In this document: positions 1-64,000 of the stretch, one piece after another
Position numbering within the stretch: the first letter of the stretch is position 1
How the letters are laid out: the number at the start of each line of letters is the position of its first letter
IMG/VR virus record: IMGVR_UViG_3300037882_001881
Coordinates: 4,784 to 68,783 of that record
Source: a virus
Direction: 5' to 3' (one strand)
Length of the DNA: 64,000 nucleotides
Position numbers and translations under genes: made by a program
The notes under the pieces: model-generated
Database searches by the model: none
The model's input: the letters and a program-made list of their open reading frames with translations, nothing else
What the model was told of the DNA's origin: nothing

Positions 1-152
1 ATATTGAGCCACACTTCTTTGCGATGGACCGCAACCCCTCGCGGTGCCTCGACCCCCAATCTCACCTTCCCGTTCCTGACCTCGATCACCGTGACCTCAA
101 CGTCGTCGCCGATCATCAGGGACTCATCCTTGATCCTCGTCAGTACCAGCAT
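1..152 (-). CDS. csrA: Carbon storage regulator CsrA/RsmA (3' end runs off window; absent from ORF track)
   Basis: Hand translation from ATG at 152: MLVLTRIKDESLMIGDDVEVTVIEVRNGKVRLGVEAPRGVAVHRKEVWLN, the classic CsrA signature; AAGGAG RBS upstream. Confidence 0.93.
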   Translation of the reverse strand, partial: MLVLTRIKDESLMIGDDVEVTVIEVRNGKVRLGVEAPRGVAVHRKEVWLN

Positions 153-522
153 CTTTCGGACTCCTTCCTGCGTTCATTCCCTGAGTCATCAGCCGCTCAA
201 GGTCAGCCTTAATGATTCGTCGATGCCCCCTCGCGGTGCGGAACGATCGAACTTTGCCGTCGTCAGCCATTCGGGTAATCGTCCTCGGCGAGACTCTCAG
301 CATTTCCGCCGCAACCGATGGCGGAACACCCTCAAGAGCCTCGTCTTCCGGAAACGTGGTGAGCTTCGCGACGTCCTTCGAGGAGTAACGCATCTGGCCG
401 CCTATCTTGACCCCGCGAATCACGCCGCTCTGGCTCAGATTGATCAGGGTCCAACGGCTCACGCCGATCACTCGGCAAACCTCTTTGGCTCTCATCAGGG
501 CTGGACCATCGACCGACATCAT
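124..522 (-). CDS. Excisionase/MerR-like DNA-binding protein with two tandem HTH_17-type domains
   Basis: LMRAKEVCRVIGVSRWTLINL...GVKIGGQMRYS and PSVAAEMLRVSPRTITRMADDGKVRSFRTARGHRRI; adjacent to att site. Confidence 0.8.
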   Translation of the reverse strand: MMSVDGPALMRAKEVCRVIGVSRWTLINLSQSGVIRGVKIGGQMRYSSKDVAKLTTFPEDEALEGVPPSVAAEMLRVSPRTITRMADDGKVRSFRTARGHRRIIKADLERLMTQGMNAGRSPKDAGTDEDQG

Positions 523-644
523 CGTTTCCCCGGAACACTTAACTGCGTGGCTCTCACGGGGACGATTTGTATTCGATCTTTTCCTTCTGTCGATACGACT
601 GTATTCGTTTTTGTGTGTATGCGGTTACACATCCACTCTCATCA

Positions 645-674
645 ACACAGAACCACACAGAACCACACAGAACC
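645..674 (+). repeat. Three tandem 10-bp repeats ACACAGAACC (candidate Xis/repressor binding sites)
   Basis: Perfect 3x10 bp, one helical turn period, between attP core and xis-like gene. Confidence 0.75.
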
Positions 675-717
675 ATCTTTTGGTCAATTTCAGAAAGATT
701 TTTGGAGTCCGTCTTTC

Positions 718-762
718 AACAAAAAAAGGGCGCGTTCCGTTGGCGTTGGAACGCAGCCCTTT
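718..762 (-). terminator. Intrinsic terminator downstream of int, across the att core
   Basis: AAAGGGCGCGTTCC...GGAACGCAGCCCTTT stem with A-run (U-tract on minus strand). Confidence 0.7.
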
Positions 763-763
763 A

Positions 764-952
764 TGAAACATTTCGTGAAACATTCACCTGAAACAGTCGA
801 TATCTCAGTCTCTCAGCACCATCTTTCACATCACTTTTCACACTATTTCTACATTTCGTCGGCCTCCGAAGCCGAAGGTTGTAGGTTCGATCCCTATCGA
901 GGATAATAAGTTGCGTCTAGCGACTATGTGAAACATGCCTGATTTTGTTTCA
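764..952. promoter_or_regulatory. Putative integrase arm-type sites TGAAACA
   Basis: TGAAACA at 764, 776, 789, 929 and inverted at 946, on both sides of the tRNA-derived core. Confidence 0.7.
859..905 (+). other. attP core: 3' half of tRNA-Arg(CCG)
   Basis: Anticodon arm TCGGC-CTCCGAA-GCCGA, T arm GTAGG-TTCGATC-CCTAT, acceptor 3' strand; no D arm or 5' half upstream; 45 bp from the int stop codon. Confidence 0.88.
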
Positions 953-2080
953 TAACTGCTTGGCAATCTCGACATTTTCGTCCCAAAACGAGTCCAAAAC
1001 GGATGACGCATTGTTGCCAATGTAGTATGTTCTCGTCGTCTCGCTCGATGAGTGCCGCATTAGCGCCCCTAGCTGCATCTCATTGATTCGGCGAGATGCC
1101 CACCGTAACCCGAAAGACCGTCGCAGATCATGAGCACTGGCATACTTCACCGTTCCATCGGGACGGCGATCCACAACCACGCCAGACAATTTCCCGATCC
1201 GGAATATAAGCTTCGACAACTGGTCGGTATTCAGGACGCAATCAACACGTGTCGAGAGAACCTGGAACACAGGGCCGGTTCGATTTTCCGCCGGGACGGA
1301 GCTGATCAACGCCCAGAACTCCGGAGCCATCGGAAACACCCTGGCCTGACCGGCCTTATCCATATCGTCAGGCATCACGAAGACCGGGTTCTTATACGTC
1401 GTCCAGTCCACATGGAACGCTTCCCGGTCATCCCAGCTCAGGGTGCATTCGCTGATCCGCAGTCCGCTCAGCCACAGACCGCACAGCAGACGCTTGCACG
1501 CCTTCGCCCTCTCTGGATGCTGTGTGTAGATTTGATCCGTCGCCTTCAGCATCAACTTGAACTCCGCTTCGGTCAGGGGCCGACCCTTGCTCTTCTTACG
1601 CAACCGAGGCATGTCGAAATCCACGGCGCTGCTCGTGAACCCAGCCTTGTTCGACCATCGCAGCAATCGCTTCGTCGCTCGCAGCAACTTGTGCTGCGTC
1701 GCCTTCCCCATCTCGTGCCGAAGAAACACGTCTCGCAGGGCTGCCAGCTTGTCCGGTCGGATAGCTTTGACGTCTTTGATATTCGCCTCCGCCAGCAGAT
1801 TGAAGACCTGCCGGTAGATGCACTGCGTGCTCGGCCTCATCTCACTCATCACCTGACGCTCGAACATCGACAGCATGGGCTTCAGGGGCGTCTCCGGGAG
1901 TTCCCTTGGCTCATTGCTCGTCTCGGTTCCATGCAGTCTCACAAACTCTTCTGCGGCTTCGTCGATGTTGCTCGCCAGGGGCAGACGCTTCACCTTCCGT
2001 TTGCCGTCCTTCCCCGTGAAACTGGCGACCCAACAACCCCTGGTCTGGTAGTAATAGACACTACTGCTTTTCTTCTTCAT
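950..2080 (-). CDS. int: Tyrosine recombinase / phage integrase
   Basis: SGLRISE (Arg I), AHDLRRSF (HxxR), LMRHSSSETTRTYY (His and catalytic Tyr); N-terminal arm-binding-like region. Confidence 0.96.
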   Translation of the reverse strand: MKKKSSSVYYYQTRGCWVASFTGKDGKRKVKRLPLASNIDEAAEEFVRLHGTETSNEPRELPETPLKPMLSMFERQVMSEMRPSTQCIYRQVFNLLAEANIKDVKAIRPDKLAALRDVFLRHEMGKATQHKLLRATKRLLRWSNKAGFTSSAVDFDMPRLRKKSKGRPLTEAEFKLMLKATDQIYTQHPERAKACKRLLCGLWLSGLRISECTLSWDDREAFHVDWTTYKNPVFVMPDDMDKAGQARVFPMAPEFWALISSVPAENRTGPVFQVLSTRVDCVLNTDQLSKLIFRIGKLSGVVVDRRPDGTVKYASAHDLRRSFGLRWASRRINEMQLGALMRHSSSETTRTYYIGNNASSVLDSFWDENVEIAKQL

Positions 2081-2091
2081 GGCTCAGCTCC

Positions 2092-2418
2092 CTATTTCCC
2101 TGGTTTGCGAGTTCGTTTCTTGGCACGACTCGGCAGAGGTTCTTTTGACTCGAAGACAGCCTTGATGTCGGCGACCCGGAACACCTCGCGGTGTGTTCCA
2201 CTATTCACAGGGGTCAAGCCGTGCGTCTTCTTCATTCCCAACAGCGTTCGACGATCCATCCCGAACCACGCATTCAGGGCGTCGGCTGTGGTGTACTCGC
2301 GGAATGCCTCCGCTGTGGCCTCAATCAATCGTTCCCTGCGTAATCGAGCGATCTCTGCTCGCAGGGCCAGTAACTCCGTGTTTTCGTCCTCAAACGACCC
2401 GTCATGGTTCGTCTTCAT
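2092..2418 (-). CDS. Small DNA-binding protein upstream of int (possible recombination directionality factor)
   Basis: Start likely MKTNHDG; HTH-like TADALNAWFGMDRRTL...EVFRVADI; co-oriented with int. Confidence 0.5.
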   Translation of the reverse strand: MKTNHDGSFEDENTELLALRAEIARLRRERLIEATAEAFREYTTADALNAWFGMDRRTLLGMKKTHGLTPVNSGTHREVFRVADIKAVFESKEPLPSRAKKRTRKPGK

Positions 2419-2703
2419 GTGTGCTCTTTCCTTCGTCCGTGGGGTAGAATTTGGCTCGACAATCGAGCCACTCAGGGGAGAAATCAATCAGGCTCTCAAC
2501 CCTGGCGGGAGGCGGACGCGGCAGCATGGCAATCATTAGAGTGCGCCTTTCGCATTACAGTGCGGGGGGCCAAGCGTGGCTTCGTGTTGGACGCACGGAG
2601 CGACGGCTCTGATGATTGCCATGTTGCCGTTTGATATGTAAGGTTTCAAGCGTGCGACGTGTTGAATTTTTGACAAATCAACAAAAAGAGAGGTAATTAC
2701 ATC

Positions 2704-2952
2704 ATGGTCCCTTTTCCTAACTTACCAAATGACTCTTATCTTGACGCTGACGGAATCCGCAAACATGCCGGGGAAGTCCTCGCTGGCGTGACTATCTCGG
2801 AATCCCTCTCAGAGACTCAGTCCGAAGAGCTGACCGACGCTATCGAGCGATGCCCGCTACTGGTCGCTGGCAGGGACGAACGCTACTTCGCAGGGTTCAA
2901 CGACGCGATCCAATTCGCCCTGGCTATCGTCGAGCGTTTCACCGGGGCGTAA
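2704..2952 (+). CDS. Hypothetical protein
   Basis: 82-aa ORF with GAGAGG RBS, TTGACA at 2670. Confidence 0.6.
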   Translation: MVPFPNLPNDSYLDADGIRKHAGEVLAGVTISESLSETQSEELTDAIERCPLLVAGRDERYFAGFNDAIQFALAIVERFTGA

Positions 2953-2954
2953 CG

Positions 2955-3161
2955 ATGTGGAAATCAATCGCGATCGCGCTGTGTTCCGCCGGGACAGGGT
3001 TCGGAGCGGGATGGTTCGCACACACTCCTGAGCCACCTGAAGACAGGTTTGAGATTGTGCAAATAGGGAGCAATCGCGGGTCATCCATGAAGATCAACAA
3101 ACGCACCGGAGAAACGTGGTATCTCGACGGCCAGAAATTAGAGTGGAAGCGTGCGTACTGA
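2955..3161 (+). CDS. Small exported/membrane protein (moron-like)
   Basis: MWKSIAIALCSAGTGFGAGWFAH signal/TM segment followed by KINKRTGETWYL. Confidence 0.6.
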   Translation: MWKSIAIALCSAGTGFGAGWFAHTPEPPEDRFEIVQIGSNRGSSMKINKRTGETWYLDGQKLEWKRAY

Positions 3162-3617
3162 CCGCTCTCTGCGCGCAACATGCCCCATGCGTACAAGACC
3201 CTCCCTAGGCGGGTATCCTCTCCCCCATTCTTCACCACCCCGAATGCTCCGGCCCTGTCCCCTGCGCGCAAGTAGCGACATCAGCGAGTCAAGTAGTAGC
3301 AGTCATTCGGTAACGGAGCCAGAACGTGCGGAGCCGGACCACACAGCCGAGATTGAACAGGGTCAGTCTCGACTGGCCACGGCGATTATTGACGCTGCCT
3401 ACCTACGGCGTACCGTCCCCAAACAGCCCACGGAACCACCCCGCTCGACCGTCCAGCGTCTCATACCCTGCGCCTCAGCGTTTTAATCGAACGTCTCAGG
3501 GCCGACGCTCACGCCTATTGGGAGTCTGCACTCCCAAGTCCAGTGTCGAGAATCGAACTCGACTCACCCCTCCAGGGACCAGAGTCTGTTACACCGTCCC
3601 GCCGGAACGCGGTATAT

Positions 3618-3968
3618 CTACTCGCTCGGCCCGATGACCCTCTGCCATTTGGCTGATTCGTAATAGTTCACACTGGGCCCATCAGTGCACGCTAATCCCG
3701 CGCCTGGAATAGCAAAAAGCTTGATGCAATCCGGTTCGTCGTCTTTTGTCATCAGCATCCACCACCAACCCGGCCCGTCCGGCGCGTCGAGCCACTCCTC
3801 TGTAACCGGCCTCTCCCTCTCCGCAATCTCGGCCTCGGCGGCCATCACGGCTTGCCTGCACTCCGCTGTCGCCTGAGATTCCTCCCATGCTTCATCGTCC
3901 CCGACAGTGTTTTCATTGATCAGCGCTATCGCGGCATTTAGCAACCGCTCATTCACTGGTTGATTCAC
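3618..3968 (-). CDS. Hypothetical phage protein
   Basis: GTG start overlapping upstream stop (GTGA); PDGPGWWW motif; shares segments with upstream ORF. Confidence 0.6.
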   Translation of the reverse strand: MNQPVNERLLNAAIALINENTVGDDEAWEESQATAECRQAVMAAEAEIAERERPVTEEWLDAPDGPGWWWMLMTKDDEPDCIKLFAIPGAGLACTDGPSVNYYESAKWQRVIGPSE

Positions 3969-4273
3969 GTTGCACCTCCCAGAATTCGCAGCAGTTCGAG
4001 CACGTCGCCGCGTTTTTTCAATTTCTTGAAGTTGTTGTGAAATGCAATCCACTCTCCATATTCTTCAACTGGACGTTCCCAGAACCCGTAAGACCCGTCG
4101 TTGCTGTAGACGAGAAGAACGTCGCCGTCTGGCCATATTTCCCTGTCGTCGAACACCAGAAGAGCAAGCTGAGAATCCTCAGACGCCGGAAGGAAAGTGG
4201 CCTTGAACCCCACCGACTGCAACCACTCCTCTGTAACCGGCCTCTCCCTCTCCGCAATCTCGGCCTCGGCGGC
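3792..4273. repeat. 51-bp perfect direct repeat (3792-3842 and 4223-4273) shared by two adjacent ORFs
   Basis: CCACTCCTCTGTAACCGGCCTCTCCCTCTCCGCAATCTCGGCCTCGGCGGC twice; encodes AAEAEIAERERPVTEEW. Confidence 0.9.
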
Positions 4274-4564
4274 GGTGATTGAATTCGATAGCTCATCTTG
4301 GACATCGAAATCAGCAGAACGCGACAAACTGCGGTACCTCTTCGCCGCGTTCAGCAGCCGCTCATTCACCGGCTGCGACTGCTGCTCACAGAATGCGTCT
4401 GCGAGAATAAGACAATCAGCAGCGTGCATCCCTTCAGCGATAAGCAAGTGTTCAAATTCCGCAAACACACCATCCGGTCGCTTATAAATCGTCGTCAGCA
4501 ATTCACCTATTGTCGCCTTGAGATGACGCTTCCTTGCCGCTTCAATTTCCCGCATCGCCGCCAT
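3965..4564 (-). CDS. Hypothetical phage protein
   Basis: Start MAAMREIE coupled to upstream stop; GGAG-type RBS for next gene at its end. Confidence 0.6.
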   Translation of the reverse strand: MAAMREIEAARKRHLKATIGELLTTIYKRPDGVFAEFEHLLIAEGMHAADCLILADAFCEQQSQPVNERLLNAAKRYRSLSRSADFDVQDELSNSITAAEAEIAERERPVTEEWLQSVGFKATFLPASEDSQLALLVFDDREIWPDGDVLLVYSNDGSYGFWERPVEEYGEWIAFHNNFKKLKKRGDVLELLRILGGAT

Positions 4565-5094
4565 TACACACCGCCTTTCTTTCGTGTTCGGTAAAGCTCG
4601 TAAATTGCTGACGCAACTCCAGAGCCGTGTGACGTCATTTTTCCAATGATTGACCAACAGCACGTAGAGCCACCGCGACTGACGACATACTCTGCGTAGT
4701 CACAGATTGACCTCATTATTTCAGGGAGATTAGTTAGCGTGTCGCGGAACGACTCCTTGTCTCCGTGAAGGTCACTCAGGACTTTTTCGAGTAATTCAGG
4801 GTCGCATCCATTCGATTGCTGCTTCTCCATCTCCGCGACTTTCGCCCGCAACCGCTCGAATTCTGCATGGTACTCAGGCCCGCAGAACTCGACGCCCTCA
4901 TGGATCGCGACGGGGAGCGGTTGCAGGTCGCAGTCGTCGTCCTCGCGACACTCTCCATCCAATGTGTACGTGTCTCCATAGTTATCAATAACCGGAAACC
5001 CTGGTCGCTTCCCCGTCGCACAGACAATCTCAACTTCTTTTCCGCAACTCAAAAACTTCTGGCCAACCTCGATCGGCAGTTTGATCTCGCTCAC
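4564..5094 (-). CDS. Hypothetical phage protein
   Basis: GTG start overlapping TGA at 5091; AAGGAG RBS. Confidence 0.6.
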   Translation of the reverse strand: MSEIKLPIEVGQKFLSCGKEVEIVCATGKRPGFPVIDNYGDTYTLDGECREDDDCDLQPLPVAIHEGVEFCGPEYHAEFERLRAKVAEMEKQQSNGCDPELLEKVLSDLHGDKESFRDTLTNLPEIMRSICDYAEYVVSRGGSTCCWSIIGKMTSHGSGVASAIYELYRTRKKGGV

Positions 5095-6098
5095 AGGGTC
5101 TCTCCTTTCAGGGTCCAAATCCCGTCGCTCTCTTGGAATAGGTCCGAGTGCTTCTTCAGGCAACGTCGCACGACATCACGCTTGATGTTCAGCTTGATTG
5201 CGAGTTCTCCCGCACTCCATCCTCGCTGGCGAGCAATTCCTTGATCCGCAGGGCCAGTACGCTCCGTTTTCCCTTTGGGATTATCGCGTACTTGCTGATT
5301 CTTCTTTTCAGCATCCGTTCGGTAATCCCCAGCAAGCTCGCGGTACGGGCCTTGTGGTAGTGGCATTCTGACAGGGCTTGCGAGATGCGATCTCGCTCCA
5401 CTTCGGCCAGAGTTCGTGTCTTTGTCGGTGGGCTTTCCTTCACGTTCGCACCTCGCTCGCATTCGTTTCAGAATAGAGGAATGAATCTGACTCACCCGTG
5501 ACTCCGACAGACCCAGGCGAGCACCAATCACGCTCATTGTCAGGGACGACACGTAGTACAGTTGGATGATTTGCCTCTCGTCACCAGAGAGACCCTTCAT
5601 CAACTCTTCCATGACCTCGGTCGTTCTTATTGAACGCTCTTGCGCTGCGAATGATCCGTCCGTCAGATCGTCCTTAAGCTCGGTGTCGTCTACTCCGTCA
5701 TCGAATCGCTTCGTGTACTCCAGGGAATAAACCCTGGCAGGGATCACCTCTCCGCTCTTTTCTCGGCGTCGCTCCAGGCGTGGAACCCAATCCCACTCGC
5801 GAATTCCGTCCAGAATCGCACCGAACAAGCGAGTTTGAGCGATCGACGTGAACGCGACTTTCCTAGCAGGGTCGAACCGCTGGACCATGTCGATCAACGA
5901 CACGGCGGCATTTTCCTCCAGGTCGTCGAGTGCCGTTCCGACATCCACGACCAATTTCTTCTTGGCTCGATAGGCGATCTCCCTGGCAAACGGCCAGTAG
6001 TGTTCCACGAGCCGATTCCGATTTACCTCAGAGCGATCCGAGAAGTACGCCGCCCACAAGGGCTTCGCCTGCTCGTTCAACAGTGCATACTTTGTCAT
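5091..6098 (-). CDS. FliA/WhiG-family (sigma-28-like) RNA polymerase sigma factor with long C-terminal extension
   Basis: RNRLVEHY, FDPARKVAFTS..RLFGAILDGIREWDWVPR (region 2), IIQLYYVSSLTMSVIGARLGLSESRVSQIH (region 4). Confidence 0.9.
   Translation of the reverse strand: MTKYALLNEQAKPLWAAYFSDRSEVNRNRLVEHYWPFAREIAYRAKKKLVVDVGTALDDLEENAAVSLIDMVQRFDPARKVAFTSIAQTRLFGAILDGIREWDWVPRLERRREKSGEVIPARVYSLEYTKRFDDGVDDTELKDDLTDGSFAAQERSIRTTEVMEELMKGLSGDERQIIQLYYVSSLTMSVIGARLGLSESRVSQIHSSILKRMRARCEREGKPTDKDTNSGRSGARSHLASPVRMPLPQGPYRELAGDYRTDAEKKNQQVRDNPKGKTERTGPADQGIARQRGWSAGELAIKLNIKRDVVRRCLKKHSDLFQESDGIWTLKGETL
5189..5443 (-). CDS. Fis-family HTH protein nested in another frame within the sigma ORF extension
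   Basis: TLAEVERDRISQALSECHYHKARTASLLGITERMLKRRISKY matches the HTH_8 pattern; GAGGT RBS before GTG. Confidence 0.8.
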   Translation of the reverse strand: MKESPPTKTRTLAEVERDRISQALSECHYHKARTASLLGITERMLKRRISKYAIIPKGKRSVLALRIKELLASEDGVRENSQSS

Positions 6099-6210
6099 TC
6101 TTGCGCCCTCCATCAAGGGACTATTTACAGGGATGGCCCACAAGTCAAACTCCACTAGTTCACTGTGTCCAAGTTGTCCAAATTTCGACAGTTATTACAG
6201 AGGCGTCAGC

Positions 6211-6906
6211 ATGGAAACTCCCACGAATCTCAAGAAGCGGCTCAACACTGAGGGTCGCTGGGCCGAGGCTTCATTAGCCTTCAACGAGATATTCGCCGAG
6301 AAGAAACAGACCATGCGTGCCGCAGTAGCCCGGCAGGCAACGTGGATCGAGCTAGGCATCCGTTTCCCGCCGCTGCTCGGCCCTGTCGGAGAACGCAAGG
6401 CTGCTCAATTCGCCGCTCGTAAACAGAAGGAGGAAAGACTGATTGCCACCCTCCCTGGTCGTGCCCCATTTCCTCCGGAACGCCCTTCCTTCCCTGCCGC
6501 AGAAACCGACTTCGAGATGCCGACTGATGACGAACCTGCTGACGACGCCTCCGCATCACTGCCAACGGGCCTCCCTGTCGGTGACTCGAACTTCGACCGG
6601 GACTTCGAGTGGGCCTACAACAACCTTGGTGCGGAGCTGGAACCATCCGCCGCACCATCTGGAGCCGCTTGGCTGCTCCGTGAAATCGGTCGCTCCCCGA
6701 AGGGCCGGGACAAATTCGTCGCAATGGCGCAGAAAACCCTATCCAAGAAGAACGACACCGAGAACGAGAAGAAGAACCGCGAAGATCGCTCTCGGCAATT
6801 CGCCCTACTCGATTCGATCAAACGCAGCTTCGCAGGGCTGGAAGAACCTCGGCAGCGCAAACCTAAAGCGACTCAATCCGCCGTCGCAGAGTCTTGTACC
6901 CCTTGA
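6211..6906 (+). CDS. Hypothetical protein, possible terminase small subunit
   Basis: GAGG RBS; divergent from sigma; helical, basic C-terminus; same strand as TerL. The TerS assignment is only a guess. Confidence 0.45.
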   Translation: METPTNLKKRLNTEGRWAEASLAFNEIFAEKKQTMRAAVARQATWIELGIRFPPLLGPVGERKAAQFAARKQKEERLIATLPGRAPFPPERPSFPAAETDFEMPTDDEPADDASASLPTGLPVGDSNFDRDFEWAYNNLGAELEPSAAPSGAAWLLREIGRSPKGRDKFVAMAQKTLSKKNDTENEKKNREDRSRQFALLDSIKRSFAGLEEPRQRKPKATQSAVAESCTP

Positions 6907-9900
6907 GCGGCCTATTGAAATCCAGAGTCCCGTCGTCTCGTCGTTCGTACTTCCGCACCGTGCTCGGCGGCGTCCGACCAGGGTGCCGCCGGACATAGTC
7001 GGCCTGCTGCTCTCGCAGGGTCATTTCATCCAAGTCCCGGAGCATCTCTTGCTTCTGAGACGGGCTGATCGACCCCGGAAACTTCGGGAGACGATCCAAC
7101 GCATCGAAGAACCCATCGCTCGCTGCGTTTCCGTGCTTCTCCTTGTATGCCTCACGGAACGATCGAACCATGTCCTCGCGTGTCTTAAATCGCTTCCTAA
7201 GCTGATCCCTGGCCGATTCCACCGTGACATCGCCACCCTTCGCTGCATCGACGGCATCCTGAGCTTTACGCAGGGCGTTTTCGGCGTCCCTGCGGGCTTG
7301 TGGCGTTCGAGCATCTCGCAACGCCTTCTTCGCCTGATCGACCCCGACTCGAAGGAACTCCGGCGTCGTGTAGCCCTTCATGACACCGCTCGTCGCCTTC
7401 GTCCTGTCTTCGTAAGACATCGCTCCGGCGGCTTTCAGGGCGATACTCTTCAGGGAGTCTTGTTCGCTGCCACCGTAGGTATTCAGTCCCGCACCGAAGA
7501 ACGCCGCCGTTGCTGCCACGAGACCCTGCGGATAACCAAGCTCCTGAACCGCCTCGACCATGTCCGCATACGCCATCGGGCTGTTTTCCGTGGCGATGTT
7601 CTGGAGTCCTTCCGTCGTCGTTGGATCGTATTCGCTCAGCTCCCTCGGTCGTTCCCCGATGACATCCTCTTTGAAGATGAACCGATTTAGCAGGGATGAC
7701 ATCGTCGGGTGCAAGCGAGACCTCACGAAGTTCAGAATGAGCTTCGCCTCGTCCGTCCCACCGAACGTCGATCCCAACGACGACACAACCCCGTCCTGAG
7801 CCTTCTCGTGCGACAGCAACCTCGTCAGCAACACGAGTATCTGCGACTCGCCGCCGAGCATGTCGATCCGAGTCCCCTTCGACTTCAGCTTCCCGAAGTC
7901 CGACGACCGTGTGTCGAGTTCCTGCGTGACCTCTTCGTCGTCATCACCGAGTGCCGCCAGGGCAAATCGCATCATCTGTGATAGCAAATACAACCCCGCC
8001 GCCGATTGAATGTACTCACGTCCGATCGCCAAGCGAGTCTTAGCGGTCCCTGACCACAACGGACGACCGACAGCCAGCTCGATGCGGCTCATCGTGAACA
8101 GGGACGAATAGACCACCTTGTTGAGAACCTTCGCGACACCCGGATCGACGTTGCCGTGCCCTGTGAACACACCCGCCGCATTCGCCAACACCTTGACTTC
8201 CGCAGGCGATACTTTCCCCGGAACAGCCCCGATCGTGGACAACATGGAGTCCATCATGTCGGCCCTGGCGAGATTCAGGAACGCCTCTCCCGACGCCCCG
8301 AATCGCTTGACAATACTGCCGAGGACCGGAATCCGCTTGGCCCACTCGCCAATCATGATCTCCTCTTGCGCCGTCCTCTGATTCAGCTTCGTCGCAAACG
8401 GTATGTCCTTGTAGAACCCTGCTTTTGCATTGGGGCGATCCAGAATCGACTGATTGATCTTGGACAGGGCTTCATTCGCGTTCCGCTGGAAAAGCACCGA
8501 CACCGACTGTGCGATAGCGTTCGCCGCTCGCATCCAGTGACCCGACACGTACATCATGCCCTGCCGTCCGAACGGCGACATTTCGCCCGTCGAAACGATG
8601 TCCCTCCGGAAATCCCAGGCGTTACCGGCGAAGTCCTTGAACTTCTCCGCCGTCGTCCGGTTAGCGATCCGCCATCGCTCCTGCTCGTTGGCAAACGCCT
8701 CTTTCGCCTTTTCGATCTCGTATTGCAGGGACGCAGCCTTGTCGGTCAGCTTGCGTGGCTCCTTCGGTGGCTTGGGTCCGAAATCGCCCTGACTCATCCG
8801 CTCCTGCCAGAACCGCAACCGAGCGGCCAGGGATCGTTCATACGCCGCCATCTGACGCTGCTCTTGCTCGCCAGACATCACCCGCAGCTCATTCCGTCGA
8901 GCGACCAGTTCGTCCCTGCGAGCCATCTTCAGGGCAATGGCAGGGTTCGATATCGGGAGCTTCGGCTGCTTCGGGGGCGGATACAGAATTCCCTTCGGGA
9001 TATCGTCTTCCAACTGAGCGATCTGGCGGTCCAGGGCACGTTCCAACGCTGCCGCTCGCTGCTCGTCGGACAGTTCCTTCTTGCCGAAGATTTCGTCGTA
9101 TTTCTTCTTCCATTCGTCTCGTTCTTTCCGAAGATCGTCCAACTGAGAGTCAGTCCGCTGAGCGGTCTTCGAGTGAACGATCGGCTCCCTCTTCCTGACC
9201 GCTTCTGAAAGATCGTCGATACGGTTACGCATCGCGATCTTCGCTGAATCCAACGCAGACTTCAGTTGAGTCTTCTCGTCAGCCTCCGTCTCTTCGATTT
9301 TCGCATTCTTCCTCGCCTCCGCTTTGATGCGTCGCAGCTTGCGTTGCTCTTCGCTGCTGGGACGTGACTCTTGGATCGCATTCGGTCGCTGGTTGTTCCG
9401 CCAGGACTTGATGTCTTCGAGGATTTGTAGTTGCGCCCTGTGCTCGGCCCTGATCTCTTCCTCGGACAGTCTTCGAGTCGGTTCATCCTTCCCGGACAGG
9501 ATTCGACCCGTCTGCTCCAGGGTCAGTTCGGGCATCGCCTCGTGCAACAACTCATGCACCCCGGCGACCGCCTTGCCCCGATCCTCGGCACTCTTACCGA
9601 GTCCGTCACGTTCGATCACAAACTGGTGCAGACGCTTGGCGACAGTGCCGATCGACGATGGATTCTCAGGGTCGATTTGATCCCTGATATCACCGACACC
9701 GTTCTCGGCGATATGCTGATCCCACACCTTCTTGAAGTCACCCCGCATCGACTCCGCTTCATCACCAACTCGCTTGGTGAACCGCTTCATCGCATCGACG
9801 AACGAGAACACGCCCAGCTCGGTATAACCACGAGCGATCTCGGTCAGGGCCAGGGTTAAATCGCCCGCTGCCGTCTCGATTGAGTAGACCTTCCCTTTCA

Positions 9901-12900
9901 TCGCACCGAGCATCTTGAAGCCGTTCTCGATGCGTTTGCGAGCTTTCTCGATGCCCGTCTTCACAACATCCGTAACCGTCTTCGTCTTCTTCTCTGTCTC
10001 CACCTCGGCCACTGCTGCGTCGTGAACCTTCTCGATGGCCAGGGCTTGTTCCGCCGCCTCCCGTGCGGCATCGGACTTCTCGGCCCTGTCAACCGCCTCT
10101 ATCACCTTCGCTTCCATCTCCGCCCAACGGTCGAGGTCGGCCTGAGACGGTTCCGCATTGGCGTGTTCGGCCCTGTAGTTCATGATCATCCGAGCGACCG
10201 AGTAGTCCCGTTGGATCGCCGCCTTGCGGTGCGCCAACGCTCGACCGGCTGCTGTGCCGCCAGGGTCGAGTATTCCCAACAAGATCGCTTCTTCCGCCGC
10301 TCTGGCCCTGGACTCGTTCTGGAACGCGACCACCTGAGCGGCGTTCCCGTCCGCCGACGCTTCTGCCAATCTCCGCTGGCTCTCTTCGTAGGCGTTGATG
10401 ACTTCCGTCTGGCGTCGTGATATCAGGGCGTCTTCGTAGTCGGTCAGGATGCGAGGTATCTCGACGAGGTCCGCAATCAAGCCGTCGATTTCTCCCTTGT
10501 CTGCTGCGTTCGCCCGCTCAGCTAAACGCTTCCATTTGTGCTCAGTGTGATCTCCCGCCAGGGTCCGATGCGGCAAGTCCATTGCTTCCCTGGTCGCATC
10601 AGAGTCGGCGTGCTTCGTCGCCAGTGGGTCAGGGATCGAGCCTTCTGGTGTTGCTCCATTTCCGGGTTCTTCCGGATTCTTCGGCGGCTCCTCGAAGAGC
10701 GTCGGCTGATCCGGCCCATAGTCGTTTCCGGGTTCCTCCGGTTCCGTGTCCCGCCGGGACGCTCCCTCGTCAAACTCTGTGCTGGGGTCCAAACGCTTAT
10801 CGACCGCCGCCATCTTTGCCCAGGTCGTCTTCATCAGGGGCCGGTACTGCTCGACCATATCCCCCATCGCCTCCGCCAACATCGACGAATACTCTGCGAA
10901 CGTCAGTGCCCCGGCCTTAATCGCCTTGACGGTGACGTTCACGAACGCCGTTATCTGCTCAGGGCTGAACGACCCAAAGTTCGGCGATGTTGCACCGCCC
11001 GATAGTTTTGCCAGCTTATCGACAGCCTCGCTGAACTCTTGCCGAGCCGCTTCCGCCTTGTCGGCGATCGTGTCCTTCGGGGCTGCGGCCCTGGCTTGCT
11101 CGATTTTTTGCTTCAGAGACTCCAGGGTCTCGTTCTTATCGCTGTGGTCTTGTCCAATCGGCATGATGATCCCGGCTAATTCTCCATCCTTGTAGAGAGT
11201 CAATGCCGCTTCCGCACCCCACATCGGCGTCTTCTTAACGACACTCGGACGACCCCTGAACTCAAACCCATTCTTTGAGAGGTAGTTGTAGTAACCCTCG
11301 TCAACGTCGATCGTGTACTCGCCGTCCGTCAGGACCGCCTTACCGATCATAAACAGGGTTGTGTTCTTCCCCTTGCTCTTCGGCTTGTCCGACAGCTTCT
11401 CGTGCCCCACCAGTGTCAACGGCACCGCACCCTTGGATGCCGCCTCGAACATCTCTCCGACGTTCTGAACCCTGCCTGAGTATCTCGCCATAACTCCGAC
11501 CGTCTCGGCCCTGGTCTTCAGGGTCTTCGGCAACGCATCGCTGAGAATCACCCATCTCGCATTGCTGATCGCGGGCTTATCTCCCACCTTGGAGTTGATA
11601 TAGCCCTCCTTACTGAGCATATCCGCGACGTTCGTTCGGTTCGGGACTGTGTCCGACCACGCCTTGCGAAACTCTTCGAGGTCCGCCGCTTCCTTGATCC
11701 CGTTCGCTGTCTTTGCAGCCGCCGCCTTGTCCTTGTTCTCCTGCGTCGCTTGCTGAACGACCCTTTCGTTCGTCCCTGCGTTGTACTTGTTGAGTTGCTC
11801 CCTGTAGTGCTTCTTGCGATACGAGTCCAGATGCGGCAGGGCTTCAATCGCCTTGCTCGCTCCCTCGTGCGACTTCGTGGCTTCCAGGGATCGAACCTCC
11901 CCGGAAATCATCTCCGACAGCGACCGTGATCCAGGGAAGTCCATAATGTAGAGCGATGCGCTCCGAGCGGCTTTCTTGGCGTCTTCGCCGGTCAAACTCT
12001 GGCCCTTCGCTTCCTTCAGGGCCATCTCGTTGATCTGTTCACGCAACCGCTTCTGCTCGCCTCGCGAGCTGTCCGTATTCACGTCGGAGAGAATCTTGTG
12101 CCGAGCGGCAATCGCGTTCGCTTCGTCCTTACCCGTGGACGTCGAGCCTTCCGACTTGACCTGCGATTGCGTCGCCACGTCTTCGAGCCACATCAGCCGC
12201 TTCTTTTCTCGCAGACCGTCGTAGTCGTTGTCCGCTTTGTGCTTCGATATTTTCTCCCGGAGCTTGTCGAGCCGCTTGCTCAGGGACTCCTTCAACTTCG
12301 TTCCGTACCCTGCCTTCTGGTACTTCTTATCGAGGTCTTCGTACTCGTCGTCCATCTTCTGGATAGACTCATCCAGGGTCTTAACACGAGCCTCGATCTC
12401 CAATCGCTCCGGAGACCCAGGAACAGGGGTCGTCCGTTGATACGACGTCGGTTCTGTCCCTGCGGCAGAAGGCTCCGCAACAGTGATGTTTCGCTTGGCG
12501 TCCTTTTTGCCAGTTGGGTCTTCTGCGACCGCTACTCGATGCCCAGCGTTGATCAGCTTTCTAAGGTATCCTTCTAGTGAATAATACGGGAACCCGGCAG
12601 TAACTATGGCGTTCTTGTTATCCGGCCCTGCTCCACTCACCGTCAAACTTAGCCCCAGCACTTTCGAGGCAACTTTCGCATCATCACCCAGCAGCTTGTA
12701 TCCATCCTCGTGACGAATCACGACAATCGACCCCGGATACTGCTGCTTAACCTCTTCGAGCTTCGTTTGCCAGGGTTCTTTCTTTGGTCCTTGAGCGACC
12801 TCTGCCTTCGCAGGGATCGGACCCTGCTTGTCCGCCAGATACGCCTTCACCCCTTCAAGCGACTCATTGGCCGATGGGCTGAACTTAGCCCGCTTGGTCA

Positions 12901-15900
12901 ACATGCTGATGATCTCGTCGGGAGACATCGTCTTCAGGGACTCATCAATCGACTTCCGCAGGTTTTCGCTGATGCCAGTGGCGGGAGCATTTTCCGGCGG
13001 GACACTCTCCGGGACCGGAGCCGCTTCGGCGGTCTGACCCTGAGCCTTCTTTTGAAGATCGGGGTACTCCGCGAGAACCTTAGCTGGAACAGGAAACCCC
13101 AACTTAACGGCTCGCTCAACATCCATGCGATGTTCCTCGACGCCGTTTCCGTATTGCCCATCTTCTTCTGCCTGTGTCAACATCCACGAAGGCTTCACAA
13201 CCACAGGCTTCCCCGCTGCCGCCGCTTCCTCGTTCTTAGCAAACCACTCTCCCTCGGCTTGGTTTCGCACCTGATCGCGTCCATTGTGCCACTTACCGGA
13301 CGAGGTCTTGTACGACCTACCTTCAGACTCCGTCATATTGTCGAGGCGATGCTCAACCCAATCCTCACGAGTCATCTGCCAGGGTTCGAGCTTCGGAGCT
13401 TCAGCGGTCTGTCCCTGCGCCGGAGGCACATCTGGATTTGTGGGAGCGGGTGAGTCCTGACCCTGAGTCATCGCCTCGTACTGTGTCTTCGTAAGCGACT
13501 TTCTCCTGCGACCGTCAGGCGACGCCATGAAGTAGACCGGCTTCGTAACAGGGTTCTTTAGCTGCTCCGTCAGTTCCCGGAGTCTCTTCGTTTCCGGGTG
13601 GTTCTCGTTTCCGATCGGTGCCGTGTTCGCCAGTTGCTTACGCTCAGATTCGAGCTTCTTTTGCGCAGGGACGTCTTCAACCTCGGCGGTCCCTGGAGTC
13701 CACCCCTCGGAGACCAGAGGTGCGAATTGCTCACGTGCCGCCGCCATGTCCTTTGTTCGCTTTGTGTTCCTGGCTTTTTCAATCCCCGTCAATGGGGCAG
13801 GGTCCGAACCCTGTTCCGGCGGGACAGTAGCCACCCCGGCATCGGGACGAGCGGGAGCTGTGGCGAACCTCTCGTTGAACATTGATCGACCCATTGCTTT
13901 GAGTCTGTCAGCCGCCAGAGAGATCGCCTCTGCCGGACTGGTCTTCTTGCCAACAATATCCATTGACTCGGCGAACTTAGCACCCGTCCCTGCGTGCCAC
14001 ACAGCGTAGCCTTGCTTTGTCGCTTTCGCCTTTGAGCCTCTCGGACTGGTCAGCACGAAGACCTGATCTTCAAACCCTGGAAACGCTACCCCTTTACCGT
14101 TCACAACCACCCCGCCAGATTCAATCGGGATCGACGCTTCGATGACTGTCGGCGATGATACTTGCGGAGGATTTGATCGCCGCCCGAATGGATTCTGAGT
14201 CACATCCTTTCGCCCCTGTTCCGGCGGGACAGAAGCCACCCCGGCATCGGGACGAGCGGGAGCAGGAGAAGACTCCGGCAACGTCGGTTCCGATTCTGAA
14301 CGAGGTGGCTCTGTGCCCGGAGAAGTAGCCGGTGAGCTACCCGTCTCACCGGCTGGCCCTGTCGGTAGCGAAGCGGCGGGGCTTGGTTCAGGGTTGTTCG
14401 GATGAAACTCCATCGCTGAGTCCAACTGCCGCCGCCAGTCTTTCGAGTCTACTCGAACTTGATCAACAGAGTTGTTGTCAATCCACCGTTCGGTCGCCTC
14501 GTTTGGAGCGTGGTCGGATACTCGGACATGCTGACCGTTCGGCATCTGGTAGTAGCGGCTTCCGGAGTCCGATTGATTCTTCAGCACGCCGCCACGTTTC
14601 GCCATTTCATTGTGAACTGATTCAAACGCTATGTCTTCGGGATGAACCTCTTCCTTGTATGACGGAGGCGGGGGTTTTTTGACGCCACTGGCAACTGCTG
14701 CTGCTACGGCTGAGACCGCTTCATCGGGATCAATACCAGCATCAGGTGCATTCTTGCGGACACGCTCTGTATCCCATCCGTTGTTGATGGCGATTCTCGC
14801 GAACCCTTGCAACTTTACAGGTGGAGCGACATGATTTGTTGGGGCCGAGTCTCTCAGGGGTTGCTCGTCGGTGACTGCGGTTGCCGGAGCGTCAACACCT
14901 TGATTGCTCGGCTCTATTTTTAGCCCAGGAGTCGCCTCCGACTCCTTCCGTTTGGCAATCTCTGCCGCGTGATCGAAGTCGGAGGCGTTTCTCACTGGTG
15001 GCAGCGTAGTAGGAGGCAGCGAGTCCGGGACTGTCTGAGTCCACGAACGCTGCTGATTCCTCGCCGCCGTGCGGTCTAGCAGCCTTTCCCGCCCTTGCCG
15101 CCCTTGCTCTTCTTGTTGTACTGGTACTTGCTCATTCGTGACCTCCGTATTCTCAGGGACCGTTGCTTGTGCCGCTGGAACATCCAGCAAGCCGTTGATG
15201 TAACTGTTCAGCTCGTCCTCGCTCATCTGAGAAAGATCGAGCGGTGGACTGGTCGGGGCAGCTTCGGGCTGACCCTGGACAGCAGATGGGATCACCTCCT
15301 CTCCGGAACTGGATGAAGGAACCGTCGTCTGTGCTTCCGTAGGCGGCACGAAGTCCGGTTGTGCTCCCGGTGACTTCAGGGCCGTAATGCGATTGTTATC
15401 GTCGATCGCCGCTTGTTCTTCAGGGCTGACCGCTGGTGTGTTATTGTTCCCGACATTGCTTTCGGGAACAGTCGTACCCTGTTGCTGCAACTGCTCCGCC
15501 AGGGCTTGACGCTGAGCCTGATTGGCTGGACCCTGCTTCAGCTCGTCCGGCAACGCCTCGTAGTTCTTCCGACTCGGCTGAGCGACGAACTTACTGACCG
15601 CCATTCGAGCGGCGTTCGGAGTGTTTGCGATCCCGGACATCATCGCCGCTTGAACTGCTGCCTCGGCGGCATTCTTGGCGAAGTCGCCGATCTCCATGTC
15701 AGGGGAGACACCTTCGAGCTTGCTCGATACGTCTTGCAAGATCGACGTCACCGCCTCTTCCGGCATTTCGGCCAGGGCGTCCTTTCCGATCTGCTTGGCA
15801 AGTTGTTTCCACGTCTGAGCGGCCACGCCCTGACCTGCGACTCGGCTTTCGGCTCCGAGGCCCGGAAACGCCTTCTGGAAGATCGCAGCAATACCACCCT

Positions 15901-16702
15901 CGAACAACGCCTGAGTCCCTGCGTATCGCAGCCGTGCGTTCCCCTTCAGCCCGGCATCCTCCGCTGTCGTCAGGGCTTGATTCCCAGCTTGCAGGGCCGC
16001 TCCGGCAATCTTCGAGTACGCACCGCCGGGTGTCCCTGCCATCTGAGCGATATTCTGAACCACTCCGCCGTACATACCGCTTAACCACGGAGACCAGTCT
16101 TCCTCCCGCATCTGACCGCGAGCTTGCTGCATCTCCTGCGACTGTCGATTGAGTTCGTCCGCCGCTTCTCCGCTCCCTGTGAGCCTTGCGGCCAGGGCCA
16201 CGAAGTCCGGGGCCGCATTCAACGCACCGCCGACTGATTCTCGCACGAATGCGTTGTCCGGTGTGATCTGGTCCAGGGCCGCAGACATCCGGTCCTGCCG
16301 CTGCATCTGCTCGACCGCTGCCTGTCGTTTCTGAGCCTTCAACGCTCCCTGAGCCATCGGACCCTGATTCTGCATCCGATGTTGAGCGATCGCCCACACC
16401 TTAGCGACAGGGTCGTCATACTGATCAGCGACTGACTTCTCGACCTCTTGCTGTTTGGTCTGTTCCTGTTCCTGCTCCTGAAGACGAAACTCCGCCTGAC
16501 CCCACAATTGGGAGACAGGGTCCGGATTGTAAGCCTTCAAGTGCTGATCCAGGGCCGCTTGGCGACGAATGCGAACATTCTCAGTCGCCTGTTGCTGCTT
16601 GAGTCGCTTGTCGGCGATCTCATCCACGGAGAACGGCTGGTACGGAACTCCAACTGCATCGTACCCACCGAGCTGAAACGTATCCGGCATGAGCCACTCC
16701 AC
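6863..16702 (-). CDS. Giant (3279 aa) virion-associated polyvalent/ejection protein with MutS-I-like domain
   Basis: Last gene of virion operon; N-terminal helical/hydrophobic ejection-protein-like region; Pro-rich linkers separating domains; MutS domain I-like segment at about 12518-12772. Confidence 0.8.
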   Translation of the reverse strand: MEWLMPDTFQLGGYDAVGVPYQPFSVDEIADKRLKQQQATENVRIRRQAALDQHLKAYNPDPVSQLWGQAEFRLQEQEQEQTKQQEVEKSVADQYDDPVAKVWAIAQHRMQNQGPMAQGALKAQKRQAAVEQMQRQDRMSAALDQITPDNAFVRESVGGALNAAPDFVALAARLTGSGEAADELNRQSQEMQQARGQMREEDWSPWLSGMYGGVVQNIAQMAGTPGGAYSKIAGAALQAGNQALTTAEDAGLKGNARLRYAGTQALFEGGIAAIFQKAFPGLGAESRVAGQGVAAQTWKQLAKQIGKDALAEMPEEAVTSILQDVSSKLEGVSPDMEIGDFAKNAAEAAVQAAMMSGIANTPNAARMAVSKFVAQPSRKNYEALPDELKQGPANQAQRQALAEQLQQQGTTVPESNVGNNNTPAVSPEEQAAIDDNNRITALKSPGAQPDFVPPTEAQTTVPSSSSGEEVIPSAVQGQPEAAPTSPPLDLSQMSEDELNSYINGLLDVPAAQATVPENTEVTNEQVPVQQEEQGRQGRERLLDRTAARNQQRSWTQTVPDSLPPTTLPPVRNASDFDHAAEIAKRKESEATPGLKIEPSNQGVDAPATAVTDEQPLRDSAPTNHVAPPVKLQGFARIAINNGWDTERVRKNAPDAGIDPDEAVSAVAAAVASGVKKPPPPSYKEEVHPEDIAFESVHNEMAKRGGVLKNQSDSGSRYYQMPNGQHVRVSDHAPNEATERWIDNNSVDQVRVDSKDWRRQLDSAMEFHPNNPEPSPAASLPTGPAGETGSSPATSPGTEPPRSESEPTLPESSPAPARPDAGVASVPPEQGRKDVTQNPFGRRSNPPQVSSPTVIEASIPIESGGVVVNGKGVAFPGFEDQVFVLTSPRGSKAKATKQGYAVWHAGTGAKFAESMDIVGKKTSPAEAISLAADRLKAMGRSMFNERFATAPARPDAGVATVPPEQGSDPAPLTGIEKARNTKRTKDMAAAREQFAPLVSEGWTPGTAEVEDVPAQKKLESERKQLANTAPIGNENHPETKRLRELTEQLKNPVTKPVYFMASPDGRRRKSLTKTQYEAMTQGQDSPAPTNPDVPPAQGQTAEAPKLEPWQMTREDWVEHRLDNMTESEGRSYKTSSGKWHNGRDQVRNQAEGEWFAKNEEAAAAGKPVVVKPSWMLTQAEEDGQYGNGVEEHRMDVERAVKLGFPVPAKVLAEYPDLQKKAQGQTAEAAPVPESVPPENAPATGISENLRKSIDESLKTMSPDEIISMLTKRAKFSPSANESLEGVKAYLADKQGPIPAKAEVAQGPKKEPWQTKLEEVKQQYPGSIVVIRHEDGYKLLGDDAKVASKVLGLSLTVSGAGPDNKNAIVTAGFPYYSLEGYLRKLINAGHRVAVAEDPTGKKDAKRNITVAEPSAAGTEPTSYQRTTPVPGSPERLEIEARVKTLDESIQKMDDEYEDLDKKYQKAGYGTKLKESLSKRLDKLREKISKHKADNDYDGLREKKRLMWLEDVATQSQVKSEGSTSTGKDEANAIAARHKILSDVNTDSSRGEQKRLREQINEMALKEAKGQSLTGEDAKKAARSASLYIMDFPGSRSLSEMISGEVRSLEATKSHEGASKAIEALPHLDSYRKKHYREQLNKYNAGTNERVVQQATQENKDKAAAAKTANGIKEAADLEEFRKAWSDTVPNRTNVADMLSKEGYINSKVGDKPAISNARWVILSDALPKTLKTRAETVGVMARYSGRVQNVGEMFEAASKGAVPLTLVGHEKLSDKPKSKGKNTTLFMIGKAVLTDGEYTIDVDEGYYNYLSKNGFEFRGRPSVVKKTPMWGAEAALTLYKDGELAGIIMPIGQDHSDKNETLESLKQKIEQARAAAPKDTIADKAEAARQEFSEAVDKLAKLSGGATSPNFGSFSPEQITAFVNVTVKAIKAGALTFAEYSSMLAEAMGDMVEQYRPLMKTTWAKMAAVDKRLDPSTEFDEGASRRDTEPEEPGNDYGPDQPTLFEEPPKNPEEPGNGATPEGSIPDPLATKHADSDATREAMDLPHRTLAGDHTEHKWKRLAERANAADKGEIDGLIADLVEIPRILTDYEDALISRRQTEVINAYEESQRRLAEASADGNAAQVVAFQNESRARAAEEAILLGILDPGGTAAGRALAHRKAAIQRDYSVARMIMNYRAEHANAEPSQADLDRWAEMEAKVIEAVDRAEKSDAAREAAEQALAIEKVHDAAVAEVETEKKTKTVTDVVKTGIEKARKRIENGFKMLGAMKGKVYSIETAAGDLTLALTEIARGYTELGVFSFVDAMKRFTKRVGDEAESMRGDFKKVWDQHIAENGVGDIRDQIDPENPSSIGTVAKRLHQFVIERDGLGKSAEDRGKAVAGVHELLHEAMPELTLEQTGRILSGKDEPTRRLSEEEIRAEHRAQLQILEDIKSWRNNQRPNAIQESRPSSEEQRKLRRIKAEARKNAKIEETEADEKTQLKSALDSAKIAMRNRIDDLSEAVRKREPIVHSKTAQRTDSQLDDLRKERDEWKKKYDEIFGKKELSDEQRAAALERALDRQIAQLEDDIPKGILYPPPKQPKLPISNPAIALKMARRDELVARRNELRVMSGEQEQRQMAAYERSLAARLRFWQERMSQGDFGPKPPKEPRKLTDKAASLQYEIEKAKEAFANEQERWRIANRTTAEKFKDFAGNAWDFRRDIVSTGEMSPFGRQGMMYVSGHWMRAANAIAQSVSVLFQRNANEALSKINQSILDRPNAKAGFYKDIPFATKLNQRTAQEEIMIGEWAKRIPVLGSIVKRFGASGEAFLNLARADMMDSMLSTIGAVPGKVSPAEVKVLANAAGVFTGHGNVDPGVAKVLNKVVYSSLFTMSRIELAVGRPLWSGTAKTRLAIGREYIQSAAGLYLLSQMMRFALAALGDDDEEVTQELDTRSSDFGKLKSKGTRIDMLGGESQILVLLTRLLSHEKAQDGVVSSLGSTFGGTDEAKLILNFVRSRLHPTMSSLLNRFIFKEDVIGERPRELSEYDPTTTEGLQNIATENSPMAYADMVEAVQELGYPQGLVAATAAFFGAGLNTYGGSEQDSLKSIALKAAGAMSYEDRTKATSGVMKGYTTPEFLRVGVDQAKKALRDARTPQARRDAENALRKAQDAVDAAKGGDVTVESARDQLRKRFKTREDMVRSFREAYKEKHGNAASDGFFDALDRLPKFPGSISPSQKQEMLRDLDEMTLREQQADYVRRHPGRTPPSTVRKYERRDDGTLDFNRPLKGYKTLRRRIESL
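13809..14263. repeat. 50-bp direct repeat (13809-13858, 14214-14263) inside the giant gene
   Basis: CCCTGTTCCGGCGGGACAGWAGCCACCCCGGCATCGGGACGAGCGGGAGC, one mismatch; encodes APARPDAGVA(S/T)VPPEQG. Confidence 0.9.
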
Positions 16703-16726
16703 CCTGAAAAGAAAGGCAACACCGCG

Positions 16727-16755
16727 ACTATTTATCGACCCGATCGCATTGTCAA
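16727..16755 (-). promoter_or_regulatory. Candidate sigma-70 promoter for the giant gene
   Basis: Minus strand TTGACA-N17-AATAGT in intergenic DNA; -10 box imperfect. Confidence 0.35.
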
Positions 16756-16800
16756 ACCCACTCAGGGTTCAGAGTCGATTGTGTCCAAATTATTGAACAT

Positions 16801-18477
16801 TTAGTTGATTCCCCATCCGGAAACCTCGTTCACATTTGGCCGTTGCGTCGCCGATCGTTTAACGCCGCCGGTCGGATCAATTCCTTGCTTCTTCAGGAAC
16901 GCTGCCGCTTGCATCGCAATACGCTCTTCCGGAGAACCGGCGGGGGGCATCGCCCCTCCGAACTTCTTGGCGATCGCCCTAAGCGTCTGCAATGCCCCTT
17001 CTGTTTGCTGCTGATCGTTCGTGGGGGCCGGTGCTTTTTCCGGCGGGACGGAGCTGGGCTGACCCTGCCGCAACTGCATCACTCTCGGATCGACCGCAGG
17101 GCCGGGAGCACCCGGTTTCATCTGCTGAGGCGGAGCCATCGGCGGACGACCCTGCTGCAATGCCGCTGCCCGTGGATCACCTGCGGGCTGACCCTGCGAC
17201 TGGCGGATCATCTGCATCCCCTGAAGATACATGCTGGCCGCTTCAGGGTTCTTCTGCTGAAGCATTTCAAACGCCTGCTGCGGAGTCACCCCGTTCGCTT
17301 TCGCCGCTCGCTGCACCCAATCGTTGACTTGCGTCACATGCCGAAACAACTCCTGTGGATCGCCTTGCGTCGCACCCTCCTGCGTCTCCGGACCCTGGTC
17401 AGGCTTTTGTGGCCGCTGCTTACCGAGAAGCACCGCCGCATCTTGCTCCGCCTGCTCAACAGAGTCGTAATAGGGCACGTCGTCCGCTCCGACTTTCTTC
17501 GTTCGATTCAGGAGCTTCTGCGCTAAATCCGCTTTCTTTGCGTTGAACTCTCGCTCGACGTCTTCGGGGGTTCTGGCACCCTTCCCTGCCGCAGCCGCCG
17601 GGGGAGGCGGTGCAACAGCAATACCCTTCCCTGAGTCGTAGAAAATACGACCGTCCGGCATCGTCACGGATCGCTGCTTGACCTGCTGATCGAATGTCGT
17701 TCTTGGAGCGCTCGGAGCCACGCCTGACTTGCGAGCCAGATATTTGCCCATCGTTTGGCGGTACTGATTCTGGTCAATACTGCCGCTCTCCAGGGCGTCA
17801 TCCAGGGCCGACATCTGCTGGTCGATCGACTCGACCTTCTTCTTGTCGCCCTCGCTGAAATCGTGCGTCTGCAACATCTGCCCGTTGCGTTGCTCGATCT
17901 GCATTTGCATCTGCCGCAGGTCGTCGTCCACCTTGTAGCCGTGGTTCGCTCCCGCTGCGATCAATCCCTGTTGGCCCTGCTGAGTCAACAGCCGAGAGTC
18001 GATGTTCCCTCGCTGCATCGTCAGGGCCGAATCAATCATCCCCTTGTTGAGAGCCAGCGCCCGCTGATCGAGCATCCCTTCGTAGTTCTGGTTAATGTTT
18101 GCTGACGATTGAGCACCGATCAGATTCGCCTGACGCTGAGCAACCATATCCAGGGACCGCTCCCTGGCCTGTCGCTGCATGGGATCGTTTGCTTGGCTGT
18201 ACTCGTCGTCCCTCGCATTCTGCGCCTGTTGTCCCAAAAACGCTTGCTGGCTCGCTTGCTGAGCCGCCGCCGCTTGCAGGGCCTGAGCCTGCATCGCTTG
18301 ACGAGCTTGCAACTCCGCATCTGCCTGTCGGCCCTGCATCCGCTGATCCGCCGCATACTGATTGCGACCGTAGAACTCACGGTTCATCGCATCAGCACGC
18401 TGCTGAGCATAAAGATCACGTTCCGACATCGGACGAGCACCCACGAAACCTACCATCGAAGACTCTCCTAGAACCAT
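16801..18477 (-). CDS. Putative internal virion / DNA ejection protein
   Basis: Gln/Ala-rich helical 558 aa, between nozzle and giant gene as in podoviruses. Confidence 0.65.
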   Translation of the reverse strand: MVLGESSMVGFVGARPMSERDLYAQQRADAMNREFYGRNQYAADQRMQGRQADAELQARQAMQAQALQAAAAQQASQQAFLGQQAQNARDDEYSQANDPMQRQARERSLDMVAQRQANLIGAQSSANINQNYEGMLDQRALALNKGMIDSALTMQRGNIDSRLLTQQGQQGLIAAGANHGYKVDDDLRQMQMQIEQRNGQMLQTHDFSEGDKKKVESIDQQMSALDDALESGSIDQNQYRQTMGKYLARKSGVAPSAPRTTFDQQVKQRSVTMPDGRIFYDSGKGIAVAPPPPAAAAGKGARTPEDVEREFNAKKADLAQKLLNRTKKVGADDVPYYDSVEQAEQDAAVLLGKQRPQKPDQGPETQEGATQGDPQELFRHVTQVNDWVQRAAKANGVTPQQAFEMLQQKNPEAASMYLQGMQMIRQSQGQPAGDPRAAALQQGRPPMAPPQQMKPGAPGPAVDPRVMQLRQGQPSSVPPEKAPAPTNDQQQTEGALQTLRAIAKKFGGAMPPAGSPEERIAMQAAAFLKKQGIDPTGGVKRSATQRPNVNEVSGWGIN

Positions 18478-19295
18478 CCGCTGTTGGCAAACGCTCCACC
18501 CTGACGATACGCACTATTCCAGGGCAATCCGCCATCACCGCCGTTAAAGAACCCGTTTTCCCCGAACGCCGATCCGTACTCACCACCACCCAACCGTGAC
18601 TGACTGGCCGGAAGATAATCCTGCGGACCCATCATTCTTGACGCTGGGGTCGAACCCTGACCCACTCCGCTGCCGTAAGTGCCACCTTGACGCCCCTGGC
18701 CTACGGACATCGCCGACCGCAACCGCTGTGTGTTCAGGGATGCCAACCGTGCGTCGTAGTCCGGCTTCGACAGGGCGATGTTCGCCGCTTGGTCCGCGTA
18801 TCGTGCATCAGCAAGATTCCGCGATGTATCCGCTGACGCCAACGCTTGTGCTCGACTCAGATTCACCTGAGCGTCCTGATTGTCGATTACGTTCTGCTGT
18901 TGCCCTAGAATTCCCAACGCCGCATTCGCATCATCTCGACCGGCAACGGCACTCGGATCAATCCACTGCGACCCCCGATAACCTGCCGCCAGGGACGGAG
19001 GAATCGCCCGCATGTCCCGCTGTTTCTGGCGGAGCTGATTCAACACCCCTAGTCGCTGTGCCTGATTCGCTGACAACGCCGTTGTTGCGTTCGCGTTCGC
19101 TGAATCTACCGACTGATTCGCTTGCTGGATCGCCGCATCCCTGGACAGGGACGCAACCGGAAATCCTAGCTGTTGAGCGAGGTATTGCTGGTACGCCAAG
19201 TCCTGTTGAGCGTTCAAGCTGGCCATCTCCGCACCGTAGTACGGATTCGTCATGTCTTGGCCGTTGCCCACCGCGATGTAAGTTGAACCCGACAT
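18468..19295 (-). CDS. Putative internal virion / ejection protein
   Basis: Ala/Gln/Gly-rich 275 aa, operon position. Confidence 0.6.
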   Translation of the reverse strand: MSGSTYIAVGNGQDMTNPYYGAEMASLNAQQDLAYQQYLAQQLGFPVASLSRDAAIQQANQSVDSANANATTALSANQAQRLGVLNQLRQKQRDMRAIPPSLAAGYRGSQWIDPSAVAGRDDANAALGILGQQQNVIDNQDAQVNLSRAQALASADTSRNLADARYADQAANIALSKPDYDARLASLNTQRLRSAMSVGQGRQGGTYGSGVGQGSTPASRMMGPQDYLPASQSRLGGGEYGSAFGENGFFNGGDGGLPWNSAYRQGGAFANSGWF

Positions 19296-19305
19296 TCACA
19301 CGCTC

Positions 19306-20685
19306 CTATTTCAAGTACCAATCGGCATTACCGTAGTCTGTTCGCAAATCTTGATTGCTGTTGAACGGGCCACCCTGGTAATAGTTCGGGATCGACTTCC
19401 CGGTGATCGGGTCTACAACTGTCGTGAAACCGTCTTTGTTCGTCTGAGGATGCTCGATGGCCACTTCCGGCGACCCTGGCACATAGTCTCTCGCTTGAAC
19501 CTCCGGCTGATACGCAACCGCCGCTTTGCCGCCCTGGTAGTTGCCCCACTGATCAGGGAACGCCGAAAACAGGTCCAGATACCCCGACTTTCCGCCCCAA
19601 GGATCGTACCCCAAGTCGTAAAACGCTCCATCAAAGTAATCCGCAAATCCGCCGCCCGGTTTCCCTCGCGAGGAATACAGCAAATCCGACTGCCGAAACA
19701 GATTACTCGGACTGCTCGGATCGAGGTTCCACGAAGACCCGCCGTATGCGGTGATCATGTTCTGCTTGTGTTGCTCGAAGTACGGTAACCACGCATCAAG
19801 CTCGCTCCCCTTGTAGGTCTGCTTTTCCCCCGTCGCTCCGTTCGTAAAGGTCCAGGGTTCTTCCAGTCTGTTCTGGTAGTCTTGATTCACCCAATCGTTG
19901 TATTCTTGCTGACTCGGTGTGTAGTACCCTGCCGCCACCGCTGCCTGAGCTTTCACTTCCGGCTGGTATGCCACCTCCGGTTGTTCGGCGACCGCAGGAG
20001 CAATGACCTCCTTCCAGGCAGGGTTCACCGATTTCGTGGCCCAATCCGACTGATTCCACCATGAGTCTTGCTGTGCGGCCCTGTCCTGAGCCAACTGATT
20101 GAACTTCCCGTTCCAATCGCCCATCCACTTGCCGTACAGGTTGTTCGCGACTTCCCCGGCAAGGTTCTGAGGAATCAGGGCGTTTTCAAGGAATGAATTG
20201 GCGTTTGCCTTGGCGGATGTCAGTGTTCCATAGGGAAGGTAATCCAATGGATTCCCGGTCTTGCCACTCGCAGGGCCACCCCATTCGAGCTGATTGACTC
20301 CATAGGGATTTGAATTGTTAGCGACCCCTGCGTACTGATACGCGGACGGGATCGCACTACCCGCCATCGCCACATTGCGATCCACATACCCTGACCCTGA
20401 GTAATTAGCTGTCCCCTGACTGTTTGGAATGTATGCCGCTCGCTTATCTCCCTCGTCGCTCGGCAGAGTTCCGTTAATGACTTGGTTCAGATACGACAGG
20501 TATGACCCTTGCCGATTCGCCGCCAGGGTTCCAGTTTTCGTTGCCGCTGATGTTTGCTGCGTTGCCCCAGGAATCGACTGGTAGCCCCCTTGAGCCTGTT
20601 GACGAACAACCTGAGCATACGGAGTCGAACCCGCATCGGATTCACCCTGCAACGGCTTGGAGTAATTATCGAAGGCCGTAACCAC
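19306..20685 (-). CDS. Putative virion protein
   Basis: 459 aa, Gly/Tyr/Asn-rich, repeated AYQPEV motif; translationally coupled. Confidence 0.6.
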   Translation of the reverse strand: MVTAFDNYSKPLQGESDAGSTPYAQVVRQQAQGGYQSIPGATQQTSAATKTGTLAANRQGSYLSYLNQVINGTLPSDEGDKRAAYIPNSQGTANYSGSGYVDRNVAMAGSAIPSAYQYAGVANNSNPYGVNQLEWGGPASGKTGNPLDYLPYGTLTSAKANANSFLENALIPQNLAGEVANNLYGKWMGDWNGKFNQLAQDRAAQQDSWWNQSDWATKSVNPAWKEVIAPAVAEQPEVAYQPEVKAQAAVAAGYYTPSQQEYNDWVNQDYQNRLEEPWTFTNGATGEKQTYKGSELDAWLPYFEQHKQNMITAYGGSSWNLDPSSPSNLFRQSDLLYSSRGKPGGGFADYFDGAFYDLGYDPWGGKSGYLDLFSAFPDQWGNYQGGKAAVAYQPEVQARDYVPGSPEVAIEHPQTNKDGFTTVVDPITGKSIPNYYQGGPFNSNQDLRTDYGNADWYLK

Positions 20686-20921
20686 TATCCGCCCCCGTAT
20701 CGCTTGTCTCGGTTTGGTGTCGGTTGAAACGTCGATCCGCTTCGCTTCGTCAACGAGAACGAACCCAATGCTCTCGTCAACGGTGCGAAACTGTCCGACT
20801 TCTGGCTGATGATCCCTGACCCCTGCTTCGCAACAGCGTCGGCACAGTCTTTCTGAGTGGCACCAGTTAGCCCGGTGTCAGAATCTCGCCACAGGTTTAT
20901 TGTCGGGTCAAACGTAATCAA
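20685..20921 (-). CDS. Small hypothetical virion-module protein
   Basis: TTG start overlapping nozzle stop; stop overlaps next start. Confidence 0.45.
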   Translation of the reverse strand: MITFDPTINLWRDSDTGLTGATQKDCADAVAKQGSGIISQKSDSFAPLTRALGSFSLTKRSGSTFQPTPNRDKRYGGG

Positions 20922-23900
20922 TTTCTTACCTTCGTCAGACCGACATTGATGCGTTCCATTGACCAAGGCCCGGACGACCTCGACCCCTTGAAGTAAATCA
21001 CCCTGCCTCGCACTCGACGGCGACTCACAATGTTGCTGTTGACGGTTCCGTAGCTCACCCCCGGAGAAGCCAATGCCGCCTCGGCAGTATCCCCGTACAA
21101 CACCGACCACGAGGACAACCCGGTCTGCTCCGCCATCAAGCTCTCGACGACAACTCGGCCAGGGAACTGACTCACAGGTCCGATCGTCACGTAAGACTGG
21201 TACGCCGTGTCGTCGTCAGTCGTAGCGCTCGGATTGAGATAGAGAATCCGTCCGTCCCTGGTTCCGAACCCTAACTTGCGGTCATTCGACGAATCACCAT
21301 CCAGCGGAGTCACCGCCAATGGGTGCATCACATCGGTCGCAAACCGACACTTGAACCAGCCTTCGGTCCCGGCGTCGAAGAAGTACCAATACGGAGTCGC
21401 CGACAGGCTGTAAGGCGTCAGGAAGACATGCACCCCTTGCAGGTAGTTATCCCACATCAGGGACGGAACGTAGGCATCAAGATCGACTCCGATCATCCGC
21501 TCGACACCCAATGTCGTCAGACGGTCGGTCATAATCTGAGCGGGCGTGTTCAATCGCAGACGGTAGACACCGCCAGTTCGACCGAAGAAGTAAACCTGCC
21601 CCAACGGGTCTTTGCACCACGCTCGACCGAACGCCATGCCGGTCCCTGCCGCCGAGGTAATCTCGTCGAACACCGCACCCGCTGCCGGATCGCCGCTCCA
21701 CTGGTACAACCCGTTGTCACCCCCCAGGATCGCTAAGTCGTTGTTGTACGGAATCAGCCCGGTCATCACTCCGCCAGGAAACAACCCTGCCTTCGACAGA
21801 TTCCCGTTGAACGGAGCATCGACGTCACTGATTGACCCCGCCGCAGGGTACGACCAATTGTCCCAAGTGAATCGGCGAGTCGCCCAATAGTTCTGCGGAT
21901 CGCCGTCCATGCCGAACTGGACAACTCGATCCCGCCATGTTTCCACGCATCTCGGTGTCGATCCGTTCGCCGAAGGGAACGTCCCTGATGACGGCACCCA
22001 CGCCTTCAATTGACCGACCGAAGCGTCGTACATCAGCTTGTTCGTGCCGTCCGCAAACAGTACCAAATATCCGAGACTTGCCGCCCGAACAACCCTGGAC
22101 GTGCTGAACGTCCCGCCGGAAATCGTCGCCGGACTCGTCCCGATGCTAACGTCGAACAGCTTGCCACCTGCGATTGCCAGGGTCGTCAGCACGTGAGCCG
22201 ATGGGAGCCTGACATCCTCGACCGTGATTGCCAGAGTTGATGGCGTCACCGCTGCGTAATCCGCATCACTGGACGTCACCGAACTGGTGATCGACACCAC
22301 GACCGGGCCTTCCGATGTCGCATCAGCCACCCCTGTAACCGTCAGGTATTGCGACGTCGCGTAGTTCGCCGTCGTGAACGTCAGGGACGAAGTGACCGTC
22401 GCCTGACTCACATCCGAGCTTGTGAAGTTCACAGTCACGTTTGACGTCGGAGCACGACCAAGACGCAACCCGATCTGAAGAGTCGATCCCTCCTTGACGG
22501 ACCCTGCTGTCGCCCCGAACGTGTAGGCGACAGGGACATCCAGAACCGTGATCGTCAAATCACTCGGATTCAGCGAGTTGTAATTCGTGTCGCTCGACGA
22601 CTGCGTGGTCGTGATCGTCACCGTCGAATCTGACGTCACCGTTCCGCTGGTAATCGTAATGAACTGGTCGGTCGATGCCGTACTGTTTGCGGCGAACGTC
22701 AGGGACGAAGGAGACACCGTCGCCTTCCCTGTGTCTGAACTGGAGAAGCTGACCGTCACCGACGAACTCGGCGTCGATCCCAGCCGCAGTGGAATCTGGA
22801 CCGTCGATCCACCCTCGTTGAGCGTCGCTGCCGTTGCCCCGAAAAGGTAGCTCGTGATCGAGTCGTCCACATTCACGAGCACATCTTGCGGGTCTACTGC
22901 CGCGTAACGTCGATCAGTCGTCACCACCGTTGACGAGACCGTCACCAAATCCGTAGACTCTGACGTCGCATCCAACACGCCAAACACGAACACGCTCTTG
23001 GCGGTCGAATAATCCGCTGCCGTCCATGATAACGTGACCGACGTCGCTTTCGTCCCTGTCTGTGAAGTCGCCAACAGGGCCGTTTGCGGCTTGTCGCTGG
23101 TGAACGTGACCGAGACCGTGGTTCCAGGGTCGGGAGCCACCCCCAACGTCACTGTGAAGCTGTCGTAGGTTCGCTCGGTGATGCTGAAGGCAGTCTTCGA
23201 GTACAGGAAGCTCGCCGGGCTTCTGCCGCTGATCCCGGTCGTGTAGTCGATCATCCGAACGTAGTTGGACACTCCGGCCCTGATATTCGCCGCCGCTGTG
23301 TAGCCGACCGTTGCCGACCACAATTGCGTCAGGTCGTGACTCAGACCCACCACGTCCGCACTGCCGGTGTACCCCGCCGCGATCCAGCCCCACGGGGCAG
23401 GGGCGCACCATTCAAGGTTCGCGTTGGAGAGCGGATTTCCGGTCGCACCCGCTCCACCGTCCGACATCGAGAAGACTCTCGCATGAGGCGTCGTCCCTGC
23501 CGCCGTTCGATGCACAACCAACGCCGTATTCGTATCGCCGTTGTAAGCCACCGACGAATACTGCTCCGCCCGCTGATCGACGATTGGGACTTCCTGAGCG
23601 CTCAACGTCTGCGATGCCACGCTTGACGATGTGATCGCTGTCGTGACTGCCGTTGGTGATGCCAGGGTGTTCGGGAACGGATACGTGGCAATCACGTCGT
23701 AACTGTTCGAGCTGCTCGGAGCCACTTGGTTGAACGTCGATAGTAAGACCTGAGTCTTATCTGACCGCTGGCCCATCGCAATCAACTGCTGAGGTGCCGT
23801 GACACAGGGTCCGGTGAATGTCCCTGACGGCAACGCCACAAGTTGATCGGAGTCGATCGCTACGCCAGTATCGCACCGATACCCCTGGAGATGCGTCGTC

Positions 23901-26900
23901 GTGTAATCGCTGCTCGCCGTTGGGTACGACCCTGTTTCCGCGAGAACGATCCGAGGCGTCACTCCGTTCCCTGAAAGAATCGTCATCGCCCCGTGCCGAG
24001 CGACGTTCGCCGTACTGACGCCAATCCCGTTGACGAGTTTTGGAGTCGCTGTGCCGCCCTTTGGGCCGATCACCAATCCGCCGGTTGCAGACAATAGCCC
24101 GGCACTCGTCATGGCCAACTTCAACACCATCTGCTTGTCGTTACCGGAGACCGGGGCCGGTGTCGTAAAGTCGGCGATCGACATGCCCGTCAACGCACCA
24201 ACCCAAATCCATACGAACGAACTCGACGAATCCTGAACCGTCATGCCGTATATTGAGCTTCCTGCCGCAATCGTAAACAGGCTCGTTGCCGATGTAATCG
24301 CCGTCCCTGTTTTGTCCCTGACCTCGTACTGTACTTGCTGCTTCGAGGCAGTTCCGACCTGCGTCACAGGGGCATTCTGAGAATGCGTCGAAACCGCAGT
24401 ATTGTTAATCCCGCGAGTCACCGTGAACGTGTTCGAGCTGATTGCCGTCACGCTCATCTGCTCATTGTCGATCTGGATGGTGAATGGCAACAGGGTCGAA
24501 CCAGGGAACGACGACGCACTTGCCACCGTCACCGATTGACCGCCCGCATTCGCCACGCCGCTCGCTGCATTGAAGTTCTTCGCAACGGTCGCACCCTGAC
24601 CATGATTCTTTGCCAGGGCCGCAGTTCTCGTGACCGTCACCACACTGGTTGTCGTATTGATCGCCGTAACCGTCATTACTTCCGACTGAGCGGTCCCTGC
24701 ATCCACAACGATTGGGTAGTTCGAGACCGTGGCGTTTCCGCTGGCGGGGGCGAACGGCAACAGGGCCGCATTCGTGACCGTCAGTGTCGTGTCGCCCGTG
24801 TCAGCAACAGTCGCCGTTCCAGTGGAACCAACCAGGGTAATATCCACCCCTGACGCATGGTCTACCACCTGAGTCCCATTCACTCCGCGAGTCACCGTGA
24901 ACGTATTCGTTGACAGTGACGCAACGGACATCTCCTCGTTCTCAATGCGAATCGTGTAAGGCCCGGTCGTCGGAAATGTTGCCGCACTCGCCGACACAAC
25001 GCTTGTGCTGGGAGACCCTGTCAGTGTCGTCGTGACCGGAGTCTTCAAGGCGACCGTGGTTCCGACCGTTGGGTGATCGACAGGGTTCGGACGAGTGACT
25101 GTCACAGTATTCGTCGCAATAGACGAAACCGTCATTTCCTCGCTCTCAACCTTGATCACATATCCGCCGGTCGCTGGCAGCAACGCTCCGTTATCGACCG
25201 TGAACGTCGTCACGTTATTGGTCGTCAGGGTCGTGGATGAATACGTCGCCGCTGCCCCTCCAACAGCTACCGTATCCAGGGACACAGTAGCCCCGCTGAG
25301 GTGACTTGATATCGTCGTTGCCACTCCGTTCGACCCTGCGACTCCGCGAGCAACAATCGTCAACGAGGTTGAACTCGCCCTGGTGCAAGTCATCCGCTCA
25401 GTTCCCACCAGCACATTGAACTGACCGGACGTCGGAAATGTGCCGACACTCGGAGCCGTCACCGTCAGGGACGTAGCCCCCGTGCTCGTCACGGTTGTCG
25501 ATGGGGATTGAACCAGGGTCACGGTAGCGTTCGCCGCATGGGCTGCCGCCGTCGTCCCGAACTGAGCACGCACCAAGCCGCTGAACGTCGTGGTTGAACC
25601 GCCCGTAACCTTGATGATCTCGCTGTCTATCTGGACGTAGAAGAAATTCGTGGTCGTTCTCTGGCTTGGAAACAACCCCAAACTTGCGGAATCTGAAGCC
25701 ATAACAAACGCCGTTGACGCACTCGTCATCGAAGACGACAACTTCGACACGGCGAACATCGTGACCGTGGTACCCGTCTGATGATTCGCAGGGTCAGAAG
25801 TCACCGTCCCTGAACCAGAAACGTAATCGACCCCTCTCGTCAGGGTTGTCAGCGTGTTTGTGGCTGCTGTTCTACCTCCGACCCGAATCCGCTCGTTGTT
25901 GATCTGAATACCGAACGTACCGCTCGTCGGGAACCCTGCAAGGCTCGCCACCTTCAGGGCCGAAGTCTCCGCACTGGTGATCCCCGACAGAGCGTCAGCC
26001 GACAGTGCCGTGCTGGCATACGGAACAACGCTAGCTCCGTAGGAATGAGCCGCCGGACTCCCTGAGCGAGTCACCGTGAATGTCTTCGTGGTCGTATTGA
26101 GTCCGCTCGCCCCGACCGTCATTACCTCGCCGTCCACCTGAATGCTGTACGAACCTGCGGACGCAAACGGGAATGGAGTCGTGCTCCCGACCGTGAACGT
26201 CGTCGCCGATGTGTTGATCCCTGATGTCAGGGCCGCAGACAACGCCGCCGTCGCACTGCGGATCGTCGAACCCGCCGCGTGAGCCGCTGGAGTTGTGCTG
26301 TTGTAACCGCGAGTCGTTATGTTCAATCCGTTGCCAGTTCGCCCCGTACAAAGGATTGTTTCCGAGTCGATAGTCACACAAAACGCACCGCTGCTTGGGA
26401 ATCCGCTCCCGTCAGCCACAAGCAACGCACCCGATCCAGTGGTCCCTGATGCCAGCGAGCTGTCAAGCGTCGTGGACAGGGTCGTCTTGCCGTAGAGCGT
26501 CACCGCCGCTCCAGTTGGATGCCTCGTCTTTGTCGTGCCGTGTGACTCACGAGTTACCGTCAACGCAGTCCCGCTCTTAGCCGTCACCCGCATCAACTCG
26601 TTATCGACGCTAATCGTGAACGGGGCCGCAGGATAGAACGGAGCGGCACTCGACACATTCAGGGTCGTCGCACTGTCTGTCACCCCTGAATAGCACGCCG
26701 CAGACAACGACGTCGAACCCACCAGTGTAACGGTCGCACCCTGATTGTGTGACGCCGCCTGAGTGTCGTTGTAGTGCCTGCTCGTCACGGACAACGAGTT
26801 ACCCGTGACGCTCGCAATCTTGATCTGTTCTTGATCAATCTGAACGACGAAGTTCGTCAGGGACACACCCGCCGGGGTCACAAACACAGCCCCGTTCGTG

Positions 26901-27601
26901 ACCTGAATCGTCGTGTCGGAATCACTCAGGCTGCTGTAGACCGCCGTCGCCAACGTGCTCGATCCGCTGGCGTCCTTCGCCCTGGTCAAGATGACCGCTC
27001 GCCCGGTCTGAGTCCACGCAGACGCCAAATACGTCGCCTTCGGATCGGTATTGCGGTACGCCGTCTTCGTTGCCGTCCAAACTCCGGTCGTCGCATTCTG
27101 GACCGGGGTAATCATCACATACCCAGCATCAACGCCGTCACCCGGAAGAATGACCGTTCCGTCTCCCGCCGGATTCATCTGGAAGTTTGCCGCAGGGCCG
27201 GTCAAAGTCGTCGGAGCACCTCCCGATGGCGGAGCACTCAACGCCGCCTGACCGGAAGCGGTCGAGCTGGCCACAACCGAGTTCGTCGTCGTCGGCCCTG
27301 GCTGCGGAGTAATCGTCGTGTTGGTCGGGACATTTCCCGCCGGAACGGTCCCCTGCGACGCATTCGCTTGAATCAAGCATTGGATCGCATTGCTGCCGTC
27401 CAGGGCCGCAGAATGCCGCGTCGATCCGTGCCGAGACCCACCACGTTTCCGCTTGGTCCGACTGTCGATCACCAGCATATTAAGCATGTCTGGTGACGTC
27501 GCCTGATCCTGGCGATACAAGGCACTGCTCTCGTCGATCCCCTTCTCAGGGAACGGCAGGTCAATCGCTTGGTCGTCGCTCTGGTCCGGTTGATCGGGCA
27601 T
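20918..27601 (-). CDS. Tail nozzle / head-stabilisation-like protein with large insertion of beta-rich adhesin repeats (2227 aa)
   Basis: Nozzle-like N-terminus and C-terminal propeller-like region (WRDRVVQFG...YWAT, YWYFFD...GWF); about ten repeats IQIDxExMxVT...TVTRG...AxHxxGATV, then three Calx-beta/Ig-like units. Confidence 0.7.
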   Translation of the reverse strand: MPDQPDQSDDQAIDLPFPEKGIDESSALYRQDQATSPDMLNMLVIDSRTKRKRGGSRHGSTRHSAALDGSNAIQCLIQANASQGTVPAGNVPTNTTITPQPGPTTTNSVVASSTASGQAALSAPPSGGAPTTLTGPAANFQMNPAGDGTVILPGDGVDAGYVMITPVQNATTGVWTATKTAYRNTDPKATYLASAWTQTGRAVILTRAKDASGSSTLATAVYSSLSDSDTTIQVTNGAVFVTPAGVSLTNFVVQIDQEQIKIASVTGNSLSVTSRHYNDTQAASHNQGATVTLVGSTSLSAACYSGVTDSATTLNVSSAAPFYPAAPFTISVDNELMRVTAKSGTALTVTRESHGTTKTRHPTGAAVTLYGKTTLSTTLDSSLASGTTGSGALLVADGSGFPSSGAFCVTIDSETILCTGRTGNGLNITTRGYNSTTPAAHAAGSTIRSATAALSAALTSGINTSATTFTVGSTTPFPFASAGSYSIQVDGEVMTVGASGLNTTTKTFTVTRSGSPAAHSYGASVVPYASTALSADALSGITSAETSALKVASLAGFPTSGTFGIQINNERIRVGGRTAATNTLTTLTRGVDYVSGSGTVTSDPANHQTGTTVTMFAVSKLSSSMTSASTAFVMASDSASLGLFPSQRTTTNFFYVQIDSEIIKVTGGSTTTFSGLVRAQFGTTAAAHAANATVTLVQSPSTTVTSTGATSLTVTAPSVGTFPTSGQFNVLVGTERMTCTRASSTSLTIVARGVAGSNGVATTISSHLSGATVSLDTVAVGGAAATYSSTTLTTNNVTTFTVDNGALLPATGGYVIKVESEEMTVSSIATNTVTVTRPNPVDHPTVGTTVALKTPVTTTLTGSPSTSVVSASAATFPTTGPYTIRIENEEMSVASLSTNTFTVTRGVNGTQVVDHASGVDITLVGSTGTATVADTGDTTLTVTNAALLPFAPASGNATVSNYPIVVDAGTAQSEVMTVTAINTTTSVVTVTRTAALAKNHGQGATVAKNFNAASGVANAGGQSVTVASASSFPGSTLLPFTIQIDNEQMSVTAISSNTFTVTRGINNTAVSTHSQNAPVTQVGTASKQQVQYEVRDKTGTAITSATSLFTIAAGSSIYGMTVQDSSSSFVWIWVGALTGMSIADFTTPAPVSGNDKQMVLKLAMTSAGLLSATGGLVIGPKGGTATPKLVNGIGVSTANVARHGAMTILSGNGVTPRIVLAETGSYPTASSDYTTTHLQGYRCDTGVAIDSDQLVALPSGTFTGPCVTAPQQLIAMGQRSDKTQVLLSTFNQVAPSSSNSYDVIATYPFPNTLASPTAVTTAITSSSVASQTLSAQEVPIVDQRAEQYSSVAYNGDTNTALVVHRTAAGTTPHARVFSMSDGGAGATGNPLSNANLEWCAPAPWGWIAAGYTGSADVVGLSHDLTQLWSATVGYTAAANIRAGVSNYVRMIDYTTGISGRSPASFLYSKTAFSITERTYDSFTVTLGVAPDPGTTVSVTFTSDKPQTALLATSQTGTKATSVTLSWTAADYSTAKSVFVFGVLDATSESTDLVTVSSTVVTTDRRYAAVDPQDVLVNVDDSITSYLFGATAATLNEGGSTVQIPLRLGSTPSSSVTVSFSSSDTGKATVSPSSLTFAANSTASTDQFITITSGTVTSDSTVTITTTQSSSDTNYNSLNPSDLTITVLDVPVAYTFGATAGSVKEGSTLQIGLRLGRAPTSNVTVNFTSSDVSQATVTSSLTFTTANYATSQYLTVTGVADATSEGPVVVSITSSVTSSDADYAAVTPSTLAITVEDVRLPSAHVLTTLAIAGGKLFDVSIGTSPATISGGTFSTSRVVRAASLGYLVLFADGTNKLMYDASVGQLKAWVPSSGTFPSANGSTPRCVETWRDRVVQFGMDGDPQNYWATRRFTWDNWSYPAAGSISDVDAPFNGNLSKAGLFPGGVMTGLIPYNNDLAILGGDNGLYQWSGDPAAGAVFDEITSAAGTGMAFGRAWCKDPLGQVYFFGRTGGVYRLRLNTPAQIMTDRLTTLGVERMIGVDLDAYVPSLMWDNYLQGVHVFLTPYSLSATPYWYFFDAGTEGWFKCRFATDVMHPLAVTPLDGDSSNDRKLGFGTRDGRILYLNPSATTDDDTAYQSYVTIGPVSQFPGRVVVESLMAEQTGLSSWSVLYGDTAEAALASPGVSYGTVNSNIVSRRRVRGRVIYFKGSRSSGPWSMERINVGLTKVRN

Positions 27602-28575
27602 CAGTCAGGGTCCATTGGATCACGCCAGCGCAAACTGCCCTGGACAAGTGGGTAAACATCACCGTTCGCCAATGTCGCCGAAGCGTAAAGCCGCTTGTTG
27701 ACGACCGGCACTTGAATCGACGTTACCGAATGCGGCACGTCGAAATGAATCGCCTGATCGACACCAAACGGCACTTCCACCGTACCGACAACAATGCTCC
27801 CGCCCCCTGCTATTCCATCGGCTCCCTGGCCTTGCAGATACAGCCGAACGGTAGCGTCGGTCAGGTCGGGCCATGTTCCCAAGGAATTCGTGTACCGAAC
27901 ACTGTTACCATTGCGGTAATTGTGGTCGAAACCAATCAACAGGGTCAGCGGGTCCGCATTGAACGTCGTGACGGATATCCCCCCGGCACTCGGCATCCGA
28001 CTACTGACCGCCGCATCCAACAGGGACAAGTCGATCCCTGTCGGGAAGATCGCAAACTTACTCGTCACATCTGGCGTCACCGCCCACGTGCTGCGAACCG
28101 TTGCCACACGAGCTGTCGAGTACCCTTCGATCAGATTGCTCTGCCCGGCCCCTGTCCCGTCATAGATGTAAATTGTGTGGTTCTGGTACAGGTCCAGGGT
28201 CGTCGGTGCCCCGCCATCCAGGGTCACGGTCGTCGCCGTCCCGCCGGAACACGTCCCGTTTCGGACGATCGGCGAGAACTCAGTTTGGATCGCAATGTGT
28301 TGGTCACACCATTCGGACCCTGCGGCATCCGAGAATATCACCGAGATGTTGTCCCCGGTCATTTCCGCTGCCGACAGACTGACTGTCACAATCTTGCCGC
28401 TGGCTGTCGGCAGGGTCGTAATGTTGCTCAGCGTGCCGCCGTCAACACGGACCTTAACATCCCCTGCCGCCAGAGTAGGCGAGCTTTGGAATGTCGTCCC
28501 TGTCGCCTGAGACGTCAACACCGTCTCAAAGACAAACGCCTCTCCCCGTTTCGGTGGTGCGTAACTCAGCATCAT
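27601..28575 (-). CDS. Virion structural protein (tail-associated)
   Basis: Thr/Ser/Gly-rich beta protein; C-terminal LIGFDH...GTWPDL...LRWRDP domain shared with 30822-32165. Confidence 0.65.
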   Translation of the reverse strand: MMLSYAPPKRGEAFVFETVLTSQATGTTFQSSPTLAAGDVKVRVDGGTLSNITTLPTASGKIVTVSLSAAEMTGDNISVIFSDAAGSEWCDQHIAIQTEFSPIVRNGTCSGGTATTVTLDGGAPTTLDLYQNHTIYIYDGTGAGQSNLIEGYSTARVATVRSTWAVTPDVTSKFAIFPTGIDLSLLDAAVSSRMPSAGGISVTTFNADPLTLLIGFDHNYRNGNSVRYTNSLGTWPDLTDATVRLYLQGQGADGIAGGGSIVVGTVEVPFGVDQAIHFDVPHSVTSIQVPVVNKRLYASATLANGDVYPLVQGSLRWRDPMDPD

Positions 28576-29120
28576 CGAACCTTTCTGGCCAACAACTGGT
28601 ATTCCGCGTCGATAACCTCCATCCGGTTACTGTAGATCGACAGGAACGGATCGACCGCCTGACGCACTTCCTGCATGACAGGGTTTCTCGCGTCATAATC
28701 ATCCCACAGCAGGAACCCTCCAGGTGCCAGCAGCTCGTAACACAGAACTGACTCCAGGAGAGTTCTGTCCGGCTTATGACTACTGTCAATGTAGATCACA
28801 TCCAGACTGCCCTGCGGTATCGCGTCACTTCTCACGAGAGACACGATATCCCCATCCATCCAGAACCCTTTCGGACCAGGGTTAGGCCATTCCAGAACGC
28901 CCAACTTCGACAGTCGGTCTACCGCCACCTTCTTCGCTTCAGGGATTGGAGTCCCCCCCCAATCCCAAATATCCACCCCGAAGTACATGGACCCAGGCCG
29001 GGCGAAAATAGACTCGATTACCCGCACTGCCGTTGACGCTTCGTGGATACCGACTTCCAAGAATCGGACAGGGCCGTCATGCAACAGGTTGTTGATAAAT
29101 ACCTTTGCGCGATCTCTCAT
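28572..29120 (-). CDS. Class I SAM-dependent methyltransferase (Methyltransf_24-like)
   Basis: FLEVGIHEAST, GVDIW, LDVIYIDSSH, LAPGGFLLWDDY. Confidence 0.88.
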   Translation of the reverse strand: MRDRAKVFINNLLHDGPVRFLEVGIHEASTAVRVIESIFARPGSMYFGVDIWDWGGTPIPEAKKVAVDRLSKLGVLEWPNPGPKGFWMDGDIVSLVRSDAIPQGSLDVIYIDSSHKPDRTLLESVLCYELLAPGGFLLWDDYDARNPVMQEVRQAVDPFLSIYSNRMEVIDAEYQLLARKVR

Positions 29121-30034
29121 GCGACACTCCCCCAATCCAAAAGCCGGGCCTTAGACGCCGACACTTCTTGCTCCACCCACTTCAGGGACTTCTTGTGTAG
29201 TTCGGCCCCGTAGAGCTTGCTGCCGGTGAATGATCGACAGTGGACAAGGTTGTGATCCTCGAACTTCTCGTAGTTCGTCTCGTGCCCGATTAGATGCGGC
29301 TTCATCCCCAAGGCGTTCAGGAGTAACCCGAACGACGTCTCCGTGTCTGGCCAGCCCATCGTCGATCGAGTTACACCAAACTGATGGTGCGATCGTTCAA
29401 AGGACCACGACGCCCCAATCCTCAACAGGGTTGGTACGTCAAATAGCGTCGCCGTATGAGACACCATTCCTCGCCATTGACTAGTCAACCATTCCCTGGA
29501 CGACATCTCGTATCCGACCGCCACTGATTGCGTCGCTTCTTGAATCCTTACGAGTTCTTCCAGATAGTCTCGACGCTTCAGGAACACGTCGTCGTGCGTC
29601 GTGTAGAGGTATCTCGTGTGGCACGTCGCCAACGCCAAATCCAACGAAGCGCCAACTGGAGCAGACGAGTGCCGCCAAGCACGCGACCGAATTGAGTGAA
29701 CCTCGACGTCGTCGGAGTCCGCGAACCGGCGATTCAGTCTGATCAGATTGTCCCACTCGCTACCAGTATCGACGATAATCACATAAGGACGTTCCGTCTG
29801 TGCCCGCAACAGGTCAACGACAACCTCCAGTGAATCCGCTGGATCAAGCACCGCCAGCGTCGCGGTGATACGGTACTCCCACGGCTTCTTGGCCAAGCTC
29901 CCTTCCCACGGCAACGACGACGTCGGACGATCCTTCAGCGGAGCTGTTCGATACGACGAACAGCCCCTCAGTTCTTCAGGGGCCGGAAGTGGCACCGCTT
30001 GCGATTTCGCACGATGCGGAATTTGACGACTCAA
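29117..30034 (-). CDS. Glycosyltransferase family 2 (GT-A fold)
   Basis: LRAQT..YVIIVDTGS, YLYTTHDDVF (DxD-like); TTG start with GGAGG RBS. Confidence 0.85.
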   Translation of the reverse strand: MSRQIPHRAKSQAVPLPAPEELRGCSSYRTAPLKDRPTSSLPWEGSLAKKPWEYRITATLAVLDPADSLEVVVDLLRAQTERPYVIIVDTGSEWDNLIRLNRRFADSDDVEVHSIRSRAWRHSSAPVGASLDLALATCHTRYLYTTHDDVFLKRRDYLEELVRIQEATQSVAVGYEMSSREWLTSQWRGMVSHTATLFDVPTLLRIGASWSFERSHHQFGVTRSTMGWPDTETSFGLLLNALGMKPHLIGHETNYEKFEDHNLVHCRSFTGSKLYGAELHKKSLKWVEQEVSASKARLLDWGSVA

Positions 30035-30822
30035 TATGCAACCTCCTGCACGTCCCCTACGATCGAATACGTCGGAGTTCCTGCCGCCGTCGTCGATACC
30101 AGCTTCCAGTAATGTCCCGCCGGGACAACGACAAACAACTGACCTCCTAAGACTGTCGAGGCCGTGCCAACTCGAAACGTCCCACGGACTGTCGTCGGAG
30201 GATTCGCCGAGTCGCACAGCATCTCGATTTTTCCGTCTCCGCCAACTCCGGTACTGATTTGCACTGACGCCGACACCAGCGCATCTCGCGTTGTGCTGGG
30301 CCGGTACGCTGTTCCAATCGCCGCACTCGCTCTAGGGCTGTTTGCTGGTCGCTGGTGCGACTCGGTCCAGCCACGGAACGTGGGCGAGCCGTAAACGTCG
30401 ATGCTGGTACATAAAAGCTCTACACACAGAATCCCGCCAGCTTCCTGCGGCATGGTCGGCTCGTATCGTTCCACCCAATTGATAGTCCCGAAGCTCGACC
30501 CCCACGTAATCGAGTGACCGCCCACCCCATCATCAATCAGCACGAACCGTGCCAGCTTACCAGGGAGCAATCCATCTTCCCCGTATCCGAAGTTCTCGAC
30601 CTCCAGAGTCGTATTCTCGTCAACAGTGATCTCTTTGTGAGAACCGGCTGCGGCATCCATATCCAGGGTCGTCGTGGAAGATGTCGTGACGCTCTCCGAC
30701 TTCCGAATACAGTCGAACGTGAATGTTCCGTCCTCGTTGTCCGTAATCGCCTCGTCGTATCCAGGGACAAGGGCGTTTGCGAGACCAACCCCGCCTCCTG
30801 CATTCACAACCCGAATTCCCAT
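30031..30822 (-). CDS. Tail fibre/appendage-associated protein
   Basis: DGVGGHSITWG..INW and FVVVPAGHYWK motifs typical of phage fibre domains. Confidence 0.55.
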   Translation of the reverse strand: MGIRVVNAGGGVGLANALVPGYDEAITDNEDGTFTFDCIRKSESVTTSSTTTLDMDAAAGSHKEITVDENTTLEVENFGYGEDGLLPGKLARFVLIDDGVGGHSITWGSSFGTINWVERYEPTMPQEAGGILCVELLCTSIDVYGSPTFRGWTESHQRPANSPRASAAIGTAYRPSTTRDALVSASVQISTGVGGDGKIEMLCDSANPPTTVRGTFRVGTASTVLGGQLFVVVPAGHYWKLVSTTAAGTPTYSIVGDVQEVAY

Positions 30823-32165
30823 CAGTCCGGCTCCAGCGGATCACGCCAACGAAGATTCCCCGCACTCAACGGGACCGTGTCTCCCGTCGAAAGAATCGCC
30901 TTCACGTAACATCGGCACGGCACGCCTTCGGCGGTCATCGTTTGCGGAGCATGTGCCGACGTAATTGACTTCGGGACATCGAAGTGGACCCTGGAATCAA
31001 CACCGAACGGCGAATCCACCACGCCAATAATCGTTTCCGGTTCGCCGTCTCCCTGTAGCACCAGAACGACAGTTGCTCCTTTCAGGGATGGCCATGTTCC
31101 TTCAGGGTTCTCGATCACAACGCCGTTCCCGTTGGCGTTCAGATAGTCGCACCCGATCAGAAACTCTTGGTCCTGATCAGGGACCAGCCATGAGGCACTC
31201 AGGTCGTGTTCTAGCGGGTCGCAGACTCTCAACCCTGCCAACACAAGCGGGAAGTACGTGTCGTCCGGCATCGTCGCCTTGACGTAGAGGCCAACCCCTC
31301 GCGAGCGTATCAACGTAGCCGTCAACTCACTGGCTACCTCGAAGCTCACCTGCGCTCCGGTTCCAGTAGGGATGTCTACCTGACCAACCACCGGGACCGG
31401 ATCGGCCCTGGTTTGCAAGTACATCGTCACTTGAACGGCGGGATGACTCAGGTCCGGCCATGTCCCCAGCGTGTTCCTGAAAATGATCGGGTTGCTGTTT
31501 CTACGCTTGTAGTCGAACCCAATCAGTATCTCGACAGGGCTTCCACAGGGCGTGGCGATCGCACTTCCGTTGACCGGATCGAACGAGCGTTCCGGCGGGA
31601 CATACCGAGGTTCCTGCTGAGGTGGATTCAACGGAACCACAGAACCATACGTCAGGCGTATCCTCGCACCACCGCCAGTTCCGGCAACAAGTCCCGGCGT
31701 CAGGTTTGACCCGCCGCCACCCCCGCCTGGAGTCTGGCCATTGACGCCGTCAGACACGCCCGATACGCCACCTGCCCCGCCAGCGCCTCCATCCGGTCCA
31801 GGGGCAGTTCCTCCGTCGCCACCCGGATCGCCCCCGACAACACCCACTCCGCCCGCAGTGCCGCCCGCAACGAAGTCGTTTCCGATGCAGTTGACGACGT
31901 TCCAATCAGCCCGAACATTGCCGCTCGCAAACTCCGTCATGCTCGACGTCGAGAGCGGGACACTGACAGTGTACATCGCACCGAAAGTGACCGGGTAATT
32001 GATTGTCCGTGCGTAACCACCGGACATGCCGCCAGGGCGAGTCACAGCCGGGACATTATTTGCGGTCCCGCTGGACCCCATACTCCAGCACTCAACCACG
32101 TCTATCGACGTGATTCCCGCCGGAGGTGTCCATGTCGTCGAGGCGTCAAATATCTCGACAGCCAT
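30822..32165 (-). CDS. Glycine-rich virion protein with two C-terminal repeats
   Basis: TTWTPPAGITSIDVVECW..GG..GG glycine-rich domain; two LIG.DY...GTWP...L..RDP units. Confidence 0.7.
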   Translation of the reverse strand: MAVEIFDASTTWTPPAGITSIDVVECWSMGSSGTANNVPAVTRPGGMSGGYARTINYPVTFGAMYTVSVPLSTSSMTEFASGNVRADWNVVNCIGNDFVAGGTAGGVGVVGGDPGGDGGTAPGPDGGAGGAGGVSGVSDGVNGQTPGGGGGGSNLTPGLVAGTGGGARIRLTYGSVVPLNPPQQEPRYVPPERSFDPVNGSAIATPCGSPVEILIGFDYKRRNSNPIIFRNTLGTWPDLSHPAVQVTMYLQTRADPVPVVGQVDIPTGTGAQVSFEVASELTATLIRSRGVGLYVKATMPDDTYFPLVLAGLRVCDPLEHDLSASWLVPDQDQEFLIGCDYLNANGNGVVIENPEGTWPSLKGATVVLVLQGDGEPETIIGVVDSPFGVDSRVHFDVPKSITSAHAPQTMTAEGVPCRCYVKAILSTGDTVPLSAGNLRWRDPLEPD

Positions 32166-32166
32166 C

Positions 32167-32484
32167 TCAGTGACCTGTAGCAGTAGCGTTTAGGCACGGA
32201 CGACTTGCAATCGCGCGGTCGATCCGTTCAATGGCGTCCGCGTTCTGGCGAGCGTGTTCTTTAATCAGGGCGATATCAGTCGTCACCAGCTCGACACACT
32301 TCGTGAGACGCTCACTGTGATTCACCCTGGAGTCTGATTCAGGCTTAACGACCACGTGAAACCACGTCCGCAGGCCGTATCCGATCATTCCCAGCAAGAC
32401 CGCCACGACCCAGGCCGCGAAGCCCCAATGAGTGCCGACATCTTCCAGAACTTTCGCCGCTTCTGCCGCTTGAGCCACAAGCAT
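32167..32484 (-). CDS. Holin-like single-TM protein
   Basis: WGFAAWVVAVLLGMIGYGL TM plus coiled coil. Confidence 0.5.
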   Translation of the reverse strand: MLVAQAAEAAKVLEDVGTHWGFAAWVVAVLLGMIGYGLRTWFHVVVKPESDSRVNHSERLTKCVELVTTDIALIKEHARQNADAIERIDRAIASRPCLNATATGH

Positions 32485-32507
32485 AACCGATCCTTCGTTA
32501 CCAGGGA

Positions 32508-32843
32508 CTAAACCTTCAAGGAAACGTAAATCGTGCCCGCTGCATCCCCCTTGACTCGCAGGTATCTCGCCCCTGCCAGCGATGCCGGGATCGGATACCC
32601 TTTCCCGCCGCCCACAGATTGCGTTACCGCTGCCGGAGTTGCCGCCGAGTCGTAAGCGGCGTAGTACGTCGAGTCGTCATTCGAGACATACCAAGTCAGG
32701 GTTGTAATCGACGTTCCCGATGGAACGAGCACCTCACCCTGAGAAAACCCTTGATAGGGGATCGTGGGCGTTGTCGTTTGACTTGTCGTCACCACGACAG
32801 TGATCTGGTCGTTGCCTCGTTCGATAACAACTGACTGTTCCAT
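32508..32843 (-). CDS. Hypothetical beta-sandwich virion protein
   Basis: 111 aa, ARYLRV motif, GAGG RBS. Confidence 0.6.
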   Translation of the reverse strand: MEQSVVIERGNDQITVVVTTSQTTTPTIPYQGFSQGEVLVPSGTSITTLTWYVSNDDSTYYAAYDSAATPAAVTQSVGGGKGYPIPASLAGARYLRVKGDAAGTIYVSLKV

Positions 32844-32851
32844 GCTCGCCT

Positions 32852-33676
32852 CTATTTCTGCGACTGATTCCAGAGATGCACCAGAGTCTCAATCGGCACG
32901 TACTCGCCAATTGGCCGTTTCGTCCTCGGATCAACCCTGGTGTATGGCTTGCCGTCCCTCCCGATCCACGAATAGACCGGCAACGAACCAACATCCTTCA
33001 CCCACTGCGGATGCCTCTCTTGTAATTCGGCATGAAACGGGATCGTTCCCAGCTTTTCAGCCGCATCGCACTCCGCTTTCGACTTCTTGCACAACCCACA
33101 CCAGTCCGCCGCATAAATGGTCATCACCGGCTTCGTCGAAGCGGCCCCGACTGCCGCATTGCTCCTCAAGCAATCGCAGTCAGTAAGACCACACCCGCAG
33201 GGACATGGTGTTTGGGAATTGGATTCTGTCGGGTTGTCGAGCCACGTAAACTTGTAGGGATACCCGCCTGTGATCTTGGCGACCCCTGTCCCATCGGAGT
33301 TGATCGTCACCGCGTGCAGGGCCACACCGCCGATCATCCGTGCGATCCCGGTCTTGACGGTCGGAAACGGCTTGTCGAACGTAAACGTCCCTGACTCGTC
33401 ACCCATCTGGTACTCAACGCGAGTTCCCGCAGGAGCGTCTACCGTGACATTGTCCTTCTCGACGTGAATCGGCTTTTCCAGGGTGATGACGTTGTCGCTA
33501 CCGATCCACCCTGCAATCTCCGCAAACGTGTCCGCAGGCATCGACACACTGACGCTCGAACCTTCCTGTCCCGCCGGAACGTCGTCGTGCTCCACAATCG
33601 GCGGAGGGTGTCGTTCCCGCGGAACAGGGCTGGCACAACCCAGCGTTATCAGCAGCACAAACAGAAACCATCTCAT
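32852..33676 (-). CDS. Lipoprotein with C-terminal thioredoxin/glutaredoxin-like domain
   Basis: MRWFLFVLLITLGC lipobox; CPCGCGLTDCDC; IYAADWCGLCKK (WCxxC). Confidence 0.75.
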   Translation of the reverse strand: MRWFLFVLLITLGCASPVPRERHPPPIVEHDDVPAGQEGSSVSVSMPADTFAEIAGWIGSDNVITLEKPIHVEKDNVTVDAPAGTRVEYQMGDESGTFTFDKPFPTVKTGIARMIGGVALHAVTINSDGTGVAKITGGYPYKFTWLDNPTESNSQTPCPCGCGLTDCDCLRSNAAVGAASTKPVMTIYAADWCGLCKKSKAECDAAEKLGTIPFHAELQERHPQWVKDVGSLPVYSWIGRDGKPYTRVDPRTKRPIGEYVPIETLVHLWNQSQK

Positions 33677-34014
33677 TATTCGCCTCCCGTAAGCCACTTC
33701 CACAACATCGAGATAATCTGGTACAGGGTCGGGATCATCTGAATAATCAACAGCACGGGTATCCCGTATTGCTGTCGGCACTCAGAATCAGGCATCGCAC
33801 GGAAGTCGGACTCCACTTTGGCGACGCCCTGCTTGATCCGTTTCTCAGCCTCTTTCGCTCCGCACCCCATCGGCAGATTCACCGCTGCCCATTCATGCAA
33901 CTTGTCGTGAATCGCCGCACCCGCACGAGTCCGATCCACGACAGGAGTATCCTTGCAGATGCCTCGACGACTCGCTTCATTCGACAACTTGGCCCCAAAC
34001 GCAATACGGTCCAT
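33676..34014 (-). CDS. Hypothetical membrane-anchored protein
   Basis: C-terminal hydrophobic YGIPVLLIIQMIPTLYQIISMLWKW; TAATG coupling to next gene. Confidence 0.55.
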   Translation of the reverse strand: MDRIAFGAKLSNEASRRGICKDTPVVDRTRAGAAIHDKLHEWAAVNLPMGCGAKEAEKRIKQGVAKVESDFRAMPDSECRQQYGIPVLLIIQMIPTLYQIISMLWKWLTGGE

Positions 34015-34015
34015 T

Positions 34016-34837
34016 TCAGCACACATCCCCTGGCTTCGACTCCGCCCAACTCTTCCTCTCAGGGACAATCTCGTCGATGCGATTGAATCCAAAGGCGCAG
34101 AAGTTCGGGTCTCGTTTCCATTCTTCCCACAAGTCCGGCATGACTCGCGAACGTCCGTGATCAGCCCACTGCTTACCGTGCGAGTTCTGAACGACCGGAA
34201 CCAACACCCCGTCCACCGTATCCCACCCGACAACAAGCCGAGCGTGGTATCCTCGAAATGATCCCGATGTCCCGCAGCGACGATCTTCAATCCCCGTGCA
34301 AGCCTCCTGCCCTGACATCCACTTCGTCCCAATGACAATGCAGCGAGGCATCGCATCAGTGATCCAGTTCAGGGCGATATCCAAATCGCGACAGTCGTAC
34401 CTCGTGTTGCCGTGATGCCGATGCTTCAGGGCTTCTTCGTAAGCCTGACGCCGAAGAATCTGGCTGTATTCCTCTTGGAACGGACACGTCGTCTCAGTGC
34501 AACATCCATTCTCGGTTGCCGCCTGTAAAACCGAAACGATCGACGTACCGACGTCCCCTCGGAAACCACCGTGTATCTGTGCTGTGATGTAGGCAAACCG
34601 TCGCGAGAACCGAACTACCTCGCCAGTCGCAATAAAGTTCGCGTGACTACAGGCCAGGGCTTTCGCGTGCCCCGCACACGAATTTGTTCGGCCCTGATTC
34701 TCGACTACCAACGGCGGAACCCAGCGAGGCGGGAGGCTACTGCGATCCACGACCCCGAATGACACGGGAACGCGAGCACACGAGTTGACCGTCGCCTCAT
34801 GCGTGGCGTCAATCACTAAGCCAAGACCTTCGCTCAT
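34016..34837 (-). CDS. Papain-like C1 family cysteine peptidase
   Basis: VENQGRTNSCAGHA (Gln, catalytic Cys), GYHARLVVGWD (His), VQNSHGKQWADHG (Asn). Confidence 0.9.
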   Translation of the reverse strand: MSEGLGLVIDATHEATVNSCARVPVSFGVVDRSSLPPRWVPPLVVENQGRTNSCAGHAKALACSHANFIATGEVVRFSRRFAYITAQIHGGFRGDVGTSIVSVLQAATENGCCTETTCPFQEEYSQILRRQAYEEALKHRHHGNTRYDCRDLDIALNWITDAMPRCIVIGTKWMSGQEACTGIEDRRCGTSGSFRGYHARLVVGWDTVDGVLVPVVQNSHGKQWADHGRSRVMPDLWEEWKRDPNFCAFGFNRIDEIVPERKSWAESKPGDVC

Positions 34838-35019
34838 GCCGTCACCCTCTTGAACCCAAATATCCCCATCAACGCATCAGCCATCGCCACGTTCGGAAGC
34901 TGCTTCTTGCATTTGTGCTCGTGACACTTCCGGCACCAGGGACAGGTCTTGTTTCGCCCTCGGCAACTGCTATCGACCGCCTTCGATCCGGTCAGTTTCC
35001 GGCGGGACGTGCGACTCAT
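34834..35019 (-). CDS. Small Cys-rich hypothetical protein
   Basis: TGSKAVDSSCR...CPWC; ATGA coupling on both sides. Confidence 0.6.
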   Translation of the reverse strand: MSRTSRRKLTGSKAVDSSCRGRNKTCPWCRKCHEHKCKKQLPNVAMADALMGIFGFKRVTA

Positions 35020-35384
35020 TTCAGGTTCGTCCCTTCGACACCGCGTGTCATTCGTTCTCGCGTTCTTTTCTGCAACCACATCATGCACTCTTGCAGTTTC
35101 GTCAGGGCGACAGCGTTCTCGCGACAAGCAAACTGCCCCGACTGAAATCCAACAAGGCGATCCTCAACGACAGCCAGCAACGCCTCGTTACTGAACCCGT
35201 TGAAACCGACCTCTCCGATTGGACCGTTCTGAAAACTGATTATCAGTTCCTTGCGAGTAGTCTCGTCTTTTTGCAGAGACAGTTCGTATTCACGGCAGGC
35301 ATTCCCCTGCCCTGGCTCATCAATAACCCGAATACAAATAGCCTCATTCAAACCATTCACTCTGTGACTTGTAACTTCTCGCAT
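35016..35384 (-). CDS. tad1: Tad1-family anti-defence sponge protein (Thoeris/CBASS signal sequestration)
   Basis: PGQGNACREY, ISFQNGP, EALLAVVEDRLVGFQSGQFACRENAVALTKLQECMMWLQKR...RGVEGTN, collinear over its length with the Tad1 pattern as recalled. Confidence 0.85.
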   Translation of the reverse strand: MREVTSHRVNGLNEAICIRVIDEPGQGNACREYELSLQKDETTRKELIISFQNGPIGEVGFNGFSNEALLAVVEDRLVGFQSGQFACRENAVALTKLQECMMWLQKRTRERMTRGVEGTNLK

Positions 35385-35779
35385 TATTTCCCTGCCCTTT
35401 CGCTGGCCGCTGCTAGCTCTTCCAACACCGCATCGAACGCCGCTTGGTCGTTCTGATCGACCTTGTCGAGACGCTTCGACAGGGCCGCAGCAACCGGCTT
35501 CCAGCTCTCTGCCGATGCTTCGGCTCCTGCCTGCTCGATCGCCGCTTGCCTCTTTGAGTCATACCTAGTCCCTTTCAGGGCACGGAGCTTGACCGCACGA
35601 ATGCGATCTCGTTCCTGTAGCGACTCGTAAAACACATCCCCCAACGTGCTCGACCCTGGCTTCTTCGGCTTCACAGGGTTCGTCGAGGTTTGAGCCACAC
35701 ATCCGACGCACAGCATGAGCACAGCGATCAACGCCGCCACCCGCTCGTAGAGGCCACGCTTGATGATTGTTCGACTCAC
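35384..35779 (-). CDS. Lipoprotein (spanin-like?)
   Basis: AALIAVLMLCVGC lipobox, helical body. Confidence 0.55.
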   Translation of the reverse strand: MSRTIIKRGLYERVAALIAVLMLCVGCVAQTSTNPVKPKKPGSSTLGDVFYESLQERDRIRAVKLRALKGTRYDSKRQAAIEQAGAEASAESWKPVAAALSKRLDKVDQNDQAAFDAVLEELAAASERAGK

Positions 35780-36165
35780 TTCAGCTCCCCCTCCGTGATA
35801 TCCTTACGCAGAGAGCCGAGTCGTTCCAAAAGCTCCGGTCGAATCGCGCCCTTCTTTGAGAGGATCGCCCCTGCGATCGTCACAAACGCCGTATCGACCA
35901 CCAGGGCTTCTCTGTCGCCGTTCGTGATGTTGCTGACGATCGACCGTCCGGCATCAATCACGCTCGGAGACCGCAGCAGGGCAAACAGTCCGCCGCCCCC
36001 TGAAATCAACGCCATGATCGACGAGACAATCCCGGTCGCAGTGACCCCTGTCGTCGCCTCACCAACCCCGTACATCACCGGAGATGCCGTCCCTGAGAAC
36101 ACCGCCGCACTGACTGCCGACACCCCGAAGCACACCGCAACAACCGCCTTACTGATACCGTTCAT
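35776..36165 (-). CDS. Membrane protein (holin-like)
   Basis: Two to three hydrophobic segments. Confidence 0.55.
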   Translation of the reverse strand: MNGISKAVVAVCFGVSAVSAAVFSGTASPVMYGVGEATTGVTATGIVSSIMALISGGGGLFALLRSPSVIDAGRSIVSNITNGDREALVVDTAFVTIAGAILSKKGAIRPELLERLGSLRKDITEGELK

Positions 36166-36299
36166 GATCTCCCTCCCCATTTCGTGTCCCGCCGGAACAC
36201 TTCCCTGAGACGCCGCTGTTCCTTCCTGTCCCACCACAGATGCTCGCCGACAAATGCCGCCAGAACACCCAGGACGCACACAATGCTGATCCAGCTCAT
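36162..36299 (-). CDS. Small single-TM protein
   Basis: MSWISIVCVLGVLAAFVGEHLWW plus basic tail; ATGA coupling. Confidence 0.45.
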   Translation of the reverse strand: MSWISIVCVLGVLAAFVGEHLWWDRKEQRRLREVFRRDTKWGGRS

Positions 36300-36310
36300 A
36301 AGACACCAAA

Positions 36311-36340
36311 GACCAGGGTCCGATCGTTCGGACCCTGGTC
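36311..36340 (-). terminator. Perfect hairpin after structural gene (terminator or processing site)
   Basis: GACCAGGGTCCGA-TCGT-TCGGACCCTGGTC, short U-tract on minus strand. Confidence 0.55.
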
Positions 36341-36347
36341 GTATCAA

Positions 36348-37106
36348 TTAGGCCGCAACACCTTTGATGACAGCGAAGTTAATCACCATCAACGCATTGA
36401 GTGCATTTGATGCGTGCAAGTTAGTGATGACGACATCGAATGCCCCTGCCGAAACCTTTTGTACAGACAGGCTGACGGTTCCAGCGCCGTTGTAGGTCGT
36501 CGCCAGCACGACCACGTCAGTTGCCGCCACAGACGAATTCGTGACCGTGAATCGCTCTTCGGCACCAGCCGCCGTTGTCAACGCAACGGTCGTGATTTGC
36601 CCGGTTGGGGTATTAACCGTCACGCCCGTCGAAGAACTCGTCGCTTGCGTGACGGCACCACCGGCACCAGTTCCGTAACCAACACCGCCAGTAGCGCTTG
36701 TGCTCTTAATGGACGTGCCCGTCAGGGTCGTCACATTCAACGCAGGTAACGCAATTCCGTCAGGGTTTCCTTCCAATCGCCACACATACGTTCGCAACCC
36801 CTGAGCACACGACACCAGATTGGCGACCTGCCCTGTTGCCGTGAACGCCATAGTGGTCGTCCCGGCTTCATCGTATGCGCTAGAAAACGTCACAGTGATC
36901 GTTCCGCCAACCACTTCTGAGCACAGGGCGACACGAATCCCGATGTCCGCAGGATCGGGCATCGTCCGAGATTCCGCGCCCGTAGAACTCAGGGCCACAA
37001 CGCCGAGGTCTCGATCGACTGCGATCGTCCCGGCGTTCCCTGGATCGGGGATACGCTTTTCCGTTTCGAGAAGTCTTTGCAGAACACCGGCTGGAGAACC
37101 TGACAT
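36348..37106 (-). CDS. Virion structural/decoration protein
   Basis: GGVGYGTGAGGAVTQATS...FTVTNSSVAATDVVV...INFAVIKG domain typical of phage virion proteins. Confidence 0.7.
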   Translation of the reverse strand: MSGSPAGVLQRLLETEKRIPDPGNAGTIAVDRDLGVVALSSTGAESRTMPDPADIGIRVALCSEVVGGTITVTFSSAYDEAGTTTMAFTATGQVANLVSCAQGLRTYVWRLEGNPDGIALPALNVTTLTGTSIKSTSATGGVGYGTGAGGAVTQATSSSTGVTVNTPTGQITTVALTTAAGAEERFTVTNSSVAATDVVVLATTYNGAGTVSLSVQKVSAGAFDVVITNLHASNALNALMVINFAVIKGVAA

Positions 37107-37189
37107 GGGAGAACTCTCTTTCTATTCCAATGGCCACCCGCAGGCAGCACTTTCTGTAACGGCGAACGCTCGCCGATCAACTCACCTAG

Positions 37190-39061
37190 TCACAGGGACA
37201 CTCCGTTGAAGCTCACGTCCGTCAGCCTCCAAGACTGCCGCCACTCCCCATTCCTGTAATTATCGGACCTGTCTGAATTCGTTCCGATGTTTTCTGGAGC
37301 CATTTCCGACTGGTCCATAGTGATCGACGCCGCCAGGGCCATCTGATACGGAGACACGTACTCGTTCGGCTTCACCAGGGACAAACACGCCAGCAACGCC
37401 GTCTCGAAGTGAGACGATCCGCACATCGGGTACTTCCCGGCAGTCAACGGAGCGGGGTCGTACTTGACCCTGCCAACAAGCTGGTATGCTCGGTCAGGGC
37501 TGGGATAGAACGTGACCGCCCAGCGTGACCCATACGTTGAGTCCTGAGCCTTTTGCTTCAGGGCCGCAATCTGAGGGAAGCTGACGATATCCCACCGCTG
37601 CCGCCCCTCCGGAATCTGGTACTCTCCAACAAGCGGGACGCTCGTGTGGAATGCCAGATTGCCCGGTTTGAAAATGAGTGGCCCATCGAGACCGCCGAAG
37701 TTCGTCGGCAGGTCGTAATCAACCTGAACCACCTTGTAAGTCGAACCTGACGTTATCGAGACACTCGTGTCCGTCAGGGTGATTTGTGTCGCACTGTCTC
37801 GTGACGCGATCGTGTACCACGTCCAATCGACGATCAACACGCCGCTTGCTGCCCATGTCGGCCATGTTCCGCTCGTTAGAGTCACAACGCCCGCCGTGCA
37901 AGCAACTGTCCCTGTCGAATACGGTGCCACGGTCGTAATCGTGTACTCGCTCCGCAGGAACGACCACCGATGCTTCTGCTTCGTCTGCGGCGACAGGGCT
38001 TGATTGTAGAACGTCTTCAAGCCTCGCTGGATGAACGAATCCACCAAGCGGGTTTCCGCATCAGTCCACGTCAAGCGATTGGCGTTTTGCAGGGCCACCA
38101 GCCCCACTTCCTGCTGCAACCACTCGTAAGTACCGATCGTCGGAGCCGTGTAAGTGTAGGTGAGCGTCTGCGACTGCTTAACAGCCTTGTCGTGCTCGAC
38201 ACTCGCCATCAGCTTCGACATGAACTCTTGAGCGAACGGCCCTGCCTGTTGGTTGTACCGCAGCTCCGCTTCCGCCTGACATGCCGCCAGGAACAGACCA
38301 GAATGAACCGACCCGCCTACAGGGTACTTGTTCGTCGGTGTCAAATCGTCCGGCTCGATACTGTAGTTGTACCGAACCGTGTAGCTCGCATCAGGCGTCG
38401 GATAGAAGATCGCCTCGAATCTCTGTCCTGTCGCCGAAACAAACGTCTTGGGCCTGATAGCTACCATCAGGGGAGCATCACTGGCGTTGCCCTGCGACTG
38501 ATTCGCCCGCAGGGTCTTTTCATCCACAAGCTGGATCGGTTTTTCGACCGTTCCCAGCGAGTACGTCCAGTTCGTCGTCACCTGCCCGCAATCGTCCGGA
38601 AGATCGTAGTCCCAATCTCCATTCGTCAGGGACAGCGACGCCACTGGATTCAAGAACGACCATGCCCACGGCGGACTCGGAGGCGTGTTTGGATTATCGT
38701 TGCGAGGCAGGGGCGGAGGCTTTAGGAAGCGACGATACCCGTTGCCGACCATGTCCCGGATCGTCTTCCAATTAGACTCATCCGCTTGGAAAACGCAGTA
38801 CGCCGAACTCGACAACGTGACCGAGGTCGTCAGCACAATTGCCGAATCGGAAGTTCGTGACGAAACCGTGTAGTACGCAGTCCCTACTTGCAGAATACTC
38901 CCACTCGCCACCCACGTTGGCCACGTCCCGCCGGAAACAGTAACCGTCGTACTGGCCGATGCCGACACCACCCCTGTCCCGTAGACCTCGCCAAGCCCCC
39001 ACAGATCGGCGACTTGGCGAGCGACTTGTTCGTATCCAATGGACAGGGTCGGTTCAGCCAT
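37190..39061 (-). CDS. Head-tail adaptor protein, tandemly duplicated domain
   Basis: Two copies of WSFL...DYDLP.....FYP.PD..Y...KYP..G..H....LA.C. Confidence 0.75.
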   Translation of the reverse strand: MAEPTLSIGYEQVARQVADLWGLGEVYGTGVVSASASTTVTVSGGTWPTWVASGSILQVGTAYYTVSSRTSDSAIVLTTSVTLSSSAYCVFQADESNWKTIRDMVGNGYRRFLKPPPLPRNDNPNTPPSPPWAWSFLNPVASLSLTNGDWDYDLPDDCGQVTTNWTYSLGTVEKPIQLVDEKTLRANQSQGNASDAPLMVAIRPKTFVSATGQRFEAIFYPTPDASYTVRYNYSIEPDDLTPTNKYPVGGSVHSGLFLAACQAEAELRYNQQAGPFAQEFMSKLMASVEHDKAVKQSQTLTYTYTAPTIGTYEWLQQEVGLVALQNANRLTWTDAETRLVDSFIQRGLKTFYNQALSPQTKQKHRWSFLRSEYTITTVAPYSTGTVACTAGVVTLTSGTWPTWAASGVLIVDWTWYTIASRDSATQITLTDTSVSITSGSTYKVVQVDYDLPTNFGGLDGPLIFKPGNLAFHTSVPLVGEYQIPEGRQRWDIVSFPQIAALKQKAQDSTYGSRWAVTFYPSPDRAYQLVGRVKYDPAPLTAGKYPMCGSSHFETALLACLSLVKPNEYVSPYQMALAASITMDQSEMAPENIGTNSDRSDNYRNGEWRQSWRLTDVSFNGVSL

Positions 39062-39064
39062 GTG

Positions 39065-39841
39065 CTACTTCGCTCCCACATCGACGGGTTCGTGCTCGAC
39101 AGGTATCTCGACCGCCAATCGAACCTCGTCCGCCTCGAAGAGACTGAACCGATCCGCTGATTGACGGCTAGGGACTCGCACCTTCAGGAAGTCGGTCCCT
39201 TCATCCAGGCCCAGGAAGATTCCTTCCTCGCCGCTTTCCAGCCATACCGTCACTCCGGAATCCACCTTCGCCCATTCGCCGTCGAACTCCTTCGCGGACT
39301 CGACAACCTTCTCATCAGGGAACGTCGATTCTTCCTTCCGTTCCGCTGGCTGTTCCGGCGGGACGGAGGATTGCTCTTCCTCTTTCTCAGGGACATCCGG
39401 GATCACTTCGATCGGACCCTGTGACGTCGGCTGAACCGGCAACGGAGCTTCTCGCAACCGAATCTGGCGATAGTCGAACTCTTGAGGCTCTCGCTCATCG
39501 TCGTGCATCGCCACCTTGACGAGATTGCAATGCAGCCCTTGGCCAACACTCATGAACGTCGCATCGCAGATGACCTCATTCGAGTCGATCCGCATAACAC
39601 TTAACTTGGTCCCGACCGCCGTCCCTGCGAACGGATTCGCCGGAGGTGCGGCATCTTCTTTTACGGATTGAGCGACTGAGGCCAGCACGGCCAGCACATC
39701 GACAGATACCGGCCCTGATGTTACGCGATGCTTGCACCGCAGGAATCGAGCCACCAACGACCGCAACTCCGCAGACGGGTCTTCGCCGCACATCTGCCGC
39801 AGGTCGTGCATGATTTCGTCTGGTAATTCCACCTGATCCAT
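39065..39841 (-). CDS. Hypothetical protein
   Basis: 258 aa, RBS GGGAGAG. Confidence 0.65.
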   Translation of the reverse strand: MDQVELPDEIMHDLRQMCGEDPSAELRSLVARFLRCKHRVTSGPVSVDVLAVLASVAQSVKEDAAPPANPFAGTAVGTKLSVMRIDSNEVICDATFMSVGQGLHCNLVKVAMHDDEREPQEFDYRQIRLREAPLPVQPTSQGPIEVIPDVPEKEEEQSSVPPEQPAERKEESTFPDEKVVESAKEFDGEWAKVDSGVTVWLESGEEGIFLGLDEGTDFLKVRVPSRQSADRFSLFEADEVRLAVEIPVEHEPVDVGAK

Positions 39842-39941
39842 GTTCTCTCCCTGGTTGAAACCGAAGCGTTAAAGAATAGGGGACCGGGTCGGCGGCCCGC
39901 GAAGCACACCGACCCGGCAGGGAGGATTTCTCCCGGTTCGA

Positions 39942-40688
39942 TTACAGGGCACCGTTCCAGACAGCGACACGGACTCGGTCGATGTGCAGAATCGGGTCGG
40001 TTGTCCCGGCTGACTGACACACAAAACTTGGCCGTAGCAAGGCAGACGGGATGTTTGCCGTGGTTGTGATCGTGTTGGCCTTCAATGCTCCGTTCACGTA
40101 GAACGAAATCGTCGTCCGGTTCTTCACGATGAACCCCAACTTAACATAAGCGTCATCGACAGCCGTGTGAATGCTCGATGCCGTAGACTCTGCGGTACTC
40201 TGCGAGCACCCCAGAATGACGCCGTCGTCCGTCACACTCTTAAACCCGATGAACTTGCTGGTGCCATCCATTGCACCTGACGCAATCAGGGTCGTGTCGG
40301 TCTCCGCCAGACCAGCAAAGAACTGCGGCCCTGTTGCGATGTCCGCCAGCTTGATGCGGGCCTCGTAAATCAACAGGCCGCTCTCCGGAGCCGAAATGAA
40401 CTCCCCGGCAGTGCCGCCTAACTGCACATTGATGCCTTGATTGTCGGTCGTGCTGTTGCAGTCCGCCAACGCGACACCGCCCTCTTGGTCGTCCAACGCG
40501 AACGTGCCCGCCGTGGCCTGCGTCGCCGTCCACTTGCCAGTAGGCAAGTCAAAAAAATCATCCTCGAACAAGTAGCCGTCGATCCCATTTTTCAGGGCTT
40601 GAACGTCCACCTGATTCCAAATGATGGGAGAAAAATTCCGCGTGGTATCCGTTGACCGCGCGTAATCGAAATTAGAACTAGCACCCAT
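39942..40688 (-). CDS. Putative capsid decoration/minor capsid protein
   Basis: Directly after MCP; FEDDF...jelly-roll-like beta protein. Confidence 0.6.
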   Translation of the reverse strand: MGASSNFDYARSTDTTRNFSPIIWNQVDVQALKNGIDGYLFEDDFFDLPTGKWTATQATAGTFALDDQEGGVALADCNSTTDNQGINVQLGGTAGEFISAPESGLLIYEARIKLADIATGPQFFAGLAETDTTLIASGAMDGTSKFIGFKSVTDDGVILGCSQSTAESTASSIHTAVDDAYVKLGFIVKNRTTISFYVNGALKANTITTTANIPSALLRPSFVCQSAGTTDPILHIDRVRVAVWNGAL

Positions 40689-40766
40689 AGTAAAGTCCTC
40701 GCTGTGAGGTTGATCTTGAAGAAACGGACCCTGGCATCAGGATCCACACGCATCGCACCCTGAGAA

Positions 40767-41828
40767 TTAGGCTCGGTACAGAACGAAGCCGCCTTCGCGT
40801 CGGTTCGTACACCAGACTTGGCATGTCGAATCGACGTGAACCGCTCGCACGGTATGTCGGTCGGCCAACTGAATCGGGCCGGTTCGGACCATGTCACGCC
40901 CCTTGTGGAACGCGAAATTGAACTTGCCCCAATTCACCCCGTAGAATGGGTTCGTAGTGTCGTAAGCCCGTGAATCCGATCGCGCGAACTCAGGGTTACG
41001 CACGACAGGGATTGAGCCAAGCGTCGGAGTCACGACGCCCGCCAGATCGGATTGCTCCGTCTTGCGTGCATCGAGGTACTTCGACAGCCCGTCGAGCAAG
41101 TCCCAGGTCGCGTAGAACTCCCACTGCGGACGCCCACCGTTCAGGGTCTTGAATGAGTGCGGAGCCTTGAAATTCGTGAAGACCATCGCCTTCTTGAGCT
41201 TCGCGACCAAGTCATCACGACTGACGACTGTGTATTGGCCCGTCCAATTTTTCCACTTGCTATAAGTGGTCGTCAGGATGTTTCCAGCACCCGCACTGAA
41301 CCCTGATGGATCAGCACCATTGAACCCTGGAGTCGTACTTGCGTACTTCTGAATCCAGAACTTGATGCCCTGGATGTTCGCAGGGTTCTCGGACGAATTG
41401 GTAGGACTTGACCAGAACTGCTCTTCCATGTGCTGAAACCAGCCATTGTACATGGCGTGCTCACGCACCAGCAGGGCATCCACGATCACGTCCGGCTCAT
41501 TGGACTGAAATTCCTCTTCGTCCGTGTCGTAAATGTAGTTGGTGGTCGTTTTGGCCCAATCGCATGACGCACCGATCATGTAATTTTCGACTTGGTATTG
41601 ATCGCGTTGATAAACGCCGGTTTGCCGAGCTGCTCCCGAATTCGCAATCTGAGCCTTCCAGATTACGCGAGTCGAGCTTTTAATCGGCTTCTTTTTGTTC
41701 TTCAGGAAGCGCTCCGCAACGAGGTATTCCTGATTGTCCATCGACAGGTCTTCCCAGCCTTTGTCGCCGAGAGCCGTGTCGTAAGTCAGTTCCACAAGAT
41801 CGTCGAGTTGACGAGGAGTTAAAGCCAT
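40767..41828 (-). CDS. Major capsid protein
   Basis: 353 aa following scaffold; HK97-like size and position. Confidence 0.8.
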   Translation of the reverse strand: MALTPRQLDDLVELTYDTALGDKGWEDLSMDNQEYLVAERFLKNKKKPIKSSTRVIWKAQIANSGAARQTGVYQRDQYQVENYMIGASCDWAKTTTNYIYDTDEEEFQSNEPDVIVDALLVREHAMYNGWFQHMEEQFWSSPTNSSENPANIQGIKFWIQKYASTTPGFNGADPSGFSAGAGNILTTTYSKWKNWTGQYTVVSRDDLVAKLKKAMVFTNFKAPHSFKTLNGGRPQWEFYATWDLLDGLSKYLDARKTEQSDLAGVVTPTLGSIPVVRNPEFARSDSRAYDTTNPFYGVNWGKFNFAFHKGRDMVRTGPIQLADRHTVRAVHVDSTCQVWCTNRREGGFVLYRA

Positions 41829-41840
41829 CTCTTGGTTTCC

Positions 41841-42929
41841 TTATGCTCTGTCAGCAGCGATTTTGGCGAAGAACTCTTGAATGCGTGGATGAGCCGCAAC
41901 ATTCCCTTCGTCTACCGGAATAGACTTCGCAGGGACCGTTGCTCGCCGTCCCTGACCCATAACGGTCTTAGACTGCTTGATCACCGCACTCGCCTTTTGC
42001 TTGGCCTGTTCGTGCTGGAGTTGTTTGCTGAATGCAATTTCGTAGGCCCGCTTTACAAGTTCGGGCGTTAAGGCAGGGTTCAAGCCACGCTGATGTTGCA
42101 CTCGCTGAAGAACCTCGATGTGCTCACGCATCGCAGCCAGATTTCGAGCTTGCGTCTCTTCCAGCGGCTTGTCTGGCGATCCAAACAACTCCGGACGACC
42201 TAGGGCGTCTATCCCCTGCAACAACGTCTGCGTATGGGCCATTTCAGCCTGTTGACGACGCTGATGAACCATCTGCTGCTCCTGCTCGGAGCGGTGGCGC
42301 AGATAGCCGTCGATGTGGTTCAGCTTTTGTTCCAGGGCTTCAGCCTTCTCGGCCTTCACAAGTGCGGTCTTGATGACGGCGAGCATATCCTCGTCCCATC
42401 CCTTGTCCCGCAAGTCCTGAATCTGATTCTCCACAGAAGGAACGGTCGCTTCGGGGGTCTCGTTTGCGGGCGGATTACTCGCCTGAGCTTCCGGCTTACC
42501 CTCAGCCGGTTTCTCTGGCGTCGACGTTGCAGGGGCAGGCGTCTGCGCCTTCAACATCTTTGCTGCTTCCCGATCCAGCAGCTTCGTCGCCCACGCGACT
42601 TGTTCAGTCGTCATCCCAGCGACATCCTCTTCGCTAAGTCCGTACTGACGAGCCATCTCAGCCAACTCCGGACTAATCTTCGGAGTCGCCTCTGCGTTGC
42701 CGGATTTCTCTTCGGCAACGCCCTGTTCCGCCGGGACAGTGTCTTCACCCTGCCCTTTATCTGCGGGAGCCTCCGCTTCAGGAGTCTCGACCGCTTCTGG
42801 TGTTTCGTCTGACTGTGCCGCAGGGACCGTATCGTCTGATTCCGGTCGTTCTCGTTCCGCAGCACGTTCTACTGACGCCAAGAATTCTGGCGGCAGACTG
42901 CTTTCTTTTTCTTCCTTATCCCCTGCCAT
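41841..42929 (-). CDS. Capsid scaffolding protein
   Basis: Acidic, Pro/Glu-rich N-terminus, coiled coil, directly upstream of MCP. Confidence 0.75.
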   Translation of the reverse strand: MAGDKEEKESSLPPEFLASVERAAERERPESDDTVPAAQSDETPEAVETPEAEAPADKGQGEDTVPAEQGVAEEKSGNAEATPKISPELAEMARQYGLSEEDVAGMTTEQVAWATKLLDREAAKMLKAQTPAPATSTPEKPAEGKPEAQASNPPANETPEATVPSVENQIQDLRDKGWDEDMLAVIKTALVKAEKAEALEQKLNHIDGYLRHRSEQEQQMVHQRRQQAEMAHTQTLLQGIDALGRPELFGSPDKPLEETQARNLAAMREHIEVLQRVQHQRGLNPALTPELVKRAYEIAFSKQLQHEQAKQKASAVIKQSKTVMGQGRRATVPAKSIPVDEGNVAAHPRIQEFFAKIAADRA

Positions 42930-42944
42930 CACTCCGCTCCCGAA

Positions 42945-43012
42945 ACGAAAAAAGACCGGCGGTTTTCCCGCACGGCCTTCCACGAAAAGGCAGCGAAGTT
43001 CGTGGCTTCTCA
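42945..43012 (-). ncRNA. Structured leader RNA with complementary loops upstream of scaffold gene
   Basis: GAAG-CCACGAA-CTTC and GCCTT-TTCGTGG-AAGGC, then stem and U-run. Confidence 0.55.
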
Positions 43013-43085
43013 CCGAGGATCAGTCGGCTTCAGCCCATCAGCGATCGACCGTGAAGGTTGACCGCCGGTTCTTGTTTCAATTTGT

Positions 43086-43355
43086 CTATGTGATCCCCTT
43101 TTGCGTCCCCTCCAATGCGGCACACACCGATTGGACTCTCTCCAGTATTTCGGCAGGCGTATAAGTCGCGTACACTGGATTTGCGATTGCCTGACCAACA
43201 AAATACTCAAACTTCGACAGACCCCCGAAGATATTCAGGGTCGCACCCGTCGCGTGCGGCACTAATTGATGTGTCGGATACGCCATCGGAGTATCGTGAC
43301 ACTGCACGTCGAAGGTTCTTTCCTGCCCAATTAACGGAACTCGATCCATACTCAC
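43086..43355 (-). CDS. Hypothetical protein
   Basis: GGLSKFEYFVGQA motif; GTGA coupling. Confidence 0.6.
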   Translation of the reverse strand: MSMDRVPLIGQERTFDVQCHDTPMAYPTHQLVPHATGATLNIFGGLSKFEYFVGQAIANPVYATYTPAEILERVQSVCAALEGTQKGIT

Positions 43356-43804
43356 AACGCCCCCTGTTTCGCCCTGAACCGTTCGAGGATTTCTTTCTTC
43401 CTCTTCGGATCAACTCGCGGCTTTTTCTTCTCTGGTTTCTTGATCTCCACCCCTGCGCCGGTACGACCGGTCGCAACCATCCCTTTAGCGTCGAGATACT
43501 TCTTCCAGTTGCCTGGGCTGGCCCCTGAAACGCTCGCCAATCCATCCTTGGTGTCGTTCACAGTGATTCCGCTCAACCCCTGCTCTCGTATCCAATCGGC
43601 ATGTTCCTTCGCCTGCGATACTGGAATTCCCGCCGACAAGCTCTCGTGACCCGACCCCCAATAGCACTCGTGCCCACCGGGAGCCTTCCTCGCCTTCAGC
43701 ATGTCGTCGAGAGTCGCCTTATCCTTATCGGCCCTGTCGGCTCGCCACTTATCCAGGGCCGCACCTTCGAGCCTTTCACCGTTGACGATCACTGCGTAGG
43801 ACAT
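43352..43804 (-). CDS. Hypothetical head-module protein
   Basis: Start MSYAVIVNG with GAGGAGGGG RBS. Confidence 0.65.
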   Translation of the reverse strand: MSYAVIVNGERLEGAALDKWRADRADKDKATLDDMLKARKAPGGHECYWGSGHESLSAGIPVSQAKEHADWIREQGLSGITVNDTKDGLASVSGASPGNWKKYLDAKGMVATGRTGAGVEIKKPEKKKPRVDPKRKKEILERFRAKQGAL

Positions 43805-44123
43805 AACCCCTCCTCTAACTCCGAAAACGGAGCCACGTCTGGCAGACTGAACGGCACAAGCTCGTCGAAGGTCTCGTGCTCCCAGGCCCGCGATAATCTT
43901 GTTTTTGTCATCACCACATGAACCGATCACCTCAGTAATTTTTCCAATACATCGCACGACAAATTCGATACGATGACTCATCAAGCGATCTCATGAAACA
44001 TAAGCACATTACTTGACGAAACATCCATTGAATATCGCCAACACCCATGCTTTGCTAAAAACTGATCCCAGGTAAAACACAACTTAAGCCACTCTCTCCA
44101 ATTCGATTTACTCGACATCTCCC

Positions 44124-45959
44124 CTACCCCTGATCGTTACTGTCGGACATCGCCGACATCGCCTGCATTCTCTGAACACGCTGCCCCTGCGGCGTATTCC
44201 CCCCGGAAACACTCTCTCGCACATAGTTCCGTGTCGTACTTGGCGACATTCCTGGACCGTCGCTGCTCGTCGCAGACGGCGGCACCGCTTGACCACCAAA
44301 CTTGATCCACTGTCGCAGGGCCGGTTCGTCGAGGTACTCAGCCAATGTGTCGATCATCTGTCGGAAGTCGATCATTCCGCCCGCTGCCATCAACGGCTGC
44401 ATCATCGGAGCGAACACGGTCCCGACCAGCCCAATGAGCTTCTGTGCTCGCTCTGCCGGGGACTGATACCGCATCGAATACGGTTCAACGTTGTGCGAAT
44501 ACTGATCGAACTTGCCCTGTCGCTCGTCCGGAGTCCACGTGGCGTCGATCGGCACACTGACGCCCGGTATCTGCCGAGTCGCCGCGATCGTCTTTGTCTG
44601 GTCGTCCCACAGCATTGAGCACAGGGACCGAATGATTCCCGCCGTCCAGCCGACGACCCGCTGAGCCATCTTCGCATCGACCGCCGACACCTGCCCGTGA
44701 ATCAGCTTGTCTTGCGTTGCCGTCGCTGCCTGCGGCCCCAATCCGTTCCTCGCGTCGAGATTCCCGGCCTGACGGCTGAACGCCCCTTCGACCACCTGAT
44801 GGAACATCATCGTCTGCTGATCGACGCCGTTGAACGAGATTTCGCGTATCGCCTCCGGATTGTTCACCCGGACCATGTCGCCGTTCTTGGCTTCTTTGAC
44901 GTTCTTGGCGTCGTTGGGATCGCCGGAATACGTCGCCATCGTCTTACGATTGACGGCATCTGAGGCCAACTTGCGCCACAGCTTGTTTCCCAACTCGTCG
45001 AGGTTCGCGAGGTGTTGAGCTGGACCCATCCCGATAACGGCATCCGGAACGTCGATAAACGTCAGCCGATGGAACGGCCCGTCTTCGTACTCCCAATCCG
45101 TCACCATCAGGGGCGGAAGCGTCTCGTCCCGGACGAGAATGACCCACTTCGATTCCCGCTTCAGGTACACATCGAGCAACGTCACCATCGGCTCGATATC
45201 ATCGACGTCGGTCTCGTTCTTGCCCTGCTCGTCCGCCCGCTCTTGATGCTCGTACTTCCGATCCGACCACTTACTGTCAGCCTTGATCCGCTCGACAACC
45301 GCTTGGTCGAACCTCGAATCCTCCCTGATTTCCGACAGTGGGACGCGGTACTGATGCGTCTCAAACCGAACTTCGTCGTCGCATGACGCCGTCATGTCAA
45401 CCACATAGTCGTCGAGCGACACGCACCACGCCGACAGCTTGCCAGGGTCCACTTGGACCGTCTGAGGAACAATTTGCTGAGACAACTGGTACGCCACCCA
45501 CGTTTCCGGCGGGTCGTACATCCCTGGTTCCGGCGGAAAATCCGGATTCATAACATCGACATACTTCCGGCTCGGAACCCTCGCACACTTCACGACCGCA
45601 AACCCGAAGAACGCATCGAGCACACCCCGCTGAAGGACACCCTCCAACTTGATCTCTTCGATGAGCCGATTCGTGCTCGCCTCGTAATTCGCTGCGAACG
45701 CCGTCAATTCAGGGTATTGCGTACTGATCGAGCACCGAGGCCGATCCCCTGCCAACGACATCATGTAGCTATCTGCTGCCAGGGCCATTTGGTTCGCAAC
45801 CACAACCTTTTGGTGTTCGCTGGACGACCCGTACTTGTCCCCGATGTACTGTTTGACGAGCGCAATCCGGTTCTTGCGGAACGGACGAAGCATCTTCTCG
45901 CTCGTCTTCCACACCTTCCAGAATGACGCCAAGTCGTCAGGGCGAGTTAGATCAAGCAT
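44124..45959 (-). CDS. Portal protein
   Basis: About 610 aa, first large gene of head operon; GPFHRLTF...PDAVIG, ATATQDKLI, YSMRYQSPAER podoviral portal-like motifs. Confidence 0.82.
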   Translation of the reverse strand: MLDLTRPDDLASFWKVWKTSEKMLRPFRKNRIALVKQYIGDKYGSSSEHQKVVVANQMALAADSYMMSLAGDRPRCSISTQYPELTAFAANYEASTNRLIEEIKLEGVLQRGVLDAFFGFAVVKCARVPSRKYVDVMNPDFPPEPGMYDPPETWVAYQLSQQIVPQTVQVDPGKLSAWCVSLDDYVVDMTASCDDEVRFETHQYRVPLSEIREDSRFDQAVVERIKADSKWSDRKYEHQERADEQGKNETDVDDIEPMVTLLDVYLKRESKWVILVRDETLPPLMVTDWEYEDGPFHRLTFIDVPDAVIGMGPAQHLANLDELGNKLWRKLASDAVNRKTMATYSGDPNDAKNVKEAKNGDMVRVNNPEAIREISFNGVDQQTMMFHQVVEGAFSRQAGNLDARNGLGPQAATATQDKLIHGQVSAVDAKMAQRVVGWTAGIIRSLCSMLWDDQTKTIAATRQIPGVSVPIDATWTPDERQGKFDQYSHNVEPYSMRYQSPAERAQKLIGLVGTVFAPMMQPLMAAGGMIDFRQMIDTLAEYLDEPALRQWIKFGGQAVPPSATSSDGPGMSPSTTRNYVRESVSGGNTPQGQRVQRMQAMSAMSDSNDQG

Positions 45960-46137
45960 GTTGCTCCACTTGCTGTTCGACCCTGTGCATCGCATCCCGC
46001 AGCAACGCCCAGCTCTTCGAGCGAGGGTCGTTATCCGTCAGGGCTGCAAACAAACAGTTGTGAGCACCGCAGGAGTCCTGAGTGGCAAACGCCAACATCA
46101 GGTCTATGAACTTGCGAGTACGTGCGATATTTCCCAT
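45952..46137 (-). CDS. Small hypothetical protein
   Basis: 61 aa, AGGGGG RBS, overlaps portal start. Confidence 0.55.
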   Translation of the reverse strand: MGNIARTRKFIDLMLAFATQDSCGAHNCLFAALTDNDPRSKSWALLRDAMHRVEQQVEQHA

Positions 46138-46151
46138 GTGAACCCCCTAAA

Positions 46152-46232
46152 TGCAGAATGGTGGAATCGAACCACCCACGCCCACGTGCCAACTTAGGCT
46201 GGCTGCGGGCCGTCGCCTTGAACGTATTCCGC
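46152..46232 (-). ncRNA. tRNA-like cloverleaf with extended anticodon arm
   Basis: Acceptor GCGGAAT/ATTCTGC, T arm GGTGG-TTCGATT-CCACC, long arm GCCCGC-A-GCCAGC-CTAA-GTTGGC-AC-GTGGGC. Confidence 0.7.
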
Positions 46233-46236
46233 AAAG

Positions 46237-46305
46237 AGCCAGGGGCGGAGTTGCACCGCTCGGAGGGCGTTCTGCCACAACCCATCGCTACGAAAAGTCC
46301 CCGGC
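46237..46305 (-). ncRNA. Second degenerate tRNA-like element
   Basis: Acceptor GCCGGGG/CCCTGGC, T-like arm GCGG-TGCAACT-CCGC; non-canonical interior. Confidence 0.55.
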
Positions 46306-46434
46306 ATAACATTTAGTTCGGCACAACCCGCAGCAATTAGAAATACATCCCCGGAATTTCTCCGATCTTATTCCTGATGTTCCGTCTGTTTTCGCCGAGC
46401 GTCCCGCCGGAACGCTCGCAGGGAGGTTTGCTCG

Positions 46435-48414
46435 GTGTTCGATCTTTTCAGCTTCAATTCTCGTTCCGCCGCCTTCACTGAATTGATGCGGCTCAACTCG
46501 ACAGACTCGCTTCCCCTCGGCAAAACATCCCTGTTCTACAAGGCTCTCTGTCCGCCCGACCCTGAGCAGAACATCGACTACCGCAAACGAGTGATGGAAC
46601 TCGCCTACGATCACCCGCAGGCCGAAGAGTACCGGCACCTCTTCTACACCCTGGCGTCCCGCGACATTCTCTTTTGGGTGAACACGTTCGTTTACACGCA
46701 CTCGCCAAAAGACTTCCCCGATTCTCCCATCCGACCCTTCGCGACGTGGGAGAAGTACCAAAACCGCGACATCCTGAAGATCCAGGCCGCGATTGGTAAC
46801 TACGACTTGACGATCACCAAGTCCCGCGACATGGGCGCAACAAACATCTGCTTGCTCCCGATCCGGCATCGCTGGCAGTTCAAGGCCAACCAACGCTTCC
46901 TTCTCGCCTCCGAGAAAGAAGACCTTGTCGAAAAGTCTGGCGACATGCGTGCCCTGTTCGAGAAAATCGACTTCATCGACCGCTACATGCCGAACTGGAT
47001 GCTCCCGACAGGGCGGGAACTCGGCAACTCCGACCCGCACCGCACGAACAAACATCTCGGCAACGCCGACAACGGTTCGACGATCGAAGGTGAGGCGACC
47101 GTCCGCAATCTCGGACAGGGCGACCGCTTGACCGCTGTCCTGATCGACGAATACTCCTCGATTCCCTTCGCCGAGCACATCGAGCGTGCCACCCGCGACG
47201 CCACAAAATGCCGTATCCGCAACTCGACCCCCAAGCCCCGTAACGCCGAGGGTGCAACCTTCTTCCGGTACTTCGACCGCGAGATGAAGCGTGACTCGTC
47301 CGACGACAATCCCCGCCTGATCGTCGAGCACTGGACCCAGCACCCGCTGAAAGCCGCCGGTCTCTACAAAATCGACGACAACGGGCAGAAGATCGTCCTC
47401 GACCCTGAAGCCTACGATTGGCGACAGGACTTCCCATTCACCGAACGCAACAAGCCCCACTCCCCGTGGTACGACGAGCAGTGCGAACGTGCGAACTCGA
47501 AGGTGGAAATCTCCCAGGAACTCGATCTCGACTTCTACGGCCTTGGTCGCAGGGCGTTCGACGCCGACCTACTCTCGCGACTCCGTCTCCGAGCCAAGCC
47601 GCCTGCCGCGACCTACCAAGTGTTCCTCGACGACAACGGCAAGCTCCTGATTCTTCCGAACGTGGACGGCAACTTCCGTCTCTGGTGTCCCTTCGGATCG
47701 CAGGAACCACCCGTCTCGGACTACATCTTCGGCGAAGACATCGCCGCAGGGACCGCCGGGGACTCTTCCTCGAACTCCGCTATCTGCATCGTCGATGCCC
47801 GCCTGAAGCAAGTGGCCGGAACCCTGAAGGACAACTCGATCGACCCTGGCCGCTTCGCGCAACTCTGCTTCGCCCTCGGAAAGCTCTTCCACGACGCTTT
47901 CCACTGCCCTGAAGTGAACGGCCCGACCGGGCAACAGTTCCTCGCCGCGATGATACCCCTGACGACGAACATGATCATTCGCGGGCAACACGTCGAGAAC
48001 GAGCACTCCCGCAAGTCCAAGCGGTACGGCATCCACAACAACGACCGTGGCACCCTGCTACTCTCGCAGCTCCAGATCGACCTGCGGGACAACCACATAC
48101 ACATCCCGGACGAAGACACCCTCGACGAACTCGCCGAGTACGAAATGGCTGACGACGCGAAGTTCTCGCACGGCGGAGCAACCGACCCCAACTCCGCAGC
48201 ACACGGCGACCTTGCAATCGCAACCGCCGGTGCCGCCCTCGGTCTCCGAGAACGCCCCGCCCCCGATCCCCCGATCGACCTCACGACATCCCTGCCCGAA
48301 CTCGGAGACTCCTTCAACCCCGAAGACAACCCTGACGCCGAACTCTACTTCGGCTGCATGGCCTACCGAGACAAGCTCCGCGACAACTCAGGGTTCGATG
48401 CTTGGGAACCCTAA
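46435..48414 (+). CDS. terL: Terminase large subunit
   Basis: ITKSRDMGAT (Walker A variant), AVLIDEY (Walker B), NSTP (motif III), YIFGEDIAAG and HGDLAIA (RNase H nuclease). Confidence 0.93.
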   Translation: MFDLFSFNSRSAAFTELMRLNSTDSLPLGKTSLFYKALCPPDPEQNIDYRKRVMELAYDHPQAEEYRHLFYTLASRDILFWVNTFVYTHSPKDFPDSPIRPFATWEKYQNRDILKIQAAIGNYDLTITKSRDMGATNICLLPIRHRWQFKANQRFLLASEKEDLVEKSGDMRALFEKIDFIDRYMPNWMLPTGRELGNSDPHRTNKHLGNADNGSTIEGEATVRNLGQGDRLTAVLIDEYSSIPFAEHIERATRDATKCRIRNSTPKPRNAEGATFFRYFDREMKRDSSDDNPRLIVEHWTQHPLKAAGLYKIDDNGQKIVLDPEAYDWRQDFPFTERNKPHSPWYDEQCERANSKVEISQELDLDFYGLGRRAFDADLLSRLRLRAKPPAATYQVFLDDNGKLLILPNVDGNFRLWCPFGSQEPPVSDYIFGEDIAAGTAGDSSSNSAICIVDARLKQVAGTLKDNSIDPGRFAQLCFALGKLFHDAFHCPEVNGPTGQQFLAAMIPLTTNMIIRGQHVENEHSRKSKRYGIHNNDRGTLLLSQLQIDLRDNHIHIPDEDTLDELAEYEMADDAKFSHGGATDPNSAAHGDLAIATAGAALGLRERPAPDPPIDLTTSLPELGDSFNPEDNPDAELYFGCMAYRDKLRDNSGFDAWEP

Positions 48415-48419
48415 CGCAG

Positions 48420-49103
48420 TTACGCCGCGACTGAACTCTTTGGAAACCAGTAGTCCATATTCTCCCACGCGACGGATTGCCACAACGCAAAGTTCTCGTG
48501 GTCGTCTCCGTACCACCCACACGCAAACGGAGCATGAGCCTCCACCAACGCGATCTCTCCGGTATCCAGTCTCCCAAAGTCCACCGCCCCTGAGAACCCC
48601 TCCGGCCACTCGATCCAAAGCTCTGGAGCAATAGAATCCTCGTTCTCGCCCTGATACCAACACGCGTCTACCACACATCCATCCGCGACGTAGTACCGCC
48701 ACTCATCGACAAACTTCACGACATCCGACAAGTAACACCAGACGTTCGGAACCCTCTCTCCGACAGTCAAAATCCGAGTCGGATGCTCGTCGCTCTTCCA
48801 CGACTTTGCGTCCTTGAAAAACAACGGGGCACCAACGACTGTTCTTTCCCCAAAGTGTGACGGACGGAACAACGCCAACTCTCTCCGTCTCCAAGCCTTC
48901 AAGAACGTTGGGTAAAAATCCTTCAGACCCAATGCGTCGTCGCCCAGCACTCGCTCGCAGAACTCCACACTCCCGATCGGGATGCAACCCGGAGGACACT
49001 CTTTCGCAGGGATACATAAGACAGGTATCCCCAGCCTGCGTGCCCCTGCCGTAATCGCCATCTGCTCTCGCGACCAATTCCCTTGCTGAAGACAGAACTC
49101 CAT
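48420..49103 (-). CDS. ATP-grasp domain protein (DUF4343/R2K-like)
   Basis: PIGSVEF, FYPTFL...RR, FFKDA, EWRYYV, AVDFG......LVEAH...GWYG. Confidence 0.8.
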   Translation of the reverse strand: MEFCLQQGNWSREQMAITAGARRLGIPVLCIPAKECPPGCIPIGSVEFCERVLGDDALGLKDFYPTFLKAWRRRELALFRPSHFGERTVVGAPLFFKDAKSWKSDEHPTRILTVGERVPNVWCYLSDVVKFVDEWRYYVADGCVVDACWYQGENEDSIAPELWIEWPEGFSGAVDFGRLDTGEIALVEAHAPFACGWYGDDHENFALWQSVAWENMDYWFPKSSVAA

Positions 49104-49180
49104 AACTCCCCCTAGAAATCCCCTGCCGATCCGCCCCTTCGGACTCTTGTTCGTTCGCTTCCTCGAACTCATGGCTGCCA

Positions 49181-49759
49181 CTAAACATCCTCGGCATCGT
49201 AAACAATCCTGTACTCACCGTTGTCTTTCTCCTTCGGCTGAACCCCAATCACCGGGAGCTTCTTCGGGTTCGCGTCTCGGAAAGCCCTATTCATCATCCC
49301 GCGACGAGTCTCGGCAAGACTGATCGCCTCCAAACGCTGGCGGTAGTTGTTGCGAACTTCTGCGTCACGCTGAGCAACCTGCTCTATGGATGTGCCAGAC
49401 TGGTTCAGGTACGCCCTTGCGTGCATCAACAGTTTAGCCGAGTCCATAAACATCCCAAGTCCTGCATTGCATCGACCACACAAAAGCCCTCTCACCTTGC
49501 CAGTCTTGTGGCAATGATCAACAACCAACTTGTCGCCGCACTCCATCGCACAGATAGCACACAGACCGCGACACGTCTCTCGCATTGCGGAAAATTGCTT
49601 TTCTGTCAGACCATACTTCGACAGTCGAGCTAAATGGTTGGCCCGTTTTGGGTCGCGAGGCGGGCGATCCTTCTTAGAACGACCTGACCTGCGACACTCC
49701 TTCTCCAACTCCTTCACGCTCGCCAGGAACGCATTTGACATCGTCGTTCTCATCAACAA
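49181..49759 (-). CDS. Recombination endonuclease VII-like nuclease
   Basis: KYGLT...CAIC...LVVDHCHKTGKVRGLLCGRCNAGLG. Confidence 0.92.
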   Translation of the reverse strand: MLMRTTMSNAFLASVKELEKECRRSGRSKKDRPPRDPKRANHLARLSKYGLTEKQFSAMRETCRGLCAICAMECGDKLVVDHCHKTGKVRGLLCGRCNAGLGMFMDSAKLLMHARAYLNQSGTSIEQVAQRDAEVRNNYRQRLEAISLAETRRGMMNRAFRDANPKKLPVIGVQPKEKDNGEYRIVYDAEDV

Positions 49760-49886
49760 GCACCCTCTCTAAATACTCGTCAACAGCCCTTCGGACCAAC
49801 TCAGATACACCCAAACCCTTGACGCGAGACAAGGTTCTGAGCGACTCGATCTGCGAATACGCTAGGTGGAAATTAACCCGCTTCAT
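49674..49886 (-). CDS. Ribbon-helix-helix (CopG-like) DNA-binding protein
   Basis: MKRVNFHL...LRTLSRVKGLGVSELVRRAVDEYL; GGAGG RBS. Confidence 0.85.
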   Translation of the reverse strand: MKRVNFHLAYSQIESLRTLSRVKGLGVSELVRRAVDEYLERVLVDENDDVKCVPGEREGVGEGVSQVRSF

Positions 49887-50288
49887 GAACACCCTCCTGT
49901 TTAGATCGGGATAAAAGGTGTGTATGAGTAGCACACTTCAGAAAATGCGAAAAGTCATCGTGGGGAGGAGTGAGGTTAGGTAACGGTACCCGGCGTCCGA
50001 AGGGGTGGGGGTCTGGTTCACTTTCCGGGGCCGAAGTTTTCCCAGGCCGACCCAGCCACGCCCACGCCTGCCGCTCGATCTCCGACCCATGTTTCGCTGT
50101 CCATGCGTCGCCAAGTCCTTTCTAGACAACAAGATAGACACACCGACCACGTGCAGCCTTAGGCCACAGCAGCCCACGCCTATAGCTCGCAACCCTCTAC
50201 GCACCAACGACTTGACGCCACGAAGCGAAAGCGTGTTTCATAGACCGAGCACCACCCAGCCGGATCGCTGTCAGTAGTTTCCCCTTCA

Positions 50289-50339
50289 GCAAAATGCTAC
50301 ACTTCTCGCTCCGAGAGTGTTGCAAAATGCTACACTTCT
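50289..50339 (+). repeat. Two 18-bp direct repeats GCAAAATGCTACACTTCT
   Basis: At 50289 and 50322 (33-bp spacing) in long intergenic region. Confidence 0.85.
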
Positions 50340-50829
50340 TGCCGTCCCGCCGGAACACCGCCGCCGAAACCGAGCAATCTCTAGCCACTCCCACCTCTCC
50401 TTCCTCCGTATCGCTCGTCACGTGTCCCGCTTTTGTCCCGCCGTTGGCCCATTGCCTTCACCGCTCACCAGTTCCACTCCTTGGCCTTCTCCGTTCCGCG
50501 TCTGCTCTCCCTTGCCTGTCTCTCTTCTCTCTTCCTTCTACGCCTTCGTTCGCCAGGGTCCGAGCCTTCCGCCTGCCCTGCTCTCGCCCGCTTCGTCCCG
50601 CCGGAACACCTCACCGCTTCACCGCTCCGGGCCGCTCGCCCGTCTCCGTCTCTTGCCGCCATGTCCGACCGTCCCGATCGACCTCTCTTTGTCCACTTTT
50701 CTACATTCTGACAAATTCTCTCACTCTGGCGTTGACTGAATCTCGATCATCTGCTCTATTACGCCTCGCCAGGGTCCAACCCTCCCTGCTCAGTGCCGCA
50801 CGTCACGGATCGTGCCGAGAAACGCCGTC

Positions 50830-51018
50830 ATGTTCTCCGCCCTTGCTCCCTGCTTTAGCTCAACCAAACTCTGGTTCGTTCACGTCCCGGTCAATCGTGC
50901 TATGTGGTCTCTCGTGTGCCACGCTCGCCAGTATGGCAGCGGCCAGGGCTGGAACGCTGAGCAAACCGCCGCACTCCACGAGCACTACCAAACGCTCATT
51001 GCTCTTGCTTCGTTCTAA
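50830..51018 (+). CDS. Small hypothetical protein
   Basis: First ORF of plus-strand island; weak support. Confidence 0.4.
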   Translation: MFSALAPCFSSTKLWFVHVPVNRAMWSLVCHARQYGSGQGWNAEQTAALHEHYQTLIALASF

Positions 51019-51101
51019 TCTTCAACAGGGTCGGAACGCTCCGACCCTGTCGATATATCCCGTGAGTGATGGACCTCACACCGATCAGAAAGGGCACACA
51101 A

Positions 51102-52709
51102 ATGCCGACAGTCACCTATTCCCCCGAAGACAACAAAATCCGCCTCTATGTTGGCAGGGTTCCCCGCGACGAGTACGAGACGCTCAGGGCCGCAGGCTTC
51201 GTCTCCACCCCCAAACAGAACTGCGATTTTGTCGCCACTTGGACCCCTGGACGCGAAGACCTCGCGAAAGAGTACCTTGAAGACGGTGAAGACATTGGCG
51301 ACGAGGACTACAGCCCTGAAGAGCGTGCCGCCGACAGGGCCGAACGCTTCGGAGGCTATCGAGACAAGCGAGCCACTGAAGCCGGTGCCGCTGCTGATGT
51401 GTTCGAGTCAGGGCCGCAGGCTTTCGGCTCCCAATCTCTCGCCAGGGCCGAGCGTCAGGCCCGCCGACACGATCGGCACCGCGTCTACGCTGTCTCTCAG
51501 TGGTCTAAGGCTGAGTACTGGCAGCAACGCACCGCCGGAGTGATCGCCAACGCTCTCTATAAATCCTCGCCGCATGTTCGCAGGGGCCGCATCTTGACCC
51601 TCGAAGCCGAACAGCGGAAACAACTCGCGTCGATCGCAGAGTCACAGGCGCGATACGATGCTTGGCACCGACTCGCCACGATGGAAGGAGCCGACGACAT
51701 GCTTCCGCTCAACGAGGATGGCTATGTCTCCGGCGAGCTGAACCCAGCCCAACGGCTTGCCTGCACGCTCGCCAATCACGGCAACGGCTGGTCCTCATTC
51801 TGGCACCCTACATGCGAAGCCGCTAACGAGAAGTCGAGGGAGGTCCACAAGACCTACGGCGCAGGGTTCAGCCCTTACGACCTGTTGACCAAGACCGTTT
51901 ACATTGGCACACAGTTCGACCGCCTGACACCACGCCAAGTCGCCCAGCTCTACGTCAACAAATACACGAACCCAAGCAACCCCGGCACACACTCGCAACG
52001 ATGGGCGAGCCATTACGAACTTCGCTTAGAGTATGAAAACGACATGCTTGCCAACGAGGGCGGAATGGTCGGCGAAGCTGACATCGAGGTCGGCGGTTGG
52101 ATTCGTGGCGCAGACACAGAAACTTGGCTGCGACGTCTGCCTGCTGTTACGTGGCACCAAATCCAGGGAATCTCTCGCTCACCAAAGACCAAGCGAGTCA
52201 CGAGCGTTAAAGTCAACGGCTTCACCCGCAGCGAAATCGAGAAGAACAACGGAAAGCCAGTCTTGGTCAGCGTCAACATCGAGCGTCTCGGCGAAGGTTG
52301 CTACAGGGCACCGACAGACGAGGAGCGGGCCGCATTCTCAGCCACAAAGAAAACCCTGAAGGCTGCGACGCCATCAACCCCGACAATCAATCCCACTCTC
52401 AAAGATGCTCAAGCCCTTCAGGACTTTTGGAACGCCGAAGCTCTTTCCGGCGGGAAAACGACCAAGGTCGTCGAGGTACGCCAGATGACACAGGCGGAGT
52501 TCAGCGGTCGCCTCAAGCATGAGCACGCCCAAATCTCTACGCACACCCTCGGAGGCCAACGCCTCAAGCTACGCACTGCCAGGGGCGGAGGCTTCTACGA
52601 TTACCGCGCCGCCCGTCAAGTTATCGTCCTGACCGACAAGCCGCAGAAGTCATTGCCTCCCAATTGGGCCGTCGTCGAAACCTCAACGCCTGAACTCGTC
52701 GAGGCGTAG
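51102..52709 (+). CDS. DUF3560-like domain protein
   Basis: ATWTPGREDLA...DED....ERAADRAERF..Y..KR, AEYWQQR, RRGRI..LEAEQRK. Confidence 0.8.
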   Translation: MPTVTYSPEDNKIRLYVGRVPRDEYETLRAAGFVSTPKQNCDFVATWTPGREDLAKEYLEDGEDIGDEDYSPEERAADRAERFGGYRDKRATEAGAAADVFESGPQAFGSQSLARAERQARRHDRHRVYAVSQWSKAEYWQQRTAGVIANALYKSSPHVRRGRILTLEAEQRKQLASIAESQARYDAWHRLATMEGADDMLPLNEDGYVSGELNPAQRLACTLANHGNGWSSFWHPTCEAANEKSREVHKTYGAGFSPYDLLTKTVYIGTQFDRLTPRQVAQLYVNKYTNPSNPGTHSQRWASHYELRLEYENDMLANEGGMVGEADIEVGGWIRGADTETWLRRLPAVTWHQIQGISRSPKTKRVTSVKVNGFTRSEIEKNNGKPVLVSVNIERLGEGCYRAPTDEERAAFSATKKTLKAATPSTPTINPTLKDAQALQDFWNAEALSGGKTTKVVEVRQMTQAEFSGRLKHEHAQISTHTLGGQRLKLRTARGGGFYDYRAARQVIVLTDKPQKSLPPNWAVVETSTPELVEA

Positions 52710-52795
52710 CAGATGGCAGGGCTGAGCCGTTCAGCCCTGTAATGCACTCCGGCGGAGCGTCCCGCCGGAACGGTCCAAAGTCCGAGGCTCTCACC

Positions 52796-53431
52796 ATGTC
52801 ACGATCCACCGGAATCCTCCGCCTGCGGCACCTTCGCGAAGTCACCGAGGCCAGGGCCGAAGAGATGGCCGCTCAGGCTCCTCGCTTCCAGAGACTTACC
52901 CGCGAAGACTCTGCCCCACGGGCTATCTCGTCGTTCAATCTCTTTCAGACTCCGCCGTCACTTGCTGCCAGGGTCGTAGCCTTGCTCGGTCGCACTGGCC
53001 GCACCCTGGAGCCGTCCGCCGGTCTCGGTCGCCTTTACCTCGCCGCCCGTGCTGCTGATCCATCCTCGCCCTTTGTGCTAGTTGAGCAGTCGCCCGACTG
53101 CTGCGGTGAGCTTTACAGGGCCACAGCAAACGACCACGACTGCCGGTTGATCCAGGGCGATTTTCTCGCCCAATCACCAACTTCGCTCGGACTGTTCGAT
53201 TGCGTTGTGATGAATCCCCCGTTCAAGATGGGGCGAGACGTCAAGCACATCGAGCACGCTTTGCGGTTCCTCGCCCCTGGTGGTCGCCTCGTCTCGATCT
53301 GTGGCACAGGGTCGAGACGTCAACCGTTGTTCGATCGTGCCTCCCAAGTGATCCCACTGCCGCCCGGCTCATTCCGTTCCGAGGGGACAGGGGCCGAGGC
53401 TTCGATTGTTGCTTTCGATCAGGGCCGGTAG
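52796..53431 (+). CDS. N6-adenine DNA methyltransferase-like protein
   Basis: NLFQTPP, LEPSAGLG (motif I), GDFL, FDCVVMNPPF (motif IV), F..EGT. Confidence 0.9.
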   Translation: MSRSTGILRLRHLREVTEARAEEMAAQAPRFQRLTREDSAPRAISSFNLFQTPPSLAARVVALLGRTGRTLEPSAGLGRLYLAARAADPSSPFVLVEQSPDCCGELYRATANDHDCRLIQGDFLAQSPTSLGLFDCVVMNPPFKMGRDVKHIEHALRFLAPGGRLVSICGTGSRRQPLFDRASQVIPLPPGSFRSEGTGAEASIVAFDQGR

Positions 53432-53490
53432 GTTCCAGCCCTGTCTCCCCACGTGCCGCAGGTCACGGACCCTGCAAAGGACTATTCGTT

Positions 53491-53706
53491 ATGCCAGCAC
53501 AACGCACAATCTTAGGCGCAGACTGCGACTGCCAGGGCTGCAACGTACCGCTATTTGCCGGGGAGGTCGGATATCGAGACCCGGAGACAGGGATCGTTGC
53601 CTGCTCCCCTGCTCATCTGGCCGACGCAGTTCAAGAGCGTGAGGATTTTGATTTGATCGCTCTGTTTCACTACAATTTCGACCAGGGCGGGAGGGTTCTA
53701 GCGTGA
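53491..53706 (+). CDS. Small Cys/His protein
   Basis: CQGC...CSPAH; AAGGA RBS. Confidence 0.55.
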   Translation: MPAQRTILGADCDCQGCNVPLFAGEVGYRDPETGIVACSPAHLADAVQEREDFDLIALFHYNFDQGGRVLA

Positions 53707-53809
53707 CACTTGGCACCCTGCTCGCTCTACTCCCTGTTGCCGCTGTCTTGGCCGCAGGGCTGATTGCTTCGTTTGAACATCCAGCCCGATAACATCAAAG
53801 GAAACGACC

Positions 53810-54010
53810 ATGAACTACGAAGTACGAACCGCGAACCACATCGAAAACACCGACCTTGACGGCGAAGTCTTTGCCACGCGAGAGGAAGCCGACCTGGCCG
53901 CTGCAATGGTTCGCTCCGATTACGGAGCTACCAAAAACGAATGCGACGTGTGCGAAACCAGCAGTGCGGTGACTACGACTTTCGCGGACTGGAACGCGAA
54001 AGGGTGGTAA
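53810..54010 (+). CDS. Small hypothetical protein
   Basis: AAGGA RBS; FATREEA motif. Confidence 0.65.
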   Translation: MNYEVRTANHIENTDLDGEVFATREEADLAAAMVRSDYGATKNECDVCETSSAVTTTFADWNAKGW

Positions 54011-54146
54011 CACGCACACCGCCCAGCATCCTGATCTAGCGAACGCATCAAAAGGCATTGCGGCATTGCTTAATTTCACAGGGCTGGTACGCTCCAGCCC
54101 TGTCTATTTTTCTCCCGCCGGTGAGGGACCGACAAAAGACAACTAT

Positions 54147-54566
54147 ATGACCAACTCGGAAACCCACACTCTGCCGCGCACGGGGCAACCGCCGCTCCGT
54201 GTCGTCGGCACACTCGTTTACAGGGCCAGCAGCAGGCAGACCCCAACAAAGAAGGGTCGGCCCCTGGAGACTCGCTGGCATGAGCTGTCGGTCTATCTCT
54301 CTGAGTCCGGCCAGACGGTCGGTCACATCAGCTATCGCACCGAGTGGCCAGGGGAACTTGACGACGCATTGGCCAGGGTCGCTCCGATCCCTGACCTCGT
54401 CCGTTGGCTCGAAGACCACGACCCGACCGGAGCCGTTGTCGGTTTTCCGGCGGGACGGGGATTTGCCGACCGCCAGTCGGCCCTGCTCACAGCGGTCGAA
54501 CACGGGTACGATCGTGCCCTGAGTGAGCTGCTCGCAGGGCTGGGAGTGACCGAAACCGTCGAATAG
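54147..54566 (+). CDS. Hypothetical protein
   Basis: LPRTGQPPLRVVG...RWHELSVY...TEWPGE. Confidence 0.65.
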   Translation: MTNSETHTLPRTGQPPLRVVGTLVYRASSRQTPTKKGRPLETRWHELSVYLSESGQTVGHISYRTEWPGELDDALARVAPIPDLVRWLEDHDPTGAVVGFPAGRGFADRQSALLTAVEHGYDRALSELLAGLGVTETVE

Positions 54567-54646
54567 TCATCCCGTCCCGCCGGAACGCGGGAACGCGGGA
54601 CAATCTTAGGCGCAGATTAGGCTGCGGCAATGCAGTGTAATCTGCG

Positions 54647-55009
54647 TTATGCCGATCCAAGAAGCTCGATCGCCGTTCGCAGCGACCGTGCCCAGCCATG
54701 AGCCGTGTTTCCCGCCGCGAGACTTTGACCCACGATCGCCTTTCGCACACTTGCCGGCGTCGATTTCGGCAAGTCCCAATCTTCCAAAAACTCAGACGGC
54801 ATTCCTTCTCCGCGAACCATCTCGGCAGCCACCTTGACCAGCAGACTTTTTGCTCGCTCCACCGGACTCAGCGGACTTGGTGGCTCAGGCTTCCGCACGA
54901 CCCGCGTGTCTTGCGAGCCGCACTTGGTGCAGAGCACATGCGGCACGATGTTGTCTTCGTGCTCAGCCGTGTTTCCGCAATCCCAACATCGTCGTTCGTG
55001 TAACGGCAT
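54647..55009 (-). CDS. Zinc-ribbon protein
   Basis: CWDC...CTKCGS; GAGG RBS. Confidence 0.65.
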   Translation of the reverse strand: MPLHERRCWDCGNTAEHEDNIVPHVLCTKCGSQDTRVVRKPEPPSPLSPVERAKSLLVKVAAEMVRGEGMPSEFLEDWDLPKSTPASVRKAIVGQSLAAGNTAHGWARSLRTAIELLGSA

Positions 55010-55103
55010 AACAATTTCCTCTGCCGGACTGGGGTTAATCTTCTCTGACAGTTCTCGTTCTCTTCCTCGCCGGTGACTCATCGCCAGCCGGCAAGGAAAA
55101 GCG

Positions 55104-55451
55104 TTATGCGTCAAACTCACCCAACCCAAAAAGCAACTCTTCCACTTCCTTCATCTCGCAGTTGTCCGCATGCTTCCACGGTCGCGTTGGACTCCCGACA
55201 GTGTGGCACATGCGACACGTTTGGAAGTCACTCCCATGTACTCCGAAAGAATCCTTTGGGCACATCTTGTCGTACAAACGCTGCAAAACGTCGTGTGTAC
55301 GTGTGTCCCATCCGCATTCCATGCAGACATGCCCCATGAAGTCTTCGCCTGTCTGCTCGTGCAGCGCGTCCCATGCGGCCAGGCCACCAGAACAATGCGG
55401 TTCGTTTGAGCCGCGATCTTCTGGCTGTTGGTCGTCAATCGTGTCTTCCAT
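55104..55451 (-). CDS. Cys-rich hypothetical protein
   Basis: CMEC, CRMC, HADNC. Confidence 0.55.
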   Translation of the reverse strand: MEDTIDDQQPEDRGSNEPHCSGGLAAWDALHEQTGEDFMGHVCMECGWDTRTHDVLQRLYDKMCPKDSFGVHGSDFQTCRMCHTVGSPTRPWKHADNCEMKEVEELLFGLGEFDA

Positions 55452-55588
55452 CGTCTCTCACCTTTCGCGGCCAAACGACCGCAAGCGTTCCAAAGACTCA
55501 AATACCCTACCGCTGTCTTGATCCGGGTCAGACCTTCGTCTCGACGCTCTGCGTATCAGCGGCCACGATCAGAGCACCATCGGTTGTC

Positions 55589-55831
55589 TCACTTCCCGGC
55601 GGGCCGCTTGTCCAATTCTTTCTCGGCCAAGATCGCCGCCACGTCGTCGATGTGCAGGCAGTCGCACAAACAGGCGTAGTCGTTCGCCGCTTGAATAATC
55701 GCGATGTTGCCGTTGCAGTGGTCATTGCCCGGAACCGCGCTGTGAAGAACTCCGAAGGACTCAACCTTCCCGCCTTGGAGCTTCACGATCTTATCGCCGT
55801 TGTGGGCTTCTCGCCCGTTTCTGTAGTGCAT
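55589..55831 (-). CDS. Hypothetical phage protein
   Basis: MHYRNGREAHNGDKIV...CNG...CLCDCLHIDD; GGAG RBS. Confidence 0.7.
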   Translation of the reverse strand: MHYRNGREAHNGDKIVKLQGGKVESFGVLHSAVPGNDHCNGNIAIIQAANDYACLCDCLHIDDVAAILAEKELDKRPAGK

Positions 55832-55926
55832 CTCAACTCCCTTGCTTTGGAACAACTGCATGAACGGGACCGGTTCACGCTGTTTGAAGTAGTAGGCCGC
55901 AGTCCCCGGCCCGTTCTGGTTGCAAC

Positions 55927-56262
55927 CTAAAACGTCTTCCCGCCGTGCATTCGTTCCCGGCCCCGGTTCATAGCCATCTTTGCCACGATCGCCTCGCCGA
56001 CTCGCCACCCGCGAGCACATGCGGCATCCATTATCCGGATCACCACATCGGCAAGCTCGGCCTCGACGCCCTGGAACTCAGGGACTTTGTCGTCAGGGCC
56101 GTTACCGTGTCGCAACGCTTCCAGTGCCTCGGACAGTTCCGAGTGCATCAGGGCGATCATCTCGCCGTCGTTGCGATCCCTGTCCCACCAGCCTTTTTCC
56201 CTGGCTGTCTCGTGGACCTCTCTGGCTGTCTCACGCCACGTCTCAACAAACAAGTTTCCCAC
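55927..56262 (-). CDS. MazG-like nucleotide pyrophosphohydrolase
   Basis: IALMHSELSEALEALR, EAELADVVIRIMD, KMAMN..R..MHGGK. Confidence 0.88.
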   Translation of the reverse strand: MGNLFVETWRETAREVHETAREKGWWDRDRNDGEMIALMHSELSEALEALRHGNGPDDKVPEFQGVEAELADVVIRIMDAACARGWRVGEAIVAKMAMNRGRERMHGGKTF

Positions 56263-56276
56263 ACCAAGCTCCCCTA

Positions 56277-56540
56277 CTAAGAGTCCGACTCTTCTCGTAA
56301 TTCACACCGTTGGCAGTAGATACAAAATCGACACTCGATCTGTTTTCCCTGGCGGTCCTCGCGAGCTGTCCACGGTCCATAACTGTGCTCTACGCAACTC
56401 GTCGAGTAAACCGGGGCGTACTCCAATTCAACCTCGAATTTGAAACCGCACTTCTCGCACTCCATCTCACCGATATCGTCCTCGTGAAGTCCTGTCGGCT
56501 GATGCTCGTGCTCGCACTTCGGGCAGTCGATTGTGTCCAT
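56277..56540 (-). CDS. Zinc-ribbon protein
   Basis: CPKC...CEKC...CIYC. Confidence 0.65.
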   Translation of the reverse strand: MDTIDCPKCEHEHQPTGLHEDDIGEMECEKCGFKFEVELEYAPVYSTSCVEHSYGPWTAREDRQGKQIECRFCIYCQRCELREESDS

Positions 56541-56558
56541 TCCTGCCTCTCTCCCCTG

Positions 56559-57011
56559 TTAAAACGGAACGTCTCCATCACCGCCCGGCGGAGGGAACGC
56601 CCCTGCCGCTGCGTCGTAGTCAGGGCCATCCCCTTGATTGTTCGGCTCTTGTTGCTGACGAGGTGATCCACCATCACCCTTGCTGCCGAGCAACTGCATT
56701 GAGTCGCCGATAACCTTCAGTTTGCTTCTTTTCTGCCCTGACTCCTTATCCGTCCACGAGTCGAGCGACAGCTTTCCGCAAATCAGAATTGCCGACCCTT
56801 TGCGGCAGTATTCGGCACATACCTCGGCGGTCCTATTCCAAAGAGTCACATCCACAAACACGCACTTCTCTACCATCTCCCCAGACTTAGCTTTGTACTT
56901 CTCGTTTATCGCCAATCCAACCTCAGTAACCGCCGCACCTCCAGGGGTGTACTTCAATTGAACATCGCGGGTTAAATTTCCCATAAGAGTTACTTGATTC
57001 AGGCTTGGCAT
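56559..57011 (-). CDS. ssb: Single-stranded DNA-binding protein
   Basis: LNQVTLMGNLTRD...C-terminal DGDVPF. Confidence 0.96.
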   Translation of the reverse strand: MPSLNQVTLMGNLTRDVQLKYTPGGAAVTEVGLAINEKYKAKSGEMVEKCVFVDVTLWNRTAEVCAEYCRKGSAILICGKLSLDSWTDKESGQKRSKLKVIGDSMQLLGSKGDGGSPRQQQEPNNQGDGPDYDAAAGAFPPPGGDGDVPF

Positions 57012-57682
57012 TCTTGCATCTCCTTGCGTTGTCTTGTTCTCTTTGGCGGCATTGTAAATATCACACCCACTGCCAAACCAATTTTGAGGCGATGCCTCGC
57101 AGTCGAGTACGGAACATTGTAAATCTCGCACCACTCTTTGAGGCACCTAGTGACGCCATCTATGGCTATCATCCTGTTGTCCCTTCTGTTTCTCTGCTGC
57201 TCCTTCTTTGTTGCCCATCGACAGTTTCCAGGCTCGTAATTGCCGTTCATGTCAGGCCATCTGTCGAGCGTTTTTCCTTCGGGACGAACTCCCATATCGC
57301 TCAAAAAGTCCTCGAATGAATTCATCCATCTTTCACACACGGTTATACCGCGACCACCATAGCTACTGTATTCCGTGGCCTTTTCATTTGTGCATCGTGC
57401 CTTCATCGTTGCCCACGTATAATAAGTCCCCGACTTGTGCATTCCGTGCTTCACATTCCTCCTGCCAAATCGTTCCTCTCTCAGGCATCCACAGTGACCA
57501 GTTATTTTTGCTGATCCATGCTGTAGGATGATCGTGCCTCCACAATCACAATTCCACATCCAGTGATACGCTGCTTCACCTCTTCTCTCATGGGGGAGCT
57601 GTGCCACCAAGAGTCCGCACCTCACTCCTTTTATATCTCTGTACTTATTAACAGATACCTCTTTGCCTGACGCATCTTTCAT
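56999..57682 (-). CDS. HNH homing-endonuclease-like protein
   Basis: WATMKARC, YGGRGITVCERW, TLDR....GNYEPGNCRWAT; lower GC than flanks. Confidence 0.9.
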   Translation of the reverse strand: MKDASGKEVSVNKYRDIKGVRCGLLVAQLPHERRGEAAYHWMWNCDCGGTIILQHGSAKITGHCGCLREERFGRRNVKHGMHKSGTYYTWATMKARCTNEKATEYSSYGGRGITVCERWMNSFEDFLSDMGVRPEGKTLDRWPDMNGNYEPGNCRWATKKEQQRNRRDNRMIAIDGVTRCLKEWCEIYNVPYSTARHRLKIGLAVGVIFTMPPKRTRQRKEMQECQA

Positions 57683-57693
57683 GCTCGAACTCC

Positions 57694-57794
57694 AACAAAA
57701 AACCGTTGGCTAAACGACTAGCGGATCGTCCAACCAACGGCCAAGCTCTGCTTTCGCAGAGATGTGAATTTTGAAGCCGCCGCTAGACAGCTTC
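57694..57794 (-). ncRNA. Structured leader/attenuator with complementary loops upstream of HNH gene
   Basis: GAAGCTG-TCTAGCGG-CGGCTTC, GAAA-tetraloop hairpin, CCGTTGG..ACGA-TCCGCTAG-TCGT..CCAACGG then TTTTTTG. Confidence 0.6.
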
Positions 57795-57825
57795 CGTTGG
57801 AATCGGCACATAGAGAAATCTGTTA

Positions 57826-58380
57826 TTACTTCTTTAGCAGCAACCACTGAATCATCTCCCTTTTGTAGTTCTCGTATGGCTCAGGGAGCTGACCCTGCGC
57901 CTCTAACCAATCGACAAACGGCACTCCCACGATCTTGCTCAACACGTCGGCGTCGAACTCTTTTGGCAGGGCCGGATCAATCTGGATGCCAGCCAGCTCG
58001 GTCAGCATCTCGTTATGCACCTGCTTCTGAAACTTGGCGTAGAGGCAGGCCATGCGGAACTCGTTCGGTGCCTTGTCGTGCCCGTAACTGTGAGCCGCCG
58101 CCCCGACTATGATCAGGTTCGTCCGCATCTCCTGCTCACGAGTCCCTCGCCCGAAGATGTGATGCACCTGCTTCTCGCTCGGCCCGTTCCAGCACAGGGA
58201 CCACTTGTGCCACACCAGCCCGTCGAGGTACGCACTGACCTCGCAGTGCGATACCTCCTGATGGTACGCCACGCAGGCCAAGGTCCGAGCCTTCTTTACC
58301 GACAGGGTTCTCTGCGCCGCAAGAATGTCGTCCGTGTCGTAGGCACGCCCCAACGCTTCGTTCCTGTCCTGCTGATCCAT
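57826..58380 (-). CDS. HNH-like nuclease-fold protein
   Basis: QVHHIFGRG...NLIIV....HSYGH. Confidence 0.6.
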   Translation of the reverse strand: MDQQDRNEALGRAYDTDDILAAQRTLSVKKARTLACVAYHQEVSHCEVSAYLDGLVWHKWSLCWNGPSEKQVHHIFGRGTREQEMRTNLIIVGAAAHSYGHDKAPNEFRMACLYAKFQKQVHNEMLTELAGIQIDPALPKEFDADVLSKIVGVPFVDWLEAQGQLPEPYENYKREMIQWLLLKK

Positions 58381-58397
58381 CAGGCTACCTCGGTCCA

Positions 58398-58667
58398 TTA
58401 TTTCTCGCTCCGTGCATCAGGGTCCGTCACGTCGTCGCTTGTCTGTCCCGCCGGAACGCTGTCACTTGCCGGGGGCGACTTCTGGTCGTCGAGGATCGCC
58501 TTTAGCGTCGCGTTCGCCTGTCGCCGGGGGTCTGGTCCCTCCGCCTCCGGTCCCTGCGGATTGACTGCGGTGAGCAGCAGCAGCAGGTTTGCCACCGTTT
58601 CCACCGCTCTCACCTCGTGGCTGTCCAGCTTGGGGATGTTCTGTCCGTTTTGGATCAATACTCGCAT
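58398..58667 (-). CDS. Hypothetical protein
   Basis: ORF MRVLIQNGQ; overlaps another candidate ORF. Confidence 0.4.
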   Translation of the reverse strand: MRVLIQNGQNIPKLDSHEVRAVETVANLLLLLTAVNPQGPEAEGPDPRRQANATLKAILDDQKSPPASDSVPAGQTSDDVTDPDARSEK

Positions 58668-58989
58668 TCTCAGGGTTCTTTCGTTCTGAGGCAGGAGCAA
58701 CCGGCCCTGACTCGATCTTTGGTACGTCTGGCGCAGGGACTTCCTGAGCCAGTTCAATTGCATCCATCTCCGACAGCACCGTGCGTATCGACTCACGGGC
58801 GCTGATCGAAAGCCAGGGTTCTTTGTTTCCGACCAACAACCGCATTCTGGTCATCAACCGGGACTTTCCGCTGTCCCGTCTCGCCCTGATCACCAGGGCT
58901 GCCATCTCCGTCGCCGTCAGGGACGACTTCTCCAAAAGTTTCTGCCCCAACATCAGGGCCACACTGTCCGCCTCGGTAAACTCCCGCAT
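58462..58989 (-). CDS. Hypothetical protein
   Basis: MREFTEADS with GGAGAGG RBS; 3' part overlaps next ORF. Confidence 0.45.
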   Translation of the reverse strand: MREFTEADSVALMLGQKLLEKSSLTATEMAALVIRARRDSGKSRLMTRMRLLVGNKEPWLSISARESIRTVLSEMDAIELAQEVPAPDVPKIESGPVAPASERKNPENASIDPKRTEHPQAGQPRGESGGNGGKPAAAAHRSQSAGTGGGGTRPPATGERDAKGDPRRPEVAPGK

Positions 58990-59188
58990 ATCCCTCTCCG
59001 AACACTTCCAATGGGCAATCAATCAACCGAGTCGGCAGGAAGCCGAGCCACTCACCAGGGCGATTCGAGTCCAGGGGAGGACCATTGAACGTGCAGAAGT
59101 GTTGCTCGCCCTGATAATCAGCCTGCGGCACTCCTCGCATCGCGAGAAGATGCTCGCAGCCCTGGCGGGACCGCAGTTTCTCTATCAC
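58793..59188 (-). CDS. Hypothetical Cys-containing protein
   Basis: GTGA coupling to upstream gene; CEH...HFC...DCPL. Confidence 0.4.
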   Translation of the reverse strand: MIEKLRSRQGCEHLLAMRGVPQADYQGEQHFCTFNGPPLDSNRPGEWLGFLPTRLIDCPLEVFGEGYAGVYRGGQCGPDVGAETFGEVVPDGDGDGSPGDQGETGQRKVPVDDQNAVVGRKQRTLAFDQRP

Positions 59189-59790
59189 AATTCAACGTCC
59201 CGACCAGTGGCTAAACTGAGGGCTTCCTGCATTGAACGCACTTCGCAGGCTTTTTTTGCACGTTCCGCCTGCGAATTAACGATCCGGACGGCGTCTGAGT
59301 GCATTGAAGAACTCCACGTGCGATACGTCGGATTGGAGTCCACTTTGAATAACTTCAGCAGTTTGGTGACTCGCTCTAAGTTATTCTCAAGTCGCTTTTT
59401 CAGGGCAATAAGCAACCCAACCCAACCCACATCGTGGTACACAGAGTGCATACTGAACCGATCCATCTTCGGTGACACCAGAAGTCCACCGTGCCCAGCA
59501 TGAATTCCTGTGACTATTCTCTTCGTTCCCATATCGTCTATAACGGCGATCGAGAGTTTTTTCCTGACCGAAGCCTCGTTGTCTTTGATGTGCCTCGTGA
59601 TCGCTTCCTGCAACGCTGAGTACGACTGATAGGCGATAGACATCTCATCGAAGACGAACCGATAATTTCGGTCCACATGGAACTCGAACCCTTCGCACGT
59701 TCCCTTAGCAACAACATCTTCAGCCACTTCTTCCGGCATCTCACTTCTCCTGCTGTAAACGGTCTCTTGAAACTCCCTTGGCGACGCCAC
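59185..59790 (-). CDS. Hypothetical protein
   Basis: 201-aa ORF; start may be MPEEV near 59739. Confidence 0.6.
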   Translation of the reverse strand: MASPREFQETVYSRRSEMPEEVAEDVVAKGTCEGFEFHVDRNYRFVFDEMSIAYQSYSALQEAITRHIKDNEASVRKKLSIAVIDDMGTKRIVTGIHAGHGGLLVSPKMDRFSMHSVYHDVGWVGLLIALKKRLENNLERVTKLLKLFKVDSNPTYRTWSSSMHSDAVRIVNSQAERAKKACEVRSMQEALSLATGRDVEL

Positions 59791-61660
59791 TCCATAACTC
59801 TGAGCCAGGGGCCGGGCACATCGACACCCGACGTGTTTCCCTGGTCTTACGATCCCAAAAAATCATGAACCCTTCGTGTTTGAACTTCCCTTCGAGGATC
59901 GCGAACCGATCCCCGTACCGCTTGTGAAACAGCCCCTTGAGCTGTGCGAACGTGGCACTCTGGTTGCCCTTGCAGTTAACGCTCGGCCAGTACAGTTGGT
60001 TCCAATGCTGTTGAGCTTCTTGCAGGCCGCTCTTCGACTTCGCGAAGTCTTCATCGGAGAACTTCTTCAGTCGCCCGTTGGTCTGAATCACCTGCCACTC
60101 GGATTTTGAGAACTCTTTGCCGCAGTCCGGATACACACACTTCTTGCCGTTCTTTTCCCATAGGGACAGCTTCATCGGTCGATTACATGCAGGACACTTC
60201 TTCACCTCGCCGTCATCCTCCGCCGCTCCTGCATCGCCGTTGCAGAACTTGCACTTCTTCCCGTTCGCCTCCCACACTGCTTTGAGCTGCGACCGATGGC
60301 AAACAGGGCATTTCACTCGCTCGGCGTTCTGTCGTTCCTTTGCACTCTTGACCGTATCCCCCAGCTCCCATTCGAGGTCTTGGTTCGGACTCGGTTGATC
60401 ACGCCAATGCCCGGCATGGTCCTGAATCAAACACCGTGACTTTCCCGTTTCACCGTAGGCTCGAACCCCACGCCCTGCCGCTTGAATCCAGAACGCAATA
60501 CTGTTGATCCTCGTGGCGAAGATGATGTGTTCCAGCCAGGGCCAGTCCACACCGAGAGAGAACACCAGACGATTCCACACGATCGAGATGATCCCCAATC
60601 GGCTCAACTCGCTGGCCACCTCTCTTGCCGCCTCGCCTCGATAGACGACCCTCTCTCCGTCTGGTCGCTTCTCCCCGAAATACACCTTCTCACCGTCGAT
60701 CGAGCAACAGGCGATCCCACGCTCCCAACCCTCGTCCACCAACCACAGACAGGACTCGACATTCGGCCCGAATCCCAGGGTTGGTCGGCACTCAGGGTTG
60801 TATTCCTGCCAATGGTCGTAAATCTTCCCGACCACCCGTTGAATCATGACCCGCTTCGCCATCTCATTCGGCGAGTTCTCCCCGTTGTTGATCTTCCCGA
60901 CATGCCGCAAATCAATCTCTTCCGGACACCGCATTTCCGCCGGGACGAGCGCCCCGACCGCTCGCATCTGGCTCGGTCTCCCCCAATAGATCATCTCTTC
61001 ATTGAAGCCCAAATTGACAGGGGTTGCCGTCTGACCCAACTGAAACGCCCCGTGCCCCCAATGCCATTGCCATGCCTCTTTCGGGAACCCTGTCGAGTTC
61101 GCATGATGCTCGTCCCATATGCAGAACTTCGCATCGTGAAACTCCCGCTTCGACCGCTCCTTCACCGCCGACCGTTCCGAAGGGACCATGATCAGTTGGC
61201 AGGGTTTTCTGATATCGAGAGCCTCCGGCATCCCTGCCCACCTCACCCCGTGCTCAATCCCTGCCTCGACGAAACCCTTGTGTGTCTGCTTCAGTAACAT
61301 CTGGCGATGGATGTAGAACGCCGATGTCGTTCCCTCTTCGTAAAGACGGTTCAGGATCAGTCGAGCCGTCCTCGTCTTTCCAAACCCTGTCGGAGCCACC
61401 GCCACAACCGATCGCACCCCGCTGTCTCGCAACTCGAACGTCTTCTTGACCGCCGCATCCTGAATCGCCCCCCAGGCCGCGAAGTCGATCGGTCGGCCCT
61501 GCCTCACGCCCCACTGAGGCACCACCATCCGACGACGCTCGATGTACCGACAGAGCCTCCACATCTCAGGGACCGGAGCCTCTTCGCCACCAATCGCCCG
61601 CTCCTGCTCCGTCAGCTCGTGCAGCTCATGAATTTCGTCGGTGTCGAAAAGTGTCGCCAT
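59741..61660 (-). CDS. Superfamily 2 (DExH) helicase with C-terminal zinc ribbons
   Basis: APTGFGKT, WDEHH, TATP, LGVDWP, QAAGRGVR, CPVC/CKFC/CPAC. Confidence 0.92.
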   Translation of the reverse strand: MATLFDTDEIHELHELTEQERAIGGEEAPVPEMWRLCRYIERRRMVVPQWGVRQGRPIDFAAWGAIQDAAVKKTFELRDSGVRSVVAVAPTGFGKTRTARLILNRLYEEGTTSAFYIHRQMLLKQTHKGFVEAGIEHGVRWAGMPEALDIRKPCQLIMVPSERSAVKERSKREFHDAKFCIWDEHHANSTGFPKEAWQWHWGHGAFQLGQTATPVNLGFNEEMIYWGRPSQMRAVGALVPAEMRCPEEIDLRHVGKINNGENSPNEMAKRVMIQRVVGKIYDHWQEYNPECRPTLGFGPNVESCLWLVDEGWERGIACCSIDGEKVYFGEKRPDGERVVYRGEAAREVASELSRLGIISIVWNRLVFSLGVDWPWLEHIIFATRINSIAFWIQAAGRGVRAYGETGKSRCLIQDHAGHWRDQPSPNQDLEWELGDTVKSAKERQNAERVKCPVCHRSQLKAVWEANGKKCKFCNGDAGAAEDDGEVKKCPACNRPMKLSLWEKNGKKCVYPDCGKEFSKSEWQVIQTNGRLKKFSDEDFAKSKSGLQEAQQHWNQLYWPSVNCKGNQSATFAQLKGLFHKRYGDRFAILEGKFKHEGFMIFWDRKTRETRRVSMCPAPGSELWSGVAKGVSRDRLQQEK

Positions 61661-61815
61661 TGTCACTCGCACCCTGTAAAAACACCCCGAACCCAAGCAG
61701 TTGTTCGCGAAAAAGGACTCTTCTCCTGCGGCTCATATTGGGCCGGAGGCTATTGGATCGTCGCTCGATGTGGTCACAGTCCCAACGATTGAAACGACCA
61801 CGTTTGAGGCCAGGG

Positions 61816-62589
61816 CTACTTCGATTTCAGATTCACCTTCGACCGCTTTGCCCAATCCTTGATCTTCTTCGAGAGAATCTCTTCAAGGTCCGTCACAAAG
61901 GCGTCCAAAGTCCGTAGGCTCTCCTCGCCGTGCCCGTCCGCCTTGTTCAGCTCTTTCCCCGCCGCTGCCGCCCTGGTCAACGCGGTCATCGCTTCGCCAA
62001 CCTTCTTCAGCATCATCAACAGGGTCGATTCGATCTTGTCCTTCGTGAACACCGTCCCGGCGGAAACAACGTCTCGCACCTCGTTGTACGTCGTCCTCGG
62101 TTTAGCCGTCCCCTGTATCACAGCCTCCGCCATCTCCGGAGATTTCCGCTCGATCGTCAGTGCCCGGCTCAAGACCGGACGACTGATCCCTGTCTCGTTA
62201 TGAATCTCCGTCAGGGTCACAGCAGGGTTATTAGCGACCCGCTCCTTGATCAGTATTTGAGCGTACTGAGCCAGGGACAGATGCCGCCGATGCAGGTTCT
62301 CCGCGAGAATGAAATTCTCCATCGCCTGCTCGACTTCACGCTCGTCCGTTGCCGTGAACGGCGGAATCCATTCGACGAACTTCTGAACAACAGGGATACC
62401 CTCGGCAATCAGTTCGTCGCTCGCCCGCACGCGATGCCGCCCGTCGAGCACTTCGCCCCTGAACATCACAATCGGATGCCGCTCGTCGAACCCATTGTTC
62501 GCCATCGACGCCTTGAACGCAGCAAACTGATCCGCAGGCATCTCTGGTAACACCAGACAAAGCCGGTGGTACTTACGCTTCTCGCTCAT
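61816..62589 (-). CDS. ParB-like N-terminal domain protein with HTH
   Basis: PIVMFRGEVLDGRHRVRA, ENLHRRHLS, TLTEIHNETGISRPVLSRA. Confidence 0.85.
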   Translation of the reverse strand: MSEKRKYHRLCLVLPEMPADQFAAFKASMANNGFDERHPIVMFRGEVLDGRHRVRASDELIAEGIPVVQKFVEWIPPFTATDEREVEQAMENFILAENLHRRHLSLAQYAQILIKERVANNPAVTLTEIHNETGISRPVLSRALTIERKSPEMAEAVIQGTAKPRTTYNEVRDVVSAGTVFTKDKIESTLLMMLKKVGEAMTALTRAAAAGKELNKADGHGEESLRTLDAFVTDLEEILSKKIKDWAKRSKVNLKSK

Positions 62590-63407
62590 TTCGATTCACC
62601 CTTCCATGCTGTAGTCAATACCTTGATCGCTTCTGACAACTTGGCACTACTGGCTGACCGCATCTCTGCCAGGGCCGGGAGTCCATGCTTCAGCAGGATC
62701 GACTCCTTCGTGGCGTCGTCGGTCCCTCCGAGGTTCGATAGCAGCATCGAGAACGTCCGACCCTTACCCTTGATTTCTTCCTGCATCTCGCAATGCAGCT
62801 TCAGCCGATCGAGCAACTCAACCGCCGCGTCGTAGCTCTCTGGCGGCTCCGTCCCTGCCAAATCGACGTACTGCTTACCCAGGTTCTTCTGGTACTGAGC
62901 CAGCTTGTCGGTGATCTCCCTGTTAGTCAGCCTCGACGGATCGAAGTTCCGATCGTCTCGCTCATCAACCTCTTGCTCGCTCCCCACGCGAGGAATCATC
63001 AACAGGCCACGCAGGAAATAGCCCCACGAGAACGTGCTCGCTGACGCCACCGCCTTGTCGAGAGGCTTCCCCTTCTCAGGGATGACCGCCATGTCAAAGC
63101 TCATTGTCTGGTAGAACCCTGACTCGTGGATGACGTGGAACGTCGTCCGCAGGGTCCATGACGGCCTTTGGACGATCATCCCTTCCTTATTCTCGACATC
63201 GACCATCTCACCCTTATCCATCTGCGATCCGACAGCCACGACCGCCAATCCGCACTCACTCAGAACCTCTTTCGATTCCTGAATCACCCGCTCAGTGCTC
63301 ACGAACTTGGCGACGTAACTGGCCTTGTCTTTCACCAGGGCTTTCATCTTCCCCTGAGCGGCCACCAGGGCCGCAGCAAACTTCCCGTCCAATCCATGCT
63401 CGCTCAT
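62586..63407 (-). CDS. ERF-family ssDNA annealing protein
   Basis: AALVAAQ, T.FHVIHESG, ASASTFSWGYFLRGLLMI...DERD. Confidence 0.8.
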   Translation of the reverse strand: MSEHGLDGKFAAALVAAQGKMKALVKDKASYVAKFVSTERVIQESKEVLSECGLAVVAVGSQMDKGEMVDVENKEGMIVQRPSWTLRTTFHVIHESGFYQTMSFDMAVIPEKGKPLDKAVASASTFSWGYFLRGLLMIPRVGSEQEVDERDDRNFDPSRLTNREITDKLAQYQKNLGKQYVDLAGTEPPESYDAAVELLDRLKLHCEMQEEIKGKGRTFSMLLSNLGGTDDATKESILLKHGLPALAEMRSASSAKLSEAIKVLTTAWKGESK

Positions 63408-64000
63408 TGCAGACCTCCTAGTTGGCTCTTCAGCCAATTCCGCGTCTCGTCGCTACCACGAAAAAACCACTTACTCGCTTCGACACCGAGCAGAACATTC
63501 CCTGCCGTGCATGTGTCATGCTCTGCCTCGATTTCCTTGCCGCCAGGGAGCAGAGCTGCTGCCCACCCCGCTAAGCAGTGAGATGTCTTGCACGTGTGCC
63601 ACTGACTCATCTCAAGTCTGTTCCCATCTGCTAGTGCTGACTTCGCAACGGTTTGCAGGTTCTTCTTAGCTGTCTCTGTATCTGCGACGAGGTATCCACC
63701 CACGCTCGTCAGATCAGGCAGGCTGCATTCCGCCGTGATGTCGATGGAGCCGCCCACGCTCGTCAGAACAGGCAGGCTGCATTCAGCCCTGATGTCGAGG
63801 GAGCCGCCCACGCTCGTCAGAACAGGCAGGCTGCATTCCGCCGTGATGACGAGGTATCCACCCACGCTCGTCAGAACAGGCAGGCTGAATTCAGCCCTGA
63901 TGGAGAGGGAGCCGCCCACGCTCGTCAGAACAGGCAGGCTGCATTCAGCCCTGATGTCGAGGGAGCCGCCCACGCTCGTCAGAACAGGCAGGCTGCATTC
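63404..64000 (-). CDS. LRR/beta-solenoid repeat protein (5' end outside window)
   Basis: 18-aa repeats SVGGSLDIRAECSLPVLT; C-terminal LEMSQWHTCKTSHCLAGWA domain. Confidence 0.8.
   Translation of the reverse strand, partial: ECSLPVLTSVGGSLDIRAECSLPVLTSVGGSLSIRAEFSLPVLTSVGGYLVITAECSLPVLTSVGGSLDIRAECSLPVLTSVGGSIDITAECSLPDLTSVGGYLVADTETAKKNLQTVAKSALADGNRLEMSQWHTCKTSHCLAGWAAALLPGGKEIEAEHDTCTAGNVLLGVEASKWFFRGSDETRNWLKSQLGGLQ
63690..64000. repeat. 54-bp coding tandem repeat, at least 6 units
   Basis: CACGCTCGTCAGA recurs at 63701, 63755, 63809, 63863, 63917, 63971. Confidence 0.92.

Follow-up and report, generated by a model that had tools for sequence, protein, structure and literature searches.

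A 13-bp near-palindrome, GTCCCGCCGGAAC, recurs throughout this phage genome, inside genes as well as between them. Selection maintains it at the level of the DNA and not of the encoded peptide, and it is near-absent from the likely hosts. We give about one chance in three (roughly 0.35) to the reading that its copies are dispersed loading or operator sites of an orphan ParB-like protein, the candidate binder. The window analysed, 64 kb long, comprises bases 4784–68783 of a 68,783-bp record. It holds 14 exact matches; over 100 dinucleotide shuffles the mean was 0.01 and the highest count 1. An earlier note, made from the sequence alone, had put the chance expectation at about 0.01. All 14 exact positions listed in that note were recovered, with no extra in the window, and its 14 listed variants were all present with 1–2 mismatches. 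A 15th exact copy lies in the full record, outside the window. At up to 2 mismatches there were 44 matches (palindromic sites being counted twice) against 3.42 expected and at most 7. The degenerate family GTCCCGSCGGRAM has 28 sites. For the 11-mer core TCCCGCCGGAA there are 23 exact matches, rising to 36 when one mismatch is allowed.

The consensus widens to 15 bp, Y-GTCCCG-S-CGGAA-M-R. Among exact-core sites, Y precedes the G in 23 of 23 and R follows the 13-mer in 20 of 23; the outer positions are symmetric (Y-GT...AC-R). Inside them, 26 of the 28 sites combine a GTCCCG half and a GTTCCG half, the other two being symmetric; read with GTCCCG first, core matches have C at the centre in 23 cases and G in 6. 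The dimeric binder proposed earlier stands in part: the 6+1+6 near-palindromic layout would fit a dimeric HTH protein, but the conserved half-site asymmetry and the preference for central C are not what one would expect of a site for a simple homodimer. The motif stands out because palindromes are otherwise strongly avoided in this genome.

Enrichment persisted under codon-preserving shuffling (n = 300), a check that the earlier note had proposed. The 13-mer was observed 15 times against a mean of 3.4 (maximum 6), the 11-mer core 23 times against 4.9 (maximum 8) and the degenerate 13-mer 28 times against 4.8 (maximum 7), the residual counts being mostly sites in DNA left unshuffled. With a second gene set (100 shuffles) the figures were 15 against 5.5 (maximum 8) for the 13-mer and 28 against 7.9 (maximum 11) for the degenerate form. 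In the called genes, all seven VPPE, three VPAE, five VPAG and three SGGT tetrapeptides are motif-encoded, while codon usage alone predicts about 3.5% for VPPE. Selection thus acts on the DNA, as had been suggested. Frame independence needs qualifying: by codon-usage-based gene calls the peptides do vary among frame/orientation classes (VPPE/VPAE, VPAG, SGGT/SAGT, SRRD/FRRD), but only four of the six classes are used, and same-strand sites are in frame 0 in 10 of 10 cases.

Placement relative to genes is close to random, with 21–24 of the 28 sites inside ORFs, which make up 84–93% of the DNA. Sites are split 13+/13− along the genome, with no polarity (permutation p = 0.46), and 10 run with their gene and 11 against it. 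This near-random, unpolarised arrangement is compatible with a whole-molecule function and two-fold recognition. Most copies are intragenic and came about through point substitutions, which changed the peptide encoded there. VPPE is encoded by exact copies at 31589–31601 (−) and 39352–39364 (−) and by variants ending AAA at 12991–13003 (−) and 17037–17049 (−). Exact copies at 33568–33580, 36186–36198 and 58445–58457 (all +) lie antisense to VPAG. Antisense to SGGT are an exact copy at 28238–28250 (+) and AAA-ending variants at 22110–22122 (+), in a 2227-aa ORF, and 38925–38937 (+). A 3279-aa ORF contains the symmetric variant GTCCCGCCGGGAC at 10748–10760, found again at 30114–30126, and exact copies at 13813–13825 (−) and 14218–14230 (−); the latter two are not independent, since they occupy the two copies of a 405-bp internal repeat. 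The variant GTCCCGGCGGAAA lies within the integrase ORF (1285–1297, −), the helicase ORF (60934–60946, −) and, antisense, the ParB-like ORF itself (62054–62066, +).

Intergenic copies include exact ones at 3596–3608 (+) and at 54574–54586 (+), the latter flanked by convergent ORFs, and an AAA-ending variant at 34996–35008 (−) inside the structural operon. Another variant of that type is at 54444–54456 (−), GTCCCGGCGGAAC is found at 2983–2995 (−) and 42725–42737 (−), and a weaker site, TTCCCGCCGGAAC, keeps the exact 11-bp core at 27334–27346 (+). The exact copy at 46401–46413 (+) is extended to a 23-bp palindrome, CGAGC..GCTCG (46396–46418), 17 bp upstream of the terL start codon region and just upstream of the ribosome-binding site, which it had been said to abut.

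Sites turn over among relatives. In L001, a contig 94–96% identical, both arms of the terL palindrome are altered jointly, to CGAGT...ACTCG, and the 42725 site is present. In the 70%-identical relative L002 that site is missing; the sequence opposite it is unrelated and aligns without a gap, so the site arose by substitutions, not insertion. In a third relative, L246, the exact copy at 50344–50356 (+), in a pyrimidine-rich, poorly coding region, is degenerate. The exact copy at 50595–50607 (+) is retained there amid otherwise diverged sequence. The weaker site TTCCCGCCGGAAA at 52444–52456 (−), with its exact core, is also retained.

The ORF at 61816–62589 (−) encodes a 257-aa orphan protein of the ParB/Spo0J/Noc/KorB family, which combines a ParB domain at the N terminus and a helical hairpin at the C terminus with an HTH domain. 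A profile of its 78-sequence family matched Spo0J (1vz0) at E = 1.2e-13, along with ParB and Noc chains, the matches spanning the N domain and the HTH. GRHRVRA, which resembles box II, and ENLHR, which resembles box III, align with GERRYRA and ENLQR of Spo0J. The AF2 model has a pLDDT of 89.7, and its best 20 Foldseek matches in the PDB are all Spo0J, Noc, ParB or KorB, the KorB chain 8qa9 included. The ORF is thus a true ParB-family member with an HTH domain, as the earlier note had guessed. The gene, which itself contains one motif copy, lies in a replication/recombination operon, next to ERF and helicase genes. Among cultured phages a homologue was found solely in Acidovorax phage AP1 (29% identity), where it directly precedes helicase and primase; this context indicates a role in replication. 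A scan of ~65 ORFs revealed no ParA partner, and plasmid-type partition is unnecessary since the phage integrates.

Motif copies would be recognised by a phage-encoded sequence-specific DNA-binding protein, for which the ParB-like protein is the best single candidate. A dimer of it might nucleate on the pair of 6-bp half-sites, like KorB at OB or Noc at NBS, and then act over the whole phage DNA; transcription could thereby be silenced globally or controlled in time, or the replicating phage DNA could be organised or marked. Occupancy of the sites, the identity of the binder and such downstream effects are what we infer; coating of the genome every 2 kb, genome protection and host mimicry, all raised in the earlier note, are conjecture. 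Some plasmid ParB proteins have tandem centromere repeats as their cognate sites. A 54-bp tandem array lies about 1 kb from the ParB-like gene, and arrays also lie near its homologues (18-bp in AP1, 37-bp in locus L255); these could be the true cognate sites. No dispersed many-copy motif was found in AP1 or in six viral loci with distant ParB-like homologues. The motif spans 15 bp outer to outer, against 16 bp for parS. Its half-site YGTTCCG and the consensus parS given as TGTTTCAC-GTGAAACA have the outer TGTT in common, and also a C two bases inward of it (PMC7383237).

The phage is temperate, integrates at tRNA-Arg and has Planctomycetaceae as its likely hosts: it has a tyrosine integrase at 950–2080 (PF00589, E = 1.2e-9), and 46–52 bp adjoining the integrase reproduce the 3′ portion of tRNA-Arg(CCG) genes without a mismatch, as in an attP. 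Matches to a 29-base core of this fragment occur in Planctomycetota MAGs only, in line with the host guessed earlier. Temperance also suits a less probable explanation, that the sites are stoperator-like operators or roadblocks for another phage regulator with two DNA-binding domains, silencing the whole prophage. The reader would be an unrecognised repressor or a 132-aa protein with two excisionase-type HTH_17 domains (124–522, −), an alternative candidate binder whose gene adjoins the integrase. Like the motif, the stoperators of Cluster A mycobacteriophages are described as a 13-bp asymmetric word with more than 20 copies across a temperate phage genome (PMC9283540). They are, however, placed in short intergenic spaces, oriented with transcription and read by a two-domain monomeric repressor (PMC9283540), whereas the present motif is near-palindromic, with symmetric outer positions, mainly intragenic and unoriented. 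HTH_17 proteins next to integrases are, moreover, usually excisionases acting at attP, going by PHROG names.

The motif is phage-specific. GTCCCGSCGGAAM has 26 copies in the 68.8-kb phage and 3, 6, 1 and 2 in four genomes of 6.7–8.1 Mb that match the tRNA-Arg fragment, the candidate hosts, where a reversed-pattern control gave 0–1. Across 301 Planctomycetota genomes the exact 13-mer has at least one copy in 114 and at most 6 in any, counts that resemble the reversed-pattern control. It is a feature of the phage and not a host-wide iterated palindrome, the alternative that the earlier note had named. We think it unlikely that a host protein is bound, with the phage recruiting or titrating a chromosome-organising or regulatory factor such as a divergent ParB or another dimeric regulator. 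In favour of this, the candidate host genomes do contain a few copies, two in G304 lying 90 bp apart and matching the extended consensus, and none of the four candidate host MAGs showed a canonical parS at up to 1 mismatch. But host counts are near the composition expectation, estimated at ~1.6 per genome, these MAGs are incomplete, and the genes beside the paired sites yielded no informative family. L002, the 65%-identical terL relative, lacks the motif at the matching places, so a fast-evolving phage-encoded partner fits better than a conserved host factor.

We likewise think it improbable that the sites are cut, nicked or recombined by a phage nuclease or recombinase, in the manner of T5-like or tf-like nick motifs or of hotspots of mosaic exchange. 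The candidate enzymes are an HNH endonuclease (56999–57682; PHROG E = 1e-52) and an endonuclease VII (49181–49759); the phage also encodes a set of ERF, PD-(D/E)XK nuclease and AAA_23 ATPase. In L246, moreover, the point at which 168 bp take the place of a 720-bp stretch with an ATP-grasp gene coincides exactly with a motif copy. That single junction is an anecdote: none of the other mosaic breaks that separate the window from L246 or L001 falls on a motif site, and nothing links the HNH enzyme to the motif sequence. The nick motif of tf-like Pseudomonas phages (WACTRTGAC, 13 copies) is likewise short, phage-specific and mostly intragenic, its function being described as debated, but it is 9 bp long, non-palindromic and confined to one strand (PMC11780129), against 13+/13− here.

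It is very improbable that the sites are modified, as a mark of self on phage DNA, by the phage methyltransferase (52742–53431; SAM-dependent, PF05175, E = 9.6e-7) or by an enzyme of the host. An exact copy does lie at the 5′ end of the methyltransferase ORF (52759–52771, +), a distant ParB-like homologue carries a fused MT-A70 methylase domain, and restriction-type palindromes are strongly avoided in the genome; yet ~28 marks per 69 kb would give little protection, and 13–15 fully specified bases far exceed any methyltransferase recognition word known to us.

Binding by the ParB-like protein has parallels in known systems. Plasmid RK2 has about a dozen OB sites, against ~28 motif sites in the phage, and IncC is one partner protein of its KorB. 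KorA is described as another (PMC11790492); no partner has been identified for the phage protein. KorB is a ParB-family CTP-dependent clamp, and the OB oligonucleotide contains a 13-bp 6+1+6 palindrome with a central G/C, TTTAGC-G-GCTAAA; its sites are dispersed over a mobile element of ~60 kb and silence globally over kilobases (PMC11790492). OB differs in sequence and is symmetric, and RK2 is a plasmid, not a phage (PMC11790492). Noc, whose chains are among the top sequence and fold matches of the phage protein, is a ParA-less ParB paralogue of Bacillus subtilis that nucleates at NBS palindromes scattered over the chromosome (PMC8429893) and then spreads (PMC8429893, PMC7383237). NBS is, however, a 16-bp even palindrome, TATTTCCC-GGGAAATA, and Noc acts in nucleoid occlusion on the chromosome by way of a membrane-targeting helix (PMC8429893, PMC7383237).

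The closest precedent is the 17-bp repeat of Cluster O mycobacteriophages, whose function is given as unexplained (PMC4351075). These phages, Corndog among them, carry 34 copies of TGTTCGGNNNCCGAACA and a gene with a ParB-like domain, and the authors predicted binding by a dimeric protein (PMC4351075). Differences are plain: in that account the layout is 7+3+7 bp (6+1+6 here, or 7+1+7 with flanks), the arms are perfectly symmetric (consistently different here), about one third of sites are in coding DNA (75–86% here), and the phages are described without an integrase (present here) and with actinobacterial hosts (Planctomycetaceae here) (PMC4351075). In both cases nonetheless one short, nearly invariant inverted-repeat word is spread over a genome of ~70 kb (more than 30 copies in Cluster O), unoriented relative to transcription and mostly away from promoters, and the outer half-site in Cluster O starts TGTTC (PMC4351075), as does one half-site here (YGTTCCG).

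The exact word GTCCCGCCGGAAC occurs 14 times in the window, against an expectation of 0.01 copies from dinucleotide shuffles, and a 15th time elsewhere in the 68,783-bp virus record, of which the window covers bases 4784–68783. The 14 window positions are those listed in the earlier note, with no others, and each of the 14 variants on its list also exists. Allowing up to two mismatches raised the yield to 44 matches (3.4 expected from shuffles). The most repeated core, TCCCGCCGGAA, had 23 perfect copies, or 36 when one mismatch was allowed. Flanking bases were constrained too, giving a 15-bp consensus, Y-GTCCCG-S-CGGAA-M-R, and the pattern GTCCCGSCGGRAM marked 28 distinct sites in the record, which is of the linear class with an estimated completeness of 71%. 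Sites 13813 and 14218 lie inside a 405-bp internal repeat and so are not independent copies. Counts were also compared with codon-preserving shuffles, as the earlier note had proposed, in which synonymous codons are permuted within each gene while proteins and codon usage are kept. Mean counts fell to 3.4 for the 13-mer, from 15 observed, and to 4.8 for the 28-site family; what remained was mostly sites in unshuffled DNA, and a second gene set behaved alike. Chance and codon artefact are ruled out by the dinucleotide and codon-preserving shuffles. The motif is real, strongly selected and phage-specific.

Selection on the DNA rather than the peptide, which the earlier note had claimed, is borne out by these codon-preserving shuffles and by the encoded tetrapeptides. 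In called genes, 7/7 VPPE, 3/3 VPAE, 5/5 VPAG and 3/3 SGGT tetrapeptides are encoded by the motif, when codon usage alone would yield the motif in only ∼3.5% of VPPE instances. The peptides therefore exist because of the DNA word; a peptide-driven repeat is ruled out, since the motif encodes four different peptides and accounts for every occurrence of each. Independence of reading frame, also claimed, held for the copies on the strand opposite to the gene, which fall in frames 0, 1 and 2 (five, four and two copies), but not for the same-strand copies, all 10 of which are in frame 0. At site 42725 a ∼70%-identical relative (L002) aligned without gaps and had unrelated sequence, which indicates that sites arise by substitution and rules out insertion of a 15-bp cassette at this position.

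Site positions are nearly random relative to genes: 21–24 of the 28, depending on the gene set, are within ORFs, which make up 84–93% of the DNA. Thirteen are on the plus strand and 13 on the minus strand, and intragenic sites were divided into 10 on the gene's own strand and 11 on the opposite one. Such unoriented, near-random placement speaks against promoters, terminators, roadblocks oriented with transcription, nick motifs confined to one strand and polar signals like Chi or KOPS, and favours a two-fold recognised site that acts on the whole DNA molecule. Polarity around an origin, as for KOPS or Chi, was not significant (p = 0.46, or 0.57 after dropping one of the two repeat-derived sites). 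The phage encodes a sigma-70-family factor (5091–6155, minus strand) that has regions 2 and 4 and is extended at its C-terminus by ∼120 aa. Promoters for this factor were considered and rejected: there is no conserved downstream element, most sites are intragenic in either orientation, and the copy at terL, a distant terminase large subunit gene (46435–48414), is too near the start codon. An RNA hairpin or terminator was also rejected; the 6+1+6 layout would leave a 1-nt loop and, judged from the sequence, only the extended terL copy could fold.

Within this 6+1+6 near-palindrome the outer flanks are symmetric. The arms differ consistently, pairing GTCCCG with GTTCCG in 26 of 28 sites (the other two are symmetric), and the centre base is C in 23 cases versus 6. 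This asymmetry of arms and centre counts against simple homodimer recognition.

Between relatives, site turnover is fast. A search for terL relatives returned only the contigs 94–96% identical to the window, the mosaic relative L246, L002 and distant loci, with none in genome contigs. The 94–96% identical contigs retain the sites. In a relative, the two arms of the palindrome flanking the terL copy have changed in concert. L246 kept two sites, has one degenerate site, and gained one new copy at a replacement junction, while L002, 65% identical by terL protein, had no site in 7.5 kb. Where window 48420–49759 was compared with L246:641–809, the ATP-grasp (R2K) stretch 48413–49133 was replaced by 168 bp in L246 (96–99% identical), with a motif copy at the junction. 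Nearby, 1.3 kb of pyrimidine-rich, poorly coding sequence (49.8–51.1 kb) includes two motif copies and a twofold direct repeat of AAATGCTACACTTCT (50290–50350), and is possibly a regulatory region.

The remaining gene content is that of a temperate phage, as indicated by a tyrosine integrase gene (950–2080) and an adjoining gene (124–522) for a tandem-HTH protein with two excisionase-type HTH domains. Long minus-strand ORFs run across 6.8–46 kb, and a minus-strand early operon comprises ERF, the ParB-like gene and a helicase. Other genes encode an HNH endonuclease, endonuclease VII, an ATP-grasp protein, a methyltransferase, a DUF3560 protein and an AAA_23 ATPase with a PD-(D/E)XK nuclease. 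Four ORFs on the minus strand whose stop and start codons overlap (57826–58398, 58398–58796, 58793–59188 and 59185–59790) had no family match; they are probably real genes, in preference to longer plus-strand ORFs.

An attP-like core at 854–905, consisting of the 3′ part of a tRNA, lies between the tandem-HTH gene and the integrase gene. A 29-base string of this core had seven exact matches in the genomes of 185,579 species, all of them in Planctomyces, Planctomycetaceae or Planctomycetia MAGs. Identity between the core and the MAG loci was 100% over 46–52 bp, and at five of the seven loci the match was the 3′ part of a tRNA-Arg(CCG) gene. In two MAGs the core was present a second time, without a tRNA, as an integrated element would produce. 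Exact matching to the 3′ part of tRNA-Arg(CCG) is typical of an attP/attB core, so that the host is likely to belong to the Planctomycetaceae. GC content agrees with this call (57.4% in the phage, 56.7% in the sampled host loci), and the structural neighbours of the sigma factor in the Atlas are often from Planctomycetota, a weak taxonomic hint. No matches were found when called phage proteins were searched by tblastn against 13 host loci. Through the exact attP/tRNA-Arg match, this phage is one of the few temperate ones that can be linked to Planctomycetaceae. Three tandem copies of CACAGAACCA and several copies of (G)TGAAACA flank the core (640–680 and 760–945), and are possibly arm-type sites for the integrase or excisionase; the latter word coincidentally equals half of consensus parS.

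The motif belongs to the phage. In the four genomes with the exact attB-like tRNA-Arg sequence (6.7–8.1 Mb), GTCCCGSCGGAAM was found 3, 6, 1 and 2 times; in the 68.8 kb of the phage it was found 26 times, a density roughly 500 times higher. Equal density in the host chromosome, which the earlier note had said would point to a host-wide palindrome, is thus not what we observed. The exact 13-mer occurred at most six times in any of 301 further Planctomycetota genomes; it was present in 114 of them, no more commonly than a reversed control. A motif iterated throughout the host, such as uptake sequences, HIP1-type palindromes or Chi, is rejected, because the high host density it calls for was absent in these 4 + 301 genomes. 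Among the matches listed for the 14-mer in viral and genome contig collections only single matches occurred, which is uninformative alone. Canonical parS was not found in the phage or in the four host MAGs. One locus of a candidate host MAG (L272, G304:C82) had two motif copies 90 bp apart, at 1501 and 1591, whose flanks fit the 15-bp consensus; no phage homologue was found near the pair, and a neighbouring ORF had only a sub-threshold integrase-SAM-like match.

Other words also showed strong bias. CAGGG/CCCTG was counted 619 times versus 252 after codon-preserving shuffles, and the octamer CAGGGCCG 59 times versus 11, both on either strand and in all frames, over the whole window (e.g. 8260, 16274, 24614 and 51185). 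Their densities in the phage were 9.0/kb and 0.86/kb, versus 1.16/kb and 0.035/kb in 56.8 kb of candidate host DNA. Together they are a second phage-specific over-represented word. CTGGG/CCCAG was depleted (75 versus 162), and HIP1 was not enriched. Avoidance of palindromes was extreme, many 6-bp palindromes occurring 0–2 times where 10–40 were expected from codon-preserving shuffles of the whole window: CGGCCG 0 versus 39.5, GGCGCC 0 versus 24, GTCGAC 1 versus 33.5, GCCGGC 2 versus 33, CAGCTG 0 versus 25 and CCCGGG 0 versus 19.6. Among shorter palindromes, GCGC was at 70 versus 326 and CGCG at 202 versus 423; CGATCG, TCGA and GATC were exceptions, being undepleted. This probably reflects broad restriction avoidance, and it makes the 28 near-palindrome copies more striking.

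We put at roughly 0.7 the probability that the sites are recognised by a phage-encoded protein that binds DNA sequence-specifically. The leading candidate binder is the ParB-like protein (61816–62589, minus strand). Alone, its sequence had no Pfam match and a weak match to a PHROG annotated 'ParB-like', but exhaustive searching gathered 2324 relatives, and a profile of 78 of these matched Spo0J (1vz0) at E = 1.2e-13 and ParB and Noc chains down to 2.5e-7, through the N-terminal domain and the HTH. Box II (signature GxxRxxA) reads GRHRVRA, aligned with GERRYRA of Spo0J, and box III (ENLxR) reads ENLHR, aligned with ENLQR; profile and boxes together identify an N-terminal ParB domain of CTPase fold. 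Pfam ParB_N itself matched only 2 of the 78 relatives and missed the query. Binding of CTP (or another NTP) and clamp closure would be candidate activities, for which the conservation of these boxes is what was observed. A central HTH was identified as well, the profile alignment extending across that of Spo0J; HTH_ParB matched 6 of the 78, and the query matched sub-threshold at residues 118–144. The AF2 model was confident (pLDDT 89.7). Foldseek aligned 170–210 columns to Spo0J, Noc, ParB and KorB chains, and the best 20 PDB matches were all to these proteins; TM-scores were low (0.2–0.4) because the domain arrangement differs. Two long helices (183–218 and 222–249) are predicted at the C-terminus, a candidate dimerisation domain.

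No ParA/CbiA-type partner was found among the ∼65 ORFs scanned, a set without the large structural ORFs, so the protein is an orphan ParB-like one; its gene neighbours are ERF and the helicase, not the adjacent partner of canonical ParABS. According to the available portion of PMC12704722, phages and other mobile elements often carry orphan ParB-fold proteins, with roles largely unknown. That the ParB-like protein binds the sites is a tentative assignment, with the odds somewhat against it. Unlikelier by a little is the full scheme, in which an orphan ParB-fold clamp would load at the ∼28 parS-like sites in coding DNA, slide genome-wide, and silence the prophage or mark or organise phage DNA as self. 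Such a clamp system would resemble KorB or Noc, virus-wide.

The true cognate sites of the ParB-like protein could instead be tandem arrays. A 54-bp tandem array is located ∼1 kb from its gene, and arrays are also found near its homologues, with an 18-bp period in Acidovorax phage AP1 (3261–3600) and a 37-bp period at another homologue locus (L255:1049–3204). No dispersed motif was found at the loci of distant homologues (23–42% identical) in viral and genome collections, or in AP1. A further such locus (L256) has a 22-bp perfect palindrome twice (10371 and 17421), once within its ParB-like gene. The 54-bp repeat has at least eight units and occurs at both record ends (window 63699–64000 and record bases 31–138), implying that the assembly broke within the array. 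It overlaps an ORF (63404–63973) upstream of the ERF, ParB-like and helicase genes, and may be an iteron-bearing origin, a centromere-like array or repetitive coding sequence. Gene context would also suit a role of the ParB-like gene in replication, as it adjoins a helicase gene and its sole cultured-phage homologue precedes helicase and primase genes. Another alternative leaves the ParB-like protein aside: a two-domain monomer, for example the tandem-HTH protein, might read the motif as repressors do at Cluster A stoperators. The conserved arm asymmetry would suit such a monomer, but the intergenic placement and orientation that define stoperators were not found here.

Pairing of the motif with the ParB-like protein is testable, joining one well-folded ParB-like HTH protein to one sharply defined 15-bp word that recoding has imposed on coding sequence. 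If true, it would give a first function to the orphan ParB-like proteins that are widespread in integrating phages, would probably explain the repeats of Cluster O mycobacteriophages, and would extend ParB clamp biology to genome-wide viral control. If it fails, the motif still marks a DNA-level system under strong selection.

Among known systems, the stoperators of Cluster A mycobacteriophages resemble the motif in being 13 bp long, asymmetric and present more than 20 times in a temperate phage. However, stoperators are oriented with transcription and occupy promoters and short intergenic spaces, whereas the motif has no genome polarity, is split 10 to 11 between the same and opposite strands of genes, and is mostly within called ORFs. 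Nick-associated phage motifs are confined, entirely or almost so, to one strand, unlike the even split observed here. The known phenomenon nearest to the motif is the 17-bp repeat of Cluster O mycobacteriophages, itself unexplained. In the available part of PMC4351075 this class, a descriptive one that the motif fits, has ∼30 or more near-invariant inverted-repeat copies, unoriented and not tied to promoters, and its function was given as unknown in 2015; a 2019 genome announcement counted 31 copies in phage Ryadel, and our literature search found no paper giving the repeat a function. From the excerpts available, the Cluster O repeat also has TGTTC in common with the motif half-site YGTTCCG, and consensus parS is partially alike, with the same outer TGTT and the C two bases further in. 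ParB-family dimers bind palindromic sites of 13–16 bp; the motif, a near-palindrome with symmetric outer flanks and consistently unlike arms, is a putative site of this type. The closest known mechanism would be KorB-OB of plasmid RK2 or Noc-NBS of Bacillus subtilis: as described in the source portions available, the KorB operator is a 13-bp 6+1+6 palindrome, fitting the motif layout, and Noc nucleates at scattered sites, fitting its dispersal.

What the first reader, a model, noticed from the sequence alone, without database searches (positions are those of the whole stretch)
46152..46305. Tandem non-canonical tRNA-like RNAs heading the virion operon
Seen: two back-to-back minus-strand elements 4 nt apart, each with a 7-bp acceptor stem and T-arm. 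The portal-proximal one has a perfect TTCGATT T-loop, reduced D arm and an elongated bulged arm capped by CTAA (CUA triplet but no U33 or 7-nt loop, so decoding is doubtful). Established: tRNA-like folds are RNase P substrates in phage regulatory RNAs (P1 C4, P4 CI). Inference: processed regulatory RNAs, decoys for anticodon-nuclease defences, or mRNA processing signals. The second element contains TTTTCGTAGCG, with only 5-nt complementarity to loops of the two kissing-loop leaders (speculative).
Basis: partly seen in the sequence, partly recalled or inferred. Interest (0 to 1): 0.75.

Follow-up and report, generated by a model that had tools for sequence, protein, structure and literature searches.

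The report
Anticodon-less tRNA mimics before phage portal operon
Two tRNA-shaped but non-decoding RNA folds sit directly in front of the first gene of a phage's head-building operon, most likely as cutting or stabilising marks for host tRNA-trimming enzymes on the phage message.

Summary
Element 1 (46152-46232, minus) folds as a cloverleaf: a 7-bp acceptor stem, a reduced D arm that keeps GG, a canonical T arm, and a 12-bp bulged arm capped by CUAA instead of an anticodon loop. Its fold is more stable than all 200 shuffles. ARAGORN calls no tRNA in the window, and Rfam gives only a sub-threshold tRNA-Sec hit.

Three related phage contigs carry the same element at the same place, ending 3-4 nt before the ribosome-binding site of a conserved 60-61-aa ORF that precedes the portal gene. 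Across them:
- The acceptor, D and T stems covary: 13 of 28 pairs change on both sides and 98% of cells stay paired.
- The D and T loops stay fixed.
- The long arm changes in length, sequence and cap (CUAA, GACG, UCUUU). It therefore does not decode.

Element 2 (46237-46305) is a degenerate paralogue. It scores 24.9 bits against a model built without it, but its fold is weak and it is absent from two relatives.

Best reading: a tRNA-derived leader element, a phage "t-element", handled by RNase P and RNase Z. No RNA ends were seen, so the mechanism is inferred. The amber-suppressor, attP and simple-pseudogene readings are disfavoured.

The parts
46152..46232 (-). Element 1: anticodon-less tRNA-like element (TLS). 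Acceptor 46232-46226 / 46159-46153, D arm 46224-46211, long bulged arm 46210-46180 (cap CUAA 46197-46194), T arm 46176-46160, discriminator A 46152.
   Evidence: Cloverleaf MFE, z -3.39, 0/200 shuffles. Retained in the 201-nt context fold. Orthologues in L001, L013 and L004 with covariation. Rfam tRNA-Sec 20.9 bits only. ARAGORN none.
46237..46305 (-). Element 2: degenerate paralogue of element 1. 7-bp acceptor, 4-bp T stem, T loop UGCAACU, D region without GG, 6-nt loop on a bulged arm.
   Evidence: 24.9 bits against model R2, which was built without it. Fold not better than shuffles and not kept in the context fold. Absent from L004 and L013. All 6 listed differences of a related contig fall inside it.
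46233..46236 (-). Spacer CUUU between the discriminator of element 2 and G1 of element 1; its last base is U(-1) of element 1.
   Evidence: Read from the sequence.
46135..46151 (-). UUU spacer, Shine-Dalgarno AGGGGG (46148-46143), 5-nt spacer and ATG (46137-46135) of the small ORF. This leaves no room for a promoter between element 1 and the gene.
   Evidence: Same layout in L001, L013 and L004.
45952..46137 (-). Conserved 61-aa ORF, first gene of the operon; function unknown (no Pfam or PHROG hit).
   Evidence: Homologous 60-63-aa ORFs in L001, L004, L013, L057 and L006.
44124..45995 (-). Portal protein (SU10-like), second gene of the operon.
   Evidence: Pfam PF23899 3.6e-15; PHROG 1216.
46306..46434 (.). 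Rest of the divergent intergenic region (promoters and leaders of both operons, with a hairpin near 46390-46415). Identical between the window and L001 over about 195 nt together with element 2.
   Evidence: Alignment A1. No sigma-70-like promoter found.
46435..48414 (+). Divergently transcribed terminase large subunit gene (GTG start).
   Evidence: PHROG 5989 2.5e-8; ORF list.

Best explanation
Element 1 is a tRNA-derived RNA structure in the 5' leader of the phage's head-morphogenesis operon (small ORF, portal, and downstream genes). It probably descends from a type-II tRNA. It has lost the anticodon loop but keeps the upper half of a tRNA.

Proposed mechanism:
1. The operon is transcribed from a promoter upstream of the elements.
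2. The leader folds into the cloverleaf.
3. Host RNase P cuts at U(-1)|G1 (46233|46232).
4. RNase Z, or an equivalent 3' enzyme, cuts after the CCA-less discriminator (46152|46151).

This would remove the long structured leader. It would give an mRNA that starts 3-4 nt before the Shine-Dalgarno sequence. If only the 5' cut occurs, the message would instead carry a base-paired, nuclease-resistant 5' end. Either way a stable ~81-nt tRNA-like RNA would be released.

Element 2 is an older or duplicated copy of the same device that is decaying.

Shown here: the fold, its conservation with compensatory changes, the loss of decoding features, and the fixed position against the ribosome-binding site.

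Inferred: co-transcription with the operon, cleavage by RNase P and RNase Z, and the effect on expression.
For: (1) Cloverleaf fold. z is -3.39 and 0/200 shuffles fold as well. The fold is kept when 201 nt of context are folded.

(2) Orthologues at the same site. L001 (portal 97% identical), L013 and L004 (77%) were found with a model built from the window and L001 only. L013 scores 31.4 bits (E 1.3e-4) and L004 21 bits (E 0.048) in 502 kb from 89 sources.

(3) Covariation on 5 sequences and 28 pairs.
- 98.3% of 119 cells are paired.
- 13 pairs change on both sides.
- 0/500 shuffles reach these values.
- Slid controls give 33-50% paired and 2-5 such pairs.
- 5 of 7 acceptor pairs and 4 of 5 T-stem pairs change on both sides.

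(4) Window against L001. 3 of 81 positions differ. All three lie in the long arm and all keep pairing: G.U to A-U, C-G to U.G, and G.U to G-C.

(5) Conserved loops. The D loop CAAGGC (with GG) and the T loop U(U/G)CGAUU are invariant. The long arm differs in length and cap.

(6) 5' context. U at -1 and G at +1 are present in all copies. That this is the preferred bacterial RNase P context is recalled knowledge.

(7) 3' context. No CCA is encoded. The discriminator lies 3-4 nt before the SD in all four phage copies, so the operon's promoter must lie upstream of the element.

(8) Precedent. Plant mitochondrial t-elements are non-canonical cloverleaves with the GGTTCRANYCC T-arm word. Their ends coincide with mRNA 5' and 3' ends and are attributed to RNase Z and RNase P (PMC1920247, abstract and passages read).

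(9) The same phage carries a twister ribozyme between two genes, so RNA cutting in its polycistronic messages is not isolated.
Against: - No RNA ends were observed. The only RNA-library material was assembled contigs, which cannot show ends or strand.
- The host is unknown, so the presence of RNase Z is unknown.
- The element is not needed for the operon as such. L057 (portal 68%) has the same divergent layout without it, and L006 (77%) has a co-oriented gene there instead.
- Only four phage copies exist, two of them near-identical. The alignment used for pair counts was fitted to the model and includes one bacterial sequence (L106) that was picked by a D-loop/T-loop pattern.
- In L013, L004 and element 2 the acceptor/T stack is 11 bp, not 12.
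- An RNase Z cut would leave a 5'-monophosphate mRNA, which is often less stable, not more.
Confidence: 0.5

Rival explanations
1. Trans-acting tRNA mimic. The released ~81-nt RNA, not the cut in the mRNA, is the product. It would act as a decoy or sponge for proteins that read the tRNA acceptor stem and elbow: host tRNA-targeting defence toxins, tRNA-modifying enzymes, or the CCA-adding enzyme. This is compatible with the same processing steps.
For: The acceptor, elbow and T arm are conserved or covary. Two copies lie in tandem in the window. A similar anticodon-less element follows a real tRNA in a bacterial MAG, away from any Shine-Dalgarno sequence. The window copy has G3.U70 and A73, which are the alanine identity marks (recalled knowledge).
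Against: The fixed 3-4-nt distance to the SD in all four phage copies is not required for a trans-acting RNA. The anticodon arm is not conserved, which rules out anticodon-nuclease decoys. G3.U70 is absent from L013 and L004. No partner protein is evident among the 45 ORFs scanned.
Confidence: 0.2
2. Decaying tRNA pseudogenes without function, left from a former phage tRNA gene pair.
For: Element 2 fits this reading.
- Its fold is no better than shuffles.
- GG is lost from its D region.
- It is absent from L004 and L013.
- All 6 listed differences of a related contig fall in its 68 nt, and none are listed in the 127 nt upstream (depth 3.1, so some may be errors).

Relatives L057 and L006 lack both elements. 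A real tRNA-Met lies upstream of the portal gene in the distant relative L071.
Against: For element 1, 13 of 28 pairs show compensatory changes and 98% of cells stay paired, while the flanking intergenic DNA is not alignable between the window and L013/L004. All 3 substitutions against L001 preserve pairing. The position relative to the SD is fixed.
Confidence: 0.1
3. A working but odd decoding tRNA, for example an amber suppressor reading UAG through the CUA in the cap, or a quadruplet reader.
For: CUA is present in the 4-nt cap of element 1. The acceptor and T arm are fully tRNA-like.
Against: There is no 7-nt loop and no U33. The cap is GACG in L013 and UCUUU in L004. ARAGORN finds no tRNA and Rfam has no tRNA hit. 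All three stop codons close long ORFs under table 11, and TAG ends the portal gene and the 3279-aa ORF.
Confidence: 0.03
4. A DNA-level site (attP core, pac site or origin) that merely looks like a tRNA.
For: Phages often integrate into tRNA genes and carry tRNA-like att cores. The site lies between the terminase and portal genes.
Against: The integrase gene is 44 kb away at 950-2080. A whole cloverleaf is present, with both acceptor strands, and not just a 3' tRNA fragment. Compensatory changes in stems argue for a folded single strand.
Confidence: 0.05

Closest known systems
t-elements of plant mitochondria (Forner et al. 2007, PMC1920247; abstract and passages read)
   Same: Non-canonical cloverleaves that keep the T-arm word GGTTCRANYCC and the acceptor stem but do not decode. 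They are embedded in mRNA precursors, and their ends coincide with mRNA 5' or 3' ends. They are attributed to RNase Z and RNase P, and the released t-element can be stable and receive non-templated C/A.
   Different: Those are organellar, not from a phage of bacteria, and their processing was mapped experimentally. Here there is no RNA evidence. This element abuts a Shine-Dalgarno sequence, and there is no sequence relationship to the plant elements.
Canonical tRNA genes of phages / type-II tRNAs (Ser, Tyr)
   Same: Acceptor stem, T arm, and D-loop GG. The D-arm word shared by all copies also occurs in ARAGORN-called tRNA-Ser (L122) and tRNA-Tyr (L124) of other viral contigs, which suggests descent from such a tRNA.
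   Different: No anticodon loop. The D arm is shortened on its 5' side. ARAGORN and the Rfam tRNA model do not detect it.
   Same: Phage RNAs cut out of longer transcripts through a tRNA-like acceptor/T-stem mimic.
   Different: Those are antisense regulators with conserved target-pairing loops. Here the only long single arm is variable, no target was sought or found, and the element has a full elbow (D and T loops).
tmRNA tRNA-like domain
   Same: Acceptor stem, T arm, reduced D region, and a long helix in place of the anticodon arm. The window copy has G3.U70.
   Different: No mRNA-like part or tag ORF (ARAGORN finds no tmRNA). The long helix is a closed hairpin. G3.U70 is absent from L013 and L004.
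Eukaryotic-virus and nuclear tRNA-like processing modules (MHV68 TMERs, MALAT1 mascRNA): recalled knowledge
   Same: A non-decoding tRNA-like fold used so that RNase P/RNase Z separate it from a neighbouring functional RNA.
   Different: Different domain of life, polymerase and downstream product. No homology.

Membership tests
tRNA (Rfam RF00005 / ARAGORN definition) | Detected by the family model at its threshold | tested here: not met
   ARAGORN finds 0 genes in the window and none at the orthologous sites. Rfam has no RF00005 hit at E up to 10 in 45800-46700 and none at E up to 1 in L013 or L004.
tRNA (Rfam RF00005 / ARAGORN definition) | 5-bp anticodon stem with a 7-nt loop, U33 and a purine at position 37 | tested here: not met
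   The arm has 12, 9 or about 10 bp, with 4-5-nt caps CUAA, GACG and UCUUU.
tRNA (Rfam RF00005 / ARAGORN definition) | 7-bp acceptor stem, T arm with a UUCRANY loop, and D-loop GG | tested here: met
   Met for element 1. Element 2 meets the acceptor criterion only: its T loop is UGCAACU and its D region has no GG.
t-element-like mRNA processing signal (functional class) | Non-canonical cloverleaf with a conserved T-arm word inside an mRNA precursor | tested here: met
   Fold shown. GGTTCGATTCC is present in element 1. No room for a promoter before the SD. Class definition taken from PMC1920247.
t-element-like mRNA processing signal (functional class) | Element borders coincide with mapped RNA ends; cleavage by RNase P/RNase Z | not testable with these tools
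   Only assembled contigs of RNA libraries were available. They show no ends or strand.
tmRNA | tRNA-like domain joined to a tag-encoding mRNA-like domain, with conserved G3.U70 | tested here: not met
   ARAGORN finds no tmRNA. G3.U70 occurs only in the window and L001.
YrlA / bacterial Y RNA | Adjacent Ro (TROVE) gene; tRNA-like module closed at the acceptor end with a Ro-binding stem formed by the RNA ends | tested here: not met
   No TROVE domain among 45 ORFs scanned. No Rfam hit. Here the RNA ends form the acceptor stem.
C4/CI-type antisense RNAs | Conserved loops complementary to target sites in the regulated operon | not tested
   No target search was run. The only long arm is not conserved among copies.

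The most novel reading that the evidence does not exclude
Phages of this clade, and perhaps others, make a dedicated class of anticodon-less tRNA mimics. These would be excised from late-operon leaders by the host's own tRNA-trimming enzymes and then act in trans. They could soak up defence toxins or enzymes that recognise the acceptor stem and elbow of tRNAs. The window's copy could additionally be chargeable with alanine through G3.U70/A73. A similar element next to a real tRNA in a myxobacterial MAG would then be a cellular or prophage member of the same class.
Probability: 0.12. Interest if true: 0.8.

Novelty: new variant of a known kind. Interest (0 to 1): 0.5.

Why it matters
If the reading is right, a double-stranded-DNA phage has converted a tRNA gene into a pure processing or stability signal for its structural-gene message. 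This is the bacterial-virus counterpart of mitochondrial t-elements and of tRNA-like punctuation in eukaryotic systems. It would give a compact, portable module, recognised by universal enzymes, that sets an mRNA 5' end a few bases before the ribosome-binding site.

It also shows that elements which tRNA finders skip can be picked up by covariation. The element is testable with simple in vitro RNase P and RNase Z assays.

Full-text searches for phage tRNA-like processing signals listed no paper that describes such an element. I read only titles and abstract openings in those listings.

Tried and rejected
- **Amber suppressor or odd decoder.** Rejected: the loop anatomy is wrong, the cap is not conserved, and TAG is used as a stop.
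- **Alanine-accepting tmRNA-like domain.** G3.U70/A73 occur only in the window and L001. Not conserved.
- **attP.** The integrase is 44 kb away.
- **Sigma-70 promoter scan of 45900-46700.** 0 sites. The phage encodes a sigma-like protein, so this says little.
- **More relatives.**
  - The portal profile found no relative in genome contigs.
  - The terminase query in viral contigs gave only L001's contig, L057's contig and two 30% relatives.
  - tblastn of the portal against 'phages' gave no match.
- **Pattern scans for the D-loop/T-loop words.**
  - In viral contigs the strict pattern found only L001's contig.
  - The relaxed pattern gave 12 loci, of which L125 is L001's own contig again. Of the 11 others, which were scanned with ARAGORN and R2, the pattern lies within ARAGORN-called tRNAs in three (L122, L124, L126); the remaining eight were not examined further.
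  - In genome contigs there were 21 loci, of which only L106 looks like the same kind of element. L095 and L092 lie in stretches that I read as probably coding, by eye only.
- **R2 over 100 sources (532 kb).** Beyond the training copies and element 2, it gave weak hits that I did not follow: L095 28.4 bits, L048 22.8, L092 21.4, L093 20.5, L102 19.5, L054 18.0 and L097 17.2.
- **Sequencing runs.**
  - X6: nothing laid.
  - X1: two contigs stop at 46172 and restart at 46370. A hole proves nothing.
  - X10 (RNA library): one 166-nt contig on 46320-46485 only.
  - X11 (RNA library): one contig of a relative on 46223-46432, which then continues with unlike letters inside element 1.
  - None of these shows transcription, strand or ends.
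- **Orthology of element 2 or element 1 to the single element of L013/L004.** Pairwise identities do not decide it.
- **Predicted pairing of element 2's 3' half with the SD in the 201-nt fold.** The overall z is -0.25, so I do not build on it.
- **Earlier notes of this scan.** None for this genome or sequence.

Full report
**Where the finding lies**

The window is part of a 68.8-kb IMG/VR virus record that is about 71% complete. The finding lies in a 297-nt divergent intergenic region.
- To the right, on the + strand from a GTG at 46435, is a terminase large subunit gene (PHROG 5989).
- To the left, on the - strand, is an operon that opens with a 61-aa ORF (46137-45952). It continues with an SU10-like portal gene (44124-45995; Pfam PF23899; PHROG 1216) and further virion genes, including an SU10-like adaptor.

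**Observation: element 1**

Element 1 (46232 to 46152, minus strand) folds with ViennaRNA into a cloverleaf at -38.1 kcal/mol. Its z-score is -3.39, and none of 200 dinucleotide shuffles folds as well. It has:
- a 7-bp acceptor stem with one G.U;
- a single linker base;
- a 4-bp D stem with the 6-nt loop CAAGGC;
- a 6+6-bp arm with a 1x2 internal loop, closed by the tetraloop CUAA;
- a 3-nt variable region;
- a 5-bp T stem with loop UUCGAUU;
- a discriminator A, followed by UUU and not CCA.

The same cloverleaf survives when 201 nt of context are folded.

**Observation: element 2**

Element 2 (46305 to 46238) has a 7-bp acceptor stem and a 4-bp T stem with loop UGCAACU. Its fold is no better than shuffles (z -0.26, 74 of 200), and it is not kept in the context fold.

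**What standard tools say**

Neither element is called a tRNA.
- ARAGORN finds nothing in the whole window.
- Rfam at gathering thresholds finds only a twister ribozyme elsewhere.
- At E up to 10, the region gives a single sub-threshold tRNA-Sec hit on element 1: 20.9 bits against a gathering score of 47, E 0.22.

**Is element 2 more than chance?**

I ran a loose descriptor: a 7-bp closing stem with at most one G.U, an adjacent 4-5-bp stem with a 7-nt loop, and total length 60-95. It matches 32 times on both strands of the window, so the bare architecture is common. Only three of these have a T-loop of the form U-(U/G)-C-(A/G)-A: the two elements and one site inside the 3279-aa ORF.

More decisively, covariance model R2 was built from element 1 and its relatives without element 2, and it scores element 2 at 24.9 bits.
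- E is 1e-5 in 801 nt with filters off.
- E is 8.9e-4 in the whole record.
- E is 0.0069 in 532 kb.

Its D region is also close in sequence to that of the L004 copy. Element 2 is therefore a real but degenerate paralogue. The record holds no third copy.

**Relatives**

I used portal homologues (70 proteins) and a 20-sequence profile to fetch contigs:
- 54 metagenome loci;
- 35 viral loci;
- none in bacterial or archaeal genomes.

Model R1 was built from the window and L001 only. Over 89 sources (502 kb), R1 found the element in L013 (31.4 bits, E 1.3e-4) and L004 (21 bits, E 0.048), and nothing else above noise.

In all four phage copies the element is on the operon strand and ends 3-4 nt before a Shine-Dalgarno sequence (AGGGGG or GAGGUG). 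The start of the homologous small ORF follows 4-5 nt later.

The element is absent from:
- L057 (portal 68% identical), which has the same divergent layout;
- L006 (77%), where a co-oriented gene precedes the small ORF.

ARAGORN on 60 of the fetched loci found one tRNA. This is a tRNA-Met upstream of the portal gene in L071, followed by a terminator-like hairpin.

**Conservation pattern**

Between the window and L001, 3 of 81 positions differ. All three are in the long arm, and each keeps its pair: G.U to A-U, C-G to U.G, and G.U to G-C.

I counted pairs on the model-fitted alignment of five sequences: window, L001, L013, L004 and the bacterial L106.
- 98.3% of 119 cells are standard pairs.
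- 13 of 28 pairs change on both sides.
- None of 500 column shuffles reaches these values.
- Sliding the partners by 1-3 columns drops pairing to 33-50% and the compensatory pairs to 2-5.
- Five of seven acceptor pairs and four of five T-stem pairs covary.
- D-stem pair 2 is G-C in the window and A-U in L013.

The D loop CAAGGC and the T loop U(U/G)CGAUU do not change.

By contrast, the long arm has different lengths and sequences, with caps CUAA, GACG and UCUUU. The flanking intergenic DNA cannot be aligned between the window and L013/L004.

Caveats:
- There are few sequences.
- The alignment was fitted to the structure.
- L106 was selected by a pattern for the two loops.
- L013, L004 and element 2 have an 11-bp rather than a 12-bp acceptor/T stack.

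**What it is not**

- *Not a decoder.* There is no 7-nt loop and no U33, and the cap is not conserved. All three stop codons close long ORFs under table 11, and TAG ends the portal gene.
- *Not a tmRNA.* There is no tag region, and G3.U70 occurs only in the window and L001.
- *Not attP.* The integrase gene is at 950-2080.
- *Element 1 is not a neutrally decaying pseudogene,* given the compensatory changes.

**Origin**

The D-arm word shared by all copies also occurs in ARAGORN-called tRNA-Ser (L122) and tRNA-Tyr (L124) of other viral contigs. Descent from a type-II tRNA that lost the 5' half of its D arm and its anticodon loop is therefore plausible. This is inference.

**Mechanism (inferred)**

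The features under selection are the determinants read by tRNA end-processing enzymes and not by the ribosome or synthetases:
- the acceptor/T stack;
- the D-loop/T-loop elbow;
- U(-1)/G(+1);
- a CCA-less 3' side.

That these are the enzymes' determinants is recalled knowledge. PMC1920247 (passages read) states that RNase Z cuts at, or one base after, the discriminator. The same paper states that folding of the tRNA structure is the prerequisite.

No promoter can fit in the 3-4 nt before the SD, so the element must be part of the operon's leader.

The most economical model is a phage t-element. RNase P and RNase Z would excise it, removing the long leader and leaving an mRNA that begins just before the SD. 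Alternatively, after the RNase P cut alone, the message would carry a paired 5' end. A stable tRNA-like RNA would be a by-product, or possibly the real product (rival 1).

The twister ribozyme between two + strand genes (52708-52785) shows that this phage also uses another RNA-cutting device.

**RNA data**

One search of public runs and one laying of four runs gave only assembled contigs.
- X10 (RNA library): a contig covers 46320-46485.
- X11 (RNA library): a contig of a relative covers 46223-46432.
  - It carries six listed differences, all inside element 2. One of them turns the T loop into UUCAACU.
  - It then continues with unlike sequence inside element 1.

These contigs cannot show transcription, strand or ends, so I draw no conclusion on expression from them.

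**Literature**

The t-element precedent was read in passages (PMC1920247). Searches for phage tRNA-like processing signals or decoys listed no paper on such a phage element. I saw only the listings.

It is an unchecked AI note and not independent evidence.

**Verdict**

- Element 1 is a conserved, structured, non-decoding tRNA-derived RNA at the head of the virion operon.
- Element 2 is a decaying copy.
- The processing-signal mechanism is the best-supported reading (about 0.5) but is untested.
- I rate it as a new variant of a known kind.

Noticed in passing
window 52708-52785 (+): Twister-P5 ribozyme hit above Rfam's gathering score (41.4 bits against 37.6, E 3.2e-5). It lies between the stop of ORF 51066-52709 and the start of the methyltransferase ORF 52742-53431. 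It could be a self-cleaving site inside a polycistronic phage message.
   Followed up: no
L106 1489-1557 (-) = L115 1501-1569 (-), Kofleriaceae MAG: An anticodon-less tRNA-like element with the same reduced D arm and T loop lies 6 nt after a real tRNA. It scores 34 bits with R1 and 62 bits with R2, which was trained with it. The tRNA scores 52 bits in Rfam and is called tRNA-Phe by ARAGORN. A further T-arm-like fragment follows. The same genome has a second weak hit (L116, 27 bits). No Pfam hit in the surrounding ORFs.
   Followed up: partly
window 5091-6155 (-): An ORF with a sigma-70 region 4 domain (Pfam 4.1e-15), likely a phage sigma factor. It may explain why no sigma-70-type promoter is seen before the virion operon.
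   Followed up: no
window 950-2080 (-): Tyrosine integrase (Pfam Phage_integrase, 1.2e-9), so the phage is probably temperate. It lies 44 kb from the tRNA-like elements.
   Followed up: no
window 6863-16702 (-): A 3279-aa ORF with a MutS domain I near residues 1312-1403 (Pfam 3.4e-16). A 2227-aa ORF at 20918-27601 has a tail-fibre PHROG hit.
   Followed up: no
window 46265-46272 with 46140-46147 (-): In the 201-nt context fold, the 3' half of element 2's arm pairs with the Shine-Dalgarno region of the small ORF and encloses element 1. This could be an anti-SD switch, but the fold's z-score is -0.25 and the pairing is not testable in L013/L004, which lack element 2.
   Followed up: partly
window 46200-46395 (-): About 195 nt are identical between the window and L001, covering element 2 and the leader upstream of it. 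The neighbouring coding DNA differs at several percent (alignment A1). This suggests strong constraint or a recent exchange of the regulatory region.
   Followed up: no
L071 2289-2361 (+): A distant relative (portal 36% identical) carries a genuine tRNA-Met about 140 nt upstream of its portal gene, followed by a terminator-like hairpin. The slot before the portal gene may be a recurrent home for tRNA genes.
   Followed up: partly
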